Positions 1 through 64,000 of a stretch of 64,000 nucleotides of DNA are shown one piece after another. This stretch comes from Macrostomum lignano. Its lineage: Eukaryota. Under the pieces are notes generated by a model that was not told the origin of the DNA, did not search any database, and saw only the letters and a list, made by a program, of their open reading frames with translations. Location: positions 1 through 64,000 of the forward strand of contig NIVC01002566.1 in NCBI GenBank assembly GCA_002269645.1. The letters run 5' to 3'. A program made the position numbers and the translations under genes. Every line of letters begins with the position of its first letter. Within the stretch, counting starts at the first letter, position 1.

Positions 1-3000
1 CTGCTTTCCAGATATTCGAAGGCGGAGATTCCGGAAAATTTCTATGTATTTAAATAAGGGAAATCCAGGAAAATCAATCACAAATTGCCAAGCTGTATAG
101 AAGACTCAAATATGAGATTCTACAGATCATTAGAGCGTGTCAGTCCTGTCTTCCCCAGAAAGAATCGTGTCTCTAGCTTAATCTGCTTCCAGATATTCAT
201 TCAAAAGGCGATTCCAGAAAATTGCAATGCATTCAAATGTGAAATTCGCGAAAATCAATCAGCAATTGCCAAGCTGTATTTAGAAGACTCAGATATGAGA
301 TTCTACAGATCATTAGAGCGTGTCAGTCCCTATCTTCCCTAGAAAGAATCATGTCTCTAAGCTTAATCTGCTTTCCAGATATTCGAAGGCGAGATTCCGA
401 AAATTTCAATGTATTTAAATAAGGGAAATCCAGGAAATCAATCAGCAATTGCCAAGCTGTATTAGAAGACTCAGATATGAGATTCTACAGATCATTAGAA
501 GCGTGTCAGTCCCTGTCTTCCCTAGAAAGAATCATGTCTCTAGCTTAATCTGCTTTCCAGATATTCATTCAAAAATGGCGATTCCAAAAATTGCAATGCA
601 TTCAAATGGTGAAATTCGCGAAATCAATCAGCAATTGCCAAGCTGTATTAGAAGACTCAGATATGAGATTCTACAGATCATTAGAGCGTGTCAGTCCCTG
701 TCTTCCCAGAAAGAATCGTGTCTCTAGCTTAATCTGCTTTCCAGATATTCATTCAGGCGATTCCAGAAAATTGCAATGCATTCAAATGGTGAAATTCGCA
801 GGAAAATCAATCAGCAATTGCCAAGCTGTATTAGAAGACTCAGATATGAGATTCTACAGATCATTAGAGCGTGTCAGTCCCTGTCTTCCCAGAAAGAATC
901 GTGTCTCTAGCTTAATCTGCTTTCCAGATATTCACAAAGGCGGATTCCAGAAAATTCAATGTATTTAAATGGGAAATCCGAAAATCAATCAGCAATTGCC
1001 AAGCTGTATTAGAAGACTCAGATATGAGATTCTACAGATCATTAGAGCGTGTCAGTCCCTGTCTTCCCAGAAAGAATCGTGTCTCTAGCTTAATCTGCTT
1101 TCCAGATATTCGAAGGCGGAGATTCCGGAAAATTTCTATGTATTTAAATGGGAAATCCAGGAAAATCAATCAGCAATTGCCAAGCTGTATTAGAAGACTC
1201 AGATATGAGATTCTACAGATCATTAGAGCGTGTCAGTCCCTGTCTTCCCCAGAAAGAATCGTGTCTCTAGCTTAATCTGCCTTCCAGATATTCGAAGGCG
1301 GATTCCAGAAAATTGCATGCATTTAAATGGTGAAATTCCGAAAATCAATCAGCAATTGCCAAGCTGTATTAGAAGACTCAGATATGAGATTCTACAGATC
1401 ATTAGAGCGTGTCAGTCCCTGTCTTCCCCAGAAAGAATCGTGTCTCTAGCTTAATCTGCTTCCAGATATTCAAGGCGATTCCAGAAAATTGCAATGCATT
1501 CAAATGGTGAAATTCGCGAAAATCAATCAGCAATTGCCAAGCTGTATTAGAAGACTCAGATATGAGATTCTACAGATCATTAGAGCGTGTCAGTCCCTGT
1601 CTTCCCAGAAAGAATCGTGTCTCTAGCTTAATCTGCTTTCCAGATATTCATTCAAGGCGAGATTCCGGAAAATTTCTATGTATTTAAATGGGAAATCCGA
1701 AAATCAATCAGCAATTGCCAAGCTGTATTAGAAGACTCAGATATGAGATTCTACAGATCATTAGAGCGTGTCAGTCCCTGTCTTCCCAGAAAGAATCGTG
1801 TCTCTAGCTTAATCTGCTTTCCAGATATTCGAAGGCGAGATTCCGGAAAATTTCTATGCATTTAAATGGGAAATCCAGAAAATCAATCAGCAATTGCCAA
1901 GCTGTATTAGAAGACTCAGATATGAGATTCTACAGATCATTAGAGCGTGTCAGTCCCTGTCTTCCCAGAAAGAATCGTGTCTCTAGCTTAATCTGCTTTC
2001 CAGATATTCAAGGCGATTCCAGAAAATTGCATGCATTCAAATGGGAAATTCGCAGAAAATCAATCAGCAATTGCCAAGCTGTATTAGAAGACTCAGATAT
2101 GAGATTCTACAGATCATTAGAGCGTGTCAGTCCCTGTCTTCCCAGAAAGAATCGTGTCTCTAGCTTAATCTGCTTTCCAGATATTCATTCAAGGCGATTC
2201 CGAAAATTGCAATGCATTCAAATGGTGAAATTCGCGAAAATCAATCAGCAATTGCCAAGCTGTATTAGAAGACTCAGATATGAGATTCTACAGATCATTA
2301 GAGCGTGTCAGTCCCTGTCTTCCCCAGAAAGAATCGTGTCTCTAGCTTAATCTGCTTTCCAGATATTCGAAGGCGGAGATTCCGGAAAATTTCTATGTAT
2401 TTAAATGGGAAATCCAGGAAAATCAATCAGCAATTGCCAAGCTGTATTAGAAGACTCAGATATGAGATTCTACAGATCATTAGAGCGTGTCAGTCCCTGT
2501 CTTCCCCAGAAAGAATCGTGTCTCTAGCTTAATCTGCTTTCCAGATATTCGAAGGCGATTCCGGAAAATTCTATGTATTTAAATGGGAAATCCGAAAATC
2601 AATCAGCAATTGCCAAGCTGTATTAGAAGACTCAGATATGAGATTCTACAGATCATTAGAGCGTGTCAGTCCCTGTCTTCCCAGAAAGAATCGTGTCTCT
2701 AGCTTAATCTGCTTTCCAGATATTCGAAGGCGGAGATTCCGGAAAATTTCTGTATTTAAATAAGGGAAATCCAGGAAAATCAATCACAATTGCCAAGCTG
2801 TATTAGAAGACTCAGATATGAGATTCTACAGATCATTAGAGCGTGTCAGTCCCTGTCTTCCCAGAAAGAATCGTGTCTCTAGCTTAATCTGCTTTCCAGA
2901 TATTCATTCAAAAACGGCGATTCCAGAAAATTGCAATGCATTCAAATGGTGAAATTCGCGAAAATCAATCAGCAATTGCCAAGCTGTATTAGAAGACTCA

Positions 3001-4677
3001 GATATGAGATTCTACAGATCATTAGAGCGTGTCAGTCCCTGTCTTCCCCAGAAAGAATCGTGTCTCTAGCTTAATCTGCTTTCCAGATATTCGAAGGCGG
3101 AGATTCCGGAAAATTTCTATGTATTTAAATAAGGGAAATCCAGGAAAATCAATCAGCAAATTGCCAAGCTGTATTAGAAGACTCAGATATGAGATTCTAC
3201 AGATCATTAGAGCGTGTCAGTCCCTGTCTTCCCAGAAAGAATCGTGTCTCTAGCTTAATCTGCTTTCCAGATATTCGAAGGCGGATTCCGGAAAATTTCT
3301 ATGTATTTAAATAAGGGAAATCCAGGAAAATCAATCACAATTGCCAAGCTGTATTAGAAGACTCAGATATGAGATTCTACAGATCATTAGAGCGTGTCAG
3401 TCCCTGTCTTCCCCAGAAAGAATCGTGTCTCTAGCTTAATCTGCTTTCCAGATATTCAAGGCGATTCCGAAAATTGCAATGCATTCAAATGGGAAATTCG
3501 CGAAAATCAATCAGCAATTGCCAAGCTGTATTAGAAGACTCAGATATGAGATTCTACAGATCATTAGAGCGTGTCAGTCCCTGTCTTCCCAGAAAGAATC
3601 GTGTCTCTAGCTTAATCTGCTTTCCAGATATTCGAAGGCGAGATTCCGGAAAATTTCAATGTATTTAAATGGGAAATCCAGGAAAATCAATCAGCAAATT
3701 GCCAAGCTGTATTAGAAGACTCAGATATGAGATTCTACAGATCATTAGAGCGTGTCAGTCCCTGTCTTCCCAGAAAGAATCGTGTCTCTAGCTTAATCTG
3801 CTTTCCAGATATTCGAAGGCGGAGATTCCGGAAAATTTCTGTATTTAAATAAGGGAAATCCAGGAAAATCAATCACAAATTGCCAAGCTGTATTAGAAGA
3901 CTCAGATATGAGATTCTACAGATCATTAGAGCGTGTCAGTCCCTGTCTTTCCAGAAAGAATCGTGTCTCTAGCTTAATCTGCCTTCCAGATATTCATTCA
4001 AAAACGGCGATTCCAGAAAATTGCAATGCATTCAAATGGTGAAATTCGCGAAAATCAATCAGCAATTGCCAAGCTGTATTAGAAGACTCAGATATGAGAT
4101 TCTACAGATCATTAGAGCGTGTCAGTCCCTGTCTTCCCTAGAAAGAATCATGTCTCTAGCTTAATCTGCTTTCCAGATATTCGAAGGCGGAGATTCCGGA
4201 AAATTTCTATGTATTTAAATAAGGGAAATCCAGGAAAATCAATCACAAATTGCCAAGCTGTATTAGAAGACTCAGATATGAGATTCTACAGATCATTAGA
4301 GCGTGTCAGTCCCTGTCTTCCCAGAAAGAATCGTGTCTCTAGCTTAATCTGCTTTCCAGATATTCACTCAAAAACGGCGATTCCAGAAAATTGCAATGCA
4401 TTCAAATGGTGAAATTCGCGAAGAATCAATCAGCAATTCAGCCAAGCTGTATTAGAAGACTCAATATATGAGATTCAGTACAGAATCATATAGATTCCAG
4501 CGTGTCAGTCCCTATCTTCCCTAGAAAGAATCGTGTCTCTAGCTTAATCTGCTTTCTAGATATTCCAAGGCGGCGATTCCGGAAAATTTTCTATGCATTA
4601 AAATACGGGAAATCCAGGATAATCAATCAGCAATTGCCAAGCTGTTTTACTAGAGTCAAATATGAAATTCTACAGAT
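1..4677. repeat. Satellite array, ~183-bp unit, ~25 copies, two sequence variants (A/B); runs off the window start
   Basis: Unit ctgctttccagatattc...aagctgtattagaagactcagatatgagattctacagatcattagagcgtgtcagtccctgtcttcccagaaagaatcgtgtctctagcttaat recurs at ~1, 184, 368, 550, 734, 917, etc. The variable segment is either cgaaggcggagattccggaaaatttctatgtatttaaataaggg (A) or cattcaaaaacggcgattccagaaaattgcaatgcattcaaatggtg (B). Confidence 0.97.
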
Positions 4678-4740
4678 GACACCGACTGATACGCTCTAGT
4701 GATCTGTAGAATTTCATGTTTAAGTCTACTAATACAGCTT
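4639..4740. repeat. Fold-back junction ending the satellite (39-bp imperfect inverted repeat)
   Basis: 4639-4677 aagctgttttactagagtcaaatatgaaattctacagat pairs with 4702-4740 atctgtagaatttcatgtttaagtctactaatacagctt (5 mismatches). The loop continues the reversed satellite unit. Confidence 0.85.
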
Positions 4741-6727
4741 CCTTGACCAGGAGAAAGCAGTTTCCTGGACCCAGGGGACCAGGCACAGGAAAAGCAATGC
4801 TGAGTTTGCTAAAGACAGGGGGCCAAATGCAGATGCTTCACAGATCGCAGACCCACATCTGGCCGCTCTGGAGACAACCGAACCTCTTTGTTCTTATTCT
4901 TCGAGTCACAGACCAAATCTCGAGGCTTGCCGGGACGAAAAATCAACACAGAAGGTTCTTCCCCCGATATGTATGACTGAGGCCGCAAAAAGTATAGCAT
5001 TGGTCCAACAGAGCCGTATCTGTTGGACATATGCTCTGTCCAAGAAAGAGACCCGCTCTGTATCGATCGAGCGGTGAGATAAACCATTTTTATGGTCCTA
5101 GAGGCTTTTTTACTTCACTTTACCTGTCTATATTGTATATGTTTGGAAATGGGCATGAGGATACCCACGGCATTCGGAACCCTTTATCTCTTTTGCTTCT
5201 TCCATTTAGAAGCAAAAATCTAATTTATTAGCCTCTCGAGCTTCTCCTTCCGACATCTTTTTTGCCACGCCACCAGGTTCCTACTGTCTCGTCCGATACT
5301 CCCCCGATAAGAAAAAAGTTTTTTTTCCAGCCTCTTTGTTTGATCCAGGCACGATCCATGGACTCCTAGATTCTACTGGACTGAAAGCGAAATTGCCGCC
5401 TGTACAAGATGAGGGCATTCTTTCTTCCCCCAGCCAGTCCGTTCCTCAGCCACCAAAAGAATCAATCATGGAAAATAAGTTTTGAGCGCAAGACAGAATC
5501 TCATTTATTGATGACATGCCAATGCCAATAACTACTATTTCAGAATTCGGCACTGTTTATTTATGCAGGATTGGCAATTTAAAATAATCAGCAAACAGTT
5601 GGTGAAAAAATGCAGATAAATAACGTTTTAGAGTCACTAAATTATAGTGCAATCGAGGAGAAAAGGCAACAGTTATCCTTATTCAAACCACTTGTCAATG
5701 TACAACCCCACAGTCTGTGTCACTGTCTTTTCATGCACTTGCTCACTTTGGCTTCAGGCTGGAACGCGATATGTACGCGTTTGCTTGTTTGGGATGCCGT
5801 GAGGGAAAGAGTGTTGCGGAGAAGGGCCCCCACTCCTCTCTTCCTCAGAAAGGAACTTTGCCCCATGTTGTACAGAAAAAAATAATGTATTTTCCGTTTC
5901 CTGTCCGGGTGCTTATATATAGTCGTCCATGCATGATCAGGGTTCTCAGACCATGAATAGAATGGGTTTCCACGATTTTTGTTAGCTATGCAGCTAAACA
6001 GATATAAATCTTGGTTTTGATACATTAGGAAGGCCTTCAACAAAGCAGAACCAAGAAAGCAAGGCAGAACAAAAAACGGACTTATAGCTAGCGTTCTCGA
6101 GGTTTCAGTCTCTTTGTGTATCGATGATGCCAGTTCACAGTCGCATAAGCTAGTAGTTTTTTCGGCAAATGCATTCGGGGCGGAGTCGAGAAATCAAAGC
6201 AGCTGATTGATGATTCCAAAACAGCTGTGGGAAACGATATACGTTTCAATTAATACCAATATACAATCTAGAAATCTTGACATAAACTTTAGGCTATATA
6301 CGAGTCGAGCTAATAACAAATCCGTTTGAATCTAATCACTGTCGCCCGTTAGAGGCACAACGCAGAAACGAATTTCTGCTTCAGTTGCTTCGGTTCGGTA
6401 TCCCGATTTTTTAAGGCCAAATCCATGCAAATCGTGGCACACCACTCTTAAGGGGAAGAGGGGAGAAGCAGAGCTAGGAAATCTTTGTTTGGTTTGCTTT
6501 GTTCTTTCGTATAGAGCTTTGGTATATATTGGCTTAATTATATACATGTATACCGTATCACAAGTTACGAAAAATAAATGGTATCAGATATTTCAAACAG
6601 ACTCAGAATAACAAGCAGTTGCATTCGCCGTTTCTTAACATCTGTACAAAAACTGCGAAAGCATAAGCGCCCTTCAAAAATCTCGAAGTCGAAAGCTGAT
6701 TGAGATAGAGACATTCTTTTTGTGGGT

Positions 6728-6778
6728 GACACCGACTGGCACGCTCTAATAATCGGTTAGAATCTCATATCTGAGTCT
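6728..6778 (-). repeat. Isolated inverted partial copy of the satellite unit
   Basis: gacaccgactggcacgctctaataatcggttagaatctcatatctgagtctc is the reverse complement of the satellite core and begins with the same gacaccgact as 4678. Confidence 0.8.
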
Positions 6779-7786
6779 CCATTAAAGTTATCTATGTCCT
6801 AACATGTATATACTAAAAACTATAATCTGACAATAATAAAGCAACACAAGTATTAGGTTCCTCATTTTCAAATATAGGTACATGTATATTGATTGCAAGG
6901 AATTGAAAGCAAGACTCAGTTTATTTTACCAGCTAATTCTTACAAAAATGCTCACACAGGATGAATAGAAAAGGCATTTCTTGGAAAATTACTTGACCTG
7001 GGTGCACAAGTTTACGAGTCATTGAGAAATTTGCCTTTAGATAAAAGCTGCAATACTCTTTACTGAGAATTCGAATACTCAAATGACAAGCCTGCCAAGC
7101 ATTGAACTTGAAGATTAACTCTAAAGTAATATTTAGCTTGACACTTAGTAACGCACTCATTTGAATATTTAGCATTCGGATGTAAACATACTGCACAAGG
7201 TCTGCACAAATTTGAAGGCTTTGGGGCCTTAGCTTAGTAATTTTTTGGGAGCAGTGAGAATAATCTCAACTATATAGTTGAAGAATCGATCGCGAAAAGG
7301 GGTTCATAACAATATGGCTTGATTAATAAAGCGGTCTAAAACGCAATTCATACGAGTATTTACGCAACCCTTAGTGCTTACTTTGTTCAGTGACTGTGAT
7401 TCCCCTTTGTTAGCTTCCCTTAGGAAATGCAATAAAGAAAGGAGACAGAGAGGTCTCGGATTTTACACAAGCCATATTAAGGACACGGAAACACCAGGTG
7501 TTCTAGGGTAGCGTTTTCGCAAACTATTCTCGAACCAGCCTCGAATTCCTGGAAATCTAGCATAGAATTAGAATACGAGGCTTAAAAATAAAGTCTCGAT
7601 AGCTAGTTTGATGCCTCAACAAGAGCTAGTTCCATGGATTTTTCATAGTGGGATATCGTAGAAACCAGCACGACTTGTGTTGTGGCTGGCTCACAACACA
7701 AGCACAGGTTAACAAGAATATACACAGTAAGTCGCAAAGGTAATAAAATATTAATGGGGAGCAAGGGAACAACACAAGTATATATA

Positions 7787-7898
7787 TACACACAAACACA
7801 CACACACATATATATATGTTTTATATATATATATGTACATATATATACACACACACATATATATATATATATAATATATATATATGTGTGTGTTTGTG
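7787..7898. repeat. Compound (AT)n/(AC)n/(GT)n microsatellite
   Basis: Dinucleotide runs read directly. Confidence 0.9.
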
Positions 7899-8351
7899 TT
7901 ACACTGACAGTGACACAGACTTCTACAAATGATCGAGATGGGGGTTTAAAAATAACATTCATACATACTGTACATACAGACGACTCATTTTGGTATATAG
8001 GATAGGAAGTGAAGGCTTTCACAAGACTCCATGAAAACTTATGGCTCTACTTATTATCAGCCCTCTCCAGTCTTTATGGAATTCCAGCTGTTCTAGCTGC
8101 TTTATGGAATCACAGCTTTACTTCATCTTCTCTGGGACACAGCGCAGGACGAATCGGAAGATGTCGATGACGCTATCGATCCTGTTAACATAATTATTTT
8201 AGAAATGAAAGTCGATAATTGAATCTAATTAAATAATTAAATAATAATTTAGAACTTTTTTAATTTACTGACAGGTGTTTATTTAAATTGATTGATAAAA
8301 CACAGACACAAGTAAGTAGAAAGGCCAATGAACTATATTTACCTGAGAAAT

Positions 8352-10312
8352 CTATTCATCGTGCCCTGCTAGTGGAATTACATAGAATGAGTCCACTGTC
8401 TCGCCCTCAGCTGCTGCCGAAGTCGCATGGGGTAGGAGCCAACATTTGCGGCTTGGTTGTCCAGTCGTGATCTCGGATGTCAGGTGATATACACCAATTC
8501 CAAGAAGCAGCGAAGGGAATGGATACGTATAGAGGCTTTCAGTAGGCCGCAGAATTCTACCTGACACTTTGCCGTTAATAGTCACGTGTTGAATTAGCAC
8601 ACACTGCGAACCAACGAAGCAGCAGTTGTCACCCTTCTTTGTGCTGTACTTTAAGGGCGGGAGACAATGATCCTTCAAATTCAAATTTCGAACTTTGAGC
8701 GCTTGAACAACAGCATGTGCAGCTGGATGCCTGGTGACTTTAATTTTCCTCTTTATGGAACCAAGATAGTTCTCAAAGGGAAAAGTCGAAAAGTTGTTCA
8801 GATTACCAAATTTCCTTACAAAGTAGTCGAAATGAAGCAGAGCGTGAATGTTGTAGCTGATAGCTTTTTTGCCAAACATTTTGGACAATTGCTCTACAAA
8901 GACTTCGATACAACTTTTTGCTTGAGACCAAAGTTCAGAGTACTTCTCGGATGAGTAGCAGAACACGGCAAAGTGCAAAAGTAAGAAGTTTTTGTAAAGT
9001 TTTTCTGGTATGTATCTCTTAAAAAGTACAGGACCCAGATACAAAACATACTGTCTGAATTCAGTTGCCTTCAGAAATGACAAGCACTTGTCAATGCGCC
9101 GTGGCCTTCTTTGAAAGTTGCTTGGAGTCCAGCAGGCAATTTCATCAATGTAGTCCGACAGATGTTTAACTGTTTTCCTAGAATGTTTGCAGCCTCCTTT
9201 TCCAAAATAAAAGTTCATAATTTTTCTCACGGCTCCAAGACAGATTGCATGCTGAAAATCGAGTGGGAACCAGTTCGCGAAGTCCATATTCGGCAAGTGC
9301 AGCAGCGGTGACAATATTTTAGATTCAGCTTGATTGCTTTCACCTCCTTCGCGATATATCTGTCCACAACGACTCTCGGCGATGGTTGTTGAAAAGACAA
9401 CTCTGTTGTCGTCACGTGAACCCACGGCTCTACAGTATTGACAACCAACGTAAGATGTGTGACCGGATGTGCACATTAGGAAGTTGCGCGCAGGGGTGTC
9501 GCATATAAAGTAAATAGCGGAGAGCATGATGCTTATCTCATCGGAGATTTTAACGGGTTCAGATAAGAACATCGTCGCCTCCGCGCAGAATTCTTGCAAA
9601 TATTCTTTTAATGGTGGCTTGCCTATACCAGCCCAAATTGCCACCGGAAATGGCTTAGCGAATGCTTTTGGAATTGTCATTAATAATGGCCACAAGCCAA
9701 ATTGACTCGCACGGAAAAGAGGACATCCGTCACTATTCAGGTGGGCCTCAAATTGTACACTTTTGTTGAACCACTTGATTTCTGCAGATTTTCAGGCGCA
9801 AGTTGCAGTAACCCATGACGAGTTAATAGTTGGAGATTATTGAGTATTGAGATGTACTTAAAATGTCCATCCCCCATGGCCAGTAATTCCCCTACAGGAA
9901 ATTCTTTCTTCAGAAGCCGTTCCAGTCGGAAAACAGATTTTGGAGCAGGAATGCCGATTTCTCGAAGTCCGGCGAGAAGGAAAGCCATGGCGCTGCGAGA
10001 AATATTGTACGTTGAGAGAAATAGAAGAAGCAATGCTTCTAGCTTTACTTCTAAAGGCCGATTATCTTCCTCTCTCTCCTCTTCTTCGGTGTCATCTTCG
10101 GAGATGTCGTCTGCATCACGATTCCACTCCATCTCATCAAAGTCAACATTACTTAACTCTTCCTGGTCACCTTCATCGACGTCCATCCGTTGTTCTTCCG
10201 CTCCGCTTGATGCCTCTGTGGTGACCTTGTCCTGCTCTCTCTTTTCTTTATCAACAAATGAAGATAGCAAGTGCTTTGTTGCAAGTCGTTGCAAATTTTT
10301 CTTGGAAGACAT
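8352..10312 (-). mobile_element. EnSpm/CACTA (CMC)-type DDE transposase gene, one frameshift near 9745
   Basis: ORFs 10312-9737 and 9695-8352 join by a 1-nt shift (…NLR/HLNSDGCPLFRASQFGLWPLL). Motifs LNSDGCPLF, FICDTPAR, GHTSYVGCQYC, DFQHAICLG, KATEFRQYVLYLGP and FPFENYLG match the CMC/EnSpm transposase pattern. Terminal inverted repeats were not located. Confidence 0.8.
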
Positions 10313-10663
10313 TTTGTTTGAAAGATGCTTTTACCTGTAGTAGATTATTAATTGTATGTAGGTAAATCAGGTAAAAAGATGGGTAGGAAAGGTTAAGATA
10401 GGTTATGGTAAGTCGAATGCGATTATGTGTTGAAGATACATGATATTTGGTAAGACCCAATAGAAATTGGTTCCTGAGTTTATCAATGCTCGGAACCAAT
10501 GAGATCGCCCTGTGCCAACCTCTCGAAGCTGAAGCCTTGCTTAAATTTTCTCAAATGAGCTTTTTTCACTTTGCATCAGATCAAATTAGCTAGATGTAAG
10601 AATTCTCATCGAATTCATAAAATATCTATCCATCTATAGCATATAAAAACTATTTTTGTTATC

Positions 10664-13596
10664 ATGAAGTTTATTGTAATTTTCAAAGCTGATAGACAGG
10701 TTGTTGAGGCAAACAAAGAGCATCTGATTCTCCCGGAAGAGTTGGAAAACTTGACAGACTCAGAGTGGCTTGCTTTGAAAGATAGCACTGAGAAATGGTT
10801 CTGCAAGGCACTCTACGAAGGGCAGCACTTTGCTGCAATTATTGTCCAGGTGAGCTTTTTTGTTTATAACTTTATATAGTTACAAGCTTAAGTTATCAAC
10901 GAATTATTGATTTAATTACGACTGCCATTGAGATTAGGGCCGATTTGAAAAAATAAAATTCACCAAATTGCTGCGCGTACAGACATTAACTACTAGCTGT
11001 CGCTGAAGTTCAGTAATTGAGCTCATTTATACACGCATTATAGACCTAATTATATTTCATTTTAGGTTGTGTTAGACGACTCTTTGGATTCACCGGCCCT
11101 TGCATTTGCTCGAGAATTAATCAAGAAAAAAAAGACGCTCAAGGATATTCTAGCTCTCGTGCTTCCACGAGTTTTTTGCAAGAGCGATCAGCGCCAGGCC
11201 CGTCGGTTGTATCAAGGAAGGGTGAGCTTCGTGTTTCTGAATGTCTCAGTGAATAGTGATAAATGAATTCGAGAAGAAGAAGGAGAAATACTATGCTTAT
11301 TCAAATTAGACTAGAAGATTATACACTTTGAATGTACTTAGACCAGAATCCAAATTAAATATTTTCACAGAACCTGTCCAGTGGCTCTGCGTCCGACACA
11401 GATCACTTCTGGGACGGCCGATCGACTGAGAAGCGGCGCCCGCAACTTCAGCTACCAAATCAACAACTGCCTGAGACATTAGCGACGCTGTGCCCGCTGC
11501 CTGCACACTTGATATCAGGCGGAAATCAGACGGAGCTTTTGGAAAGCGCTGCAGTGCAAGCGGAAGCGAAAGCGGCAGCGGAAGCAAAAGCGGCAGCGGA
11601 AGCGAAAGCGGCAGCGGAAGCGAAAGCGGCAGCGGAAGCGAAAGCGGCAGCGGAAGCGAAAGCGGCAGCGGAAGCGAAAGCGGCAGCGGAAGCAAAAGCG
11701 GCAGCGGAAGCGAAAGCGGCAGCGGAAGCAAAAGCGGCAGCGGAAGCGAAAGCGGCAGCGGAAGCAAAAGCGGCAGCGGAAGCGAAAGCGGCAGCGGAAG
11801 CGAAAGCGGCAGCGGAAGCGAAAGCGGCAGCGGAAGCAAAAGCGGCAGCGGAAGCGAAAGCGGCAGCGGAAGCGAAAGCGGCAGCGGAAGCGAAAGCGGC
11901 AGCGGAAGTGGAAGCGGATGAGGAAGCAATCACAATAATTGAAGCTGCAGTGATGGCTCCATGGGTCGAAGAGGCAGCAGCCGCAGACATCTCAGCTGTC
12001 CCAAAGCCTTCAGTATTTGGCTTCGGGCCAAGTCCGGTACACGTGCTTCAGCGGCAGATTCAGTCGGTGGTCGACTTTCCTTTAGAAAGTATTCGTGGAA
12101 TCCTCTTCGTGCAGCTGTCACTTCTCCGCGAACAAATGGTGAAAAACAGTAAATTGGAAGCCCAACAAAAGCGCTGCCTAGAAGAACTGGCGTCAATTCG
12201 CGCAGAGCTGCACCTGCACCGTCAGTCGACAGCACCGGCTCCACGTTCACCACAGTTCTGGCCCATCAGTAGCTGGCAAGCGTATGTGGAGTTCGTTGAG
12301 TTGCAGCCAACAGAGATGCTTTCAGAAATGGTAAGTTTTGAGCCAGATATTTCAAGCAGATTTTAATCTTAGACTCAAGTTTAGTCCTCAATATTTATAT
12401 CACCCCTCTACGAGCGTATTAATTACCTCATTTTAATCTCAACCTCAATTTAGCTAAATTATCGTATTTTTGTCTCATTTTTTTCAATTTCTGCACCCCT
12501 CTATGTTAGACTCGTCTGTTTCATTCTCTTTGCACTCTCCCTGACGACAAGTGACAACACAATCTCAGATAATCACGGATTCAACTATTACTTGTCAACC
12601 ATATCCGTTGTTTCTGTCATTATAGAAAACTCTGCTTCTTCTCGCTAAGCGGTCGACAGTGTCAGAGACAGTTCGGACGATGATGGACTCCTGTTTGACT
12701 CCCGACCTACAGGCAGCTGTCAACTTCAACGGAAGAGATATGCAGAGTCGAGCTCGTCTGGCAGGAGCTAACACAGCTTTGACTGATCAGCATCTGGGCT
12801 TTAAAGTAATACTCCTGAATTATTTTCAAGGTGAGAATCATTTCATTATGCAATATCATGAGCTTTATGAGACCACTCAAGCGGCATTCAAATAATTCTT
12901 AAATAACTTCGCAGAATTTTCATGCTGCAAATTTTCGTAAATCTGAAAAATAAACTTAAACATGAACTGACTCCTAAATCAGCTACTGTTAGTAGAAATG
13001 TAATATTATCTAATACCTTAAGAGTTGGAATTTTTCCTAAATCTATCTATAAAACTATAACACACGCAGATGCCATCACGAGCTTATATGCTTTGGACGA
13101 AGCCAAGCCAACACCGGCTAAGGTGCATGATATATGCAAAGACCTGTTGCACCGCGGTACGGACCGTTTAAAAAAGCGGCGTCACCGAGCAAGCCTGGCC
13201 AGAGACCCAGCGGGCACATCTACAGCGGCTGCAGCGGCATATGTCTCTCCAGCTTCAACGGTAATGACACCAGCTGCTGGTGCATTTTCATCGCATCCCG
13301 TATCTGCTACAGCCACTACACCAGCAACCCCAACTCGACATCGGATCCACGCCACTGCTCACCAGGCGTCCAGCGCAACTGCAGCACCGGTGGACAGCAG
13401 AAAGCGTTCAGCATGTGGTGCAGGTGGGCATGGGTCACAGAAGAATCAGCGTCAGTCGATTGAACGCTTCGCCTATTCCCAGCAGGCCGACAATGTCCCG
13501 GACGATGACCAGAATTGCACTAGCTCTAGCGACAGTGATGCAGAAAATTTGATGGATGAATTAAGAGGAAATAGACAGAAATTGTTTCGACTGTGA
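10664..13596 (+). CDS. Transposon accessory protein, DUF4806/BEN-like, ~677 aa, 5 exons, with an AEAKAA repeat tract
   Basis: Exons 10664-10849, 11066-11221, 11371-12330, 12626-12830 and 13070-13596 join in frame with GT-AG sites (phases 0,0,0,1). The C-terminal part TVRTMMDSCLTPDLQAAVNFNGR…GFKVILL…ICKDLLHRGTDR resembles DUF4806/BEN-like domains. It is divergently transcribed from the transposase. Confidence 0.7.
11560..11901 (+). repeat. Coding 18-bp tandem repeat x19 encoding (AEAKAA)n
   Basis: gcggaagcgaaagcggca units lie inside exon 3 of the + strand gene. Confidence 0.95.
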
Positions 13597-13639
13597 AAGC
13601 AGGGTTAGATAATGTTTTGTCCTTAATTTCACTTCGCTT

Positions 13640-14410
13640 CAGGGGCGTAGTCAGAGGGGGGGCAAGGGGCCGTGGCCCCCCCCCCAATCACCAACTCTGG
13701 CCTTGGCGCCCCCCCCTAAAAGAAACTGGCGCCCCCCCCCTAAAAGAAACTGGCGCCCCCCCCTCTAAAAGAAACTGGCACCCCCCCCCTAAAAGAAACT
13801 GGCGCCCCCCTCTAAAAGAAACTGGCGCTCCCCCTCTAAAAGAAACTGGCGCCCCCCCTCTAAAAGAAACTGGCGCCCCCCCCTAAAAGAAACTGGCACC
13901 CCCCCCTAAAAGAAACTGGCGCCCCCCCTCTAAAAGAAACTGGCGCTCCCCCTCTAAAAGAAACTGGCGCCCCCCTCTAAAAGAAACTGGCGCCCCCCCC
14001 TAAAAGAAACTGGCACCCCCCCCCCTAAAAGAAACTGGCGCCCCCCCTCTAAAAGAAACTGGCGCTCCCCCTCTAAAAGAAACTGGCGCCCCCCCTCTAA
14101 AAGAAACTGGCGCCCCCCCCCTAAAAGAAACTGGCGCCCCCCCTATAAGAAACTGGCGCCCCCCTAAAAGAAACTGGCGCCCCCCTAAAAGAAACTGGCG
14201 CCCCCCCTAAAAGAAACTGGCGCCCCCCCTATAAGAAACTGGCGCCCCCCCCCCTATAAGAAACTGGCGCCCCCCTAAAAGAAACTGGCGCCCCCCCCCC
14301 TATAAGAAACTGGCGCTCCCCCCTAAAAGAAACTGGCGCCCCCCTATAAGAAGCTGGCGCCCCCTAACTCACGGCCCCCCCCCCAATCAAAATTCCTGGC
14401 TACGCCCCTG
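13640..14410. mobile_element. hAT-type MITE with 15-bp TIRs, 8-bp TSD and an internal ~23-bp tandem array
   Basis: Left end caggggcgtagtcag (13640) and right end ctggctacgcccctg (14396-14410) differ by 1 mismatch. cttcgctt flanks both sides (13632-13639, 14411-14418). The interior is ggcgccccccctaaaagaaact repeats. Confidence 0.9.
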
Positions 14411-14873
14411 CTTCGCTTTGATATGGATTGGTAGATAGTAACATTTAAATATGCGTTTTTGGCATCTGTGTTCTATTTATATCATTATTCAACATTAAAA
14501 TCTGATGCTAATCTTAATAATCATTTTAAAATGCGCTACCTTCTTAGCTTAGCTCCTTGATGTTATTAACGGAGCATAGCCCTTTTCAGTTTTATTAATT
14601 ATGAACAGTCACTTTAGAAAATGTAACTGTAACTGTAAGATATCAAAATGATATCAGATTTAAATCGCAAAACTACAATTCCGTTTACAAATTAGGTGAA
14701 TACAAATTTACGTATTACTTAACCATGAATCGTGGCAGTGTTTCCAGTATGGAAAATAAAGCGATTGTCCATTTTATATTTCTGATATTATACCTGATTT
14801 TCTAATAATGACTATCTTTGAATCTTAGGAAATTGTAGGCTGCAGTTAACATTAAAATAAAAATTCATTTGAA

Positions 14874-14961
14874 GCAGCAGGGCGGGGGAGCAGCAGGGCG
14901 GGGGAGCAGCAGGGCGGGGGAGCAGCAGGGCGGGGGAGCAGCAGGGCGGGGGAGCAGCAGG
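14874..14961. repeat. 16-bp G-rich minisatellite (gcagcagggcggggga), ~5 copies
   Basis: Read directly. Confidence 0.9.
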
Positions 14962-15355
14962 GTGCAGGCTGGGATCCATTAGTATGGCCCGTGAATACAT
15001 ATACCGGTATTTACTTACTTCCTACTATAAGTAGAATAAATAGGATATCCCGTTATTATTTATTCGACTGTCGAAAGGGCGCAGGGTAAACGTAGTTGCC
15101 CTGACTGGACAAATTGTGCGCCAGGGCGCTAGACGCGCATCGAAGGGGCGTAGGATAAAATGTATAGTGGGGCGTATATGAATTGCTCCACTGGGACACT
15201 CCTGTGTGAGCATGTGTGTGATTTGTGTGTCCGCGAACAGTATTGGCGCGCTTGTATAAGCTCAGGAATCAGTCAAATAGGCATAATTGTCTTCTTTCTA
15301 TCGACTTATTTTTTAAAATTGATAGTGAACATAAATAATAATTCCCCTCACCCAG

Positions 15356-16972
15356 ATGTCGAAGTCAAGGATTTAGAGTTTGTTTGGAGTCATTTTTCTA
15401 AATTCGATCGAGAATCGGACGTCAACGTAACGCCGTTGTTTGCGGACATCATGGTGTTTGGCAATGCAACCGAAGCGGATGCGGCCAGAGTCGCGCAGAC
15501 CATCCTAGCCGCGATGCCGGTACTCACTTCCAAGTCGACAGCGCAGTCACCGCCATCTCCGCAATCGATACGAAAAAGCGAGCGACTGCTGCCAAAAGGC
15601 ATTCGCAACAAGGTAGAACTGGACGTCAAAGAAGACGTCAACGAGAATTTTTCTGCCTGCGCTATTGTCTTACAAATATCAACAAGCGAAGCATGGAAGG
15701 CATCTCTCTGTTGTCAATCGGTCGATGAATCATCCAAAAGGATTTGGCACGAACTGATAATTAGATTGATTGTGCGCTTCATGGAGTTTAAAGTGAATCC
15801 TTCCAAGTCCGATATCACTGTCGCCGATGCAAAGATCGGTCGCTATGCCTGCTGCATCGTGCTGGCTTCGGTACAAAGCAAGCATCCCGCCGACGTAAGT
15901 CCTTTTCCATTGCATTTCCAAAATAAATTTTGTCCTGGGCAATAGCTATTGCGTTAAAATTTACTTCAATTTGAGACCTAATGGGGCAGATGTGCAATCG
16001 ACAGCTCGGCCACAGGAATTGATGAAAACGTCTGAAAGCTGGGTACGGCTGTTCAGTCCAAGGTCCACGCAATAACTGCGGTCGCCACACTCGGTCTCAA
16101 TTACCCTAGCTAATAATGGCACCCATTTTACAGCTGGGTGAACTGAAGCAAGGCAGAGTTTAGTATATCTTTCTTTCTCAATAACACAAGTTGTTCCAAA
16201 TGATTCAAGAATCGAAGCCCCGACCTTTCAGTCGTAAATTCGACGCTCTTACCACTATAGGCTACAAACCATCAGTATTTTGTTTTTTTATCATCCAGAT
16301 CGAACAGCAGCTTGAATTGTTCATCTCAAAATCCTGCGATTACATCGAAGAAAAATCGTCTAAAAGCATGATATCATACGAGCGTAATGTCAAGCGAGAC
16401 ACGTTACAGTCGATTTGTCCAACCAAATTCCAAGAACAAGCCTGTGCGCACTGGAATCACATTGTCAGCGGAGATTACGACTTTAGCGACGCCTGTTCTG
16501 TCGTGAAATGCATCGATCAAATATGGAAGAAAATCGACAAAATCGAACTCTCGAGATACTGCCGGGTAAGGAGCTGCAAGCAAGCACTTTTTAAGACCTT
16601 ATACTCAGCCCCATACTATAAGTGATTGCTAAGATTCTGAAAGTGTACTGAACTGCAGGGAAAATGAGTGACAATGACAATGTGGTGTCGTTATTTGCAG
16701 AGATGGCTGTCCAAGGACGCGGCGGACAGGCGCCAACTAGTAGTGCACAAAATTAATCGGGAAAAGTTTCCGAAAGATTCGACTAACGACAGCGACACCG
16801 CGGTGAGTAGCCATGGTTTTTTGCTTCTGGTTCTCCATGAAACTGTCTGCAATTCAATTTTTTTCATTTTCCAATAACACAGAAACCTGACATTTTTGCT
16901 GAGCTGAACAAATTCAAGCGGTGCATGGAGTCGTGTCCGATGAGCGACTCTGACCTGAACAAATCTAAATGA
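15356..16972 (+). CDS. 3' end (last 4 exons) of an insulysin/IDE-like M16 paralog; upstream exons not found in the window
   Basis: Exons 15356-15894, 16299-16565, 16701-16802 and 16883-16972 (TGA) are in frame. LFADIMVFGNA, LLPKG, VQSKHP, IEQQLELFI, HWNHIVSGDYDF and NKFKRCM align with IDE domains 3-4. Intron positions and phases match exons 14-17 of genes A and B. Confidence 0.85.
15977..16267 (-). mobile_element. tRNA-headed SINE copy (intronic)
   Basis: Reverse-strand copy of the family core ttcagttcacccagctgtaaaatgggtgcc with a tRNA-like head. Confidence 0.8.
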
Positions 16973-17291
16973 TTCCTTAACTGACTGACTGCAATCCTTC
17001 GAATACACGTATGCCCATATTATGTACTCATGAAAATGTTTTGTTTCTCAAATAAATTGAGCGCAGACTTTTTTTCTACTCAGTCATCGAAACGTCCTAA
17101 CTTTTAGCTACGTGTAAAAGCCAGGACAAGTGCAGCAAAATCATGGTATTTTCTGTGTCGGACTTTTGATCCAGTGGGAGGGTGAAAAGTCGATAAAAAT
17201 TCTGACGTTTGGAATGAAATGTACTCGTAGAAAAATGAAAGATTATGCGAACTTTAGCCTAATAGTTAATAGATCAGTTTTACTTGATAAA

Positions 17292-17655
17292 GGAGTGAGG
17301 TGGCTAAGAAGTGAGGTGGCTGAGGAATGAGGTGGCTAAGAAGTGAGGTGGCTAAGGAGTGAGGTGGCTGAGGAGTGAGGTGGCTAAGGAGTTAGGTGGC
17401 TAAGGAGTGAGGTGGCTAAGGAGTGAGGTGGCTGAGGAGTGAGGTGGCTAAGGAGTAAGGTGGCTGAGGAGTGAGGTGGCTAAGGAGTGAGGTGGCTGAG
17501 GAGTGAGGTGGCTAAGGAGTGAGGTGGCTGAGGAGTGAGGTGGCTGAAGAATGAGGTGGCTGAGGAGTGAGGTGGCTGAGGAGTGAGGTGGCTAAGGAGT
17601 TAGGTGGCTAAGGAGTGAGGTGGCTGAGGAGTGAGGTGGCTGCGGAGTAAGGTGG
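17292..17655. repeat. 16-bp minisatellite (gagtgaggtggctaag/gag), ~22 copies
   Basis: Read directly. Confidence 0.95.
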
Positions 17656-18001
17656 GTGGATGGTCAGTGAGGTGGCTGGCGAGTGGGCTAAAGAAATAAA
17701 ATAAAATGAATTTGAAACTTTACTTGCTTGCCTGCCTACCAAAAAACTTTGAAAATTAGATTTATTGATGACGTGATGGCATTGTTAGCCGTAGTTACTG
17801 ATAGCAGTAACTTACAGTAAGTTAGTTAGTAAGCAGTAACTTACTAACTTATAGCTTGCCTCAATTTAGATAATACAACTTTAGTCATATAGACTACGGT
17901 TTGTCTATGTCAAAAATGCTTTTCTAATTTGAACCCTAATTAACGATGCAAAACTTTGACAAGTTCGAGCAGGCGAAACAGAAGGACCCAACTCAAATAA
18001 A

Positions 18002-21000
18002 ATGACCGACTCCAAGCAGACTAATATGCAGCCTCTTGTGCTGCACTCTCGGGTGCTTTCGCGTTTCGAAATTGATACGCCATCGCAGTACTTAAACCAT
18101 TACATCCGCCAGCATCGGGCCATCGAGCTGCCCAACGGCGCAATCGCGTTTCTGTCTCATAAGCCGGACGACTTTGATGACGACAGCAGCAGCAGCAGAA
18201 GCAGCTCCGATATCGGGCCTGCAAATATGAAATCCGGGGCTGACGATGAGTCGAATGTGTTCTACGACAATGTCGAAAATGATACGACCAGCTGCGACAA
18301 GGAGTCCTCAGCCGACTGCAGCCTGCAGAGAAGCCGATTCGCTTTGGTGTGCTTCAGCATCGGCGTTGGCAGACTGCACGAGCCGTCCGACTGTCGGGGC
18401 CTCGCCGAACTGTGCCTTCGATTGATTTTTTTCGCCTGCAATCATCCGCAGATGCAGAGTCTCGAGAGCAGCTTTGACGATACCACTGTTCAGACTCTAG
18501 ACGAATCGATCTGGAACCAAGAATCGCACTACCACGCTGAAGTATTCGATGACCGATCCGAGTGCAGCTTTGTGGTCGACTCGGACGTCCTGCCGGCCGT
18601 TCTGCGGGTGACTGTTTTTGCAATTAAACTCACTTGGCGGGGGTTGCAGCCTAATGGTTAGAGCGTCGGATTCACGACTTGAAGGTCGGGGGTTCGATTC
18701 TCGATCCCACTGGAACAATTTGTGTCCTTGACCAAGACACTTTGAGTGCCAGCATTAGCTGGTGTAATTGAGGGTGTGTGTGGCGATCCCCCAATCCTTT
18801 GACTGAACAGCCGTACGCAGCCTTCAGATGCACCACGCAATTGCTGCGGCTGAGCTGTCGGTTGCACATCTGCCCATTAGGGCATGCAATTACGAGTAGT
18901 TTAACACAGATGTAATTCGTATTTTACTGAGAAAAACAAATCAATGTCAAATGAACTAAAATGTAATGCTACTATAGATCTATTATATTCTAGCTTATAT
19001 ATAGTTACATTTAGGTTAAATCTAGAAGTCATGTTAGAGCTCAGGGGTCGCTTTTTTAAGACCAAAATTTCATAACGTCGAAAGCAATTGCATGGTCCTT
19101 CACAAGACCGAACTATCTAACTCTATCTTACCCTGCTCTATCTTACCCTTGATTCACACGAGCCAGCGGAACCAGTTAAGATCAGTAGCAAAGTTAGGAT
19201 GAATTCGATAAAATAACAAGTGAAGAAAAGATGTTAAACCCTCGCGTTAAGTATAATAAATTTTCCTCAAGCAACCTTGAAAGTTTAATCATCACAAAAC
19301 CCAGACTCGCAATCTGGCTGATTCCCACGGACCCTACACAATCGTCCGTCATCTCAAACAACTAATTATTAAATGTAGTTGAATCACCGGCCCACATAGA
19401 ATACGTGCATAGAGACCCTTTAAAGTGTAGTTAGACTTTTAAGCAGCCTGCACTCGTCCTTTACAATGCAGTCACCAAGCACCGGTGGCTTTTTGTAAGA
19501 GTATGCCTGTTAACAACTGCTACACTCCACCACATAATAGTAATAATAATATTTGATTACACCTGCCCCAATTGGGCCAGATGTGCAACCTGAAGGCTGC
19601 GTACGGCTGTTCAGTCCAAAGACTGGGGGTCGCCACACACACCCCAAACTAGCCCAGTTAATGCTGGCAGCCATTTTACAGCAGAGTTAACTGAACCAAT
19701 GCAAGTTAAGTATCTTGCTCAAGGACACAGATCGAGAATCGAACCCCCGACCTTCAAGTCGTGAATCCGTACTCCACCACGTTCTGATAACACTGCAATT
19801 TTTCTAATTCCTTAACCTAAATCCTATTCTTAATGGTCCCTCAAAAAGTCCCTAAATTATATCAGATTAAATATGATCCTTACCCATACTAAAATACAGA
19901 GCCTTGGCGCCAGCATAATGTCTCCAGAATTCAACGAAGTCTACATTGAACGCGAGCAGAAGAAACTGCGCTCAAAATGCCTACGTGAAGGCCTGCCACC
20001 GTTGGACCTTCTTGAGCGCAGTTCTGGAAATCCGGACCATCCGTTCAACCGCTTGGTGCTGGACAATGCGAATACAGTGGCCTCAATCGGCAGCGAAGAC
20101 GTGAAAAAGCGACTGTTTGAATTTCACGCCAAGTATTATTCGGCTAAGCTATTGCGGATGGCTCTCGTGTGCAGCAAACCGCTGGACGAATTAGAGGTTA
20201 GTCTCTTTTTTAACGAGTATCATTATATAGTTATTTCCAATTGTATATCCATACAAGGGCTGTGTATCTAACATAGCAGTGGTAAAGACCAAGACCCAGG
20301 TTCTGTACACCCAGTGTGCTTGTGAATGTTCTACACAAAAGCATGTCCAATGGTCCAGACTAGTTAAAAGTCACAGATTAGCCGCTTTGCCAACCTCACA
20401 TTTCAGGAAATTTTTGTTGAAGCATTCGAAAGTCTGCCCGGCGAGCCCGTTCCTCGCATCAGATTTAACTGTCATCCGTACGACGGTTCGGAGACTGGAG
20501 TCAAAGTAAAAGTTTTTGCGTTTTTGCGTTTTTGCTTTTTTGCCCATCGAAATGTTCTTTTATCATTTTTTTATCAAACAGTACTCAGCAGTCAAACAGT
20601 CAAACAGTACTCATAAACATAGACAATTACATAGACAATTCTCTAATTCTCTAATAGACAGTAATCTGTAATTTAGCCCCTGATGCTAAAGCCCCTGGTA
20701 CTACACCATTTTACCCTCGATTTTGAACAAGGAGAACTTCGAAACTGACAAACTCCTCTTCAATATTGACACTCTATGGTCGGGCACTCAAAATCTACAA
20801 TCAATATTGACAGATCAAGCTTCAATTTTGACAAACTCTGGTTCAATTTTGACAATGCACGTTTAGTCAACTTCTCCTGGGAGAATTCGGTAACAAAGTA
20901 ATCCAATGAAAGCCTGAACGGGGCTGAAGTGAGCTGTGCAAAATCAGCTTATTCTGACTTTGCTTTTTGGATCTACAAGTATTGATAAAATTTATTTTTC

Positions 21001-24000
21001 TCCATCCTTTACACACAGACTAAAATAGCCTGACTGGTTGGGCTGCAAAGTCTGATTCTATTTTGACAGAGTTGCTTCAAAACTGACACTCTATGGTTTG
21101 TGTACCCAAAAAGTCCGCTTCATTTTTGACAACTCCGAATCAATATTGAACAGTTAACAATCAATTTTGACTAAGACAGTTTTTGAAATAGATTTTGACA
21201 ATTTTTACTAAGATTTCTCTCTTGAGGGGGGGGGGGGTACTTGCTATTTGGGAGAAGGGGTACTGGCTGCATGTATCTACGAGTACATGTATATAGAGTG
21301 TCAGTTTTGAAGCAACTCTGTCAAAATAGAATCAGACTTTGCAGCCCAACCAGTCAGGCTATTTTAGTCTGTGTGTAAAGGATGGAGAAAAATAAATTTT
21401 ATCAATACTTGTAGATCCAAAAAGCAAAGTCAGAATAAGCTGATTTTGCACAGCTCACTTCAGCCCCGTTCAGGCTTTCATTGGATTACTTTGTTACCGA
21501 ATTCTCCCAGGAGAAGTTGACTAAACGTGCATTGTCAAAATTGAACCAGAGTTTGTCAAAATTGAAGCTTGATCTGTCATTCTTATTTGATTCTGCGTGC
21601 AGGATTGCTGATCTGGCACGCCCAAGCGTGCAGAATTGATGTTGTCTATGGCAAATTATCCTTTAGGTCTAATGCATCTTACGTGCAGGATTGCACTTTA
21701 TTTTTAGACAACAAGAAAACAACGAGTGAAAATTGGTTAATATCATTCCTAGTTTTTCGCTTGCGATCAGATGCTACTCAAATACAAATTCAATGACGTT
21801 GGTGTCACCATTGGCTCTAATCTTCAAATTCTTCCGATTTTCCGGAATAACTCGCACACAGCGCACCGAGCCCGACGTAGGATCGTTGATAACGTCAACT
21901 GGGTCACTAGCCTCAGTGCCTACAACTTGAGGGTCGGCCGTAGTAGCCACCTCCACGGCAGCCGTTAGTTGATGGCTCATAGCACAAATCGCTTGCTCTC
22001 GTTTATTCCCTCGTCGAATGTAGCGCTCGACGGATGCACCTCGCTTGTGGCCAGTCACTTTAGCGATAGTTTCGACATTAAATCCAGCGTCGTGAAGTTC
22101 TGTGATTACAGTTGCACGCACACACTGCACACCATTGTCAGTCAGAAACTTCTCGAAACGACCGACGGAAGCCAATTCCTTTGCAATGGTTGATTGACAC
22201 TGATTCTCACGTTCAACTTGCTGAGCAAGGCTCTCCAGTTCATCCAGACTTGCATTCGACATCGGGTCAGTCGCTAGCAGCTTCTCTAAATCGGCGTCAG
22301 CAATTGCATCCAACATGGGCAGCAGCCATTCGTTCTCTCTTTCCCACTTGCTAGAAATGGCTGCAATTGCCACCTCTTCGGATGACAAACCGTCGACGGT
22401 TGCGTATCGCATGTCCATAAGCGGAGGAAGAATCGACGGGTTGATTAGAGAAACCATTGCTTTGTTTTTATAGTGGCAACTAGCTTTCAATTGTAATCTC
22501 CTTTCGTTACCCCCTCCCCTCACCATCTCCAGCGTGCAAGATTGATTTTGTCTATGGTTAAAATGTGGGGGCTTCGCCCCCACGCCCCCAGCGGGGGCTC
22601 TGCCCCCACACCCCCGCTAGCAGCGGGTAATGTCTATAGTAATATCAATTATAACCTCCTTTTTTGGGCAGAATGTAAAATGGAAGAATCAAATAAGAAT
22701 GAGATTCATGCACGCCAACTCGTGCGTCTATGGCAAAGAGCACTCGTGCGCTTCGCGCACTCGTGCCTTTGCCAATGACGCACTCGTTAGCGTTCAAGAA
22801 TCCTAACAATATTGATTGTAGATTTTGAGTGCCCGACCATAGAGTGTCAATATTGAAGAGGAGTTTGTCAGTTTCGAAGTTCTCCTTGTTCAAAATCGAG
22901 GGTAAAATGGTGTAAAGCCCATGGTACTAAAGCCCATGGTGCTAAAGCCCCTGGTGCTAAAGCCCCTGTTGCTAAAGCCTCTGGTGCTAAAGCCCCTGGT
23001 GCTAAAGCCCCTGGTGCTAAAGCCCCTGATGCTAAAGCCCCTGATGCTTAAGCCCCTGATGCTAAAGCCTCTGGTGCTAAAGCCCCTGGTACTAAAGCCC
23101 CTGGTGCTAAAGCCCCTGGTGCTAAAGCCCCTGGTGCTAAAGCCCCTGGTGCTTAAGCCCCTGATGCTAAAGCCCCTGATGCTAAAGCCCATGGTGCTAA
23201 AGCCCATGGTGCTAAAGCCCCTGATGCTTAAGCCCCTGGTACTAAAGCCCCTGGTGCTAAAGCCCCTGCTGCTAAAGCCCCTGGTGCTAAAGCCCCTGAT
23301 GCTAAAGCCCCTGATGCTAAAGCCCATGGTGCTAAAGCCCCTGCTGCTAAAGCCCCTGATGCTTAAGCCCCTGATGCTAACGCCCCTGGTGCTAAAGCCC
23401 CTGCTGCTAAAACCCCTGCTGCTAAAGCCCCTGATGCTAAAGCCCCTGGTGCTATAGCCCCTGCTGCTAACGCCCCTAGTGCTAAAGCCCCTGGTGCTAA
23501 AGCTCCTCGTGCTAAAGCCTACATGAGTACGTCACTGTAGGAGTAGCTTATCGCTGCATCCTAATTAACACAGCTCAAAATGGTAGCTACGCGCTAAAGT
23601 TTCTGATAGGCGACAGTTTTATTAGAAAGTCTTCCAGAATAACAGTTTTTTTCAATAAAAATGCTAACAATGTACCTAGCGCCCTTTCTATGATCATCTG
23701 CAAGACACTGCAACTAATCTAAAAAAGACATATTCATCGACGACACTTACTTGCAGCACATTTTGCTATTTTGCCCTACGGCAGGTTCGTACGGATTGTT
23801 TAAACTCGAGATTCTGCAACACAGTCGAGATTGTGTTTCCCCTGCCAGACCAGAGTCCGCTGTACAAGACCTCGCCAGACCTGTACGCTTTGTTGATGCT
23901 GCAAAAAAGCGGCAACAATGCTCACTAGAGGCCTGCCTCCACCGACACGGTCTGGGCTTCTGCGACGTCGGATTGTTGGACAGAGGAACTCTGGGCTTCG

Positions 24001-27000
24001 ATTCTTTTCACATCTGCATCAGGGGAATGAAAAATGTTCGCGACAGTGAAGATCGGGTGAGCGGAAGTTATGCTTTTTCAATTATTTAGCAGTTAAATTG
24101 CTTTTTATCTAGAGTCTTACGTTTTAAGTGCTTAAAAGAATTATAAAAAGAGCAAATGGCATAATACTACCATAGAGAAAATGTAAGGCTACATTCTGTA
24201 TCACGTGTTGGAAAAATCCGGCCGATAAAGCCTTTCCATCTGGCCTTTAAAACTTTTGTGTTCCTTACTACCAAGACCTTCTTAGTAATCAAGGAACAAT
24301 CACTTCTAGCTACTGCTAGGCAACCCAGTAATCAAATGAAGGTATTTATTACCTTGAGTCCTGACTAGTCGTACTCTTCCTGTGAGTTGATCTCGCAATA
24401 GGATTCAGTTAGATCAGTTGATCTGGCGCCTTACTTCTTGTTCTGGTCCGAGTCTTCTTTGTGCTCCTTGACTTCTTGCCGGCCGGTGTGGTATCTGTAG
24501 TTCGGACCAATAGGAAGCTTCGAATTAACTATGGGATCCCTGCGCCAATCTGCGGTTTCAATTAAGCCTTCTCCTTCTAGCAGTGCTTCAATGCACTCTA
24601 GGTATAGCTCCGGTAATCACTGATAGTCCTCTAAGATCCATCAGGGTAGCCTTCTGGAGACAACAACCAATGGAGTCTTAAAATAGACTCTAGAGTCTCA
24701 ACAGACTCAAACACAACAATAATAATAAGTCGACTCAAACAACGGGCGCAAATGAGTAAGGCTTACCGCAAGAACTCGACCGAGTCTCTGTAGGAAGTCT
24801 TCGTATTGCTTCCTCTTCGGAGCTTCTCCTTCTGGAGTCTTGTTGTTAGCTCCGGGTCGGCTTCGGACCACTTGTATTTATAGGCAAACGGACCCCTCGC
24901 GAGGTCGTCCATCACATTTTCGTAAATGTCAAAAGGTCGCGCTTTGGTGGCTGTCAAGCATGACAGGGTAGAAGGTTAAGCAACTGGTCTAGTGTAGCGC
25001 GCATGATTGGTTACCGTAGCTGGGTTAATTGGGGCTTTCTTTGATAGGTTCACCCGGTGCAGGCCGGATGATGAATCGCAGGTGGGGTTTAAACTTGACA
25101 ATTGTAGGTCACACGTGATTGGTCGGCTGCTAAAATAGCATGTTCGAATTTTCTTTCTTGTGATTGGTTGATTAAAATATATCTGTGATTCAGTACTTGT
25201 TATTATACATGCTACTTACTATACTACTGAATAAAACTTATAAGTAGTATTTTAACTGTTTTATGTCTTTTTTACGAGAGGTAGAAAACTCTACAAAACT
25301 TCACAGTAGCAACTCGGCCCGCTAAAGGTTTGTGTCGCTTTTAAGCTTTCTTCTCTCCCCGCTCTCTCTTTTTATCTCTCATCTCATCTATCTTGTTAAT
25401 CTCTATCTATTGAATTGTATTGTATTCTATCTATCTATTGATCTCTATCTATCTCTATCTCTTTCATTGAGTTGTATCTTTTACCTGACGTTTGAGCCAA
25501 GAAAGCTCGTCAAGCCCTGTCCAAGATATTACTTAAACACCGGTAGGGTTCAGAGTAGCCCCGAATCAGTGGAATCCTGGCGGAATCCTGCGTCTAAAGT
25601 ACGCCCTGTTTATGACCCACTACATGCCTGATAGCTAAAAACCAAGCCCGTTGTACACAACCCTGTACGAGTGTTGTGTTATCCTATGATAGTCATGGGT
25701 CAACAGGATGAACAGAGTTGCTTACATCCTCGCTACCTTGGTGTTGACTGTCGTCTTCTCGATTTTCAGCAATGCTATCCACCTCGAGAATGAACTAACT
25801 AGCAAACGACAACAATAACGGAGGTTTCAACATAGCTTATCTAAACAATATGAATTAGCTTTGTTAAAATCCTTGTTTTTAACATATTGCAGGCAATCAC
25901 TGCCGTGTTTCGGTACCTTGCCATGCTTCGAAAGCTTGGACCGCAAGAGTGGTTGTTCGAGGAAGCTCGCCTAGAAGGCCAAAAAGCCCTTGATGTCGGT
26001 CTAAACGACTGGGAATACTATCCATTTGTTCGCAGCAATATCTGCCTTCAGCGATATCCGATGCAGGACCTGCTGAGAGCGCATCGAGTGCCATGCGACT
26101 ACTCGCCAACAATAATATCCGAATTCTTGAATTTGCTGACTCCCGACAGATGCAAAGTGTACGTTTTCGAAGCTGGCGTCAACAAAAACTGTCCAAGTAA
26201 GTGCTTGAGTTAATACGGTACAGAAATATTTAGCTAAGTATTCAGACTTGAAGGGAACAGATGAATGAAACAGCATGTTTTTTACAAACTAGGAACCTTT
26301 AGCTTTTGTTAAAATCTTCATCTTTTTTAGATAAAAAGGTTAATATTGACACAGTTCACTCGTACAATGTATGTTGAGTGATCATGTCGATAATTTTGTG
26401 AAAGTGCACCAGGCTGCACTATTTTCAAGCACAAATATTTGAAAGTATAGTTAATGAGAAATCTAAGCGTCCACGTCCCCTCAAAAGGCTTCTTTCTAAA
26501 ATCATTCCTTATTATAGCGTAGACCACAGATACTATATAACTAGATAGGTCACTCCCTATCTCGCTGTGGGGACCAAAAATGATACTACTCTTAGGACGG
26601 TAGTGTAAATGCAAATTATAAGAAACATTCTTATCAGTGACTAAAACGAAATCGATCGGAAATGAAGTTTTCAACCATATGCACAATCTTCTACAGTGTA
26701 CATTCTTGACTCAAGGACTACTTAAGTAGAAGGACGCAAGACTCAGAATTGGTGAAAATTTCATTGATGGCCGATTTTTCAATGTATCTCCTGTGTACGC
26801 TATTGATCGTAAGATGCTTATTTTTGCGCAGAATAGGCAGCAACATATGCCCTTTCATTTAAGACATCAATAAGTTGAAAAATTCGGACTTGAAACACCT
26901 CAAAATTCTTGTCAGCAGTACAATCCTATATACTAAAAAATCATCTAAAATTGCTGATTTTATTGTCAAAATAAACAAGAAGAAAACGTCAAAACAGACG

Positions 27001-30000
27001 AAACTGCAAACTGGCAAGGTAGCAGAAACAGGAAGAAAGACGACCTAGCAGGCGACGACATCATCGGTGGCGTCCAATTCGTCGCCGAATTCTTAGTCGA
27101 GGGCGTCCAGATCCGCGGTTGACGCTCCAGGGCCGGCTTTTGTGATCTGACAACATTGAGCGGCGACGATGGCAGTGCCAGCTGCTGCTCGCGGGCGCGT
27201 TTGGCCACCGGCGGTGTCCGTGGTGACGACAATCGGGGTTGGAAGTCATCGTCGTCGTCGCCGAATAGTTCTCGTTTAATTCTGCTGCTGCTAATCGGCT
27301 GGCCCGGTGTCTATTCGTCACTGTCCGGGACCACGCTCGCAGTGATCATAACATCATTGTCGTCGTCGGCCGCCGCCGCCGGGCCAATAGAGCCGGGTCG
27401 CTGCGAGTCGGTCACTAGCAAAGATGCTATCTTCTGCTGCTGCTGCTTTTGGTGGTGCTGCTTCTGCCGCTCGGGCAATTCAGCAGCAGCTTCGGCAGCT
27501 TCAGCTTCGGCTGCTTCGGCAGCGGCAATCAGATCGTCAGCGTTAATCTCGTCGTCTTCGAAAAGATTGATGGCAGCCGCAGCATGCTCGCTGCAACCTC
27601 ACAGCTTAGCTGCTCCTCCAGAGCTGCCTGCCGCTCGGCTTCCTCACACGCCTTGATCAAGTCATCGACATCTTCGGTATCTTCGGCATCGTAGTTGTCC
27701 ATGTCGCACCAAATATTTAATTTTTTAATAGGAAAGTGCACTGAAAGAACTGAAACAGCAACAGCAGCGACTAAAGCGTTGTCTTGGTATCCTTTCTCCT
27801 ACTATATATATGACTGGGCACCGCTGTTAATTTTGTTGTCTATGGCTAAAAGACCCTTTTGCTTGACCAAGCAGAAGAAGAGAGAGCCATATCTATATAT
27901 ATATTTTTTAGGAAAAAGTGCTAGGCATCGCTGCGGCGCAGTGCTATTAATATGTTTTGTCTATGACACGAACTCGACAACTTGAATACTGCTTTACCAT
28001 GCACGCATGCAGAAAATGAATCTCTTCTAAACCTGCTTTATCATGCAGAGCCGCTTTACCAGAGCACACGTTTGCAAAATTGATTTTTTATTTTGGCTAT
28101 TTTTTACTACTAATGGCTGGTCCTAAGAGTAGTGTGAGAGTAAATTAACCGAATGACCTATCTAGTTATATAGTATCTGTGGCGTAGACCAACGATCATA
28201 TATACAGATATATCAAAGATCTATGGTGTAGACTTGTAAAACTTCGCAAAAGCGTCTTCTTATCCGAATTTTTTTGCTAACGTCCATCTGTATGTAGCTG
28301 TCTATGGCCAGTCCTGCCCACACTCCGGCGCGGTGCCGCACAGCGTCAAGAAGCTGGATCCCGACCTGCTGGCAGTCTGTAAAGCCGATTGGCCTTCACC
28401 AAGCATTGAATTCGACGCTGATCTGGGCTTTCCTCAGCCAACGCCTGTGGATTGCTTAGTAAGCTGGGTGCTTGTCTGAGGACTGAGGACTGATGACTGA
28501 GAACTTTTCGTCGATTAGTTAAAGCTATATAGATCACTTGTAGTATTTTAATCCTCCAACATGTTTTAGGCGGAGTCAGTGTCAATAAGTCAACAAGACG
28601 ACAGTTTGGCATTGTCGCGCATTGCTCGCCGTCATGACAAACTCCTAGCCTTGCCGTCATCTGACTGCTCATTCCACGTCATTGAGCTGACAAACGGTGT
28701 CCAAGCTATCCTGGCCAGTCGAAACAGTTTCGGAGGCCAGGAGAGTAACGAAAAATCGCTTGTGTGCGCCACCCTGGGCATTGGGAGACTACACGATCCG
28801 ACTGACTTTCGAGGCTTAGCAGAGCTGTGCCATCGCCTCACACTGGTTGGATCGAAATCGACGCCTCAAACATTCGATGGCTTGAACGACCTGCTGCTAG
28901 ACAATAGTTGTGAAGAGAATGTTGAATATGCCATGGGGGTACACGATGACCAATCGGTGTACAAGTTTACTGTTCCAGCGAGTCTAATTCCGGAAAGCCT
29001 GTTTCGCCTAGGCTGTGGATTGGTCAATCCCGAAATTAACAACGAAAGCGTCGAACGCGAGCTGCTGTCTGGTCAGTTCAGGCGCCAGATTCTAGCCCAG
29101 GACTGGTTGGAGCGCTGCTCGGGAAATCTCACTCATCCCTACAACCGAATGGCGAAAGGTGCCCAGAAAACGATTAGATCCTACACATCCGAGGAAATAA
29201 AAACTCGCTTGATTGCATTTTTCAATGAAAACTACTCTGCGAACTTGTTGAAGCTGGCTATAGTGGACAGCAGGTCTCTTGACGAGTTGGAGGTTAGTTA
29301 GCGAGCCGTATAAAATATCGATCCTATTGGAAGTAGGCACACTAATACTCGCAAGTTAATAACGAAGCCTTCAGATATGCGTGGTTTAATAACTTTGTAC
29401 TCATTGCAGAAACTGGTGGCAGCTCATTTTGGAAGCATGCGGAATTTGTCAATCAACCAGTTGAAGATTTCAACGCATCCGTACGAAGGAACATTGATAG
29501 GCGTAAAGGTAGGTGCTTCAGACTTTATGTGTGTATTTTTGTGTACGTTTAATAGCAGCAGACAAGGAGTATACGACCCGTAGACTCGCAAATTAGAATG
29601 TCACTTTAGAGAGCGCACTTCTTGTTCAGCTTGGTTCCCCGACCAGAAGTAGAACCCGAGGACGCTCTAACCTATGAGCCCCTGCCTAAAATTACACAAT
29701 AGCTTACATTGGTTCCCGACCACAAAAGTAGAACCCGAGGACGCTCTAACCTATGAACCCCTGCCTAAAATTACACAATACACTTAACTAATCTAGGTTC
29801 GCAGCAACTGTCTGAGTTTAGGTCGAAAACTTTACATGGTTTTCCCCTTGCCGGAGCAAACAAAACTGCACTTGACTTCGCCGGACATGCTCGTGAGCTA
29901 CTTGATCAACAACCGGTGCAAGGGGAGCATTAGCGACTGTCTCGAGCGGCGTCATTTAAGTACAAACGTGTTTGGACAACTGGTCAACAGAGGTTCTGTA

Positions 30001-33000
30001 GGCTTCGACTCCTACTGCGTGACTGTTTTCCACCAGAATAAAGAGTTGGAGATGGCAGAGAGTGAGAACAAGGTGTGTACGAATAGCGATTTACATGCGT
30101 TTTATTGTTGCGTATATCACACGCTGTTCTTTCTAGAGAAGTCGTGCGTCGGACGCATTCATGTCACTCACGACTTGAAGGTCGGGGTTTGATTCCCGAT
30201 CATACTGGAACAATTTTTGTCTTTTAGCAAGACACTTAACTCTGCATTGTTTCAAGTTCACCCAGCTGTAAAATGGGTGCCAGCATTAGGAGGAGCAATT
30301 AGGGGTGGTGTGTTGCGATCCCAAAGTTCTTGGACTGAACAGCCGTACGCAGCCTTCGGATGCGCCGCCCAATAGCTTCGGCTGAGCTGTCGGTTGCACA
30401 TCTAGCCCAATTAGGGAAGGTTTAATGAATTATTATGTTTTTATCCTCTTTAAGAAGAATCTGACTGTAAAAAAGTTTTCACAATGATCGACAACCTTCA
30501 ATAAACTTCAATAAAAATCAGACGTACGCGTCTATTGGTTAAAATACCTTTTAAAAAATTTCACTATCGCAAGCTTTTAAGCTCATATTTTACAGACTCA
30601 GTAAAATACCACACTTATCTTCAGATAATCACAATAGTATTTCGCTATCTCGCAATGCTGCGCCAAATTGGTCCACTGGAGTGGCTCTACAACACTTTCC
30701 GCGTAGAAAGACGCAAGGGTCAGACATTTGACGACGAAAATTCTTCTACTGGGCCTCGTTGGAAGCTGAACCCGTTGCAGTACTACTGCGACCAGCTGCT
30801 AGAGTGCCACATGCAGCGCTACCCTCTCGAGAGCTTGTTCACTGCTCGGTACGCGTTGCCTGAATACTCGCCTCGGGCCATTACTGACTTCCTGGAATTT
30901 TTGAAACCCGATAATTGCAAGGTGTTCGTTTCGGGCTTGGGCACAGACGAGTCTCATATGTGCACCTTTCTGTGTAAGTTGTCCTTTAATCTACAAAATG
31001 GTTACTAATTAAGTATCGGATAATTTAAAATCACTTATGACGTGATCTTCTTCGTTAGATTACTGATTATTCGATCCTTTCACCCGCAGCTCCTGATGGC
31101 AAGCTCTGCTGCGAGCCGGATGGCCCAAATTTCTGCAGTATGGAAAAGCTCAAACCGGAACTGATTGCCACCTGCTCAGCTGCTTGGCCTTCTTCATCGT
31201 GCGAGTTCGATACCGAGCTGAAGCTGCCAAAACAGAATCTGTTTTTGTGCTCCGATTTTAGTCTGAGGCCCGACGAGACAACTGATCAGGTCGGTATAGA
31301 TTCCTTGCGGAGCGGTGATGCGGTGGTCCAGACCTGTGTTAGGGTAGGTTAGGTTAGGGTAGTCGGATAGCTATAATTTTAAGAGAAGCTTTTCGTGCTG
31401 CAGCTAATCAAGTCGACCGTTGAATCGCAGACAGAGTGGAAGCACACGCTCACACATGGTGTACAATGCCTATGACTTCATGGCTGAATATGAATTGCAA
31501 GAATTGTACGGAGGAGTAGTTGCGTTATTGTGTCGACCTTTTTTTGATTTCAGCAACCACCAGGACTGCGGCTGCTACGATTCGAAGCCGGGCCGCACAC
31601 ACCAGCCGCTCGCTTTTGGTTCCAGCAGGATAACAGGCTCCAGACTCCGATTGTCTTCATCTCAGTCGATTTGGTGACTTCGCCTGAGCCGCTTGTGACC
31701 GACTGCGCCTCGTCCGTCATGCTGGATATTTTTGTCGTGCTCCTAGTCGACCAGCTCAACAGCCTTGAAAGCCAAGCCAAGCAGGTTGATCTACGTTTAA
31801 AAGTGTCGCGCAGCAAACAGGGCATTCAGGTGTGCTGCAGCGGCTACAGGCAGCCCCTGCCAAGTCTTGTGGCTGCCGCTCTGAGTCGGATTTTTGAGCT
31901 GAAGATTACGGAACATGCATTTCGTAAGGTAAGCTGTGCACAGTGTCTAACTAGAATTTTCCCGCCGACGAATATTTCCTGACGAGTTTGGCCTTGGGGA
32001 TTCTTCTTAACTGCTCTGAACATATTTTTATAAGAGGCCAGCTGTTGAGGGGGCGCCAGCTACAGAGGGGACGTCAGCTACAGAGGGGACGCCAGCTACA
32101 GAGGGGACGCCAGCTACAGAGGGGACGCCAGCTACATTGGGATGCATTAATTGCCTACATGGATCATCGGCTCAGCAAATATAAATTAATGGGTTATCAA
32201 TCTCCTCATTGTTTCAGGCTCGACGGAAAATATCTGCCCTGGAGGCGCAGAAAACGCACAAAACGGACTTGTGCAAGTCGCAGCTTGCTATGCTACTAAA
32301 TAGCGCCTGCTCTTGGCACTGGTCGTATCAGGATAAAAGAGTCGCTATTAACGGTATGTTTGCTAATATCTAAATATTCAATACAAAAATTCCAGACGAA
32401 CTCTCTTCTCTACAAACCTTCACTTCAGAAACAACTCTGGAGAACTTCATGATATTTGTCCAGCGATTCAGCAGTCAGATTCAGCTATCGTCGCAACCGC
32501 AACGTCTGGTCAGCGAGGACGAGGACGAAGAGGACAAACGAACTGACGCGGCTGTTGCCGTCATGAGCCTTTGGTCACGAATCTCCCTAGCCGAGGACGA
32601 AGAAGTCGTAGAGGAGAGCTCCGCGCTGCAGCAGACACTTCAGGAGGAGCAAGACCAGCAGCAGAAGCAGCAGATTCCGCGCCAACTGTTTGCCGAGATT
32701 CTCGTTTATGGCAACGCTACAGCTAAAGATGCTGAAGCAGCCAGTCAAATCATTTTGAACGCGCTGCCATCACCGACTCAGCGTACCACTGAGACAACAT
32801 TTGAAGCAGTGAGGCGTCGAGTGTATCTACTCCCCAGCGGCAGCCATCACGTGCTCCAGCTGACAATATCTGCTAATTATCAGAGGAAATCAGGGTGCGC
32901 TGTAGTACTTCAGGTGCCAAAACCGGTGCCAACTGCCGACACAAATATGGGCTTTGAAGACGCGATTAGACAAGACTGCTTGTTTTATCTGCTAATCGAG

Positions 33001-34184
33001 GTTTTGCAATGCCGCGGCGAGATGATCAATGACCCGTTGGATCGAGCTATAAAGATACTAATACAGAGAAATTATCACGCCTATGTTGTTACTTTTGACG
33101 TTGTGGATTCACAGCACCCGACAAAGGTAGGCCGATATGTGAGAGTAGTGAATGAACAATGTCACTGAACCGAAAGGGTAGGCTGATGTGTGAGAGTAGT
33201 GAATGAACAATGTCACTGAACCGAAAGGGTAGGCCGATGTGTGAGAGTAGTGAATGAACAATGTCACTGAACCGAAAGGGTAGGCCGATGTGTGAGAGTA
33301 GTGAATGAACAATGTCACTGAACCGAAAGGGTAGGCCGATGTGTGAGAGTAGTGAATGAACAATGTCACTGAACCGAAAGGGTAGGCCGATGTGTGAGAG
33401 TAGTAAATGAACAATGTCACTGAACCGAAAGGGTAGGCCGATGTGTGAGAGTAGTGAATGAACAATGTCACTGGATCGAATCAGCTGCTTGTTTCCTATC
33501 GCTCTTTTTTTCCAGATTGAAGAACAAGTGGAAAATTATATCGAAAAAATTGGAGATTACATTTCCTCTCTGTCAGAGGAGTCATTCCTATACTGCTTAT
33601 CAAGCATGGAGAAGTCGATGCGCAAAGAAATTCCTACTACTGTCCAGGAGCAGCACGATTCCCATTGGCGCAGCATCACTCACGGTGTACTGCGCTTCGA
33701 CCGGGACGCAAATTTGGCCAAGTGTTTAGACGCAGTGGTTGGAGGCATCAAGAAGGATTGTCTGCTTGAACTATGGCGGGTAAGTAGCAAAGTACCAGTT
33801 TTTTTACCAGCGTTTATCAGATTCAACTTGAACTCAAGTTGGAGCTTATATAATTAGTCTTGTATAATATATACCGTTCGCGCCGCTTCCAGTCCTGCTT
33901 AAAGCGGGGATCTCCGAACCGGCGCAAGCTGTGCATCCATCGAATCTCCAGGGCGGCTTTCCCCGACGGCATCAGCGAGGCTGACTACGCTGATTACCCG
34001 GTGAGTCCTGAAGCCATACGCACTTGTTGACTCTTGTAGCGTTGGATGCGTTCTCCTTAATTAATTCTCTAAAAAAATCTATTTCCAGGGAACCATCATA
34101 CGTAACAGAAATCTTTTCAAGCAAAGCCTGCTGCTAAGTCCCTTGCCATCGGTGCAGAATTTGCGTCCGAATTCTGATGTCTAA
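18002..34184 (+). CDS. Gene A: insulysin/IDE-like M16A pseudo-peptidase with a duplicated N-half (N1-N2-C), ~1,700 aa, 17 exons; one frameshift in exon 4
   Basis: Exons: 18002-18607, 19900-20196, 20407-20505, 23785-24056 (272 nt, frameshift at an A-run ~23905), 25893-26196, 28298-28458, 28570-29292, 29410-29508, 29797-30072, 30625-30973, 31090-31289, 31554-31928, 32218-32353, 32396-33126, 33516-33779, 33893-34000, 34089-34184. All junctions are GT-AG with consistent phases. IDE landmarks: ELPNG/ELTNG, GxGRLHxP, HPxNR, YSAxLL, HPY, VFRYLAMLRKLGPQEWLF, RYP, FWFQQD, VYGNA, RRKLCIH, FKQSL. Confidence 0.85.
18644..18882 (+). mobile_element. tRNA-headed SINE (A box tggttagagc, B box ggttcgattc) with a Meta-SINE-like central core
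   Basis: The head, tgtgtccttgaccaagacactt core and 3' tail are shared with six other copies in the window. Confidence 0.85.
19567..19790 (-). mobile_element. SINE copy, same family
   Basis: Reverse complement of the 18644 element. Confidence 0.8.
20704..22912. mobile_element. Foldback/MITE-type DNA element with 391-bp TIRs and a TA target duplication
   Basis: Left arm 20704-21094. Right arm 21293-21579 plus 22809-22912 (391 bp in total, split by an insertion). Ends CACCATTTTACCC…GGGTAAAATGGTG are flanked by TA inside a 15-bp minisatellite. Confidence 0.9.
21580..22808 (-). mobile_element. Internally deleted Crypton-like tyrosine recombinase element
   Basis: It interrupts the right TIR of the foldback element. 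ORF 22583-21774 has QCVRATVITELHDAGF…IAKVTGHKRGASVERY (YR C-terminal RHRY-type residues) fused directly to an N-terminal STIAKELASVGRFEKFL segment. attcttatttgattc (21579) is inverted at 22687, and there is a gtgcgc-ttc-gcgcac hairpin near the end. Confidence 0.75.
22913..23520. repeat. 15-bp minisatellite (gctaaagcccctggt), ~40 copies, with 2 further units at 20675-20703
   Basis: Read directly; the VLKPL and GFSTR ORFs are by-products. Confidence 0.95.
24206..25832 (-). mobile_element. Probable solo LTR (~1.6 kb)
   Basis: Bounded by TGTTG…CAACA. On the minus strand there is TATAAATA at 24875-24882 and AATAAA at 24345-24350, ~140 nt before the end. No matching TSD was seen. Confidence 0.5.
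26990..27706 (-). pseudogene. Decayed acidic/Ala/Gln-rich coding-like fragment in intron 5 of gene A
   Basis: MDNYDAEDTEDVDDLIKACEEAE… continues across frameshifts and stops (FEDDEINADDLIAAAEAAE…, ELFGDDDDFQP). It is GC-rich relative to its flanks, with no recognisable domain. Confidence 0.4.
29627..29781. repeat. ~80-bp tandem duplication in an intron
   Basis: aagtagaacccgaggacgctctaacctatga(g/a)cccctgcctaaaattacacaata occurs twice. Confidence 0.8.
30146..30416 (+). mobile_element. SINE copy, same family
   Basis: cacgacttgaaggtcgggg…cacccagctgtaaaatgggtgccagc…gctgagctgtcggttgcacatc. Confidence 0.85.
32046..32135. repeat. 18-bp minisatellite (gaggggacgccagctaca), ~5 copies
   Basis: Read directly. 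Confidence 0.85.
33122..33472. repeat. 51-bp tandem repeat, ~7 copies, spanning the exon 14 splice donor of gene A
   Basis: Unit aaagggtaggccgatgtgtgagagtagtgaatgaacaatgtcactgaaccg. The first copy contains the real donor AAG|gtaggc at 33126/33127. Confidence 0.9.
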
Positions 34185-35437
34185 GCGAGACGCCATCGAG
34201 TTTCTTGGAATTTTGAATTTGCAGCAACAAATAAACTGGACTCAGTTCAACCTCAAAAAAATATCTGTAGTTATACACTCTAATATTTACCGATGCAAGC
34301 AGCCTAACATGCACTAACAACTTTGTCAATGTTTTATATGAGAATGGTTTTGCTCAAGAAAGCTCTGGTTTTCGGTTTCCCTTGGTGTACTTACTTGTGC
34401 AGAAGACTAGCAAAGACCAATTATCAGATGGTAAAAGAATAAAATCTATTTGTTCATTTTTTACATAAAATACGCTCGTAGCCTTCGTTCACGGTGTAAA
34501 ATTATTTTGACGATTTTTTTTACAAATTTTGCTTTTTAAATCATTTTGTAACACAAAGATCCGTTAGAAGCTCCCCAGAAACGCCAGATCGTCAGTTAAA
34601 AAACTGAATTTAAGTATTCATGCTCATAACTAGCATCTGCAAAGTTATAGATACACAGATACTAGCATCGTAGATAGGACAGTACACCACATGTAGATGT
34701 AGAAGTGTTTGGTCTTACTCTAACGATCACCAAAGGAAAGGTTGTTAAATTTTTTGTTCTATAATGTTGCCGATCCTCGTGGACATAAAGAGATGAATAA
34801 ACTCCTATGTCTGCGCCAACAGGTCAACTCAACAGTGTCCAATGCTCTTTGTCGTATGGGTATTAAACAAGCCAAGCAAAAACTAAAATAATAATGAAGC
34901 CAAACAGTAGCCTGTAGCTGTAGTACTCTTCTCTTGACTTAACTGAATCAACTGCTGTAGAGGACGCAATGTGAAGATGAGAGCGAAAGGCGAAAGGTTG
35001 GCTTTCCTCGATTATTTTGTTGCTCCCTGTTTAGTGCTGTGAAGGCAGCAGGTAACAATTAAGGTAATTTGAGCGTAAATGCAAGGTTTAAATTTATTTT
35101 ATTCTGAATACGTCATAAACTGCTGTTGAGCATGCAGCTCTAGTTCAAGAAAAAATCGGAGAGAAGTTTTCATTAGTCGCGTTATATCCTATCAAAACTG
35201 TACAAAGGTCTAGTTTAATACTAGGTCAGTTTGGTGATAGATGTTTAATAAATTCTGTTGAAGCTAAAAACCATAACTCAACATTCTCGATGTCTCCTAA
35301 CCAACAAACATCTACTTGTGGTCCGAAGGGACAGCAATACACTATTTTTCCACCTTGATATGATTGTCTATGGGCATAACTTGAAAAAACCGCATAGTCT
35401 TTCAATTCTTGCATAGCTTCAATTCTCAGAGCTCAAA

Positions 35438-38400
35438 ATGCAACAGAGCCTAAAGCTTCCACAGCAGCAGTCGCCATCCCAGTCCAAGCAGCCTGAATCG
35501 GTAAATCAGCGACCAAGTGTCACAATGTCCATAAAAGTTCGCGACAACAATGTACCCTTAGTAAAAGGAATCGAAGCTTATAAGCACACAAAACGACGAT
35601 GCCTGGAGCTGTCGAACGGTGCCAGTGTTCTTCTTATTAGCTGGTCAAACTTGGAGCAGATTCAGGGCTTCTTCGATCCCTACAGCGTGTTTCTTTGCGT
35701 GAACCTCAACATTGGCCGGCTTCACGACCCACCCGATTGTGTAGGCCTTGCCGAGTTGTGCCAACGACTGACGCTCTGCGGCTCCAAAAAATATCCGAAC
35801 GACGAGCAGGCTGGTAAGTCAGTCAGTCCGTCTGAATCTGCTTGGCTAATTTTGCGGTGCGCTGTGGCTTTTTAAAATGGAACAGCATTTCAGCTACTAG
35901 CTGAAAGACCTAGTAGGGACGATTGACAATTCACCTGCACACCAAAATCTCGTTAACCGCTTGGTGATCAGGATGCTAGCACACCCCGGTACAGTATACG
36001 ATCGCTACTCGTACGACGTACATGTTGCTCTGGTGCATCTATAACTGGTTAAAATGCCACGACGATTGATGGTTCAAGTTATTGAATCACCCTAATCGCA
36101 GTCTAATCGCAGTCCTCCAAGGACTGGGAGGTAGCCACACACCCTCAATAACCCCAGCTAATGCTGGGTACCCATTTTACAGCTGGGTGAACTGAAGCAA
36201 TGTAGAGTTAAGTGTCTTGCTCATTACTCAAGGACACAAATTGTTCTAGTGGGATCTGGAATCGAACCCCCGGACCTTTCATTAGGGAGTCCAATGTTCT
36301 AACCACTAGGCTGCAATCCAGTTAACATTTAGTAATGTTAATAAACATTGTTTAGTATAATATCCGTGTTTGTTTTGTACATTGTTCTGAAAAAAGTTTT
36401 GGTGTATAAGAGATCCCTAGGGAAATCAAAATTTGGTTCTTACTCAAGAAAAAATGCGAGTTGCTGACAAAACTGCGCCTAATTTGCAGGTCTGCTCACG
36501 AAAGTTCAGAGAGAAAGCAGCTCATACTCAGAAGAGATCACAATCGGGCAGCCGCAACAAGAAAGCCATAGCAACTCAATATTGTCCGAATCATTCGATT
36601 TCGACCCGCTCGCTCGAATTGAGGTCACCGAGGATCAGACAATTTACACTTTTACCCTGGAAACCAACTATCAGTTGGAGATGTTTCTGGACCATCTCTG
36701 CGCCGGGTTGCAGTGTCCGCTGTTTAACAAGACGGCAGTGGAGCGGCAGGTGCAAATCTGGCAGGCAGTCTCTAAGACGAATGCGCCCTCCCTAATAGAC
36801 CAGTTAGAGCACTGCTCGGGTGACGCCAAGCATCCCTACAACCGGCTGCACCGTCAAAGTGGCCGAACTGTTGATAAATTATCTACCGATGAGCTAATTA
36901 ACCAACTGAAAGAATTTCACTCGAAAAACTATTCCGCTAATCTGTTGCGATTGGTGCTGTCGTATGCGAAGACACTGGACGAAATGGAGGTTCGTAACAG
37001 TCGTTAATATGTGGTTGTAAAGATTACCATGGCTATAAATAACTTATGCACCAAATACTCGAATTGACAGGCAATGGTGCTGGAGTCTCTGGGTGGAATG
37101 CAAAACTTATCGCTTCCACGTATTCGCTTTCCTCGTCACCCGTACGATGGTACGGAAATGGCAGTAAAGGTAAAATTGTGCCGTAAGCCTGAAGCCAATT
37201 CTTTCAAAGTATTTCAATTTTTATTGCGCCAAGAGACACAAAAAAGTTTATAAAAATAAAATGGCAACACATTAAAATTCAGCCACAAGCAAAGCTAGCG
37301 TTTTAAGATAGGCGACTCATCATTAACCACTTATGTGGCCATAGAAACTAATGTGAAAATTTAGCTACTCGCGTCAGCGCAAAGACAAAGCGTCCAGTGT
37401 TTACTATCGAAATGTCTATAAATCAACAGTACTTTGTACGTTTGCAGAAGGTCTTAATTGTTTATTATTACACTAATTACAATATTTCAGATATACTTGG
37501 CCTTATGACACATATTTAATTTTGCTAATTTTTACGTTTTCCCAGACATCGGAAGTCGTTTCCTTTTACGAGTATTTCATTTGAACCCAAAAACAGATGC
37601 AATGAAAAATTAAATCAACAACATTAACCGAGTAATTATTCGAATAGAAAAGTTTTAATAGTAGTACCAATAGTCGTTCAGAGTGAATAATATTACTATT
37701 AAAAGCCTAATAATTAGCGAAGTTAAATCCGTGGGCTTTATTATATAATCTACGTGGTACTACTCACAAACATAATATATTAACGGTTTGATAGTACAAT
37801 GGAGTAAAAACTGTTTTACTGCCGTGTACAGCTGATTTATAAGAAAATCTAGTATAGCGTCTTTCTACGTGTTCTTCATTCGTCTGTGCCTCCATGGCTA
37901 CATGTACGCCACCACCAACAAATTCTACGAGAAAAGGTGATAAGACCTTGAAAACCTATCAACTCATTCTGTAGGTTCGCATCAAAGGTAAATCTCTCGG
38001 TGGAATTTACATTGTGTTCGCACTGCCAGACCAGTCTACTAAGTATCTGTCGTCGCCAGATTTATTCTTAACCTTTCTGATGCACGTTGACGAGCGCGGC
38101 GGGTTGCAAGACTGTCTGCAGAGATTCGGACTGGGCTATTGTCAGTGCCGACTGTTGCCTAGCGGCAATCTAGGCTTTGATTCGTACTGCATCGCCATCA
38201 AAGGCATGTGTAAAGTTCGCGATGCGGAGAACAGAGTGAGTAGATCTATATGTGCTCAGATTATATAAAGATTGGTCAAAATGCATATTAAATAGTCTCG
38301 CTGTAGAACGGAGAGGTGAACTTAGGTACGCGGAGTGGGGCTCAAAGTAGAGCTCGAATCACAGTGGAAATCTTACCAGACCAGTTCGGGACACTCGGCA

Positions 38401-41400
38401 GGGTTTCATGGTAGGAAGTTTATCAGACACATCACGAACTGGCTGGGACACTTACGAACAACTATGCGCTATCGTGAAAGGGGTTGTCTTGCGATTCAGA
38501 GCCATGAGGCTAATCCCCAAGGTACAGAATGTGTACATAACCTGACAAATAAAATATCAGGGCCGATGTACACCCTGTGTGAGAGCGTTTATGAGTTCCC
38601 AGTGCCTGCTTACAGTATTGGTACACTTGTATGGGATCAGGAGTCTGCAGAGTGGGCTGAATTGCTAAACGGCTGGTTGTAGGACGATGTAGCCAAACGC
38701 GTTGCACCATAATTAATGAATAATTAACAATAAATATATGCACTTGTTTCTGAGCTGTGTAACGAATCAATACTAGACTTCCACGTATTATACATTTTCA
38801 TGTACACCTGTTATATTTAGCGCTCCATTTGCCAACACGCAGGCAATTACAGCAGTGTTCCGCTACCTGGCGTTACTGCGCGCCGTTGGTATCAACGAGC
38901 TTCAACGCAGAGAAATCTGTAAAACGCACGAATTGACTTATAATCCATTTAGTTTAACCGAGTTCGGTCCGCCGCCCGAGTGCCTGCCGCGGCGCATGCA
39001 GCGATATCCGCTCAGAGACCTGCTAGTAGCTCGTTTTAAAATGTCAAACACCGGGTCCGGCGTGCTCGTGGAATTTCTTAGTAGCTTATCACCGGATCGC
39101 TGCAAGGTTTTTGTTTCCGATACCAATGCCAGCAATAGGGAAGGTGCAGCCAGTCAGTGTAAGTGTGCATTTTTACCCAGTGAACCGACACACTTTAACA
39201 GCGTAATATTTTGCCATTTTTGCCTCTTTGAAACGTTCCCCGGGAAGTGACAAAAACGATTTGAAAAACGTTGGCCATATACAATACTTCAGTTGATTGA
39301 TTAGATGTTGTCAGCACTCATTTTAGCGTCGCAGGCACTCATTTTGGCGCCGCGGACAATCATTTTGGCGCCGCGGGCAATCATTTTAGTGCCGCAGGCA
39401 CTCATTTTGGCGCCGCAGGCACTCATTTTAGCGCCGCGGGCACTCATTTTGGCGCCGCGGGCACTCATTTTGGCGCCGCGGGCAATCATTTGGCGCCGCG
39501 GGCAATCATTTTGGCGCCGCGGGCAATCATTTTGGCGCCGCGGGCAATCTTTTTGGCGCCGCGGGCAATCATTTTGGCGCCGCGGGCAATCATTTTGGCG
39601 CCGCGGGCAATCATTTTGGCGCCCCAGGCTCTAATTTAAGCACCATGCAGCAAAATTTCCAAAATGGGTCACAAGGTATGGTGGGGGGGGGGGCAAAGCA
39701 TTGGCATGTCCCCCCCCAAATCTTTTACTGGCGCCCCTGTCCCCCCGTTGGCGACGCCCCTGCCCTTCATCTCACCCCACCCCCAACTAGAGATTAAAAG
39801 CTTTGTAATACATCGGTAGGTATTGACGCAAAAGTAGAGTACTTTATAATAAATATCAATATATTGTAAATAGTCGTAAACAAAGTAAACAAAGACATCG
39901 TCATAAATATATAGATGATGTCAAGACACAAAAATGGAGTCAGAACACAGATTTTGGGGGACGCAAAGAGGTATATTTACGTGGGCATAAATAATAAAGA
40001 AAAAAGGGTAAAAGTTAAAAGCAACGAAGAATACAATCTGCAAAAACTTTTTTACTTTTTTTACAAAGGGTCTAAGTGTATTCGGCCAAGTACTATTAGG
40101 TTAGCTTCTTGCCACATAACTAAGTTTAGGTTTTCACGAGCGTGAATGACAGAATCATAAGGCCAGTTGAAGTGTCAGTTATCGATAGTATCATTTTTTT
40201 TCACAGCCCCAGACAGCAGCAAGCCGGGAGAGCGCGTCAAGTTTACAGTGGAGAAAATTCCATCGGAGCTCCTGTCGGCTTGGGCCGCCAGCTGGCCGTC
40301 GAAGTCGGAGTTCGATGCCGACTTTATTCTGACACCGATCGGTCCCGATCCGACGCTGCCTCGTCCGCATCGATTTTTGCCCTGGAAAATTCCCTCGGAG
40401 GTGAGTGCGAGTTTAGCAATGAAAAATGTCTTGCTGGAAATTTTTATGCTGCCATAAATAAAATCAATAGACACATAGATTAGCAGAAGGGTTGTGTTCA
40501 TCCTAACGCAGCGCCTTCGGCGACATCGTCTCACACCCAAGTCTGCCCATTTCGCTGACTCCTGGGCAGATACAAGCGTGCAAACACTCGTACACACGCT
40601 CACACAGGGTTTAAATCGGCTCTAACTTTCAAATCGTCAGGCATGTAGACTCTCTGGGCCCTAAGTTAATGCGAGTCGCATTAAAACCTCCCCAGCCAAT
40701 TTTCGTGTGCACAATCCCTTATTTAATGTGGCGTTCGGGAATGGGACGTGTTTACACTCTGCTCTCATTTATAATTACGTGTATACTATGATATCTTAAG
40801 TAAGATGCCTCTTTAAAGTCGCTCATAATAATCCGTTTCTCTACCCTACAGTTCTCTACTATTCGATCAGAGTCTTCAACGTTGATAAAATCTCGTTGCA
40901 ACGATCTCGGGGCACCGGTGTCGCTCGAATACGCTACGACAAGGTGCAACTGCTTGGAGTTAACGAACGGCGCCCAAGCCATCCTGCTGCACAGCGAAAG
41001 TCTTGAAAATAAATCATTCGTCTGCGTCAGCCTTGGCGTCGGTCGGTTGCACGACCCACCGGACTGTGCGGGACTGGCTCAGCTGTGCCAGCGCCTGACT
41101 CTGCTTGAGTCGAAGAAGTATCCAAACATAACCGAGTGCTTGCACAATCTTCTCTATATAAACAGCTATCAAGGGTCGCCGTACTACGCGACGAGCGTTT
41201 CCGACGACCAGACAACTTACCGGTTCGAAATCGACAATTCATTCTTACATGAAAGTCTAGACCGACTTAGTGCGGGTATCCTGAGCCCTGAATTTACCGA
41301 GTCTAGTCTTACCCGTGAGCAACATCAGAACTTCTACAGTTGCAAGATTTCTGCCTTGGATTGCCTACAGCGCAGCTCGGGAAATTCAACTCATCCGATC

Positions 41401-44400
41401 AATCACCTGATACAGGGCAGTAATAAGACCGTGGGTTTGCTTGAGTTCAAAGAGCTGCACAAGCATCTAACTAGCTTTCATTCGCGGTACTACAGCGCTA
41501 ATCTGCTGCGTGTAGCAGTGTCTAGCAGCCACAGCATGGAAGACATGGAGGCAAGAGATCATTTTTATGTCACTTTTTTAATTGGGTCAGGGGTGCTAAA
41601 CAAACAGTTTAATGTTTCAACAGGCAATGGTTCTCACAGCATTCGGTGGAATGCCGAATCTGTCAGTATCGCCGCTGTCCTGCTATACTCACCCGTTCGA
41701 GGGCTCTAAGTTGGGCGTCAAGGTAAGCTTTATCTCTCTCATGGTCTCAATTGCCAGGACCACTAGTAATTGTGTCGTATCAGAATTTAGCACTTACCGT
41801 CTATGAAAAAATCTAATTGAAGGCTAAATTTCGCTCAAAATTTGCGATCGTCGTAATATCGATCGTAGGAGGTAAGAAATTGTCGAATAAGTGATTGAAG
41901 ACGATAGAACGTAACTGCTACGTCCTGATGCAAACTAAGCTTCTAGTGATCATTCAAGATTTTTACAGGGCTTATAAATAATAACTTTGCATTACCTAAC
42001 TTGTCCAGATTCGAGGAAAGTCATTAAGCCTCGGCGGAGCGCTGCACATCGTGTTTCCTCTGCACGACCAGACGGAGTTGTACAAAACCTCACCCGATCT
42101 GTACGTTAGTTACTTTCTCAACAGTGACTGCGGCGGCAGTTTAAACGCCTGTCAGGATCAGCTCAATATTGCAACAGTATCCGCCGGGATGCAGAACTCC
42201 GGTTCGCTAGGATTCGATTCGTATTGTGTGACAGTGTTATTATCGAATACTACTGATCTAAGTAAAGCTGATCTGATTAAAACTGAGAACAATGTGAGTA
42301 CTTTATAAACAGAGCAGGATTCTTTACAAAAAACAAGTTAGTCGGGCCTTTGGACACTGCCGAAAATAAAGGTGGCAGTCTCTCTAGCCATGACAGATGA
42401 AGGCAGGGCAGGTAAAGGCCGGTTCACATTACCACTAGTTGCTATGCTGGTCAAAGATTGCCCAAACCAACAATGCACAGTCGATTCAGGTTCATTTAAA
42501 AAATAAATTTGAGCAATATTTTGTCCCCAGAGTTACTGACGTTACTGCGAATTGGTCTTCTTATAATATCGGAACTTTGAATTTCTTACGTTCTTCGGAC
42601 GTCCAATACTTGAGCTTATAACTTATTTTGCTTTTTAGATGTGTAGATAGACACTTTCAACAATTTTCACCTATCAAACCATTTTAAAATCTGTAATAAA
42701 TACTCGTGCTATTGCTAGCTATATTTTATTGATGTTAACGTGGACGAATCTCAACATTTTTAGGCAATAACAGCCGTATTCCGGTACCTAACAATGCTGC
42801 GACAGCTGGAGCCTCGGGAGTGTCTGTTCAACATGGTCCGTCTTGCTCAAAGAAGGCTGTTCAATTTCGACCGCGAAGGCGAGTGCATGGCGCCGGGCAG
42901 TGAAAAACTCGACCCGTTGCAGCGGTTCTGCGATGAGTCGCTGCAGGTGCATTTGCAACGGTATCCAGTTAAGGAGCTGCTTACTGCTAGAAGTGGCTCC
43001 AAGCTTGAATACTCGGCACAGGATATCGCGGCATTCCTTCGCTTGCTTGTTCCAACCAACTGCAAGATTTTCGTCTCCGATTTTGGAGCAGATGCCTATC
43101 ACGAGTGCTCGTTGTTAAGTGAGAATTATTTCTGTTTCTTATGGTGTATTTTTACCGCAGCACCGATCTGCTCATCTTTCCTGGTGTGATAAACGCAAGG
43201 GCGTTGCCAGAATTCTTCTTTGGGAGGCTGAGTCGTCTGGGGGCTTTAGCACAAAGGGCTTTAGCACCAGGGGCTTTAGCACTAGGGGCGCCAGCACCAG
43301 GGGCGCCAGCACCAGGGGCACCAGCACCAGGGGCGCCAGCACCAGGGGCGCCAGCACCAGGGGCGCCAGCACCAGGGGCGCCAGCACCAGGGGCGCCAGC
43401 ACCAGGGGCGCCAGCACCAGGGGCGCCAGCACCAGGGGCGCCAGCACCAGGGGCGCCAGCACCAGGGGCGCCAGCACCAGGGGCGCCAGCACCAGGGGCG
43501 CCAGCAACAGGGGCGCCAGCAACAGGGGCACCAGCACCAGGGGCTTTAGCACCAGGGGCTTTAGCACCAGGGCGCCAGTACCAGGGGCGCCAGCACCAGG
43601 GGCGCCAGTACCAGGGGCGCCAGCACCAGGGGCGCCAGCACCAGTGTGTAAAGTACATTGCCATAAAAAATCCGTCGTATTTTCGTCCGTCACTCCCCAG
43701 CACCTGGCGGCAGTCTCTGCTGCAAGCCGAAGAAGGCAAACGAGCTGCACACGCTGGAAAAGCTGCCATCGGATCTTCTCACCGCCTGCTCAGCCAGCTG
43801 GCCAACTGCCTCCATCATGGCGGACACTTTGATCAAGCCGCCAAGGGAAAACTTGTTTATCAGTGCCGATTTTCAACTTAAATCGAGAGAGAAAAAATTT
43901 GAGGTATTCAATAATCTTTATTTATGTTTTACTATGCTTCTGCAAGGGAAACTAGCAAGTAGGTAGTGGTTTGTCGTGCAACCAGGGCCAGATCCTGATC
44001 CAGATCCTACCAGACAAAATCAAGTAGAAATCTCTATGTATTAGTTCAGTACATGTACCTTGATTATGTGCTATTTGATATCTTTGCACTCAAAGCAGTC
44101 TTGTTTAGATCATAGTTTCTAAGAAACCAAAGAGACGGCAGTCCTTGCTCCTTTCCACGTCTAATTTTAGTCGTCCGGTCCTCAGCAGCTGCTGATCAAA
44201 CAGTTTCCCAACGGCACCAGCATTTCTGGTGCTCGACTCTGGTTCTGTCAGGACGGCCTGCAGTCGTTCAAAAGTCCTCATTGTTTTATCGCAATTGATC
44301 TGCTGACGTCGCCTGGATCGATTGTCACAGATTGCAGGTCTTCCATCCATCTGGACTATCTGGTGCAGCTGATTGAACTTCACATTCAGGAGTTAAAGGA

Positions 44401-47400
44401 ACTGGCTTTAGAAGCCGAACTAGATTTGGAAATTTCCCGTAGCGACAGTGGAATTCAGATCTGCGCTGCAGGCTACAGTCAGCCTCTGCCCCTGCTGATG
44501 TCGACTGTGATGCAGAAGATTACAGAGCTGGATATTACTGAAACTTCGTTTTCAAGGGTAAGAATTGCTTTGACACGTACGGGGGGAATTGTCCGCAGTT
44601 TCTGACACTTTTAATTCCATTTTTATACAAATTTGCTGTCATGGTAAAGTGCATGGCACATTACTTATTTCTGATAAATTTAATCCCGGATGTGTTGGTC
44701 TGTTCATTAAAAATTTGAGCTTTTAAGCAAATTTGAGCCTGTTTCGCAACCTCCACACTCGCCGGAACTCGCGCCAGCCGATTTCATTATTTTTCCGCAG
44801 CTGAAGGGGCGAGCTGTTCGATGGGGTGAGTTGATGCCAGCAAGGATCATTTGGAAGACAAGATCTGGTGCAGACTCCCCAAGGTATTTCAGGACAGTGC
44901 TGTTTTAAAGCGATTGACGGGATGCTCAAGCCATAGAGGAAGTGTGTTGCTACAGGTGGAGAGGATGCTCAAGCCGTGGAAGAAGTGAGTTGCTACAGGT
45001 GGAGAGAATGCTCAAGCCGTGGGAGAAGTGACTTGCTACAGGTGGAGAGGATGCTCAAGCCGTGGGAGAAGTGAGTTGCTACAGGTGGAGAGGATGCTCA
45101 AGCCGTGGGAGAAGTGAGTTGCTACAGGTGGAGAAGATGCTCAAGCCGTGGGAGAAGTGAGTTGCTACAGGTGGAGAGGATGCTCAAGCCGTGGGAGAAG
45201 TGAGTTGCTACAGGTGGAGAGGATGCTCAAGCCGTGGGAGAAGTGAGTTGCTACAGGTGGAGAGGATGCTCAAGCCGTGGGAGAAGTGAGTTGCTACAGG
45301 TGGAGAGGATGCTCAAGCCGTGGGAGAAGTGAGTTGCTACAGGTGGAGAGGATGCTCAAGCCGTGGGAGAAGTGAGTTGTTACAGGTGGAGAGGATGCTC
45401 AAGCCGTGGGAGAAGTGAGTTGCTACAGGTGGAGAGGATGCTCAAGCCGTGGGAGAAGTGAGTTGCTACAGGTGGAGAAGATGCTCAAGCCGTGGGAGAA
45501 GTGAGTTGCTACAGGTGGAGAGGATGCTCAAGCCGTGGGAGAAGTGACTTGCTACAGGTGGAGAGGATGCTCAAGCCGTGGGAGAAGTGAGTTGCTACAG
45601 GTGGAGAGGATGCTCAAGCCGTGGGAGAAGTGAGTTGCTACAGGTGGAGAGGATGCTCAAGCCGTGGGAGAAGTGAGTTGCTACAGGTGGAGAGGATGCT
45701 CAAGCCGTGGGAGAAGTGAGTTGCTACAGGTGGAGAGGATGCTCAAGCCGTGGGAGAAGTGAGTTGCTACAGGTGGAGAAGATGCTCAAGCCGTGGGAGA
45801 AGTGAGTTGTTACAGGTGAAGAGAATGCTCAAGCCGTGGGAGAAGTGAGTTGCTACAGGTGGAGACTGTGTTGAGAAGGATGTCTTAATTAAAAGGCGAT
45901 TATGATAATTTAAGCCAACGATCTGTTTATATAAGGACAAACCATCGCCTTTTATATCCGTTGTCACAGTCACTGCTAAGACTATTAGTGGCATCGCGAC
46001 GCTTTCTCAAGCATAAATTTCCAACGCACATGACCATAATACGAGATTGAATTTATCAGAAGAAAGAAATGTACCGCTTTAATACTCGTATGGCACCAAC
46101 AAATTTGTGTTTGCAGCCGCTTCCAAAAGTGTCCGAACTTTCCGGACAACCCTCTTCCATGCATTGACTGTGATGAGTTGAATTTTACTACTAGTTCTGA
46201 ACAACTCTACTAGTAGTAGCGCAGCAGAGTTTCGCCGATTTTTTCAGGCTCGTTTATCAGTGAAGTCCTCTCTGAAGAACGACGAGGACGCTGATTCTTC
46301 GGAGGCACTGCAATGCTTGACGCTCATTCTGGGGACGCCGGCTGCGATGAACTGGCCGCACCGGGACAAGAGCTCAGAAGCGAAGAGTAAGAAGAGCTCA
46401 AAGATAATAATTATTTCATGCTTAAATAAGAAAGCGTCATTCAAAGAGAGTTGAGGTATAGTAGAGTTCAGTGCGGAAATGCATATTAGAAAAATTAACA
46501 ATGATAAATTTCCCAACGGTTTCCTGCAAACAGACACCTATGAATTATCCAGTAATAATAAATACACCTGCCACAATGGGGGGGGGCACACAGCCTCAAT
46601 TACCCCAGCCAATGCTGGCACCCATTTTACAGCTGGGTGAACTGAAGCAATGCAGCTAGGCTACAACCGCAACACTAGGCTACAACCCCAACACTAGGCT
46701 ACAACCGCAACACTAGGCTACAACCCCAACACTAGGCTACAACCCCAACACTAGGCTACAACCCCAACACTAGGCTACAACCGCAACACTAGGCTACAAC
46801 CGCAACACTAGGCTACAACCGCAACACTAGGCTACAACCCCAGCACTAGGCTACAACCCTAACACTAGGCTACAACCCAACACTAGGCTACAACCCCAAT
46901 ACTAGGCTACAACCCCAATACTAGGCTACAACCCCAATACTAGGCTACAACCCCAATACTAGGCTACAACCGCAACACTAGGCTACAACCGCAACACTAG
47001 GCTACAACCCCAGCACTAGGCTACAACCGCAACACTAGGCTACAACCGCAACACTAGGCTACAACCCCAACACTAGGCTACAACCTCAACACTAGGCTAC
47101 AACCCCAGCACTAGGCTACAACCCTAACACTAGGCTACAACCCAACACTAGGCTACAACCCCAGCACTAGGCTACAACCCCAATACTAGGCTACAACCCC
47201 AATACTAGGCTACAACCGCAACACTAGGCTACAACCGCAACACTAGGCTACAACCCCAGCACTAGGCTACAACCGCAACACTAGGCTACAACCGCAACAC
47301 TAGGCTACAACCCCAGCACTAGGCTACAACCGCAACACTAGGCTACAACCCCAACACTAGGCTACAACCCCAACACTAGGCTACAACCCCAACACTAGGC

Positions 47401-50400
47401 TACAACCCCAACACTAGGCTACAACCGCAACACTAGGCTACAACCCCAGCACTAGGCTACAACCGCAACACTAGGCTACAACCCCAACACTAGGCTACAA
47501 CCCCAACACTAGGCTACAACCCCAACACTAGGCTACAACCGCAACACTAGGCTACAACCGCAACACTAGGCTACAACCGCAACACTAGGCTACAACCCCA
47601 ACACTAGGCTACAACCCCAACACTAGGCTACAACCCCAACACTAGGCTACAACCGCAACACTAGGCTACAACCGCAACACTAGGCTACAACCGCAACACT
47701 AGGCTACAACCCCAACACTAGGCTACAACCCCAACACTAGGCTACAACCCCAACACTAGGCTACAACCCCAACACTAGGCTACAACCCCAACACTAGGCT
47801 ACAACCCCAACACTAGGCTACAACCGCAACACTAGGCTACAACCGCAACACTAGGCTACAACCGCAACACTAGGCTACAACCCCAGCACTAGGCTACAAC
47901 CCTAACACTAGGCTACAACCCAACACTAGGCTACAACCCCAATACTAGGCTACAACCCCAATACTAGGCTACAACCCCAATACTAGGCTACAACCCCAAT
48001 ACTAGGCTACAACCGCAACACTAGGCTACAACCGCAACACTAGGCTACAACCCCAGCACTAGGCTACAACCGCAACACTAGGCTACAACCGCAACACTAG
48101 GCTACAACCCCAACACTAGGCTACAACCTCAACACTAGGCTACAACCCCAACACTAGGCTACAACCGCAACACTAGGCTACAACCCCAACACTAGGCTAC
48201 AACCCCAACACTAGGCTACAACCCCAACACTAGGCTACAACCCCAACACTAGGCTACAACCGCAACACTAGGCTACAACCCCAGCACTAGGCTACAACCG
48301 CAACACTAGGCTACAACCGCAACACTAGGCTACAACCCCAACACTAGGCTACAACCCCAACACTAGGCTACAACCCAACACTAGGCTACAACCCCAACAC
48401 TAGGCTACAACCCCAACACTAGGCCACAGCCCAGAAAGGATCGAGAAAGGGCCAGTGACAGCAGAGGCAAAGAAACTCAGCGCCAAACATGTCCGACTCT
48501 CGCACCACACGATCCCCTTGGTTCGATTCGGTGTGCAGCCCCATTTATCGTAATTGTGAACAAAAATATTGGTCTGACCGTTGTCGCACGATTCACACAG
48601 AGTGTACATGCCCGATGATTAGAAAGTCATGGCTGCTGTACACCTTGTATGAGCGTGTGGATGAGTGCGTGTCTGAGTACAATATCTGGAAGAATGCCCC
48701 CCTGTGCTGATTGTGGAACAATTTCGCCGATATTCAGAGCAAACTCTCCTGCAAATATCTATTAATAAGGACAAAATTGATTCCCTAACATTCGATTATT
48801 TGTCTATTTCGTTTAAGACAAAACAAGAAATAATATTTTTGCAGAGGCAACCTATGAAAGCGTACTGAAGTTTGCCCAGGACAACTACGGTCCATTGTTC
48901 ACTCGTTTACAAAAGCAGCAGCAGCAGCAAAAGTCACCGCAGCCACAGCAGTCTCCGCCCCGACAGCTGTTTATAGAGGTGCTTGTTTATGGCAATGCCA
49001 AAGCAAAAGAAGCAGTGGCCGCGGCAAAGAAAATCCTGGACAAAGTCTCTTCGCAACAGTCTCCAGCAGCAGCAGCAAAAGCTTTGTCACCTTCATCTTG
49101 GGAGTCGCTGAAGAGCCGAGGCGTCCTACTTCCACCGGGAAGTCACTATCTGCTTAAATTGCCGAGTAGCACAAAATCAGGCATGGCGTCGAGTTGCGTG
49201 GTCGTCTTTCAGTTCGTTACGCCTCTTTCTCTTAAAACTGGTGAAAAAATTGCCCAGGATTTTCTTTTTGATTTGCTTCTGCGGATTCTTCGTCTGAACA
49301 TTGAACAGAGCGACGTACCCGGTTGTGCTCAGGTCCAACTGGAGCAGATACCCGGCCATCACGGAAATATTCTTGTGATCGATGCCGCGTCTATCACTCA
49401 GCACCCAACTGTGGTACGTGCAGCGTTATGAAATGCTCATTTTATTATTAGGATTTGTTATATAAATAATCAGGGATGTCATGTATCAGAAATCAAGGAT
49501 GCATCAGGGATTCCAGGATCAGGGATGCCAGCATCAAGGATGCCAGCATCAAGGATGCCAGCATCAAGGATGCCAGCATCAAGGATGCCAGCATCAAGGA
49601 TGCCAGCATCAAGGATGCCAGCATCAAGGATGCCAGCATCAAGGATGCCAGCATCAAGGATGCCAGCATCAAGGATGCCAGCATCAAGATCAGGGATGTC
49701 AGGGATCAGGGATCAGGGACGCCAAAGCTAACTCCAATAGTGCTGCATACTTGTACATGTATACTTTTGATATTCATTTGTTAAAAGGGCTGCAACCACG
49801 TCTACACACGGGGTATTTATTCACAAGCTACTTCTTCGAAATGTTTTTTGTTATACTTGCAATTTTGATCCCAGATTGAAGATCAAATTGAATCTTTCAT
49901 CGGACGTACTGAAGCAATGATCAATACAGCTCTGGCCAACCCGGCATTCGATTGGAGACAGGGTTGTAAAGAAATGATTGAGACAAAGACTTGCCGGAAC
50001 GTTACTCAGCAGGGCGGCTTCTATTGGAAAGCTATCACTGGCTCGGCATACCGATTCGCCTGGGACACTAGCTCCGGAGCCTACCAGAACCTGCCGGAAA
50101 ACTTTGACAAAACAGTCAACAAAGAGTTGATCGCTCTGTGTCAGGTACCGACTGTCGAGTATGGGTTGAGTTAAAGTGGGTGTTCCCAACCAGTTTTATT
50201 AACTCCTCTTCGACACCCTTACGTCCCGATCTCTAGGCTACGCTACATACCGACAGAAAACGTCATTGGAAATGGCTTCCGGCCATGAACAAAAATCTCA
50301 ATAAGTATGGACGATAGATCTTTTATTCCCTAGATAGGCCACTTTGTATTGCGGCAATAGGGAAAGAGCGATCGTTGTTTATCGGTTGCTTAAATTTTGA

Positions 50401-51341
50401 GTTCAATAGCTTAGGGACATACATGTAGGCGCTATTTTTTTGAGAATTTGATAGAACTTGTGGAACGGACATTTCCACAAAGGAGGTAAATAAATTCTAC
50501 TATTCAAACTAAGAATTATGCATGCAGAGACTACTGACGAAATTGAGTTCAGTAGTTGATTGTAAAGTTGTAAAGTTGTGGAGTTGTAAAGTTTTCAAAT
50601 TAGCTTATATGGTCACTATAGTGGTTGATGAGTCGCCCATCTTGTGTATATATAATCTTTGGTATGGACTTTTGAATAAACTACTTTTTAATAAACTGTC
50701 TTGATTATATATGGCCAGAAGCCATACTCCCGACCACAGATCATAAAAGCACTAGATGTGTCAACTCACAATATGAACGCAATGGAGTCGGAGTTGGGCG
50801 TAGTTCGGACAGACTCGATCACATAGACTTTGTGTGACCACATGTTTTTCATTTAGTTGACAAATCTCGGGTTCTTAGGATCTGTGCTGCCGACTCTTTT
50901 TTTAAAACTCGGGTTGGCAATCTATTTTTACGCTCAGGATAAAATAAATGCTCGTCAACTATATCCACCAGGTCCCTTAAGTCGTATATATTTGCTAACT
51001 TCAAGCTCGCTAGTCTCAACGTTTTAATTCCAGAGATTTTTAAAACCTGAATCGCCTGAACGTCGAAAACTGTCAATTCACAAGGAGTCGAAATTGAAGT
51101 TCGACGGAGCAACGGAAAACTTTTACTCCAAGTACAAGGTGCGGATTTTTATAAAAATCGCACACTATTGAAGACATTTCACAAACACTAAATGAGTAGC
51201 TTTGAGTTTTCGATCTTGATTTTTCTGTCTTTCTCAACATTTCAGGGCAAGGCGATTAAAAATCTGTTGGAGTTTCGTCAGAGCCTGAAGCAGTGCCCTC
51301 CAGTACCGTCTGAAATTCTCGACTGTGTTCACGAACTTTGA
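35438..51341 (+). CDS. Gene B: insulysin/IDE-like M16A pseudo-peptidase with a duplicated N-half (N1-N2-C), ~1,650 aa, 17 exons, open throughout
   Basis: Exons: 35438-35813, 36490-36989, 37071-37169, 37975-38235, 38843-39158, 40207-40400, 40852-41550 (GC donor), 41624-41722, 42009-42293, 42764-43118, 43701-43903, 44171-44557, 46248-46386, 48845-49413, 49875-50144, 51034-51138, 51246-51341. Phases are all consistent with no internal stop, and the IDE landmarks match gene A (e.g. GLAELCQRLTLCGSKKYP vs IDE GLSHFCEHMLFLGTKKYP). Confidence 0.88.
36110..36316 (-). mobile_element. SINE copy, same family
   Basis: cccattttacagctgggtgaactgaagcaa…gaatcgaacccc…ttctaaccactaggctgcaa. Confidence 0.85.
39316..39625. 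repeat. 21-bp minisatellite (cattttggcgccgcgggcaat), ~15 copies, followed by a MITE-like end (…gcgacgcccctg at 39762)
   Basis: Read directly. The right end resembles the TIR of the 13640 MITE, but no left TIR or TSD was found. Confidence 0.85.
43240..43642. repeat. 15-bp minisatellite (ggggcgccagcacca / ggggctttagcacca)
   Basis: The flanking units are the reverse complement of the 22913 array unit. Confidence 0.95.
44578..46154 (+). mobile_element. Decayed mariner-type transposon remnant
   Basis: 44750 onward reads PPHSPELAPADFIIFPQLK (mariner YSPDLAPxD motif), and the C-terminal RKCVATGG…GDCVEK ends at 45878. Degenerate TIR-like ends lie at 44578-44612 and 46125-46154. Confidence 0.75.
44919..45860. 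repeat. 43-bp minisatellite, ~22 copies, amplified from the mariner transposase 3' end
   Basis: Unit ggagaggatgctcaagccgtgggagaagtgagttgctacaggt, which reads MLKPWEK*VATGGE in one frame. Confidence 0.92.
46587..46655 (-). mobile_element. Partial SINE (core only), continuing into the 19-bp array
   Basis: cctcaattaccccagccaatgctggcacccattttacagctgggtgaactgaagcaatgcag. Confidence 0.8.
46656..48423. repeat. 19-bp minisatellite (cactaggctacaacc[c/g]caa), ~90 copies
   Basis: Read directly. cactaggctacaa is the reverse complement of the SINE 5' end (t/c)tgtagcctagtg. Confidence 0.95.
49515..49690. repeat. 15-bp minisatellite (atcaaggatgccagc), ~11 copies
   Basis: Read directly. Confidence 0.93.
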
Positions 51342-52720
51342 GCTTGCAGGCAGGTGCAGTCTCAACTGTTCGAGTTAGCAATGGAATAACTCCATTATGT
51401 ATTTATTCTGGATTATTAAAGTACTTTTTTACACAATACAAACTTTCCTAACTGTTTTTGTAACTCTGAAATCGAAGTGAATTATTAAGTAGCAATATGA
51501 GCATTTCTTACGTAAACTTTAATAGCTTACTAGATGGAGGGAGCATAAACGCTTTTCCTTTCAGCCCCTACTTACCTGTTGGATTGCTAGTAGTAAGGAA
51601 TTGAGCTCTCTCACACCGACCAGTTATATCACACCGACCAGAAAGATACTTATTCTCTCCCGAGAAGAGCTCGCTTAGTCCATATTAGACGGTTTGCTCA
51701 TTTTCTGCCAGTGCATATTTAATTTTTCAATAACATTTTCAATCTTACTTTTCCACCAAGCAGGCAAGTTTTTTATTTCGTGGGAATCATAAAAAACTGC
51801 AGTTTTATGGCCATCCCGCGCTGTTTAATTTCTAATAAAGAGAAGCAGCTTTGTGCAATGCTTTATTATGAGTCTGAATTTGGAGTTTGAGTCTTTTTTT
51901 TTCTTGACCCAAGTACGAACTCTGGCCCAGTAAGACACTCCGTAGACATTTACTATGGACACGGTCGTATTATACAGATGCTAAACTGCTCTCTCATCGT
52001 ATCTGGAGTGTCTGTGTAGCGTCTTCAAATATTCGGGGTCTTTAACTAGTGAGCATAGTCTCTGTGAAGAGACTCACCTTGATAAACACAAGCCGAGAGT
52101 ATATCAAGCCAAGCGAACAATACCTGTTGTTTGGGGGGAGTTGAGGGCCATTAATTTCAATCTTCTCTGTTCTGTAGCAGCGACAGCCCCAGCAGAATCT
52201 CTTTTTAAGCACTTGAAGTTTGCCATAAAGCACTAGTTTTTTATCTAGTTTTAAGAATCTGCTCGCAGGGCATTGCGTTGGTAAGTCTCGATAATAGTAT
52301 AGATATTGTCCACTAAATTCTTCCTTTGGATAGGCCTAGTTTATCCTTAATGCGTTCCATACTGCCAAACGTATGGGAGCAAACAGCTGGATAAACCGGA
52401 GGTCGGCTGATTAAGCAAACAATAAAAACTGCCAACGCACACGGGGAAGCAGACGGGGGGGCACGGACGTATGGGGATCGCGGGTTGAGCTGACTAGCTA
52501 TAGGAATATCCCATCTGTTGCCTCAGTATACTATATACCGCTCAGCATTATGTGGGCTGTCAGAACTTCCTGAGACTACACTGCGGGGCTGAAATATGAC
52601 AGTTTGATGGGGAAGAGAGAAACAGACAGACAGGGCCGTGTATATAGCTGGTGGGTGGCCATTCGTGCGCATTCAGACTCTAAGCCCTGTGTAACTCTCC
52701 ATTTCCCTATAGCAACCCGT

Positions 52721-54592
52721 ATGCGTCGACGAGTCTCAAATCGTCCAATCTGGAATCCAAGCGCCGACGCGGCGGCCGAATCTCAGCTGCTGTCCGGACT
52801 GGTGACATTCCGCAGGAGAGCGGCCAAGCCTGGACTGCTCAACACTCCGGCTGCTACGTTGGACTTGGACTTTGCCCGACAGCTCCAATCGCTGCGACTG
52901 TTAAACAGCGATCCGCTTCGCGAGGAAAATCCTCCTGGCTCTAGTGAAGCATCGAATAATTTGGATTCTACTGACGAGTTTACGGCCATCAGTACCGATC
53001 TGCTGGTCACGGCTGCCGATGGCCAGCTGGAACAGAGCCTTCGCTGGCAGCAGCAGAGACAACGGCAGCAGAGGCAGCAGCAGCAGCATCAGCACTTGAC
53101 CCTGTCGCTGCCTCTTCTTGGCGGTCGGCTGAACTATTTTCTACAGGGGGCTGTCGATTCGCCTACGCCGGATCCTTCGGCATCACCATCGGTTGCTGCC
53201 AGATCGGTCAAGCAGCCAGGACGTCTTGTTTACCGAAAGAGTCCGCCTGGGGCAGAGGGAGTTTCTCCCGACGCAGAAATCGCTCTCCTGCTGAGGTCGC
53301 GCTCACCAACACGGGTTAAAATAGAGCAACGACAGATTCTGAGTCCAGCGGATGTGTCGTCGAGAACGCTGAGAACCCAATCAACCTTTGAGATAGAAAA
53401 ACCTCCGATACAACCATCAGATTCTCCCTCGGTTTCCATGGAGCCTCGCCCAGTCGCATCCGCTTCAACAGGAACCATCGATCAGGGCGATTATAAAGGC
53501 CGTTTGTTTGTTCGCGGCGAACTAGCAATCCCAGCTGATGCTCAAGCGCAAGACAACAAACAGAAAGATGGTGAGAAGCAGAGGGAAAGTCCTGAAGCAA
53601 ATGACTTCAGTGAAAATATGCAAAATCGTAAGAGACGTGATGTACCGAAGAAATCGCTGAGAAATAATCGTGGAAAAGTTAACGAACAGCACATGCTCAG
53701 CAGCATCGATGCGAAACCTCAGAGGCCTCCACAAACGGCACATCAAACTCCTCAGACGCCTCAGCCCGAATTGAACGGGAGAACACCTGAGTCAGAGGCA
53801 CCGGAAATCCCAATAGCAACTGTTATAAGTCGACGAAAGCGAAAAGTTCAGAAGCAGCCAGTGGAACCGTATGCTCTTGATCGAGAGTCTCACAATCCCG
53901 AGCGGCACAGAGATGCCAGCTTCAGCCGAACTTGCAGCTGCTTGAGTCACTCTGATCAAAACCCCAGCCAGCAATTTGTAGACCAAGGTTTTCATCAGCC
54001 AGGCAACATCATCCCGTCAGAAAAAATTAGTCATCCAGAGCATCGCCCGGCTCAAATGGAACCTACTGCCAAGCAGTCTCAGGATCCCGTTCTCGACTCA
54101 ACACAGCGGGTAGAGCGGCAAGAGACACATCAGAACCAACTTGAAGCTCTCCATCTGGCAGCCGTTGCCAGCACGGAACTGCAGAGACGGCCGGCGCCAG
54201 ACCAGTACCGCACAGCTCACCGCTTGGCCAAGGCGGCAAGCCAAGACGCCCAGTTTTCCGCATGGCTGCAAGCCGGCCGCGAGCCTGCAGACTTTTTCAG
54301 CTGTCGGACGAGCTCCAACGGCTACTATTCGTACTTCCATCGGCTGCCGCGCTACGACCGCGGCCTGCAGCCCTTTGCCGAGTTCCCGCCGACTCAGAGT
54401 CAAGCGTCGCAACCGGGCAGCGGCAGTAAGAGAGGCGCCAAAACTCCGGCAATGCTTGCCTACGGCGGAAAAAATCCGGACAACTATTTGCCGCCGCCAA
54501 TTATGGTCCGGGTTCGGAGACCGTTGGAGAACCGGCGGGCCAAGCCGACACGAATTTCTGCTTTAGAAGAGTTGGAAACGAGCCGATATTAA
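52721..54592 (+). CDS. Uncharacterised ~623-aa single-exon, low-complexity (Q/P/S/R-rich) protein
   Basis: Uninterrupted 1.9-kb ORF in GC-rich sequence. The ATG at 52721 is preceded by a pyrimidine-rich …ccctatag acceptor-like site. No domain recognised. Confidence 0.7.
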   Translation: MRRRVSNRPIWNPSADAAAESQLLSGLVTFRRRAAKPGLLNTPAATLDLDFARQLQSLRLLNSDPLREENPPGSSEASNNLDSTDEFTAISTDLLVTAADGQLEQSLRWQQQRQRQQRQQQQHQHLTLSLPLLGGRLNYFLQGAVDSPTPDPSASPSVAARSVKQPGRLVYRKSPPGAEGVSPDAEIALLLRSRSPTRVKIEQRQILSPADVSSRTLRTQSTFEIEKPPIQPSDSPSVSMEPRPVASASTGTIDQGDYKGRLFVRGELAIPADAQAQDNKQKDGEKQRESPEANDFSENMQNRKRRDVPKKSLRNNRGKVNEQHMLSSIDAKPQRPPQTAHQTPQTPQPELNGRTPESEAPEIPIATVISRRKRKVQKQPVEPYALDRESHNPERHRDASFSRTCSCLSHSDQNPSQQFVDQGFHQPGNIIPSEKISHPEHRPAQMEPTAKQSQDPVLDSTQRVERQETHQNQLEALHLAAVASTELQRRPAPDQYRTAHRLAKAASQDAQFSAWLQAGREPADFFSCRTSSNGYYSYFHRLPRYDRGLQPFAEFPPTQSQASQPGSGSKRGAKTPAMLAYGGKNPDNYLPPPIMVRVRRPLENRRAKPTRISALEELETSRY

Positions 54593-55084
54593 AACTGCGA
54601 TGATATGGTTTTGTAAATCATTACCGACTGTTTGAACTTTGTATGCAGTTTCCGTAGAATAAATACATTTTCCGTAGCAAAAGTCTTTCCAGAGACTTAT
54701 TTTTTGTGACATATTTTATGAAACACTTTTGCCAATTGCCTATCCATTTAACTTTGTTTTTTGAAAGCATCACTGAAGCAATCAAAAGTTTCAATTGAAT
54801 GAAAGCTTTTGTTGAAAATTGGTTCTGTGACATTGAATATGCCACTTGACTGCAGCAACTGAGGATCATGGTTGCTTATATAGCTATTCATAAAAAGAAC
54901 AGAATCCAAATATAATTGAAACAACTTGATAAACAGTAAACTCTCGAAACTGCCTTTTTGCTGCCACTTATTGAGAAGAATGCTCCGCTACAAATAATGA
55001 TATAATCTGGGCTGAGAGGGGCTCTACGTTGTCGTTAAAATGTCGCACATCCAAGCAGGAGAAGCAAATTTTTCATTTTTCTAG

Positions 55085-56185
55085 CAACAGCAGTTGGCTC
55101 CGAACTGCCAGAGGTGCACAGCAGCAGCTGGTCGGGCGGTCAAATCCGCCACTTCTTCGTCTCCTCCATCAACCAAGCCAGCGATGTGCTGCAGTGCGCT
55201 GCACAGGCTGCCAAGCACCTGCTCGCTCACCAGCTGCTGGCCTTCATCCCTCGAGACGGTGCTCAGCAGCCCCAGTGCATCGTGGGTGAGTGAGTCCTGG
55301 CTGCATGCTCGATGCCTTAAACCTGATTAAGCTGCTCACCCAGCTGAGCTCATTCGCATTCCAGCAAACCGAAGTGGCGCTGTGTGTCGCAGACTGACGC
55401 CTCACACTCACCAGTCTCCGTGCTGCATCAGGGTGAGTAGCAAGCGTGCACTGACTCACCTGACAGCCAGGTAACTAACAGCACTTGCCTGACCGCAGCT
55501 CTCAATGCCTCACTGCAGGTGTTTGTGACGTCACTCAGCGACTGCTGGATCAGCATCCAGCGTCGGGTGGACAACTCGACAGACTTCTATCGCAACTGGA
55601 CCGAGTACGCAGCCGGCTTCGGAGAGGGAGCCCACACGAACCACTGGCTCGGTGAGTGCAGTGCAGTGCGGTCATGACGGTATTGATGCACTTTTTGATA
55701 GCGCTGGCCTCCTGTGGCTGTGAGCTGCTCAGCATTGAGCTGTGCTTGACAACTGCAGGTCTGCGAGCTGTGCACTCTCTGACCTGGCCGTCTGGTCGAG
55801 CACTTCGCATGCGAATGAGGCTGTGGAATGGCACGGAGCTCTGGGCCGACTACTCCAGCTTCTCCGTGGCCAGCGAGGCCGACAAGTTCCTGCTGAGCAT
55901 CTCGGGGTTCTCCGCCAGCCACCCTAGCGTTGGAGACTGCATGTCCTATCACAACGGCATGATGTTCAGCACCTTCGACTCCGATAACGACAGAGCTGGC
56001 GCAGCTGTTGCGTGGTCTACCGAGGAGCCTGGTGGCACAGGGGCTGTCATCTGTCGAATCCGAACGGGATGTACTTCAGTGGCCCAACAGCCCTGAGAAC
56101 GCCGAGATTAGGAGTGGGGGTCAACTGGAAACGTCCATTTGGCTACTATTACTCTTTACACGAGATGGAATTATTAATTTACTAA
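55085..56185 (+). pseudogene. Fibrinogen C-terminal domain (FReD/ficolin-like) gene, 4 visible exons, frameshift near 55995
   Basis: Exons 55085-55285, 55365-55432, 55519-55651 and 55759-56185. WISIQRRVDNSTDFYRNWTEYAAGFG…HWLG and HNGMMFSTFDSDND are followed, after a 1-nt shift, by CCVVYRGAWWHRGCHLSNPNGMY…YYYSLHEMEL*. The first (signal peptide) exon was not found. Confidence 0.8.
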
Positions 56186-56559
56186 TCATTTACTTTTAGC
56201 CAAGTGAACTGTCGGTAAAGCACTACAGGAAATAAACTGGGCATTGTTTTCTTCATATTATAGAAACTATTACTTTTTGACTAAAGCAGCGATTTTTTAA
56301 CTCGCGAAGATGTTACATTTTTTATTTACAACTTTAGTATAGTTTATTTTTATAATTTTAAACTATCGTACAATAGATTTAGACAAGAAAACAAGAAAAT
56401 CACTTAACAACAAAATGAACCGTTAGGATTCGTTGATACTATTATAGTCAAGCATATTACCGAAATTTCAACGAGAAAATGATACTATAGTTTATCTGTG
56501 TTGAAAATAGGTAAAACAAAACAGTTATTAATAGGTGAGTCTTATGTCTTATATAATTA

Positions 56560-59500
56560 TTAGTCGGTTTTGAAGACAGTCTTATAGCTGAGCCGGTGGT
56601 AAGCCAGCATCTGGTGAGTGTGAGCCCGTTCTCGCACGGCCAAATCAAGCAGGTCTCGGTCGCATTTCAGCGCCACAGACAGGAAGCACTGGCAGGTGAA
56701 CAGGCAGCCCAGACCGATGGCCGTGGCAATGGCCAGTGCTGCCAGCATCTGCCGCAGCACCATGGCAGTGCGCCAGCGATCAGTCCGATAGGGCCCGAGC
56801 CTTTCCGGCACGCCGCAGTCGGTGCCGCCACCGTGGCACCAGTCCGACTCGAAGCCGTGGCCGAGGCATTCCAGGCCCAAGCAGGCACTGCGAATTGAGA
56901 CGCGAGTGAGACTCAGGTTTTCACTATGTATTTGCGGCATATCACATGCGTATTGATGAAATACGAATTGCCCACTTTGCTCAACCTTTGCTTATCGAGG
57001 GAGGCTGTAGCCTAGTGGTTAGAGCGACTGAGAGGTCGCACTCGGAACAATTTGTGACCTTGAGCAAGACACTGAAATCTGTATTGCTTCAGTTCACCCA
57101 GCTGTAAAATGGGTGCCAGCATTAGCTGGGGTAATTGAGGCTGTGTGTGTGGCGACCCCCCAGTCCTTGGACTGAACAGCCGTACGCAGCTTTCAGGTGC
57201 GCCGCGAAATTTAGTTGCATCGTTAGGCATGCAGACACCCTGAAAGTACTCCGAAAGGAATGGAACCTTGGGTACTTTGGTTGTCACATTTGGACCAGTT
57301 GCTGTTAACCCCATACAATATTCCGGACGCCCGCCGACTTTACCAACGTGCATGTACCCGACGTTGATAGACGCTTATGGCGAATTGGTACTCTAGTATC
57401 GACGTATGGGACATACAAAAACTTTTCACTTTTACTTATTTTGCAAATTATTATTTTTTCACCCATCTAAGATACTCAATTCGGGCCAAAGATTGCTCAA
57501 ATCAATGCACGGCTGGTTCAGACCAATTTTAAATGACCAGTGGAGCTTCCAACGGTAATTTGAACCGGCCTTGACTACATGCATCTGCCAATGGAAGTAA
57601 TGCAAAAGAAATTGGTAGTTTATCTTGAGGCTCGTGTTTCCCAAACGATTTTTTCACAAAATTGGCTGCTCAATCACGGATGTGCAAGCCGTGTGATCAC
57701 GCGCGATCAGTCTTTTGATTGTGATGTGCACTTTGAATGAGCCTATAGATCGAACCACAGCCGCAAAGAGGCGACATCAATTACCTGGAAATTACCCTCT
57801 TCGCGCATACGCACTCGCTCGCTAACCAAGGATGAATTCCTGACTGAAGACTACAATGGAGCATGGCTAAACTTCAAAAATGTGGCCAAGTAGTTTGAAC
57901 AAAGTATTCGAGATTCGAACCCCAAATAACATATTATAGCATAGAACTAGAAAACATAGAAAAAGGGAGGGAATTTGAACCAGCGTTAATGCTCACGTAG
58001 GTTTTCTACGAAGACTTTCTGAACCTTGGCGGTTGGCCAAGAATTAAAAAAAGCCGCAGAAAAGTCACTGCTTTAAAAAAAATAACTTCTATAACAACGC
58101 ACCGACTGCGATGCCGCTCGCGTCTGTCTCCGCAGTCCGGATCGCAGGAGCTCCACGGTCCCCAAACTGACCAGAGCCCGCGACGGAACTGACACTTTGG
58201 GCCGTAGTGCGTAGCTGGGCACTGGCAGATGGCCTCGCCTCTGCTTGATACGCAGTCTCCGACTTCGCAAGGCAAAGACATGCACGGATCGTGGCGAAGC
58301 TGACAGTTGGGATCTCGTCCCTCGACGGACTGTTATGTAATGACGATCGAGCATAACTTTGAGACTGATTGGTGATCACTGATTGGGTGATGACACGCAG
58401 GGGTAACCAGAGGAACCAAGCAGTATAGCGGGAATCGACAAACTGCCGCGGACCACATGTGGCCATCGAAGCCTTTCTACCCGGCCCTCGGAACTTTTGA
58501 AACTTCAATCCGGCCCAGTAACGTTTTATGTATCTTCTCCACTCTCTTCTCTCTCTCTCTCTCTCTCTCCTCTCTTCCCTCTTCTTTCCTCTGATCTTTT
58601 CTCGTATATTTTTCCCATCTCTCACCTCTCCTCTCTTCTGATCTCTCATCTTCCATTCTCTCCATTTTCCACTCTCATCTGGCCCTTCATCATGATAAGC
58701 TAGATTCTCTAACTGGCCCTTGTGTTAAGAAGAAAGTCTGCCGACTCGTGCAATGAAGCTCTGGCGCCCCTGACGATGCCCTTTGCAGTTTGCACTTTGA
58801 ATATTTCTAACTTTTTTGCACGATAACTATTGCATCATCTACGACACTCTGTTGACTGTAAACACGTGACTCTTCAAACATATTTTACAAGGTAAAATAA
58901 GATCATACAATACTGAGAATACATTTTTAATAAAGGTTGCTCTTACCCCCGCACGTCTGCCACCAGTATCGATCAGCCAGCCGTTTTTGCACTGGCAGAC
59001 GAAGAGATCCGTGCCTATCACTGGCAAGCACTCGCCTCCAGCGTCCACATTGCAGGCTTGATTGCCAGTAGGCAGCCTGCCCTGTTCTGTTAACTGTCGT
59101 TCGAAGCAAGCATTTCTTTCCGTATCGCATCTTGGACCCATGAACCCGGATTTGCAATAGCATCACAATTCGTTTGTTAGCGGGTCATATTGGCAGCTTT
59201 TTGTTCCAAACATTGAGCAGGGGTTGTCCATCTGTTCGAGAGAAGTGCGCATATGCAATGGGAATAGAGAAACCTTTGGGTACAATCTAGATATTATGTA
59301 ACAAATCTTATATGGGCAACTTTAAAACTGGGCTGCCCCTCCCCAAAGTTTATATAACTCAAGTCTGTTTTCACTTACTCAGAAAAGACAAGAAAGTTTC
59401 AAATCGCTGTCAAAATTTCAAACCGAGTGAGCTTAAAAATATTAACAGTAGCATACAGTCATATCAAAACGCTGACTTACTTTGCATCTGTCATAAATGA

Positions 59501-60490
59501 CGCAGGCTCGCTTGCTGAATGACCAGGTGGCGGTTTCGATGCACGTGCACTTGAAGTCTTTGTCGTACATGCCGTCGAGGTAAACCTCGCAGTTGTCAGT
59601 CATCGTATACGCCATGTCTACGCAAGGATTGTTCCGACACGGGTTTGGGCAATAGTGATCAATGACGTCTCCTTTTAGCGACATATTGTGCAACATTCGG
59701 CAATACGAGAGCCAGAATGCGACACCGACAGAGTCAGCGCGAGTGTACAGGCCTTCGTCGACAAGTGGCCTGCGTAGAGTCGTGCTGTAGTACGTGTTAA
59801 TCTTGGTTGACATAAGTATAAGAATAAAACGCCTCCAAAAACATACTACATCAAGCGGTTCTCTACAGTGTAATGGACGCGATGTCCAGACTTTTTCTTC
59901 TTGATGAAATACTTTATCTTGTCGCATTGACTCCCAAGTTCCAACGAGAAATTCGCGAATATGATCCCGGTACAAATAACTTTCCGTAATTTTCGCTTCA
60001 TCATCGCGAATTTCGTTGCCCAATAGATTCAGTAAATCTCGATTCAAGTCGAAATCAACGCTGAGAAGTTTATTGAAAGACAGTCTAACAAGTTCTCCAA
60101 GCGAGTTTTTCTCTGGCCGATACGGCGATAGAACATCCAGGATTCAAACTTTTTTGTGGCTTCACGGTGGGCTGAAGACGATCCTACTAGGTTCATCAGC
60201 CGCATAAAACCTTTAGTTGCATGCTTGTAGAATACGACCTCGGTAGCAACCTCTCTACTCAAGCCGGTGCGCAGTACTTGGGGAAAGCCGAACTGATAGG
60301 ACCGTTTAGTGGGGTGCAGCATGTCGCCGAACGACAGCACGTGCGGATACATTCGATTCAGCTTGCCCATCGGGCGAGGCCGGAACAGCAAGTTGGCCAG
60401 CTCGTAGGTTTTTTCTTCGTCTTTCGGGTCTCGATAGATACGTCTGGCCTGCTCGGTAGCTCCTGTCGTGTCCAATGCAGTTGCTAGCAT
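56560..60490 (-). pseudogene. EGF x4 + TSP1 + transmembrane protein gene with one frameshift and one in-frame TGA
   Basis: Minus-strand exons ≥60490-59481, 59231-58947, 58329-58103 and 56887-56560 splice in frame. EGF cysteine patterns (CYCKSGFMGPRC, CQCPATHYGPKC), TSP1 WSVWGPWSSCDPDCG…RAC and hydrophobic MLAALAIATAIGLGCLF are present. TGA at 59163-59165; frameshift between ~60147 and 60047. Confidence 0.78.
57005..57213 (+). mobile_element. SINE copy, same family (head internally shortened)
   Basis: tgtagcctagtggttagagc…ccttgagcaagacact…ttcacccagctgtaaaatgggtgccagc. Confidence 0.85.
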
Positions 60491-62481
60491 ATAAAATAGC
60501 AGAGGTACTATAGCCTGAACATACTTCTTCCAGTTGAGCTTACGTACTCTTAGGCAGAATTGTTGATAACGCGACGAGTGTAAAGCTTAGTATAAGTTTT
60601 TTATAATCTTCTATTATTTAGCTTTATTTCATTTTTACTCAAAGCATGACCATAGACTAATCATGTCCACAGCAAAATCCGCTTTCCAGCAAAAAATGCT
60701 GCAACTAAAAATCTTTTTTTTGAACTATGTATGGCCTTCTATGAAAGACTTGTAAAGCTCAAGGATTACCGTTGCATGTACATGCAGTAAATTAGATTTA
60801 CAAATAAACGACCCAGTTAAGCTGCATCTGCGTCGTACATGCGCGTAATTATTGGCAATAAATAGACCTAAAGAGATAATGTATCCCCCACTTGCCCCGG
60901 GCGAACGTCTATAGTCTCAGTGTAAATTTCATTTATTTGCATCGGTGCAAATAAACGGTCTATTTCTCTGTGCAACTGCTCTTTCGATTATAAGCCATTA
61001 TATGGAATCCGATAAGGAAATACGGTACATATGCTTTATACTAAATAGACTATCACAATTGACTCTAACAAAAACACTGAACGTAGCATTTTTAATTTAG
61101 ACTATGTACATGCTACAAACACGAACTAGCCAAGAGTAGACTACTTGACTGTCCTTTGGAGCTAGCCGATTTCATTAAGTCTAGGTTCTTAGTGCATTTT
61201 TGACATTTTAACGCCCATTCTCTTTTAATATTGTTACAAAGAAAAGTTTGATTTTATAACTAAGGAAATTATACAAGTTACAGTAAAAAACGCTTTTAAA
61301 TTGTTTTAAAAACACTTCTTATCAATCTTTGTTAAGACTTATAATTGCCTAAACAACAGAAATTTAACTTCGACTTAGAAAATAATTTTCTTAACTCGTC
61401 AGTTAGTAGCTAAAACTATCTATCAGGGCTTTTTACAAGCTTATCGTCCATCCGTCAAAGCATTTTAGGCCTATTAAGTCTCATGAAAATCGGTTGAACC
61501 GTTTTTTCTTGCAAACTGTCACACCCATGATAAGACCAACTATTTTTAGTTTATGACCTATGCTATACGCCTATACTCCCTATAGGATTGTGTTATGCAC
61601 ATGCTCGACCGATTCGTTTGATATTTCTGTTCATTTTTTGTGAAGCATTTTATCAAGCCATGTATAAAGCATGTATCTTAATCTTTACAGACGTTTTTGA
61701 AAGTTCAAATTTCAAATTTTAGCTTCATTTTTATCTAGCTTTAAACTTTGAACTTCGGCAATTGTCAAGTTCCGTTCGTTAAATTATTTTGACTTTAAAA
61801 GTACTGTACAAACTATTTTAAGTACAAATAGCTATTTTAAGAGACCTAAGATTAATCAGGCCCTAATTTTATGCTTCAAAACTTGTTATAATGTATGACA
61901 CCAAAAAGCTGCAATAGTCTATGATGGCCTAATCGTTAACAAGTGAACGAGTCTTAACAGAAACAAATAAAAAGTATTATTGTTACTATGGTTTACCATA
62001 TTAACAATGCTTCAGTCAAAGATTGATTGTTTAACGATGATTGGAAATTTTGCCATAGACAATTTTTTTATATGTATTGTACCAAACATTCAATGCATGA
62101 AAAACATTAGGAATAGAAAATCATAGGAAAGCTACGCATTTTAACACATGCACTAACAAATACATGGATGAACAAAACAAAAAGCATAGATGAACTAAAT
62201 ACGCATTTTAACACAAAATGTGCATTAACAAATTGAGCATGGAAAAACATAGAATATGCATTTTTACATACGTTTAAACAAATTGAGAGCATAGAAAAAT
62301 GTAGAATATGGACTTTACACACACATGTCACCAAATTAAGCACAGAGAAACAGAATACGCATTTAAGCGCACATTTTAACAAAACCAAGCATAGAAAAAA
62401 CATAGAATGCATTTCAAATTGTGTATATTGAAACATTAAAAGCAATTAGCTAATTGTTATGATATATCAGCATTTATCAAA

Positions 62482-62844
62482 TCACATATCTGATATATCT
62501 AGTAGGGGTATATCCAAAACCGAATGGTCATCCATTGTAGGATCTTCTAAGAAACAGATGAACTCCGCTAGGTCAGCATCGCCAGCATGGTTGGTTGCAC
62601 TCAGCAGAGAAAGGAAATCCATTTCGCTTGAAGACACTCCATTAAGAGAATCAGTAGGCAGATTTTTCCAATTTATTAGATGCATTTTAGTGGTTGATGT
62701 TAAAGCAAGCAAGCTTATATCAAGCCACAGTCCCCTGCATTTCTCTAATCTATATTCACTCAATAGTCTATGGTATAGTTGGAATTGCTCCATAGTGCTT
62801 CCTATGGCAGTGTCAATGTCGTTCTCAATGTCTATGGCCAAAAC
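62482..62844 (-). CDS. Possible terminal exon of an unknown gene or TE ORF (~120 aa)
   Basis: Acceptor gcgcag| at 62845 leads in frame to VLAIDIENDID…DLAEFICFLEDP…stop. No upstream exon could be supported. Confidence 0.3.
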   Translation of the reverse strand, partial: VLAIDIENDIDTAIGSTMEQFQLYHRLLSEYRLEKCRGLWLDISLLALTSTTKMHLINWKNLPTDSLNGVSSSEMDFLSLLSATNHAGDADLAEFICFLEDPTMDDHSVLDIPLLDISDM

Positions 62845-62964
62845 CTGCGCAGTCTAGGACATTTCTGATTTGCTGAGACATCGTTAAACAATCAGCATTA
62901 AACAATGCTTCAGCATTAAACAATGCTTCTAGTCGAGTATGCTAAATGATAGTGACAATAAGTC

Positions 62965-63072
62965 TATACATATGGTACTAGAGGTAAACAATAAGCAAAA
63001 TCACAAGTGGCATAGCCGTGGCATAGCCACTCATGATTTTGCTTATTGTTTACCTCTAGTACCATATGTATA
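62965..63072. repeat. Perfect 39-bp-arm hairpin (possible tiny MITE)
   Basis: tatacatatggtactagaggtaaacaataagcaaaatca (62965-63003) is the exact reverse complement of 63034-63072, with a 30-nt partly self-complementary loop. Confidence 0.9.
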
Positions 63073-64000
63073 ATCTCCCATTGTTTATGATCAAATTGCC
63101 AATGAACAGCAAAAGCTTTACATGTTATATTAGTGGGAAATCCATAATAGGATATTTCTAAATGGCTTCACTGGGTTCAGTTGACACAACAATTCCTATA
63201 AGTATGTTTCAAATAGGGCTTGTGAAGTCCCATGCATGGTGTGCAGCATAGGGCCTAGTCTTGCTAAATTTGGGACTTTAATTTTAGTTATTTGTTTTTT
63301 GTCAACTTGTTAAAGATCATTTATGTTTAGACTTGACCATAGACCTTTTTTCAAGTCGAAAAATGTTCAAATGTTTGGGCCATAGACTAGGCCTATTGTA
63401 GCTTTCTAGTGTCAGATGCATTATAACAAGTTTTGAAGCATAGAATTAGTGGTTAATCAGGCTTAAGTCTCTTAAAAGTATTTGTTTGTACTTAAAATAG
63501 TTCATGCATACATTACTTTTCTGGAGTCAAAATAATTTAACAAACAAAAGTTGACAATTGCCTAAACTTCATATAGCTTCAAACCAACCACTGGGGCATA
63601 GGAAACATGTGAGTTTAAAACAAGGAGATTCTTTAATGTGATTGATTTTATATAAAAATTTTTGGCAATCTTTTACTTTATTGCTTTAAATTATTTTCAT
63701 GTGAAAAATAATAAAATATAAAGTCATTAATCATTAGAATATCAATGATAGTGTCTAACCTAATATAGAAAGTTCCCAAACACTTTTGGTGGCAGGAAGA
63801 GGTGGCACCACAGGTACTCATTAAGGTGGTGTCAAACGGCATCTGTATTAAGAGAAGCTGCCTTTTGTAACTGCTTTCTACATCCTGCACATTGGGCATG
63901 ACTAGACATAGCCATATATAAACTGGGATCTATCTTGCTGCTTTAGTTAATAGCTAAAGCATCTAGGCATTGTGTGCAAGCCCGGGAGTTGGATAGCAGC

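What the first reader, a model, noticed from the sequence alone, without database searches (positions are those of the whole stretch)
18002..51341. Two tandem genes encoding tripartite N-N-C insulysin-like proteins (IDE N-half duplicated and fused in frame)
Seen: what looks like four separate IDE-like starts (18002, 28570, 35438, 40852) resolves into two genes. In A, the hinge exon 28298-28458 ends TTA|gtaagc (phase 0) and the next acceptor ttttag| at 28569 opens the second N module in frame (AESVSISQQDD). In B, hinge exon 40207-40400 ends GAG|gtgagt and acceptor ccctacag| at 40851 is again in frame (FSTIRSESSTL). Neither N2 module has its own ATG, and neither N1 has C-half exons. Known: IDE and nardilysin are ~1,000-1,200-aa clamshells with one N-half and one C-half joined at this hinge loop. 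Inference: ~1,650-1,700-aa proteins with an extra N-half, an M16 architecture I do not recognise. The extra half could be an added binding lid or change how the chamber assembles.
Basis: partly seen in the sequence, partly recalled or inferred. Interest (0 to 1): 0.92.

Follow-up and report, generated by a model that had tools for sequence, protein, structure and literature searches.

The report
Flatworm three-half dead insulysin genes
This stretch of the flatworm Macrostomum lignano genome holds tandem genes for relatives of insulin-degrading enzyme that have lost their catalytic residues and carry a second, in-frame copy of the N-terminal half (N-N-C, about 1,650 residues); public transcript-based gene models confirm this layout, but I found no paper that describes it for this protease family.

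Summary
The window is Macrostomum lignano contig NIVC01002566.1, positions 1-64000. It holds two 17-exon genes: A (18002-34184) and B (35438-51341). Each is built as N1 (6 exons), N2 (5 exons) and C (6 exons). Both predicted N1-to-N2 junctions (28458|28570 and 40400|40852) appear exactly in deposited protein models built from RNA-seq transcripts: P0001 (1650 aa), P0169 and P0153. A third tandem paralog, of which only a 3' remnant lies in the window (15355-16972), has the same N-N-C layout and a phase-0 junction elsewhere in the genome.

N1B is under purifying selection (pN/pS 0.08, p=5e-6). It folds in AlphaFold2 as a complete IDE N-half (TM 0.68-0.70 to human IDE).

- All N modules lack HxxEH and the distal Glu, and the C halves have lost (B, gene 0) or half-lost (A) the R/Y pair, so these are pseudo-proteases.
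- In this window gene A has a 1-nt frameshift in N1 exon 4 (A6 at 23903-23908; other copies are intact). Its annotated ORF is therefore 1272 aa.
- One intron of gene B is GC-AG.

The main rival is SL trans-splicing, because the leader ends in ATG. The annotation cut no boundary at these junctions, and the conserved donors also argue against it. Function is unknown. This is a new architectural variant of a known family, so far seen only in this species.

The parts
18002..18607 (+). Gene A, N1 exon 1 (ATG 18002). Dead zinc motif GLAELCLRL at 18398-18424.
   Evidence: UniRef models use the alternative donor 18587.
19900..20196 (+). Gene A, N1 exon 2
20407..20505 (+). Gene A, N1 exon 3. The conserved donor is at 20505; model P0002 uses the alternative donor 20485.
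23785..24056 (+). Gene A, N1 exon 4. It is 272 nt and frameshifted at the A6 run 23903-23908 (other copies have A7), giving an in-frame TAG at 23926. The annotated 1272-aa ORF starts at ATG 24027.
25893..26196 (+). Gene A, N1 exon 5
28298..28458 (+). Gene A, N1 hinge exon, with donor TTA|GTAAGC (phase 0)
28459..28569 (+). Gene A, N1-to-N2 intron (111 nt). It has no AATAAA/ATTAAA. Read-through would stop after 6 codons.
28570..29292 (+). Gene A, N2 exon 1. It has no ATG before residue 122. Dead motif GLAELCHRL at 28813-28839.
29410..29508 (+). Gene A, N2 exon 2
29797..30072 (+). Gene A, N2 exon 3
30625..30973 (+). Gene A, N2 exon 4
31090..31289 (+). Gene A, N2 hinge exon
31554..31928 (+). Gene A, C exon 1 (domain 3)
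32218..32353 (+). Gene A, C exon 2
32429..33126 (+). Gene A, C exon 3 (domains 3-4)
33516..33779 (+). Gene A, C exon 4
33893..34000 (+). Gene A, C exon 5
34089..34184 (+). Gene A, last exon with stop at 34182-34184
35438..35813 (+). Gene B, N1 exon 1 (ATG 35438). Dead motif GLAELCQRL at 35744-35770.
36490..36989 (+). Gene B, N1 exon 2
37071..37169 (+). Gene B, N1 exon 3. The window record's annotated CDS starts at Met 37074.
37975..38235 (+). Gene B, N1 exon 4 (261 nt, intact)
38843..39158 (+). Gene B, N1 exon 5
40207..40400 (+). Gene B, N1 hinge exon, with donor GAG|GTGAGT (phase 0)
40401..40851 (+). Gene B, N1-to-N2 intron (451 nt). Read-through would stop after 18 codons. AATAAA at 40457, which is no denser than in the other introns.
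40852..41550 (+). Gene B, N2 exon 1. It has no ATG before residue 229. Dead motif GLAQLCQRL at 41071-41097. It ends in a GC donor (GAG|GCAAGA).
41624..41722 (+). Gene B, N2 exon 2
42009..42293 (+). Gene B, N2 exon 3
42764..43118 (+). Gene B, N2 exon 4
43701..43903 (+). Gene B, N2 hinge exon
44171..44557 (+). Gene B, C exon 1 (domain 3)
46248..46386 (+). Gene B, C exon 2
48845..49413 (+). Gene B, C exon 3
49875..50144 (+). Gene B, C exon 4
51034..51138 (+). Gene B, C exon 5
51246..51341 (+). Gene B, last exon with stop at 51339-51341
15355..16972 (+). 5'-truncated remnant of a third tandem paralog, 'gene 0' (Mlig021631g1, 332 aa). Exons: 15355-15894, 16299-16565, 16701-16802, 16883-16972. It encodes only the last ~330 residues (domain 4).

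Best explanation
The locus is part of a tandem cluster, so far seen only in Macrostomum lignano, of insulin-degrading-enzyme (M16A) paralogs: gene 0, gene A and gene B. Each gene is transcribed and cis-spliced into one mRNA that encodes a six-domain N1-N2-C protein of about 1,600-1,655 residues.

Shown:
- Each N module is a full IDE N-half: domain 1, domain 2 and the hinge. N2 plus C makes a complete four-domain IDE-like unit.
- N1 is joined to N2 by about 50 residues that AlphaFold2 predicts with low confidence.
- All N modules have lost the HxxEH zinc site and the distal Glu. The C halves have lost (B, gene 0) or half-lost (A) the substrate-clamping R/Y pair. So these are pseudo-proteases. 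Canonical HFCEH-bearing IDEs exist elsewhere in the genome.

Inferred (origin):
- One tandem duplication copied the N-half exon block. The phase-0 donor of the hinge exon, which originally spliced to the first C exon, now splices to a phase-0 acceptor at the start of the second copy.
- This happened before the A/B split and very probably before the three genes diverged.

Inferred (function):
- The protein is most likely a non-catalytic binding or scaffold protein with no signal peptide.
- N2-C would form the usual clamshell. The tethered N1 bowl would act as a second lid, competing for the C bowl or pairing with the C bowl of another molecule.

In this window gene B is intact. Gene A carries a copy-specific 1-nt frameshift in N1 exon 4, and gene 0 is a truncated remnant.
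For: Junctions and frames.

Transcript evidence:
- Transcript-derived GenBank models span the N1-to-N2 junction in all three paralogs: P0001 (1650 aa), P0169 (1272 aa) and P0153 (1208 aa).
- The annotation method cuts genes at mapped SL and poly(A) sites (PMC5730564).
- P0001 uses the GC-AG intron at 41550, which ab initio predictors rarely call.

All three N1-to-N2 introns are phase 0, with donors GTAAGC, GTGAGT and GTTAGT. The first two fit the species' cis-donor motif GT[G/A]AG (PMC8629364); GTTAGT departs from it at the third base.

Selection, from comparing the window with sister contig L001:
- N1B: 12 synonymous vs 3 non-synonymous changes, pN/pS 0.08, p=4.6e-6.
- All modules together: 0.21, p=7e-10.
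- There are no indels in any gene B exon.

Fold and domains:
- Pfam for N1B: M16 35.3 bits, M16_C 26.9 bits, first third of M16_M 29.0 bits. N2B is similar. CB has the rest of M16_M at 68.5 bits.
- AF2 N1B: pLDDT 79.6, pTM 0.82. The top Foldseek hits are human IDE, TMq 0.68-0.70 over ~520 columns.
- AF2 N2B+CB: pLDDT 83.5, pTM 0.87. It aligns to all of IDE (~1060 columns, E=3e-50).
- Linker: N1B residues 559-582 and N2B residues 1-28 have pLDDT below 50.

Dead sites:
- HxxEH is absent from all six N modules and present in P0008/P0009.
- At the H/E/H/E/E columns, 98-100 of 105 aligned M16A proteins are conserved; N1B has E/Q/R/Q/V.
- The R/Y pair is Q/H in CB, D/Y in CA and V/R in gene 0.

Tree: the dead family is 100% monophyletic, N2_A+N2_B has 100% support, and no N1_x pairs with its own N2_x.
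Against: - I saw no reads. The RNA evidence is second-hand, through deposited models.
- In the window's own record the annotated ORFs are N-terminally short: A is 1272 aa and B is 1357 aa, starting at 37074. The complete N1B ORF is annotated only on the sister contig.
- Gene A copies carry frameshifts: the window's N1A exon 4, and L001's N2A exon 1 and CA exon 3. Part of the family is therefore decaying.
- N2B+CB shows too few substitutions (2 synonymous, 6 non-synonymous) to test selection on its own.
- The order of duplications is weakly resolved: quartet sites 14:12:9, and N1 clade support is 58% or less.
- The function and the position of N1 relative to N2-C are pure inference. The full 1650-aa chain could not be folded because of the 1200-aa limit.
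- The N2-C model superposes on closed IDE only at TM ~0.5 with rmsd ~12 A, so the inter-half geometry is uncertain.
Confidence: 0.8

Rival explanations
1. Operon with spliced-leader trans-splicing. N1 and N2-C would be separate cistrons on one precursor RNA. The M. lignano spliced leader, which ends in ATG, would be trans-spliced onto the phase-0 acceptors at 28570 and 40852 and would donate the start codon (M-AESVSIS..., M-FSTIRSE...). That would give a normal-length N-C protein plus a separate N1-only protein that ends a few codons past the hinge exon.
For: - The SL is CGGTCTCTTACTGCGAAGACTCAATTTATTGCATG. About 30% of genes are trans-spliced and about 15% lie in operons, with a spacing mode near 100 bp (PMC8629364).
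- The gene A gap is 111 nt.
- The N2 first exons lack an ATG, and their acceptors are in phase 0 with an SL-borne ATG.
- Read-through past the N1 donors stops after 6 and 18 codons.
- In gene B the read-through stop TAA overlaps an AATAAA at 40457.
- The acceptor CTACAG fits the trans-acceptor motif [T/C]TNCAG.
Against: - The annotation pipeline cuts transcripts at mapped SL and poly(A) peaks. It still left the N1-N2 junction inside one ORF in three paralogs and on several contigs.
- GT donors sit at the end of every N1 hinge exon (GTAAGC, GTGAGT, GTTAGT). An acceptor with a cis donor upstream is expected to be cis-spliced (Conrad et al. 1993, as cited in PMC8629364).
- There is no AATAAA/ATTAAA in the 111-nt gene A intron. 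The two hexamers in the gene B intron match the intron background of 2.1 per kb.
- The gene A acceptor TTTTAG does not fit the trans-splice motif.
Confidence: 0.08
2. The N1 blocks are decaying relics that are transcribed but not needed. The functional product would be essentially N2-C, or a short N1 tail plus N2-C, translated from an internal start. The long N-N-C ORFs would be leftovers.
For: - The window's gene A has a frameshift in N1 exon 4, and its deposited ORF starts after it (MKNVRD, 24027).
- The window's gene B model starts at Met 37074 in N1 exon 3.
- The N1 modules are the most divergent (35-39% identity to the others) and carry insertions.
Against: - N1B keeps a 582-codon open frame with all splice sites. 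pN/pS is 0.08 (p=4.6e-6) between two copies that differ by ~2-2.5% in introns.
- N1B is predicted to fold as a complete IDE N-half.
- Other gene A copies have an intact exon 4.
- Three paralogs about 35-45% identical all keep N1.
- N2 has no start codon of its own.
Confidence: 0.07
3. Artefact: a chimeric read-through gene model or an assembly duplication that wrongly places two N-half copies in one gene.
For: - M. lignano is a hidden polyploid with many near-identical copies, and its assemblies are PacBio-based.
- Some UniRef models of this family are clearly forced. P0002, for example, reads 40 codons of exon 4 in the wrong frame.
Against: - The same N1-N2-C order is present on at least four contigs: the window, L001, L002 and the 57.7-kb contig. 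It also appears in two independent annotations (ML2/UniRef and Mlig_3_7/GenBank).
- N1 and N2 are only 35-39% identical, so they are ancient paralogs and not assembly duplicates.
- StringTie introns require spliced reads.
Confidence: 0.03

Closest known systems
Insulin-degrading enzyme / insulysin (M16A; human IDE, e.g. PDB 2G47, 2JG4)
   Same: - All modules are homologous to IDE. N2B exon 1 vs IDE gives E=4e-22.
- The Pfam families M16, M16_C and M16_M are found.
- The N1B model matches IDE at TM 0.68-0.70, and N2B+CB aligns to all four IDE domains.
- The hinge sits at the same place as the IDE 516-541 loop (PMC10604886).
   Different: - The protein has six domains (N-N-C) instead of four.
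- HxxEH, Glu111 and the distal Glu are all replaced, and the R/Y pair is lost or half-lost.
- Identity to IDE is only about 20%.
Canonical M. lignano IDE paralogs (P0008 cluster 'Insulin-degrading enzyme', P0009 cluster)
   Same: They come from the same genome and the same family, and they are the sister clade of the dead family in the NJ tree.
   Different: They are 1035-1200 aa with a single N and a single C, and they keep an intact HFCEH motif.
Single-N dead paralog of M. lignano (P0007, 924 aa; P0006, 921 aa, 5'-partial)
   Same: They belong to the same dead clade (100% support), have a degenerate zinc motif (GLAELLAGM, GLAELCAEL), and group with the N2 modules.
   Different: They have one N-half only. 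P0007 has its own start codon.
Non-catalytic M16 proteins: cytochrome bc1 core proteins and MPP alpha (M16B)
   Same: These are M16 folds that have lost HxxEH and serve structural or substrate-binding roles (PMC12731061). They show that dead M16 halves can be retained for binding.
   Different: They are M16B two-domain subunits that act in hetero-oligomers. They are not close homologs and have no three-half chain.
Dinoponera quadriceps XP_014469183 (P0017, 1835 aa)
   Same: It is a long predicted M16A-like protein with two N-type motifs, both degenerate (HLCQH, HLCQR).
   Different: The motifs are about 945 residues apart, which suggests two whole N-C units in tandem (N-C-N-C) or a read-through model, not N-N-C. 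I did not examine it further.

Membership tests
Peptidase family M16, subfamily M16A (insulysin type) | Sequence homology: Peptidase_M16 (domain 1), Peptidase_M16_C and Peptidase_M16_M profiles | tested here: met
   P0001: M16 76 bits, M16_C 54.9 bits, M16_M 125.9 bits, each in 2 stretches. Per module: N1B 35.3/26.9/29.0 bits and N2B 45.5/23.0/21.8 bits for M16/M16_C/M16_M; CB M16_M 68.5 bits. The second M16_C (domain 4) is not detected by Pfam.
Peptidase family M16, subfamily M16A (insulysin type) | Inverted zinc motif HxxEH in domain 1 plus a distal zinc-ligand Glu (IDE H108, E111, H112, E189) | tested here: not met
   N1A ELCLR, N2A ELCHR, N1B ELCQR, N2B QLCQR; gene 0 QLCNE and RLCQR. At the five conserved columns, 98-100 of 105 aligned M16A proteins have H/E/H/E/E. 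N1B has E/Q/R/Q/V and N2B has Q/Q/R/E/Q.
Peptidase family M16, subfamily M16A (insulysin type) | R/Y pair in domain 4 that completes the active site (IDE R824/Y831) | tested here: not met
   CB has Q/H and gene 0 has V/R. CA has D/Y, so only Y is kept. 97 of 105 aligned proteins have R and Y. The motif is defined in PMC12731061.
Peptidase family M16, subfamily M16A (insulysin type) | A monomer of ~100 kDa made of exactly two halves (D1-D2, ~30-aa hinge, D3-D4) | tested here: not met
   The whole protein has three halves (1650 aa; N1 582 + N2 547 + C 521). The N2-C part alone meets the feature: the AF2 model has pTM 0.87 and aligns over ~1060 columns to IDE.
Peptidase family M16, subfamily M16A (insulysin type) | Alpha-beta roll fold of an IDE N-half in the extra module | tested here: met
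   AF2 N1B has pLDDT 79.6. Foldseek finds human IDE at E=1e-29, TMq 0.68-0.70, rmsd 3.5-3.7 A.
Peptidase family M16, subfamily M16A (insulysin type) | Zinc-dependent peptidase activity | not testable with these tools
   This needs recombinant protein. Absence of activity is predicted from the lost ligands.
SL trans-spliced operon pair (rival filing) | The downstream cistron's acceptor has no cis donor upstream, and the upstream cistron ends in a poly(A) signal | tested here: not met
   Donors GTAAGC and GTGAGT directly precede the acceptors by 111 and 451 nt. There is no poly(A) hexamer in the gene A intron, and the gene B intron is at background density.
SL trans-spliced operon pair (rival filing) | SL-containing reads at the acceptor and poly(A) reads upstream of it | not testable with these tools
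   The evidence is only indirect: the TBONE pipeline, which cuts at such peaks, left the junction inside one gene model.

The most novel reading that the evidence does not exclude
The family is a real 'three-bowl' M16 machine. Two dead N bowls on one chain would share a single C bowl, so the protein could switch between N2:C and N1:C closed states, or daisy-chain through N1:C' contacts. That would be a binding or holding device with a logic unknown in a family that the latest review describes as always two halves.

A second, compatible twist concerns the N2 acceptor. It may be a former spliced-leader acceptor (the SL ends in ATG, in phase with N2). Competition between cis- and trans-splicing at that site could then still yield both N-N-C and N-C proteins from one gene.
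Probability: 0.15. Interest if true: 0.7.

Novelty: new variant of a known kind. Interest (0 to 1): 0.5.

Why it matters
Every structurally or biochemically described M16 protein works as two bowl-shaped halves: M16B dimers, or M16A/C four-domain monomers (PMC12731061). Here a third half is kept in frame and under purifying selection in at least gene B. It is kept in three paralogs that have also lost all catalytic and substrate-clamping residues.

- It is a natural test case for what an IDE-type chamber does without chemistry, for example holding or chaperoning peptides, as has been proposed for catalytically inert IDE.
- It can show how an extra lid changes the way the chamber assembles.
- It is a clean example of exon-block duplication creating a new domain layout in a genome where spliced-leader acceptors are common.

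The limits are real. The family is known from one flatworm species, its function and expression are unknown, some copies are decaying, and the sequences are already deposited as uncharacterised proteins.

Tried and rejected
1. The search for homologous proteins with N2A exon 1 alone found nothing. The word filter missed the divergent relatives; the full spliced gene B protein worked.
2. My first gene B model used the GT donor at 41568 and added six residues. It was replaced by the GC donor at 41550, which matches P0001.
3. My first gene A 3' end was rejected in favour of 32429 and 33893-34000/34089-34184, which match P0169. The rejected version read through to 34030 and used a 42-nt intron, 32354-32395.
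4. I considered that the N1A exon 4 frameshift might be a tiny intron or an assembly error. No GT-AG intron fits. The same frame problem underlies a second model (P0002) and the deposited 1272-aa ORF, while other copies read ...LMLQKKRQQCSLEAC... (A7). I therefore treat it as a copy-specific lesion, though a homopolymer error in this contig is not excluded.
5. I looked for N-type or domain-3 exons of gene 0 upstream of 15355 with HMMs and found none. This copy is truncated, and homology to the intact gene starts mid-exon at 15355.
6. Quartet site counts to order the duplications were inconclusive at 14:12:9. The 12-taxon NJ tree excludes only within-gene N1/N2 sister pairs.
7. The poly(A) hexamer in the gene B junction intron was tested against the intron background and is not enriched.
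8. I did not fold N1-N2 or the full chain. The full chain is over the 1200-aa limit, and a MAFFT alignment of N-C homologs onto N-N would have biased the packing.
9. Literature searches for the gene names and for IDE/M16 together with Macrostomum found nothing.
10. ARAGORN found no tRNA. Pfam found nothing in the neighbouring long ORFs.

Full report
**What the window is.** The sequence is eukaryotic (GT-AG introns, about 45% G+C). A protein search with my spliced gene B model identified the organism as the free-living flatworm Macrostomum lignano. Looking up the deposited gene A protein showed that window coordinates equal positions 1-64000 of GenBank contig NIVC01002566.1 in assembly GCA_002269645.1 (Mlig_3_7).

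**Checking the observation.** I translated all stop-to-stop segments and compared them with each other. This gave four paralogous sets of exons on the + strand, starting at 18002, 28570, 35438 and 40852. Two sets of C-half exons follow the second and fourth sets. An HMM built from the four N modules hits each expected exon (E 1e-10 to 1e-102) and nothing else in the window. An HMM of the C halves finds no C-type exon between N1 and N2.

The junctions read exactly as reported:
- TTA|GTAAGC ... TTTTAG|GCG at 28458/28570.
- GAG|GTGAGT ... CCCTACAG|TTC at 40400/40852.

Both are phase 0 on each side, and both are the best-scoring donor/acceptor combinations. N2A has no in-frame Met before residue 122, and N2B has none before residue 229.

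**Gene models.** Using paralog-conserved intron positions, I built 17-exon models for both genes: 6 N1 exons, 5 N2 exons and 6 C exons.
- Gene B (35438-51341) translates to 1650 residues with no stop. One intron has a GC donor (41550|GCAAGA) at the position where the paralogs have GTTAGT or GTTCGT.
- Gene A (18002-34184) has the same structure, but N1 exon 4 (23785-24056) is 272 nt long. Its three paralogous exons are 261, 276 and 285 nt.
- The first half of that exon is conserved in one frame and the second half in another. The switch lies at an A6 run (23903-23908), and straight reading ends at TAG 23926.

**Independent evidence for the fusion.**
- The gene B model matches GenBank protein BOX15_Mlig000040g5 (P0001, 1650 aa) over its full length. 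There are 14 substitutions and all 16 junctions are identical, including KIPSE|FSTIRSE and the GC-AG intron. P0001 lies on sister contig NIVC01002999.1 (L001), which is collinear with the window and about 97.5% identical.
- Gene A from ATG 24027 is identical over 1241 residues to BOX15_Mlig028065g2 (P0169, 1272 aa). P0169 is the CDS annotated on the window's own contig, and it runs through PVDCL|AESVSIS.
- The BOX15 annotation is transcript-based. It uses StringTie and TACO on RNA-seq plus a de novo transcriptome. A pipeline (TBONE) cuts transcripts at experimentally mapped spliced-leader and poly(A) sites, and ORFs are called by TransDecoder (PMC5730564).

So spliced RNA across both junctions exists, and no SL or poly(A) boundary was called between N1 and N2. 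On the window's own record the gene B CDS starts at Met 37074 in N1 exon 3 (1357 aa), which still spans the junction.

**A third paralog.**
- The exons at 15355-16972 encode the last 332 residues of a third family member (Mlig021631g1, annotated as partial). Homology to the intact gene begins in mid-exon and no upstream exons are present, so this copy is truncated.
- Intact copies elsewhere encode N1-N2-C as well: UniRef P0155 (1602 aa), and GenBank P0153 (1208 aa), which includes the junction.
- On contig NIVC01000654.1 that junction is ...LLLNQ CAG|GTTAGT ... TTTTGAG|GTG VVGCK..., again phase 0.

The N-N-C layout is therefore shared by three tandem paralogs that are about 35-45% identical.

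**Is N1 functional coding sequence?** I compared the window with L001.
- N1B has 12 synonymous and 3 non-synonymous differences (pN/pS 0.08, Fisher p=4.6e-6).
- N1A exons 5-6 show 4 synonymous and 1 non-synonymous difference.
- All modules together give 0.21 (p=7e-10).
- Gene B exons show no indels, and their identity is 99.2-100% in all but one exon (N1B exon 5, 96.8%). Flanking introns are about 97.5% identical.

An AlphaFold2 model of N1B used an alignment of 105 family members and M16A homologs. It has mean pLDDT 79.6 and pTM 0.82. The low-confidence parts are the N-terminus, a lineage-specific insertion (136-165) and the hinge tail (559-582). Its best PDB matches are human IDE (E=1e-29, TMq 0.68-0.70, about 520 aligned columns). 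N1 is thus a constrained, complete IDE N-half.

**The N2-C part.** An AlphaFold2 model of N2B+CB (1068 aa) has pLDDT 83.5 and pTM 0.87. It aligns to the whole of IDE (about 1060 columns, E=3e-50). The overall TM is only about 0.5 with rmsd about 12 A against closed crystal forms, so the relative position of the two halves differs or is uncertain. Domain 4 is folded in the model, although Pfam does not detect it. N2B residues 1-28 are low-confidence. Together with N1B 559-582 this gives a roughly 50-residue flexible tether between the N1 and N2 bowls.

**Catalytic status.**
- IDE binds zinc through His108, His112 and Glu189, with Glu111 as the base (PMC10604886).
- In the window the motif reads ELCLR (N1A), ELCHR (N2A), ELCQR (N1B) and QLCQR (N2B). 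Gene 0 has QLCNE and RLCQR.
- In alignments of 105 proteins, 98-100 carry H/E/H/E/E at the five conserved columns; the flatworm modules do not.
- The R/Y pair of domain 4, which completes the M16 active site (PMC12731061), is Q/H in CB, D/Y in CA and V/R in gene 0.
- M. lignano keeps canonical IDE-type genes with HFCEH (P0008 and P0009 clusters).

The N-N-C proteins are therefore pseudo-proteases. I see no N-terminal hydrophobic signal sequence by eye, but I ran no predictor.

**How widespread is it?** A full HMMER scan of 1.84 billion representative proteins with N1B+N2B (1129 aa) gave 3271 hits at E<=1e-3 but only 24 at E<=1e-30. The top eleven are all M. lignano proteins; the next are ordinary ~950-1000-aa M16A proteins at E about 1e-36 and below. 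No protein from another species among the best 150 shows the N-N-C pattern. An ant protein of 1835 aa (P0017) has two degenerate motifs about 945 residues apart, which looks like N-C-N-C or a read-through model. The dead family also includes a single-N member with its own start (P0007, 924 aa). I found no paper that mentions these genes, or IDE/M16 in Macrostomum. A 2025 review describes all M16 proteins as two-half machines.

**Order of events.** In a neighbour-joining tree the dead modules form a 100% clade, sister to the canonical flatworm IDEs. N2_A and N2_B pair with 100% support, N1_0 and N1_A with 58%, and no N1 groups with the N2 of its own gene. A quartet count for A and B alone is unresolved at 14:12:9. 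The N-half duplication therefore predates the A/B split. Given the shared layout and the phase-0 junction in all three genes, it very probably predates the triplication. The N1B donor lies at the same alignment position as the N2 hinge-exon donors. This fits reuse of the original hinge-to-C intron donor after a tandem duplication of the N exon block (inference).

**The main rival.** M. lignano trans-splices about 30% of its genes to a leader that ends in ATG, and about 15% of genes lie in operons with a spacing mode near 100 bp (PMC8629364). An SL joined at 28570 or 40852 would be in frame and would supply the start codon that N2 lacks. N1 could then end 6 or 18 codons into the 'intron', and in gene B the read-through stop is followed at once by AATAAA.

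Against this:
- Each N1 hinge exon ends in a GT donor. GTAAGC and GTGAGT match the species' cis-donor motif GT[G/A]AG.
- An acceptor with a cis donor upstream is expected to be cis-spliced (Conrad et al. 1993, as cited).
- The gene A intron has no poly(A) hexamer, and the gene B intron has them only at the background density of 2.1 per kb.
- The annotation pipeline, which cuts at SL and poly(A) peaks, did not split any of the three genes at this point.

I rate trans-splicing unlikely as the main outcome. A minor SL isoform cannot be excluded without reads.

**State of gene A.**
- In the window, and in the copy behind UniRef P0002, exon 4 is frameshifted. P0002 hides this by using a donor 20 nt upstream (20485), so 40 codons are read in the wrong frame.
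- The GenBank model instead starts after the lesion.
- Other copies (P0172, P0173, P0174) read ...LMLQKKRQQCSLEAC..., which is what one extra A would give, and encode 1655-1680-aa N-N-C proteins.
- The L001 copy carries two different 1-nt deletions, in N2A exon 1 and CA exon 3. These match the truncated GenBank model P0171 (742 aa).

So gene A is intact in some copies of this polyploid genome and broken in others.

**Mechanism and confidence.**
- Shown: the gene structure, the in-frame junctions, their presence in transcript-derived models, constraint on N1B, IDE-like folds of N1 and N2-C, and loss of the catalytic and R/Y residues.
- Inferred: origin by exon-block duplication, and function as a non-catalytic binding or scaffold protein in which N2-C forms the clamshell and the tethered N1 bowl acts as a second lid or as an inter-molecular connector. 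Catalytically inert IDE can still trap peptides ('dead-end chaperone', PMC10604886), and dead M16 halves are retained in bc1 core proteins. A binding role is therefore plausible but untested.

I put 0.8 on the cis-spliced N-N-C pseudo-protease reading, and much less on any specific function.

**Verdict.** The architecture is unusual for M16. It belongs to a dead, so far single-species paralog family of unknown function whose sequences are already public. I rate it a new variant of a known kind, with interest 0.5.

Noticed in passing
window 15355-16972: This is the 5'-truncated remnant of a third tandem N-N-C paralog (Mlig021631g1, 332 aa 'partial'). Homology to the intact gene starts in mid-exon, and no upstream exons are present in the window.
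   Followed up: yes
window 41551-41623: GC-AG intron (GAG|GCAAGA ... CAACAG|) at the position where the three paralogous modules have GT donors. The deposited model P0001 uses it.
   Followed up: yes
L001 2046-2767 and 7050-7746 (sister contig NIVC01002999.1): The sister copy of gene A has two 1-nt deletions, in N2A exon 1 (GGATCGAAATC to GGATC-AAATC) and in CA exon 3 (GTGCTCCAGC to GTGCT-CAGC). Neither is in a long homopolymer. They match the truncated GenBank model P0171.
   Followed up: partly
window 40852-51341 vs L001: N2B+CB exons differ from the sister contig at only 14 of ~3200 sites (dS 0.005), while N1B has dS 0.03 and introns differ by ~2-2.5%. This may reflect gene conversion or very strong constraint on that part of gene B.
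   Followed up: no
window 33118-33480: A 51-bp unit repeated 7.1 times begins at the end of gene A C exon 3. It therefore repeats the exon's last bases and its GTAGGC donor seven times in tandem.
   Followed up: no
window 44920-45865 and 46656-48432: Two large minisatellites sit inside gene B introns: 43 bp x 22 copies and 19 bp x 94 copies. Smaller arrays lie at 17291-17678, 22908-23519, 39314-39623 and 43263-43644.
   Followed up: no
window 1-4677: A 181-bp satellite array of about 26 copies at ~90% identity sits at the contig start.
   Followed up: no
window 11359-12363, 12907-13593 and 13704-14364: Long open frames upstream of the gene 0 remnant have no Pfam match. One contains an 18-bp repeat encoding (AEAKAA)n. 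They are followed by a 24-bp repeat array.
   Followed up: partly
window 20690-21025 / 21362-21662 and 21774-22583 (-): A near-perfect inverted repeat lies in gene A intron 3. Next to it is a minus-strand 269-aa ORF with a weak tyrosine-recombinase (Phage_integrase) match (E=0.005). This is probably a transposon fragment.
   Followed up: partly
window 18612-18912, 19513-19800, 30136-30430, 15818-16230, 57015-57374: A dispersed short repeat is present in both orientations in introns and flanks (SINE-like). ARAGORN calls no tRNA in the window.
   Followed up: partly
window 52574-54589: Single long ORF (672 codons) just downstream of gene B. On the sister contig it is annotated as a 623-aa protein. 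It has no Pfam match.
   Followed up: partly
L002 1-972 (NIVC01000654.1): Another gene with a Peptidase_M16_M hit lies about 5 kb upstream of the intact gene 0 copy, so the tandem cluster may have a fourth member.
   Followed up: no

Follow-up and report, generated by a model that had tools for sequence, protein, structure and literature searches.

Two tandem IDE-like genes of Macrostomum lignano with a doubled N half and no HxxEH zinc motif probably encode non-cutting proteins

The active site of M16 peptidases consists of the HXXEH motif, a distal Glu and an R/Y pair, and family members that lack the motif are inactive (PMC12731061). What, then, is made by genes in which every N half has lost this motif? 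The question is raised by a stretch of the M. lignano genome, bases 1-64,000 of contig NIVC01002566.1 (the window), that contains four N-half modules, A_N1 and A_N2 in gene A and B_N1 and B_N2 in gene B, all on the + strand. An earlier sequence-only reading had pointed out one nonapeptide in each module in place of HxxEH, and all four were recovered on the + strand at the starts it had given (Table 1). We consider it likely that these motifs are what is left of the active-site helices, now dead, in four IDE-N-like halves, and that the products of their N1-N2-C genes act without hydrolysis.

Results

Organization of the locus

Genes A and B are two tandemly duplicated, IDE-like M. lignano genes in which the N half is doubled. 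The exons of the gene B protein PAA53923.1 were solved exactly on contig NIVC01002999.1 and then carried to the window without gaps; the resulting frame stays open, and 14 residues of its product are different in P0002. The gene A translation is open apart from a single frameshift, and its part between 24027 and 34184 is covered by the NCBI model PAA56843.1. The donor site of gene A exon 1 is uncertain: as read by eye, it is either at 18586 or at a stronger-looking AG/GTGACT near 18604, used with an acceptor at 19902.

The M. lignano family has at least five paralogues, some of which form one tandem cluster in the order P0005-Z-A-B; P0004 and P0005 are single-N paralogues of genes A and B. In a search of 1.84 billion representative proteins, the best 150 matches were typed for HxxEH, and 139 of them retain it. 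Six of the top seven matches are M. lignano proteins (P0001, P0002, P0004-P0006 and P0010), all without HxxEH, and the seventh, the ant protein P0003, lacks it as well.

Table 1. Features of the IDE-like genes in the window
Feature	Position	Strand	Basis or remark
Gene Z (Mlig021631/Mlig015450) remnant: last exons, 332 aa, domain 4 only	15355-16972	+	third N1-N2-C paralogue
Gene A (Mlig028065): 17 exons, ~1680 codons, N1-N2-C	18002-34184	+	spliced mapping of P0155/P0001, GT/GC-AG sites
Gene A exons 1-9	18002-18586, 19900-20196, 20407-20505, 23785-24056, 25893-26196, 28298-28458, 28570-29292, 29410-29508, 29797-30072	+	
Gene A exons 10-17	30625-30973, 31090-31289, 31554-31928, 32218-32353, 32429-33126, 33516-33779, 33893-34000, 34089-34184	+	
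A_N1 HxxEH-helix remnant GLAELCLRL	18398-18424	+	H108 to E, E111 to L, H112 to R
A_N1 third-zinc-ligand helix remnant IEREQKKL	19945-19968	+	E182 equivalent kept; E189 inside 3-residue deletion
A6 homopolymer in gene A exon 4, N1 frame shifted	23903-23908	+	A7 (one A more) on other contig
Gene A N1-N2 junction intron, 111 nt, phase 0, GT-AG, in frame (PVDCL/AESVSI)	28459-28569	+	crossed by PAA56843.1 CDS
A_N2 HxxEH-helix remnant GLAELCHRL	28813-28839	+	H108 to E, E111 to H, H112 to R
A_N2 E182-E189 helix remnant VERELLSGQ	29050-29076	+	E182 kept; E189 is Q; deletion
Gene A domain-4 stretch aligned to IDE LRTxEQLGY region	32992-33075	+	R/Y pair is K/Y
Gene B (Mlig000040): 17 exons, 1650 codons, intact, N1-N2-C	35438-51341	+	PAA53923.1 exon structure
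Gene B exons 1-9	35438-35813, 36490-36989, 37071-37169, 37975-38235, 38843-39158, 40207-40400, 40852-41550, 41624-41722, 42009-42293	+	
Gene B exons 10-17	42764-43118, 43701-43903, 44171-44557, 46248-46386, 48845-49413, 49875-50144, 51034-51138, 51246-51341	+	
B_N1 HxxEH-helix remnant GLAELCQRL	35744-35770	+	H108 to E, E111 to Q, H112 to R
B_N1 E182-E189 helix remnant VERQVQIW	36738-36761	+	182 is Q; no Glu at 189
Gene B N1-N2 junction intron, 451 nt, phase 0, GT-AG, in frame (WKIPSE/FSTIRS)	40401-40851	+	
B_N2 HxxEH-helix remnant GLAQLCQRL	41071-41097	+	H108 to Q, E111 to Q, H112 to R
B_N2 E182-E189 helix remnant LTREQHQN	41308-41331	+	E182 kept; E189 is Q; 6-residue deletion
Gene B domain-4 stretch aligned to IDE LRTxEQLGY region	49279-49359	+	R/Y pair is Q/H

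Family membership and predicted fold

M16 domains were found in both genes, with PF00675 on the four N exons at up to E = 1.3e-12 and PF16187 at up to E = 6e-18. The best match by both sequence and fold is IDE/insulysin (MEROPS M16A; human IDE, PDB 2G47 and 3CWW among others). The N2-C part of gene B matched IDE at E = 1.9e-44 in phmmer; its AF2 model (pLDDT 83, pTM 0.86) aligned with human IDE over ~1080 columns at E = 3e-54 in Foldseek. The model of gene B N1 (pLDDT 82) reached a TM of 0.70 to IDE. The hinge of the N2-C model differs from that of the closed IDE crystal forms, with a TM of ~0.5 for the whole unit versus 0.70 for one half. N2-C is a complete four-domain IDE-like unit, and N1 is a second copy of domains 1-2 and the inter-half linker. 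By domain homology and predicted four-domain layout, the gene A and gene B proteins belong to peptidase family M16 (pitrilysin/insulinase fold), subfamily M16A, whose members have four alpha/beta domains in a chain of ~1000 residues, arranged as two linked halves.

Like IDE, both proteins have the Pfam domains Peptidase_M16, M16_C and M16_M in the four-domain order, no evident signal peptide, and the structural motifs GxGxxxDP, YSANL, FPxPD and RYP. Unlike IDE, they have an extra N half in front, lack HxxEH, E189, N139/A140 and the R824/Y831 pair, and, at ~20% identity, lie on a long branch. Their cysteine content is 3.0-3.3%, versus 1.5% in fish IDE, and a conserved Cys cluster (LCCxP...CxAxWP...C) is present in the inter-half linker of several modules and absent from B_N1.

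Loss of zinc-binding and catalytic residues

The window modules were aligned to 80 full-length homologues that keep HxxEH and served as the active reference set. Without exception (80/80), they have H at positions 108 and 112 and E at positions 111, 182 and 189. The four nonapeptides align to IDE GLxHFCEHM and each falls within a Peptidase_M16 (PF00675) match; the A_N2 motif lies opposite GLSHFCEHM of IDE in a phmmer match against the PDB (residues 47-267, E = 1.7e-12). The substitutions that the sequence-only reading had described, the first His to E/Q, the catalytic Glu to L/H/Q and the second His to R in all four modules, hold against the whole reference set. Its by-eye remark that no Glu stands at the E189-equivalent position was also borne out: A_N1, A_N2, B_N1 and B_N2 have a gap, Q, V and Q there, within a helix that carries a 3-6-residue deletion in all four. 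Neither HxxEH nor HExxH occurs anywhere in the gene A or gene B protein.

The idea of a conserved replacement stands in part. Among the replaced positions, conservation is confined to 112 (Arg) and 108 (Glu/Gln); 111 varies, and the conserved flanking residues G105, L106, A107, C110 and L113 go back to ancestral IDE. The motif recurs in four modules because these are paralogous, i.e., by homology and not by chance. The wider family is more variable at this site (GLSQLCNEI, GLARLCQRL, GLAELLAGM, GLAELCAEL).

Substrate-gripping residues are affected as well. N139/A140, present in 77/80 active homologues, are replaced in genes A and B. The domain-4 pair R824/Y831, which is R and Y in 78/80, has become K/Y in gene A and Q/H in gene B; in the single-N paralogues P0004 and P0005 it coincides with a gap of the alignment. 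The alignment of this domain-4 stretch is gappy, and the equivalence is less certain than that of the domain-1 positions. From these residues, we infer that the gene A and gene B proteins cannot be zinc peptidases.

Origin of the loss, selection and expression

Eight M. lignano modules lack HxxEH: both N modules of each of genes A, B and Z, and those of two single-N paralogues. They form one clade with a bootstrap of 100%, separated from the active IDEs by a long branch. Since all eight modules of this species-restricted clade share the loss, it occurred once, before the duplication of the N half and of the genes, as the sequence-only reading had proposed.

Comparison with a second genomic copy gave an overall dN/dS of 0.22 (35 non-synonymous and 46 synonymous differences; p = 5e-11). 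The value was 0.20 for gene A, 0.26 for gene B and lowest, at 0.13, for the two N1 modules, with the C half of gene A taken alone at 0.12; B N2 and B C alone gave values near 1 (0.75-0.9), on only 7-8 differences each. dS (0.014-0.027) was near or under the intron divergence (0.025-0.039). Gene A matches BOX15_Mlig028065g1, which has a baseMean of 118 in a whole-animal RNA-seq table (PMC12896417); published expression support covers gene A only. Rather than decaying, the genes are being maintained by purifying selection on their coding sequence. With their catalytic residues lost, their sequence under purifying selection and gene A transcribed, genes A and B are pseudoenzyme genes.

Discussion

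Judged from their residues, the proteins of genes A and B are most likely non-cutting "pseudo-proteases". The retained clamshell fold would bind, hold or scaffold ligands without hydrolysis. Arg 112 may pair with Glu/Gln 108, which lies at i, i+4 in the same helix, and with the retained Glu 182, and such an Arg-Glu charge network may fill the former zinc site. Ligand recognition would probably be unlike that of IDE, because the residues that grip the substrate in the cleft are lost. For the same reason, the peptide trapping that had been suggested on the model of IDE is weakened, N139/A140 being replaced and R824/Y831 reading K/Y or Q/H.

Loss of catalysis in an M16 fold has parallels. MPP-alpha (PMPCA/Mas2) and the bc1 core proteins (UQCRC1/2) of M16B likewise lack the zinc motif, are selected and do not cleave (PMC12731061). 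The analogy drawn with them earlier survives as a loose likeness: M16B subunits are two-domain proteins of ~450-500 residues from another subfamily, paired with an active or structural partner, whereas genes A and B each encode one chain of 1650-1680 residues that comprises three halves, and the dead half is the normally catalytic N half of a fused M16A chain. In MPP-alpha and core II, moreover, a glycine-rich loop replaces the R/Y pair; no such loop was found in either protein, where the richest 15-residue window has 4 Gly. Inactive IDE E111Q is reported to act non-proteolytically on amyloid-beta and alpha-synuclein, and its clamshell can still bind and hold peptides (PMC3623905, PMC4521159). 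That mutant is engineered or incidental, with the zinc site and cleft otherwise intact, while the cleft residues of genes A and B have diverged. Closer in origin are Steinernema carpocapsae TKR69938.1 (GLANLCKKM) and Dinoponera quadriceps XP_014469183.1 (HLCQH / HLCQR), which are also lineage-specific IDE duplicates that have lost part of HxxEH; they represent independent losses outside the Macrostomum clade and have another architecture. The Steinernema protein, unlike genes A and B, keeps the E189 helix, and the Dinoponera model appears, by its length and two N-half matches rather than by a domain scan, to contain two entire IDE units.

Action on an active paralogue is common among pseudoenzymes, and IDE functions as a dimer. 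One can therefore imagine that the gene A and gene B proteins regulate an active IDE, or each other, through mixed oligomers. The retained C half with domain 4, with its low dN/dS in gene A, and the number and partial clustering of the paralogues are compatible with this; the identity to IDE of only ~20% and the fact that no active IDE was found in M. lignano speak against it, and we regard it as unlikely.

It is also unlikely that the N1-N2-C order is a gene-model artefact, with the product limited to N2-C and N1 representing either a truncated gene of its own or a block of dead exons. The NCBI models on contig NIVC01002566.1 do begin inside N1 (gene A at 24027, gene B at 37074), and spliced-leader trans-splicing, which M. 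lignano uses (PMC8629364), could create internal 5' ends. However, both models run from N1 exons through the N1-N2 junction, the junction introns are canonical and of phase 0 in both genes, and no stop codon ends the last N1 exon. The NCBI proteins PAA53923.1, PAA56843.1 and PAA56844.1 all cross the junction, the first being a full-length N1-N2-C protein of 1650 aa, and the predicted proteins of gene Z have the same order. We take these models, including PAA53923.1, to be transcript-derived; for gene B, the only sign of expression is a locus tag that appears to take its name from a transcript cluster. Finally, dN/dS is lowest in the N1 modules, and a good fold is predicted for N1 of gene B.

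Could genes A and B instead be decaying pseudogenes, left over from tandem and whole-genome duplication with few disabling mutations as yet? The claim that the genes stayed open holds for gene B, with its intact 1650-codon frame; in gene A, a 1-nt deletion in exon 4 breaks N1. Other contigs carry 1-nt deletions of their own, two of them in gene A (exons 7 and 14) and one in gene B (exon 6); the truncated remnant of gene Z adjoins; and B N2 and B C have the high ratios given above. Since other contigs carry such deletions in gene A, some copies may be degenerating in the polyploid M. lignano genome, and the copy of gene A in this assembly may lack a full N1-N2-C product. The exon 4 deletion may, on the other hand, be an assembly error: three of the four indels lie in runs of at least two identical bases (A7, GGG, CC) and could be consensus errors in an assembly that we take to be long-read based. 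Although identity among the modules is only 35-44%, ~1650 open codons and 16 canonical introns persist in each gene, and the fold is confidently predicted. Decay had earlier been tied to a dN/dS near 1 and no expression; the overall ratio and the gene A RNA-seq signal point the other way, and we find this explanation very unlikely.

It is extremely improbable that the proteins are still peptidases through another metal site or a non-metal mechanism: apart from their richness in Cys and a linker cluster that could bind metal, nothing direct favors it, and this cluster sits outside the cleft and is missing from B_N1, while H108, E111, H112 and E189 are lost in all modules, the R/Y pair is altered, Arg occupies a zinc-ligand position in 4/4 modules, no HxxEH or HExxH remains and M16 members without the motif are inactive (PMC12731061).

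We thus return to non-cutting proteins with a retained M16 fold. These dead N1-N2-C relatives of IDE are an undescribed variant among the already known M16 non-peptidase homologues. A bolder proposal, which we hold to be doubtful, is that N1-N2-C is a new "three-half" M16 pseudo-peptidase architecture, with an Arg-Glu network instead of zinc, in a flatworm-restricted tandem family (P0005-Z-A-B) that has acquired a new function in binding or holding, with no connection to the breakdown of peptides. If this were true, the additional N half, itself dead, would act in competition with the N2-C clamshell or as a supplement to it; N1:N1 pairs formed between chains, or a larger cage, are examples of such an arrangement.

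Gene Structure

The window consists of short open frames interrupted by GT-AG introns, with many satellites and minisatellites, an arrangement that marks it as eukaryotic. Its stretch 14027-44184 (30,158 bases) matches at 100% identity a locus fetched for a related protein, whose record coordinates agree; the window is thus bases 1-64000 of contig NIVC01002566.1 (assembly GCA_002269645.1), and the related proteins bear M. lignano names. An all-against-all comparison of translated fragments revealed four paralogous exon sets and a repeated "X" module. A separate gene family for the X modules was considered and rejected, since they are domain 4 of insulin-degrading enzyme (IDE). A word-indexed protein search with the exon of the second N half of gene B gave no match; relatives emerged when 1.84 billion representative proteins were searched exhaustively, among them two nearly identical proteins with lengths of 1653 and 1650 residues. 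PAA53923.1 has 17 exons on its own contig, with AG acceptors throughout and GT donors except one GC, and all of these exons map gap-free to the window.

Features of the window and exon plan of genes A and B
Feature	Position	Strand	Description
Tandem satellite	1-4677		181-bp units, about 26 copies, 90% matches; fills contig start
Two adjoining ORFs	8355-10330	minus	479 and 197 aa; no Pfam match at E <= 0.01
X modules	15154-16874, 32374-34027, 48817-51168		IDE domain 4
Paralogue Z, last exons	15355-16972		332 aa, domain 4
Gene A (Mlig028065)	18002-34184		17-exon plan same as gene B
N1-specific intron, gene A	18586/19900		after FVVDSD (about IDE 155)
Extra DNA, gene A intron 3	20676-23531		intron 3279 bp in window vs 476 bp in other copy
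Long inverted repeats	20676-21119 vs 21226-23048		in gene A intron 3
ORF, gene A intron 3	21777-22616	minus	280 aa; weak tyrosine-recombinase match (PF00589, E = 0.006)
15-bp minisatellite family	22908-23519, 43263-43644		gene A intron 3 and a gene B intron, opposite orientations
A6 run	23903-23908		gene A exon 4; A7 in another contig
Starts of NCBI models	24027, 37074		within N1
Gene A intron 5	26197-28297		2101 bp in window vs 437 bp in other copy
Linker exons	28298-28458, 31090-31289, 43701-43903		LCCxP...CxAxWP...C
Gene B (Mlig000040)	35438-51341		intact, 1650 codons; 14 amino-acid differences vs PAA53923.1
Gene B exons 1-2	35438-36989		intact
N1-specific intron, gene B	35813/36490		after NDEQAG (about IDE 125)
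43-bp array	44920-45865		gene B intron, 22 copies
19-bp array	46656-48432		gene B intron, 94 copies
Low-complexity ORF	52574-54589		672 aa, downstream of gene B; no Pfam match
Cys-rich gene, exons	58009-60586	minus	weak thrombospondin type 1 match
Exons 1-6, both genes			N1 = IDE domains 1-2 + linker, about IDE 45-545
Exons 7-11, both genes			N2 = about IDE 45-545 again
Exons 12-17, both genes			C half

The exon sizes of N1 and N2 in gene B match up (99/99, 261/285, 316/355 and 194/203 nt), and the N1-N2 junction is a canonical phase-0 intron with no stop ahead of it. The NCBI models on NIVC01002566.1 start within N1 yet span this junction, and an allele on another contig is annotated at full length. 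The NCBI model of gene B, PAA56844.1 (1357 aa), begins in exon 3; the protein encoded by exons 1-2 in the window is that of the allele PAA53923.1, with one synonymous nucleotide difference. The third paralogue, Z (1602 aa), also has the N1-N2-C order, and only its last exons lie in the window. Upstream Z exons elsewhere in the window were sought and rejected, as homology to the other locus copy begins only at 15196. It starts there abruptly, inside a Z intron, and NIVC01002566.1 lacks the first ~13 Z exons, owing either to a misjoin or to a structural variant. The gene order on the other copy is P0005 (a single N-C gene), Z, A, B.

Each N1 has one intron absent from N2, and the different placement of this intron in genes A and B suggests independent gain or sliding. 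The exon 1 donor of gene A is ambiguous. The Cys pattern of the linker exons recurs in several modules and paralogues, is absent from IDE and could form a disulphide or metal site; the Cys content of the proteins is about twice that of fish IDE (3.0-3.3% vs 1.5%).

Active-Site Residues

According to the sequence-only reading, the HxxEH motif was lost in all four N modules (A_N1, A_N2, B_N1 and B_N2). The four nonapeptides that it named were found exactly where it had placed them, each within a Peptidase_M16 match. When searched against the PDB with phmmer, GLAELCHRL of the second module lay opposite GLSHFCEHM (IDE residues 47-267, E = 1.7e-12). The modules were then aligned with 80 full-length, HxxEH-retaining homologues, with numbering taken from fish IDE and the offset checked on HFCEH.

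Residues of the N modules at IDE catalytic positions (alignment with 80 homologues)
Position	80/80 homologues	A_N1	A_N2	B_N1	B_N2
108	H	E	E	E	Q
111	E	L	H	Q	Q
112	H	R	R	R	R
182	E	E	E	Q	E
189	E	gap	Q	V	Q

In a separate L-INS-i alignment, every Macrostomum module lacks 3-6 residues of the E189 helix, and the earlier statement that no Glu occupies this position was right. Neither HxxEH nor HExxH occurs anywhere in the protein of gene A or of gene B. The replacement was described as conserved, which holds for Arg112 and Glu/Gln108 but not for position 111, which varies; the flanking G-L-A...C...L residues are ancestral to IDE. In relatives the same region reads GLSQLCNEI, GLARLCQRL, GLAELLAGM and GLAELCAEL. 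Arg112, identical in all four modules, is one helical turn away from Glu/Gln108 and, by IDE geometry, near the retained Glu182. One can imagine that it may occupy the empty zinc site through a charge network with these two residues.

Substrate Cleft and Predicted Fold

A recent review gives HXXEH, a distal Glu and an R/Y pair as the M16 catalytic signature and reports inactivity for members in which the motif is missing (PMC12731061). Gene A has K/Y and gene B has Q/H in place of the domain-4 pair R824/Y831, which is conserved in 78 of the 80 homologues; in P0004 and P0005, the paralogues with a single N half, the alignment has a gap at this pair. The N139-A140 pair (77/80) is D-E, N-V, N-S and Y-Y in the four modules. 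Remodelling thus extends beyond the metal ligands to the whole catalytic cleft, and speaks against cleft binding of peptides in the simple manner of IDE. Both proteins lack the kind of glycine-rich loop seen in MPP-alpha.

The AlphaFold2 model of the N2-C part of gene B, built from an 84-row alignment, had a pLDDT of 83 and a pTM of 0.86. Its first Foldseek match was human IDE (E = 3e-54, about 1080 columns); the TM of about 0.5 suggests a hinge angle unlike that of the closed crystal forms. The gene B N1 model, made from the 99%-identical allele P0002, had a pLDDT of 82 and a pTM of 0.84 and superimposed on IDE with a TM of 0.70 and an rmsd of 3.6 Å; its residues 137-163 form a disordered insert. 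Modules of either kind are thus predicted to be well-formed IDE halves. A joint N1+N2 model was dropped because the single-half homologues all align to N2 only and full-length IDE rows could force a false N:C-like pairing.

Timing of the Loss

HxxEH is kept in 139 of the best 150 representatives. The best seven matches all lack it; six are from M. lignano and the seventh is an ant protein, P0003, and the matches that follow, at about 1e-25, are IDEs of the ordinary kind from nematodes. In a neighbour-joining tree, eight M. lignano modules formed one clade on a long branch with 100% bootstrap, which supports the proposal that catalysis was lost before both duplications. Within this clade, A_N2 and B_N2 pair at 76%, and the tree fixes no further order. 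On the simplest reading, there would have been a single loss at the base of the clade, preceding the duplication of the N half and the gene duplications.

Two independent IDE paralogues with damaged motifs were found outside Macrostomum. P0077 (Steinernema carpocapsae TKR69938.1) has GLANLCKKM and keeps E189, and P0003 (Dinoponera quadriceps XP_014469183.1) has HLCQH and HLCQR within a single model of 1835 aa. As these nematode and ant cases show, the IDE active site has been lost after duplication more than once.

Selection, Expression and Reading Frames

A second copy of the locus, 95-98% identical in DNA, is present on three other contigs, and Nei-Gojobori counts were made between the window and this copy. 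The dN/dS ratio was 0.20 for gene A (21 non-synonymous and 30 synonymous changes), 0.26 for gene B (14 and 16) and 0.13 for the N1 modules together (p = 4e-8). The overall ratio was 0.22 (p = 5e-11 against neutrality). Taken alone, B N2 and B C had ratios near 1, on just 7-8 changes each. The dS of 0.014-0.027 is near or under intron divergence (0.025-0.039). Between A and B and between N1 and N2, synonymous sites are saturated, at 35-44% protein identity. The gene matching BOX15_Mlig028065g1, gene A, has a mean count of 118 in an RNA-seq table (PMC12896417). The combination of dN/dS near 1 and no expression, by which decaying pseudogenes were to be recognized, was therefore not observed.

The claim that the genes stayed open applies to gene B, with its 1650 codons, but only in part to gene A, where the A6 run in exon 4 shifts the N1 frame, so that the NCBI CDS starts at the next Met. 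In the other copy, the contigs L001 (NIVC01002999.1) and L003 (NIVC01004151.1) overlap and share two deletions in gene A, one in exon 7 (GATCGAAAT to GATC-AAAT) and one in exon 14 (GCTCCAG to GCT-CAG), which lead to shortened annotated proteins (742 aa) and to 25 residues being skipped in the protein P0154; the third contig, L004, has neither. Gene B exon 6 has a deletion in one of the two overlapping contigs. Either consensus errors in long-read data or genuine nulls of a polyploid genome may account for these 1-nt deletions.

Surrounding Repeats and Neighbouring Genes

An Rfam scan of the window gave no match. The extra DNA in gene A intron 3 looks like a mobile-element insertion, and intron 5, by its size difference, contains a second large insertion. 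The two minus-strand ORFs at the left of the window resemble, by eye, a DNA-transposon transposase. Downstream of gene B, the low-complexity ORF is joined to that gene in the UniProt model P0160 (2104 aa), and the product of the Cys-rich gene looks extracellular.

Discussion

By their sequences, the products of both genes are non-peptidase M16A homologues kept by selection: they have the M16 fold and are predicted not to belong to the active peptidases. GO terms for peptidase activity and zinc binding have been attached to these genes by automatic annotation (table in PMC12896417). These terms are almost certainly wrong here, and the database names of the proteins give a domain only. In the literature searched, no paper was found under the locus names or for Macrostomum together with IDE/M16, and the supplements of PMC5730564, PMC5816591 and PMC5946080 contain no entries for these genes.

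What stands of the non-proteolytic role proposed earlier is its broader form, in which the IDE clamshell fold would serve to bind, hold or scaffold, and its ligands or contacts would probably not be those of IDE. An active IDE as a regulatory partner would be a narrower form of the same idea. Three halves per chain cannot shut into one clamshell, so N1 would be left free, would compete with the C half for N2 or would pair across chains.

Among known proteins, IDE (M16A) is the nearest to this family; in function, the nearest analogues are M16B non-peptidase subunits and IDE engineered to be inactive. Pseudoenzymes themselves are common, and inactive M16 proteins are already known, mostly as M16B partner subunits. 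What is new is a lineage-restricted, tandemly expanded, dead IDE-type family of unusual architecture. In this fused M16A family, the zinc site, the catalytic base and the R/Y pair are lost, the dead N half is duplicated within the gene, and selection retains the family. M. lignano is genetically tractable, with transgenesis established (PMC5730564). It thus offers a direct route to asking what a non-cutting IDE clamshell is used for, a question that touches the debated non-proteolytic roles of IDE.

Follow-up and report, generated by a model that had tools for sequence, protein, structure and literature searches.

Does the doubled N-terminal half of two neighboring, insulin-degrading-enzyme-like (IDE-like) genes of Macrostomum lignano predate the duplication that separated the genes, and have its two copies specialised? 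The window (the whole stretch of 64,000 nucleotides that was analysed, positions 1 to 64,000 of contig NIVC01002566.1) holds genes A and B complete, together with the tail of gene Z:

18002 to about 34180, + strand: gene A, N1-N2-C, IDE-like M16A
35438 to about 51335, + strand: gene B, N1-N2-C, IDE-like M16A
15160 to 16970, + strand: gene Z, 3' end only, a third N-N-C paralogue
about 15436-15678, 16275-16574, 16689-16802 and 16877-16969, + strand: last C-half exons of gene Z

Loci L001 and L002 give the order of the tandem array as P5(-), P4, Z, A, B, in which Z is N-N-C like A and B, and P4 and P5 are N-C genes without N1. The public model of Z (P0164, 1602 aa, N1-N2-C) matches L001 exon by exon. 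The window lacks the N1, N2 and first C exons of Z, and upstream of the Z tail the N-module profile finds zero matches; the idea that the N modules of Z are hidden in 4700-15000 was rejected, as none are there. The exon boundaries of Z match those of A and B, but Z_N1 has a 117-nt exon instead of a 99-nt one. A, B and Z each give two matches to the N-module profile ahead of a C half. Proteins Z, A and B are predicted to measure about 1600-1650 aa, that is, three halves or six M16 domains, while P4 and P5 keep the canonical M16A architecture at about 920-1050 aa. Paralogy is far above chance (BLASTP among exon translations down to E = 1e-51). Neither Rfam nor tRNA scanning of the window returned a match.

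A and B are homologues of peptidase family M16A, with domains recognisable by profile and an IDE-like block order. Single exons match Pfam PF00675 (Peptidase_M16; E = 1.3e-12 and 6.4e-6) and, just below the curated cut-off, PF16187 (Peptidase_M16_M; E = 6.6e-7). The best match by sequence to a solved structure is IDE (E = 4.6e-22). Alignment with ten IDE-like proteins, by which block order was compared, shows that the Macrostomum proteins share with IDE and pitrilysin these two domain families and the succession of domains 1-2, LP..N.F linker and C half. They differ from them in lacking HxxEH, in the three halves of Z, A and B (against one N and one C half, four domains and about 1000 aa) and, relative to IDE, in a very long branch of about 4 substitutions per site. 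At the HxxEH position the eight modules read ELCLR, ELCHR, ELCQR, QLCQR, QLCNE, RLCQR, ELCAE and ELLAG, against HF[CL]EH in the outgroups. The segment of the third zinc ligand, the Glu of E(x)nE (NAVDSEHEKN in IDE), is 3-6 residues shorter and has no acidic pair in all modules except Z_N1, where it has full length (LSLDRESRK) and one Glu near the ligand column. Judged by these residues, the zinc ligands are lost in all eight modules, and the proteins are predicted to be catalytically dead pseudo-peptidases. Inspection of A_C and B_C by eye shows nothing that obviously corresponds to the IDE block LRTKEQLGY (substrate-binding R/Y pair, domain 4).

A protein search by word index, with B_N2 exon 1 as query, gave no matches. 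An exhaustive HMMER search, with an alignment of single-exon translations as query and 1.84 billion representative proteins as library, recovered full-length public models of B and A (1650 and 1653 aa), and above the generic IDE level it returned only Macrostomum proteins. We found no literature on Macrostomum and IDE or on the transcript cluster names. One over-length IDE-like protein of Dinoponera quadriceps (XP_014469183.1, here P0003, 1835 aa) resembles A and B in that the N-module profile matches it twice. It was rejected as a second N-N-C case because it consists of two full N-C units in series (N-C-N-C), and the predictor probably joined two tandem genes in it. Loss of the zinc motif is known from M16B, where alpha-MPP and the cytochrome bc1 core proteins serve as binding or scaffolding clamshell halves (PMC11266112, PMC12731061). 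Those are two-domain subunits that work in pairs, the other member of the pair being active in MPP, whereas in the Macrostomum proteins, which are M16A with an extra half and no known active partner, the whole polypeptide is predicted to be dead.

The exon models of A and B, with consensus splice sites and conserved phases, are as follows for gene A:

18002-18607, +: A_N1 exon e1a, ATG at 18002, start of M16 domain 1, ELCLR in place of HxxEH
19900-20196, +: A_N1 exon e1b
20407-20505, +: A_N1 99-nt exon, AG acceptor, GT donor, phase 0/0
23785-24056, +: A_N1 exon e3, 272 nt, 1-nt frameshift, GLGFC...VRDSEDR motif
23903-23908, +: A6 homopolymer, frameshift site in A_N1 (A7 in the L001 copy of gene A)
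25893-26196, +: A_N1 exon e4, AITAVFRYL...QRYP...CKVYV, phase-1 donor
28298-28458, +: A_N1 exon e5, last of N1, phase-0 donor
28459-28569, +: A_N1/A_N2 junction intron, 111 nt, phase 0, crossed by P0002, P0156 and P0160
28570-29292, +: A_N2 exon e1, whole domain 1 in a single exon, ELCHR
29410-29508, +: A_N2 99-nt exon, AG acceptor, GT donor, phase 0/0
29797-30072, +: A_N2 exon e3
30625-30973, +: A_N2 exon e4, KLNPLQ insert
31090-31289, +: A_N2 exon e5, LCCEP, LPKQNLF linker
31554-34180, +: A C-half, exon c1 at 31554-31928 with boundaries checked
about 32221-32337, 32374-33129, 33513-33779 and 33881-34003, +: further A C-half exons, approximate
about 34083-34180, +: last A C-half exon, approximate

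And for gene B:

35438-35813, +: B_N1 exon e1a, ATG at 35438, ELCQR, identical to the P0001 N-terminus
36490-36989, +: B_N1 exon e1b
37071-37169, +: B_N1 99-nt exon, AG acceptor, GT donor, phase 0/0
37975-38235, +: B_N1 exon e3, GLGYC...VRDAENR
38843-39158, +: B_N1 exon e4
40207-40400, +: B_N1 exon e5, last of N1, phase-0 donor
40401-40851, +: B_N1/B_N2 junction intron, 451 nt, phase 0, crossed by P0001, P0151 and P0152
40852-41550, +: B_N2 exon e1, QLCQR, GC donor (GAG|GCAAGA)
41624-41722, +: B_N2 99-nt exon, AG acceptor, GT donor, phase 0/0
42009-42293, +: B_N2 exon e3
42764-43118, +: B_N2 exon e4, KLDPLQ insert
43701-43903, +: B_N2 exon e5, LCCKP, PPRENLF linker
44171-51335, +: B C-half, exon c1 at 44171-44557
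about 46245-46376, 48847-49416, 49875-50144 and 51031-51138, +: further B C-half exons, approximate
about 51240-51335, +: last B C-half exon, approximate

The long introns of the B C-half are filled by minisatellites. The span originally given for the four modules, 23785-43903, ends with B_N2 exon e5, but it begins at the fourth exon of A_N1, which starts at 18002 and whose 99-nt exon lies outside it. Within both genes the two N copies have the same exon-intron layout (phases 0, 0, 1, 0) and are joined in frame. The 99-nt exon attributed to every module is present in 4/4, each time in phase 0/0 with an AG acceptor and a GT donor, and is followed in 4/4 by phases 0, 1, 0, as had been described. 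The motif proposed for N1, GLG[FY]C…LGFDS..I.I.GM..VRD.E.R, occurs in both N1 modules (HGLGFCDVGLLDRGTLGFDSFHICIRGMKNVRDSEDR in A_N1 and FGLGYCQCRLLPSGNLGFDSYCIAIKGMCKVRDAENR in B_N1); its LGFDS element is not N1-specific, since B_N2 has LGFDS too. The N2 signatures LSLG..L..VFPL..QT.L..TSPD..VSY..N..C.GS and GFDSYCVTV, the KL[ND]PLQ..CD..L..H.QRYP insert and LCC[EK]P were likewise all located in A_N2 and B_N2. Across all eight modules 37 alignment columns are invariant, and the fold motifs are kept in N1.

The A_N1 exon at 23785-24056 is out of frame in the window, the reading changing from frame 0 in its N-terminal part to frame 2 in the part with GLGFC. The break is caused by the run of six A residues, which is A7 in the L001 copy, where the frame is intact; the intact proteins P0159-P0161 read LQKKRQQCS across this site. 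Rescue of the frame by a 45-nt mini-intron was rejected, as there is no frame-restoring GT/AG pair and conserved residues would go. The NCBI models on the contig begin inside N1 (A, 1272 aa, starting after the frameshift; B, 1357 aa, beginning in the 99-nt exon), and complete N1 translation is therefore documented for some copies only.

The order of events was addressed with trees of the modules. Maximum-likelihood (ML) trees were computed with our own code and a BLOSUM62-derived matrix and were rooted with IDE-type sequences only, no nardilysin having been identified among the fetched outgroups. Distances are saturated, family members being 1.2-2.5 substitutions per site apart from one another and about 4 from the outgroups. 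The topology predicted was (A-N1,B-N1),(A-N2,B-N2). Its second half is recovered at 97% bootstrap, but its first is poorly supported: A_N1+B_N1 reaches 29%, A_N1+Z_N1 53% and an N1 clade 26%. When outgroups are included, the N1 modules come out as a basal grade, although the N1-clade tree is only 4 lnL worse. The excess of identity between A_N1 and B_N1 is limited to exon e3 and is statistically weak (46% versus 34-37%, n=87). The A/B quartet favours N1N1|N2N2 by ML, with RELL 0.86 for all columns and 0.99 for exons e2-e5; strict parsimony on the four modules is uninformative (the three splits are backed by 15, 12 and 10 sites), and neighbor joining on ML distances resolves just A_N2+B_N2 (75.5%) and P4+P5 (80%). 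The IDE-rooted C-half tree, ((A,B),(Z,P4,P5)), agrees with the N2 tree. All N2-type modules (A_N2, B_N2, Z_N2, P4 and P5) have in common three insertions that are absent from the N1 modules and the IDE outgroups. The N1-N2 junction lies at the same place in A and B, with a phase-0 intron, and its position in Z coincides with theirs in the alignment. Because the ML topology, the three N2 insertions and the common junction in Z, A and B agree, the split between N1 and N2 is supported as older than the A/B duplication, as the original prediction had it, and in fact as older than the whole array.

The claim that N1 and N2 have specialised is not supported at the level of residues: there are no fixed N1-versus-N2 differences among the 3 N1 and 5 N2-type modules, and Z agrees at 12/43 of the A/B N1-specific sites and 16/76 of the N2-specific ones. 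Selection on both halves, also claimed, is plausible given that the reading frames are kept at about 37% identity and A_N1 has a dN/dS of about 0.2, but the window copy of A_N1 is frameshifted. Between-copy dN/dS, which rests on 5-26 differences per gene and is indicative only, is 0.20 for A_N1 (7 synonymous, 5 non-synonymous differences), 0.07 for A_N2 and, from very few changes, 0.35-0.89 for the B copies; synonymous sites are saturated between A and B. In the quartet, the N1 branches measure about 0.88 and the N2 branches about 0.58. These values suggest purifying selection on both N modules and a rate of evolution about 1.5 times higher in N1.

We hold with good confidence that this is a dead M16A tandem family in which the N1-N2-C join arose once, before the array genes diverged, with N1 an exon-block copy. 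N1 would be a copy of exon block e1-e5, joined through a phase-0 intron to the first coding exon of an N2-C unit, whose former N-terminal leader would now be read through as an internal linker. This would have been one event, preceding the divergence of the array genes, of which A and B would be the youngest sister pair; P4 and P5, with an N2-type front half, would have lost N1 or never received it. The proteins may be clamshell scaffolds that bind peptides or proteins without catalysis; N2-C would then be the IDE-like chamber and N1 an additional surface for pairing.

An independent duplication of the N half in each gene after the A/B split is hardly credible. Exon e1 alone weakly prefers (A_N1,A_N2)|(B_N1,B_N2) (dlnL 2.8, RELL 0.70), the B/Z quartet leans to within-gene grouping (RELL 0.68), and B_N1 and B_N2 have 31 pair-only identities; yet exons e2-e5 reject this grouping (dlnL 15.4, RELL 0.012), and on whole modules, where within-gene N1+N2 pairs appear in 0-2% of bootstraps, the tree forced to contain them is 30.6 lnL worse (RELL 0.016). 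Three identical insertions and an identical junction would, moreover, have to arise separately in three genes. It is also quite improbable that N2-C is a gene of its own apart from N1, or that N1 is a leader that is decaying or goes untranslated, either of which would make the N-N-C protein a gene-model artefact. The frameshifted window copy of A_N1, the contig's NCBI frames that begin inside N1 and the dN/dS of the B copies are points in its favour, but every public A, B and Z model crosses the junction, even those that start inside N1, and the junction itself has good splice sites and is in frame in A and B. B_N1, Z_N1 and the other A_N1 copies keep an open frame for about 550-580 codons, although the paralogues have diverged by about 63%, and the invariant columns and fold motifs of N1 likewise argue against decay.

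A fusion is a possible, if doubtful, source of the N-N-C order, in which unequal crossover or deletion between adjacent N-C paralogues put an older N1-type front on an N2-type N-C gene, the C half and spacer of the upstream gene being removed once, before the A/B split. What sets it apart from an exon-block copy is solely where N1 came from. P4 and P5 have N modules that group with N2 and leave N1 outside, which calls for a fusion origin or for N1 having been lost later. Fusion fits the N2 modules of Z, A and B being closer to the P4 and P5 N modules than to any N1, with the three insertions in common. It also fits the rejection of the tree expected for duplication inside the Z/A/B ancestor, with N1 sister to the Z/A/B N2 modules and P4 and P5 outside (dlnL 18.1, SE 6.7, RELL 0.001), and a dense tandem array is where such events come easily. 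But the same data also fit an N-N-C ancestor, with N1 dropping out later in P4 and P5, and a single fusion still requires loss, or transfer of N1 between neighbors, because the C-half and N2 trees put Z with P4 and P5. The exhaustive HMMER search, too, found no free-standing N1-type N-C gene. The proposed sequence of an ancestral N-N-C gene followed by tandem duplication stands insofar as the N1/N2 split came first, but its internal duplication is indistinguishable from fusion with a neighbor's N half. The single, early N1-N2-C join remains our preferred reading.

To our knowledge, M16 proteases have been described strictly as two-half clamshells, and we know of no described M16 protein with three halves. 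Those members known to be dead, alpha-MPP and the bc1 core proteins, each make up one half and pair with something else. Public databases already contain the sequences studied here as uncharacterised predictions, and the inference about their evolution is routine for what is fairly ordinary gene-family evolution, so the value of the case is moderate; it is a compact example of an internal duplication dated by paralogue trees, indels and intron phases. The locus would represent an entire M16A subfamily whose single-chain proteins lost catalytic activity before expanding in tandem, and three of whose members (Z, A and B) also gained a third half. In its fullest and rather unlikely form, this would be a lineage-specific dead IDE-like family, some members having an undescribed three-half plan in which N1 makes an asymmetric or chain-forming clamshell for capture, not cleavage. 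The family raises the question of how a dead peptide-binding chamber may be reused, and how an odd number of halves would assemble.

Models of A and B, two neighbouring IDE-like M16A genes, were assembled per exon from BLAST matches between paralogues, open frames and splice sites. Both genes are intron-rich, lie on the + strand from 18002 to about 51335, and share one block layout: N1 (six exons), N2 (five exons, with domain 1 in a single exon) and a C half.

Exons of the N modules and starts of the C halves
18002-18607, 19900-20196, 20407-20505, 23785-24056, 25893-26196, 28298-28458 (+): A_N1
28570-29292, 29410-29508, 29797-30072, 30625-30973, 31090-31289 (+): A_N2
31554 (+): start of the A C half
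35438-35813, 36490-36989, 37071-37169, 37975-38235, 38843-39158, 40207-40400 (+): B_N1
40852-41550 (GC donor), 41624-41722, 42009-42293, 42764-43118, 43701-43903 (+): B_N2
44171 (+): start of the B C half

N1, N2 and C form one reading frame because a phase-0 intron (111 nt in A, 451 nt in B) joins the last N1 exon to the first N2 exon. An HMM built from these four modules finds exactly four N-module copies across the whole window, A_N1, A_N2, B_N1 and B_N2, and no further ones. The N1 and N2 motifs quoted in the original prediction are all present, but LGFDS, given there for N1, also occurs in B_N2 and hence is not N1-specific. As was also proposed, all four modules keep a 99-nt exon (AG and GT sites, phase 0/0), followed in each by introns of phase 0, 1 and 0. 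The span assigned to the modules started at the fourth A_N1 exon, leaving the 99-nt exon of A_N1 (20407-20505) outside. The first intron of B_N2 carries a GC donor (GAG/GCAAGA, 41551-41556), with GT at the same position in the other three modules.

The 272-nt A_N1 exon at 23785-24056 has its first part in frame 0 and its GLGFC part in frame 2. The frame is broken in the window because of an A6 run at 23903-23908, which may be genuine or a homopolymer error of the assembly; at another locus of the same assembly (L001, about 23979), the gene A copy has A7 there and stays in frame, and LQKKRQQCS is the reading of this site in three public protein models. The NCBI ORFs of this contig begin within N1, that of A after the frameshift and that of B at a Met in the 99-nt exon; a further B locus has a full-length annotation (PAA53923.1). 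The window corresponds to gene models PAA56842, PAA56843 and PAA56844, on a 161-kb contig.

A first-exon profile was run exhaustively with HMMER against a protein library; the five top matches all come from Macrostomum lignano.

Top HMMER matches
P0001, 1650 aa: gene B
P0002, 1653 aa: gene A
P0006, 1230 aa: upstream gene Z, a third N-N-C paralogue
P0004, 921 aa: P4, a two-half (N-C) paralogue
P0005, 924 aa: P5, a two-half (N-C) paralogue

Below these come ordinary IDE-like proteins, scoring about 100 bits, and the family is therefore restricted to Macrostomum within the searched library. The full-length model of Z (P0164, 1602 aa) is likewise N1-N2-C and aligns exon by exon to L001 with the boundaries of A and B; its sole exon difference is a 117-nt exon in N1 where A and B have the 99-nt one. 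Every N1 module has an extra domain-1 intron (18608-19899 in A, 35814-36489 in B, L001 8607-8921 in Z), at a position that differs among the three genes; it is absent from all N2 modules. From L001 and a further locus, L002, the array order is P5(-), P4(+), Z, A, B.

In the window, Z consists of its last C-half exons only (15160-16970), and its NCBI model is flagged partial. The N1, N2 and first C exons, present in L001/L002, are missing from 4700-16970, where repeats and unrelated ORFs take their place; a genuine truncation or an assembly fault may explain this. Two adjoining long ORFs there (447 and 191 aa, 8352-10312, -) have no Pfam match and, by eye, look like a transposon-derived gene. 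A 181-bp satellite (about 25.7 copies, 90% match) occupies the window start (1-4677). Minisatellites with periods of 15-51 nt crowd the introns of A and B; among them are a 19-mer array of 94 copies and a 51-mer array that begins exactly where an A C-half exon ends.

Intron minisatellites
22908-23519, 33118-33480, 39314-39623, 43263-43644, 44920-45865, 46656-48432, 49501-49688

A short interspersed repeat (about 18650-18900, 19550-19800, 30200-30400 and 57030-57300) is common to several introns and the downstream region, and its translations match one another in self-BLAST. Within the long A_N1 intron, a 269-aa ORF (21774-22583, -) has a weak, below-cut-off match to the Phage_integrase C-terminal domain (E = 0.005) and may be a remnant of a Crypton- or DIRS-like tyrosine recombinase. 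A 662-aa single-exon ORF 3' of B (52604-54592, +) has no Pfam match; public model P0154 (2104 aa) merges it with gene B.

For the N modules, a MAFFT alignment of the eight modules with ten IDE-type outgroups supplied 488 columns, which were analysed with maximum-likelihood code of our own (reversible matrix derived from BLOSUM62, gamma rates in four categories, NNI search; analytic gradients, verified numerically). The results below should be read with saturated distances and a home-made substitution model in mind.

Quartet comparisons
A/B, all columns: N1N1/N2N2 favoured (dlnL 6.9, RELL 0.86)
A/Z, all columns: N1N1/N2N2 favoured (RELL 0.83)
B/Z, all columns: leans within-gene (dlnL 1.9, RELL 0.68)
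A/B, exons e2-e5: N1N1/N2N2 favoured (dlnL 15.4, RELL 0.99)
A/B, exon e1 (domain 1): within-gene, weak (dlnL 2.8, RELL 0.70)

Topologies compared with the best tree (six outgroups)
N1 clade plus N2-type clade: dlnL 4.0, SE 3.1, not rejected
N1 and the Z, A and B N2 modules as sisters, P4/P5 outside: dlnL 18.1, SE 6.7, RELL 0.001
Within-gene pairs: dlnL 30.6, SE 14.5, RELL 0.016

The eight-module tree is ((A_N1,Z_N1),B_N1,((A_N2,B_N2),(Z_N2,(P4,P5)))). In 62 bootstrap replicates A_N2+B_N2 reaches 97%, the N1 trio 26%, A_N1+Z_N1 53% and A_N1+B_N1 29%, with 0-2% for each within-gene pair. Of the expected topology, (A-N1,B-N1),(A-N2,B-N2), the N2 pair is recovered with high support and the N1 pair is not; the three N1 modules may form a clade. 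The opposing arrangement, N1 with N2 inside each gene, is excluded over the whole module, and N1 and N2 clearly split before the A/B duplication, as had been claimed. Exon e1 may preserve the trace of an old N1-N2 conversion.

The split apparently also predates the radiation of the entire array. With IDE C halves as the root, the C-half tree is ((A,B),(Z,P4,P5)), in agreement with the N1-rooted N2 tree, and a root between Z/A/B and P4/P5 is 10.6 lnL worse (RELL 0.0007). What was once the N-terminal leader, [IV]..R.D..., opens each N2 module of Z, A and B, and each of their N1 modules stops shortly past the LP.P motif; therefore the junction is homologous in the three genes. The 8-13-residue insertion before QRYP and the lengthened segment after GFDSY are found in 5/5 N2-type modules, and the LCC.P insertion in A_N2, B_N2, P4 and P5; in the alignment all three are absent from the N1 modules and outgroups. 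N1 may have originated by duplication within one gene, with P4 and P5 losing it later, or a neighbouring gene's N half may have been fused on. P5 begins directly at its single N module; no N1 exons occur within 10 kb upstream of it, and none were found between its start and the P4 remnant in L002. There, P5 and P4 stand head-to-head (L002 1-6700), and the degraded P4 copy, annotated as a 244-aa product, is without e2-e4 and most of e1.

B_N1, A_N2 and B_N2 keep open frames of about 550-580 codons with a mutual identity of just 35-44%, A_N1 is likewise open save for its one-base slip, and 37 columns are invariant across all eight modules. Comparison of near-identical copies gives a dN/dS of 0.20 for A_N1 (7 synonymous vs 5 non-synonymous changes; p of about 0.01 against neutrality by our own binomial estimate) and 0.07 for A_N2; the B and Z values rest on too few changes for interpretation. 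Taken together, the open frames, invariant columns and A ratios point to purifying selection in both of the N modules. Selection on both halves had been proposed from module-specific conservation, but this mostly simply reflects A and B being sister genes: Z agrees with them at 12/43 of the N1 and 16/76 of the N2 module-specific sites. The proposed specialisation of N1 and N2 finds no support at the residue level, with zero fixed N1-versus-N2 differences and only three module-specific invariant positions. The true module-specific features are the N2-type insertions. N1 has evolved faster than N2 (quartet branch lengths about 0.88 vs 0.58).

Single exons match Pfam Peptidase_M16 and Peptidase_M16_M, and insulin-degrading enzyme is the closest relative of solved structure (E = 4.6e-22). 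No module keeps HxxEH (those of A and B have ELCLR, ELCHR, ELCQR and QLCQR instead) and the third-zinc-ligand segment is shortened; by these losses the A and B proteins are predicted to be catalytically dead M16A homologues. According to two recent reviews (PMC11266112, PMC12731061), M16 proteins are two-half clamshells, and the inactive members that they name are alpha-MPP and the bc1 core proteins; term searches of both reviews turned up no six-domain form. In contrast to these clamshells, A and B have three halves. Their fold and the loss of zinc ligands suggest that they may serve as non-catalytic binding scaffolds.
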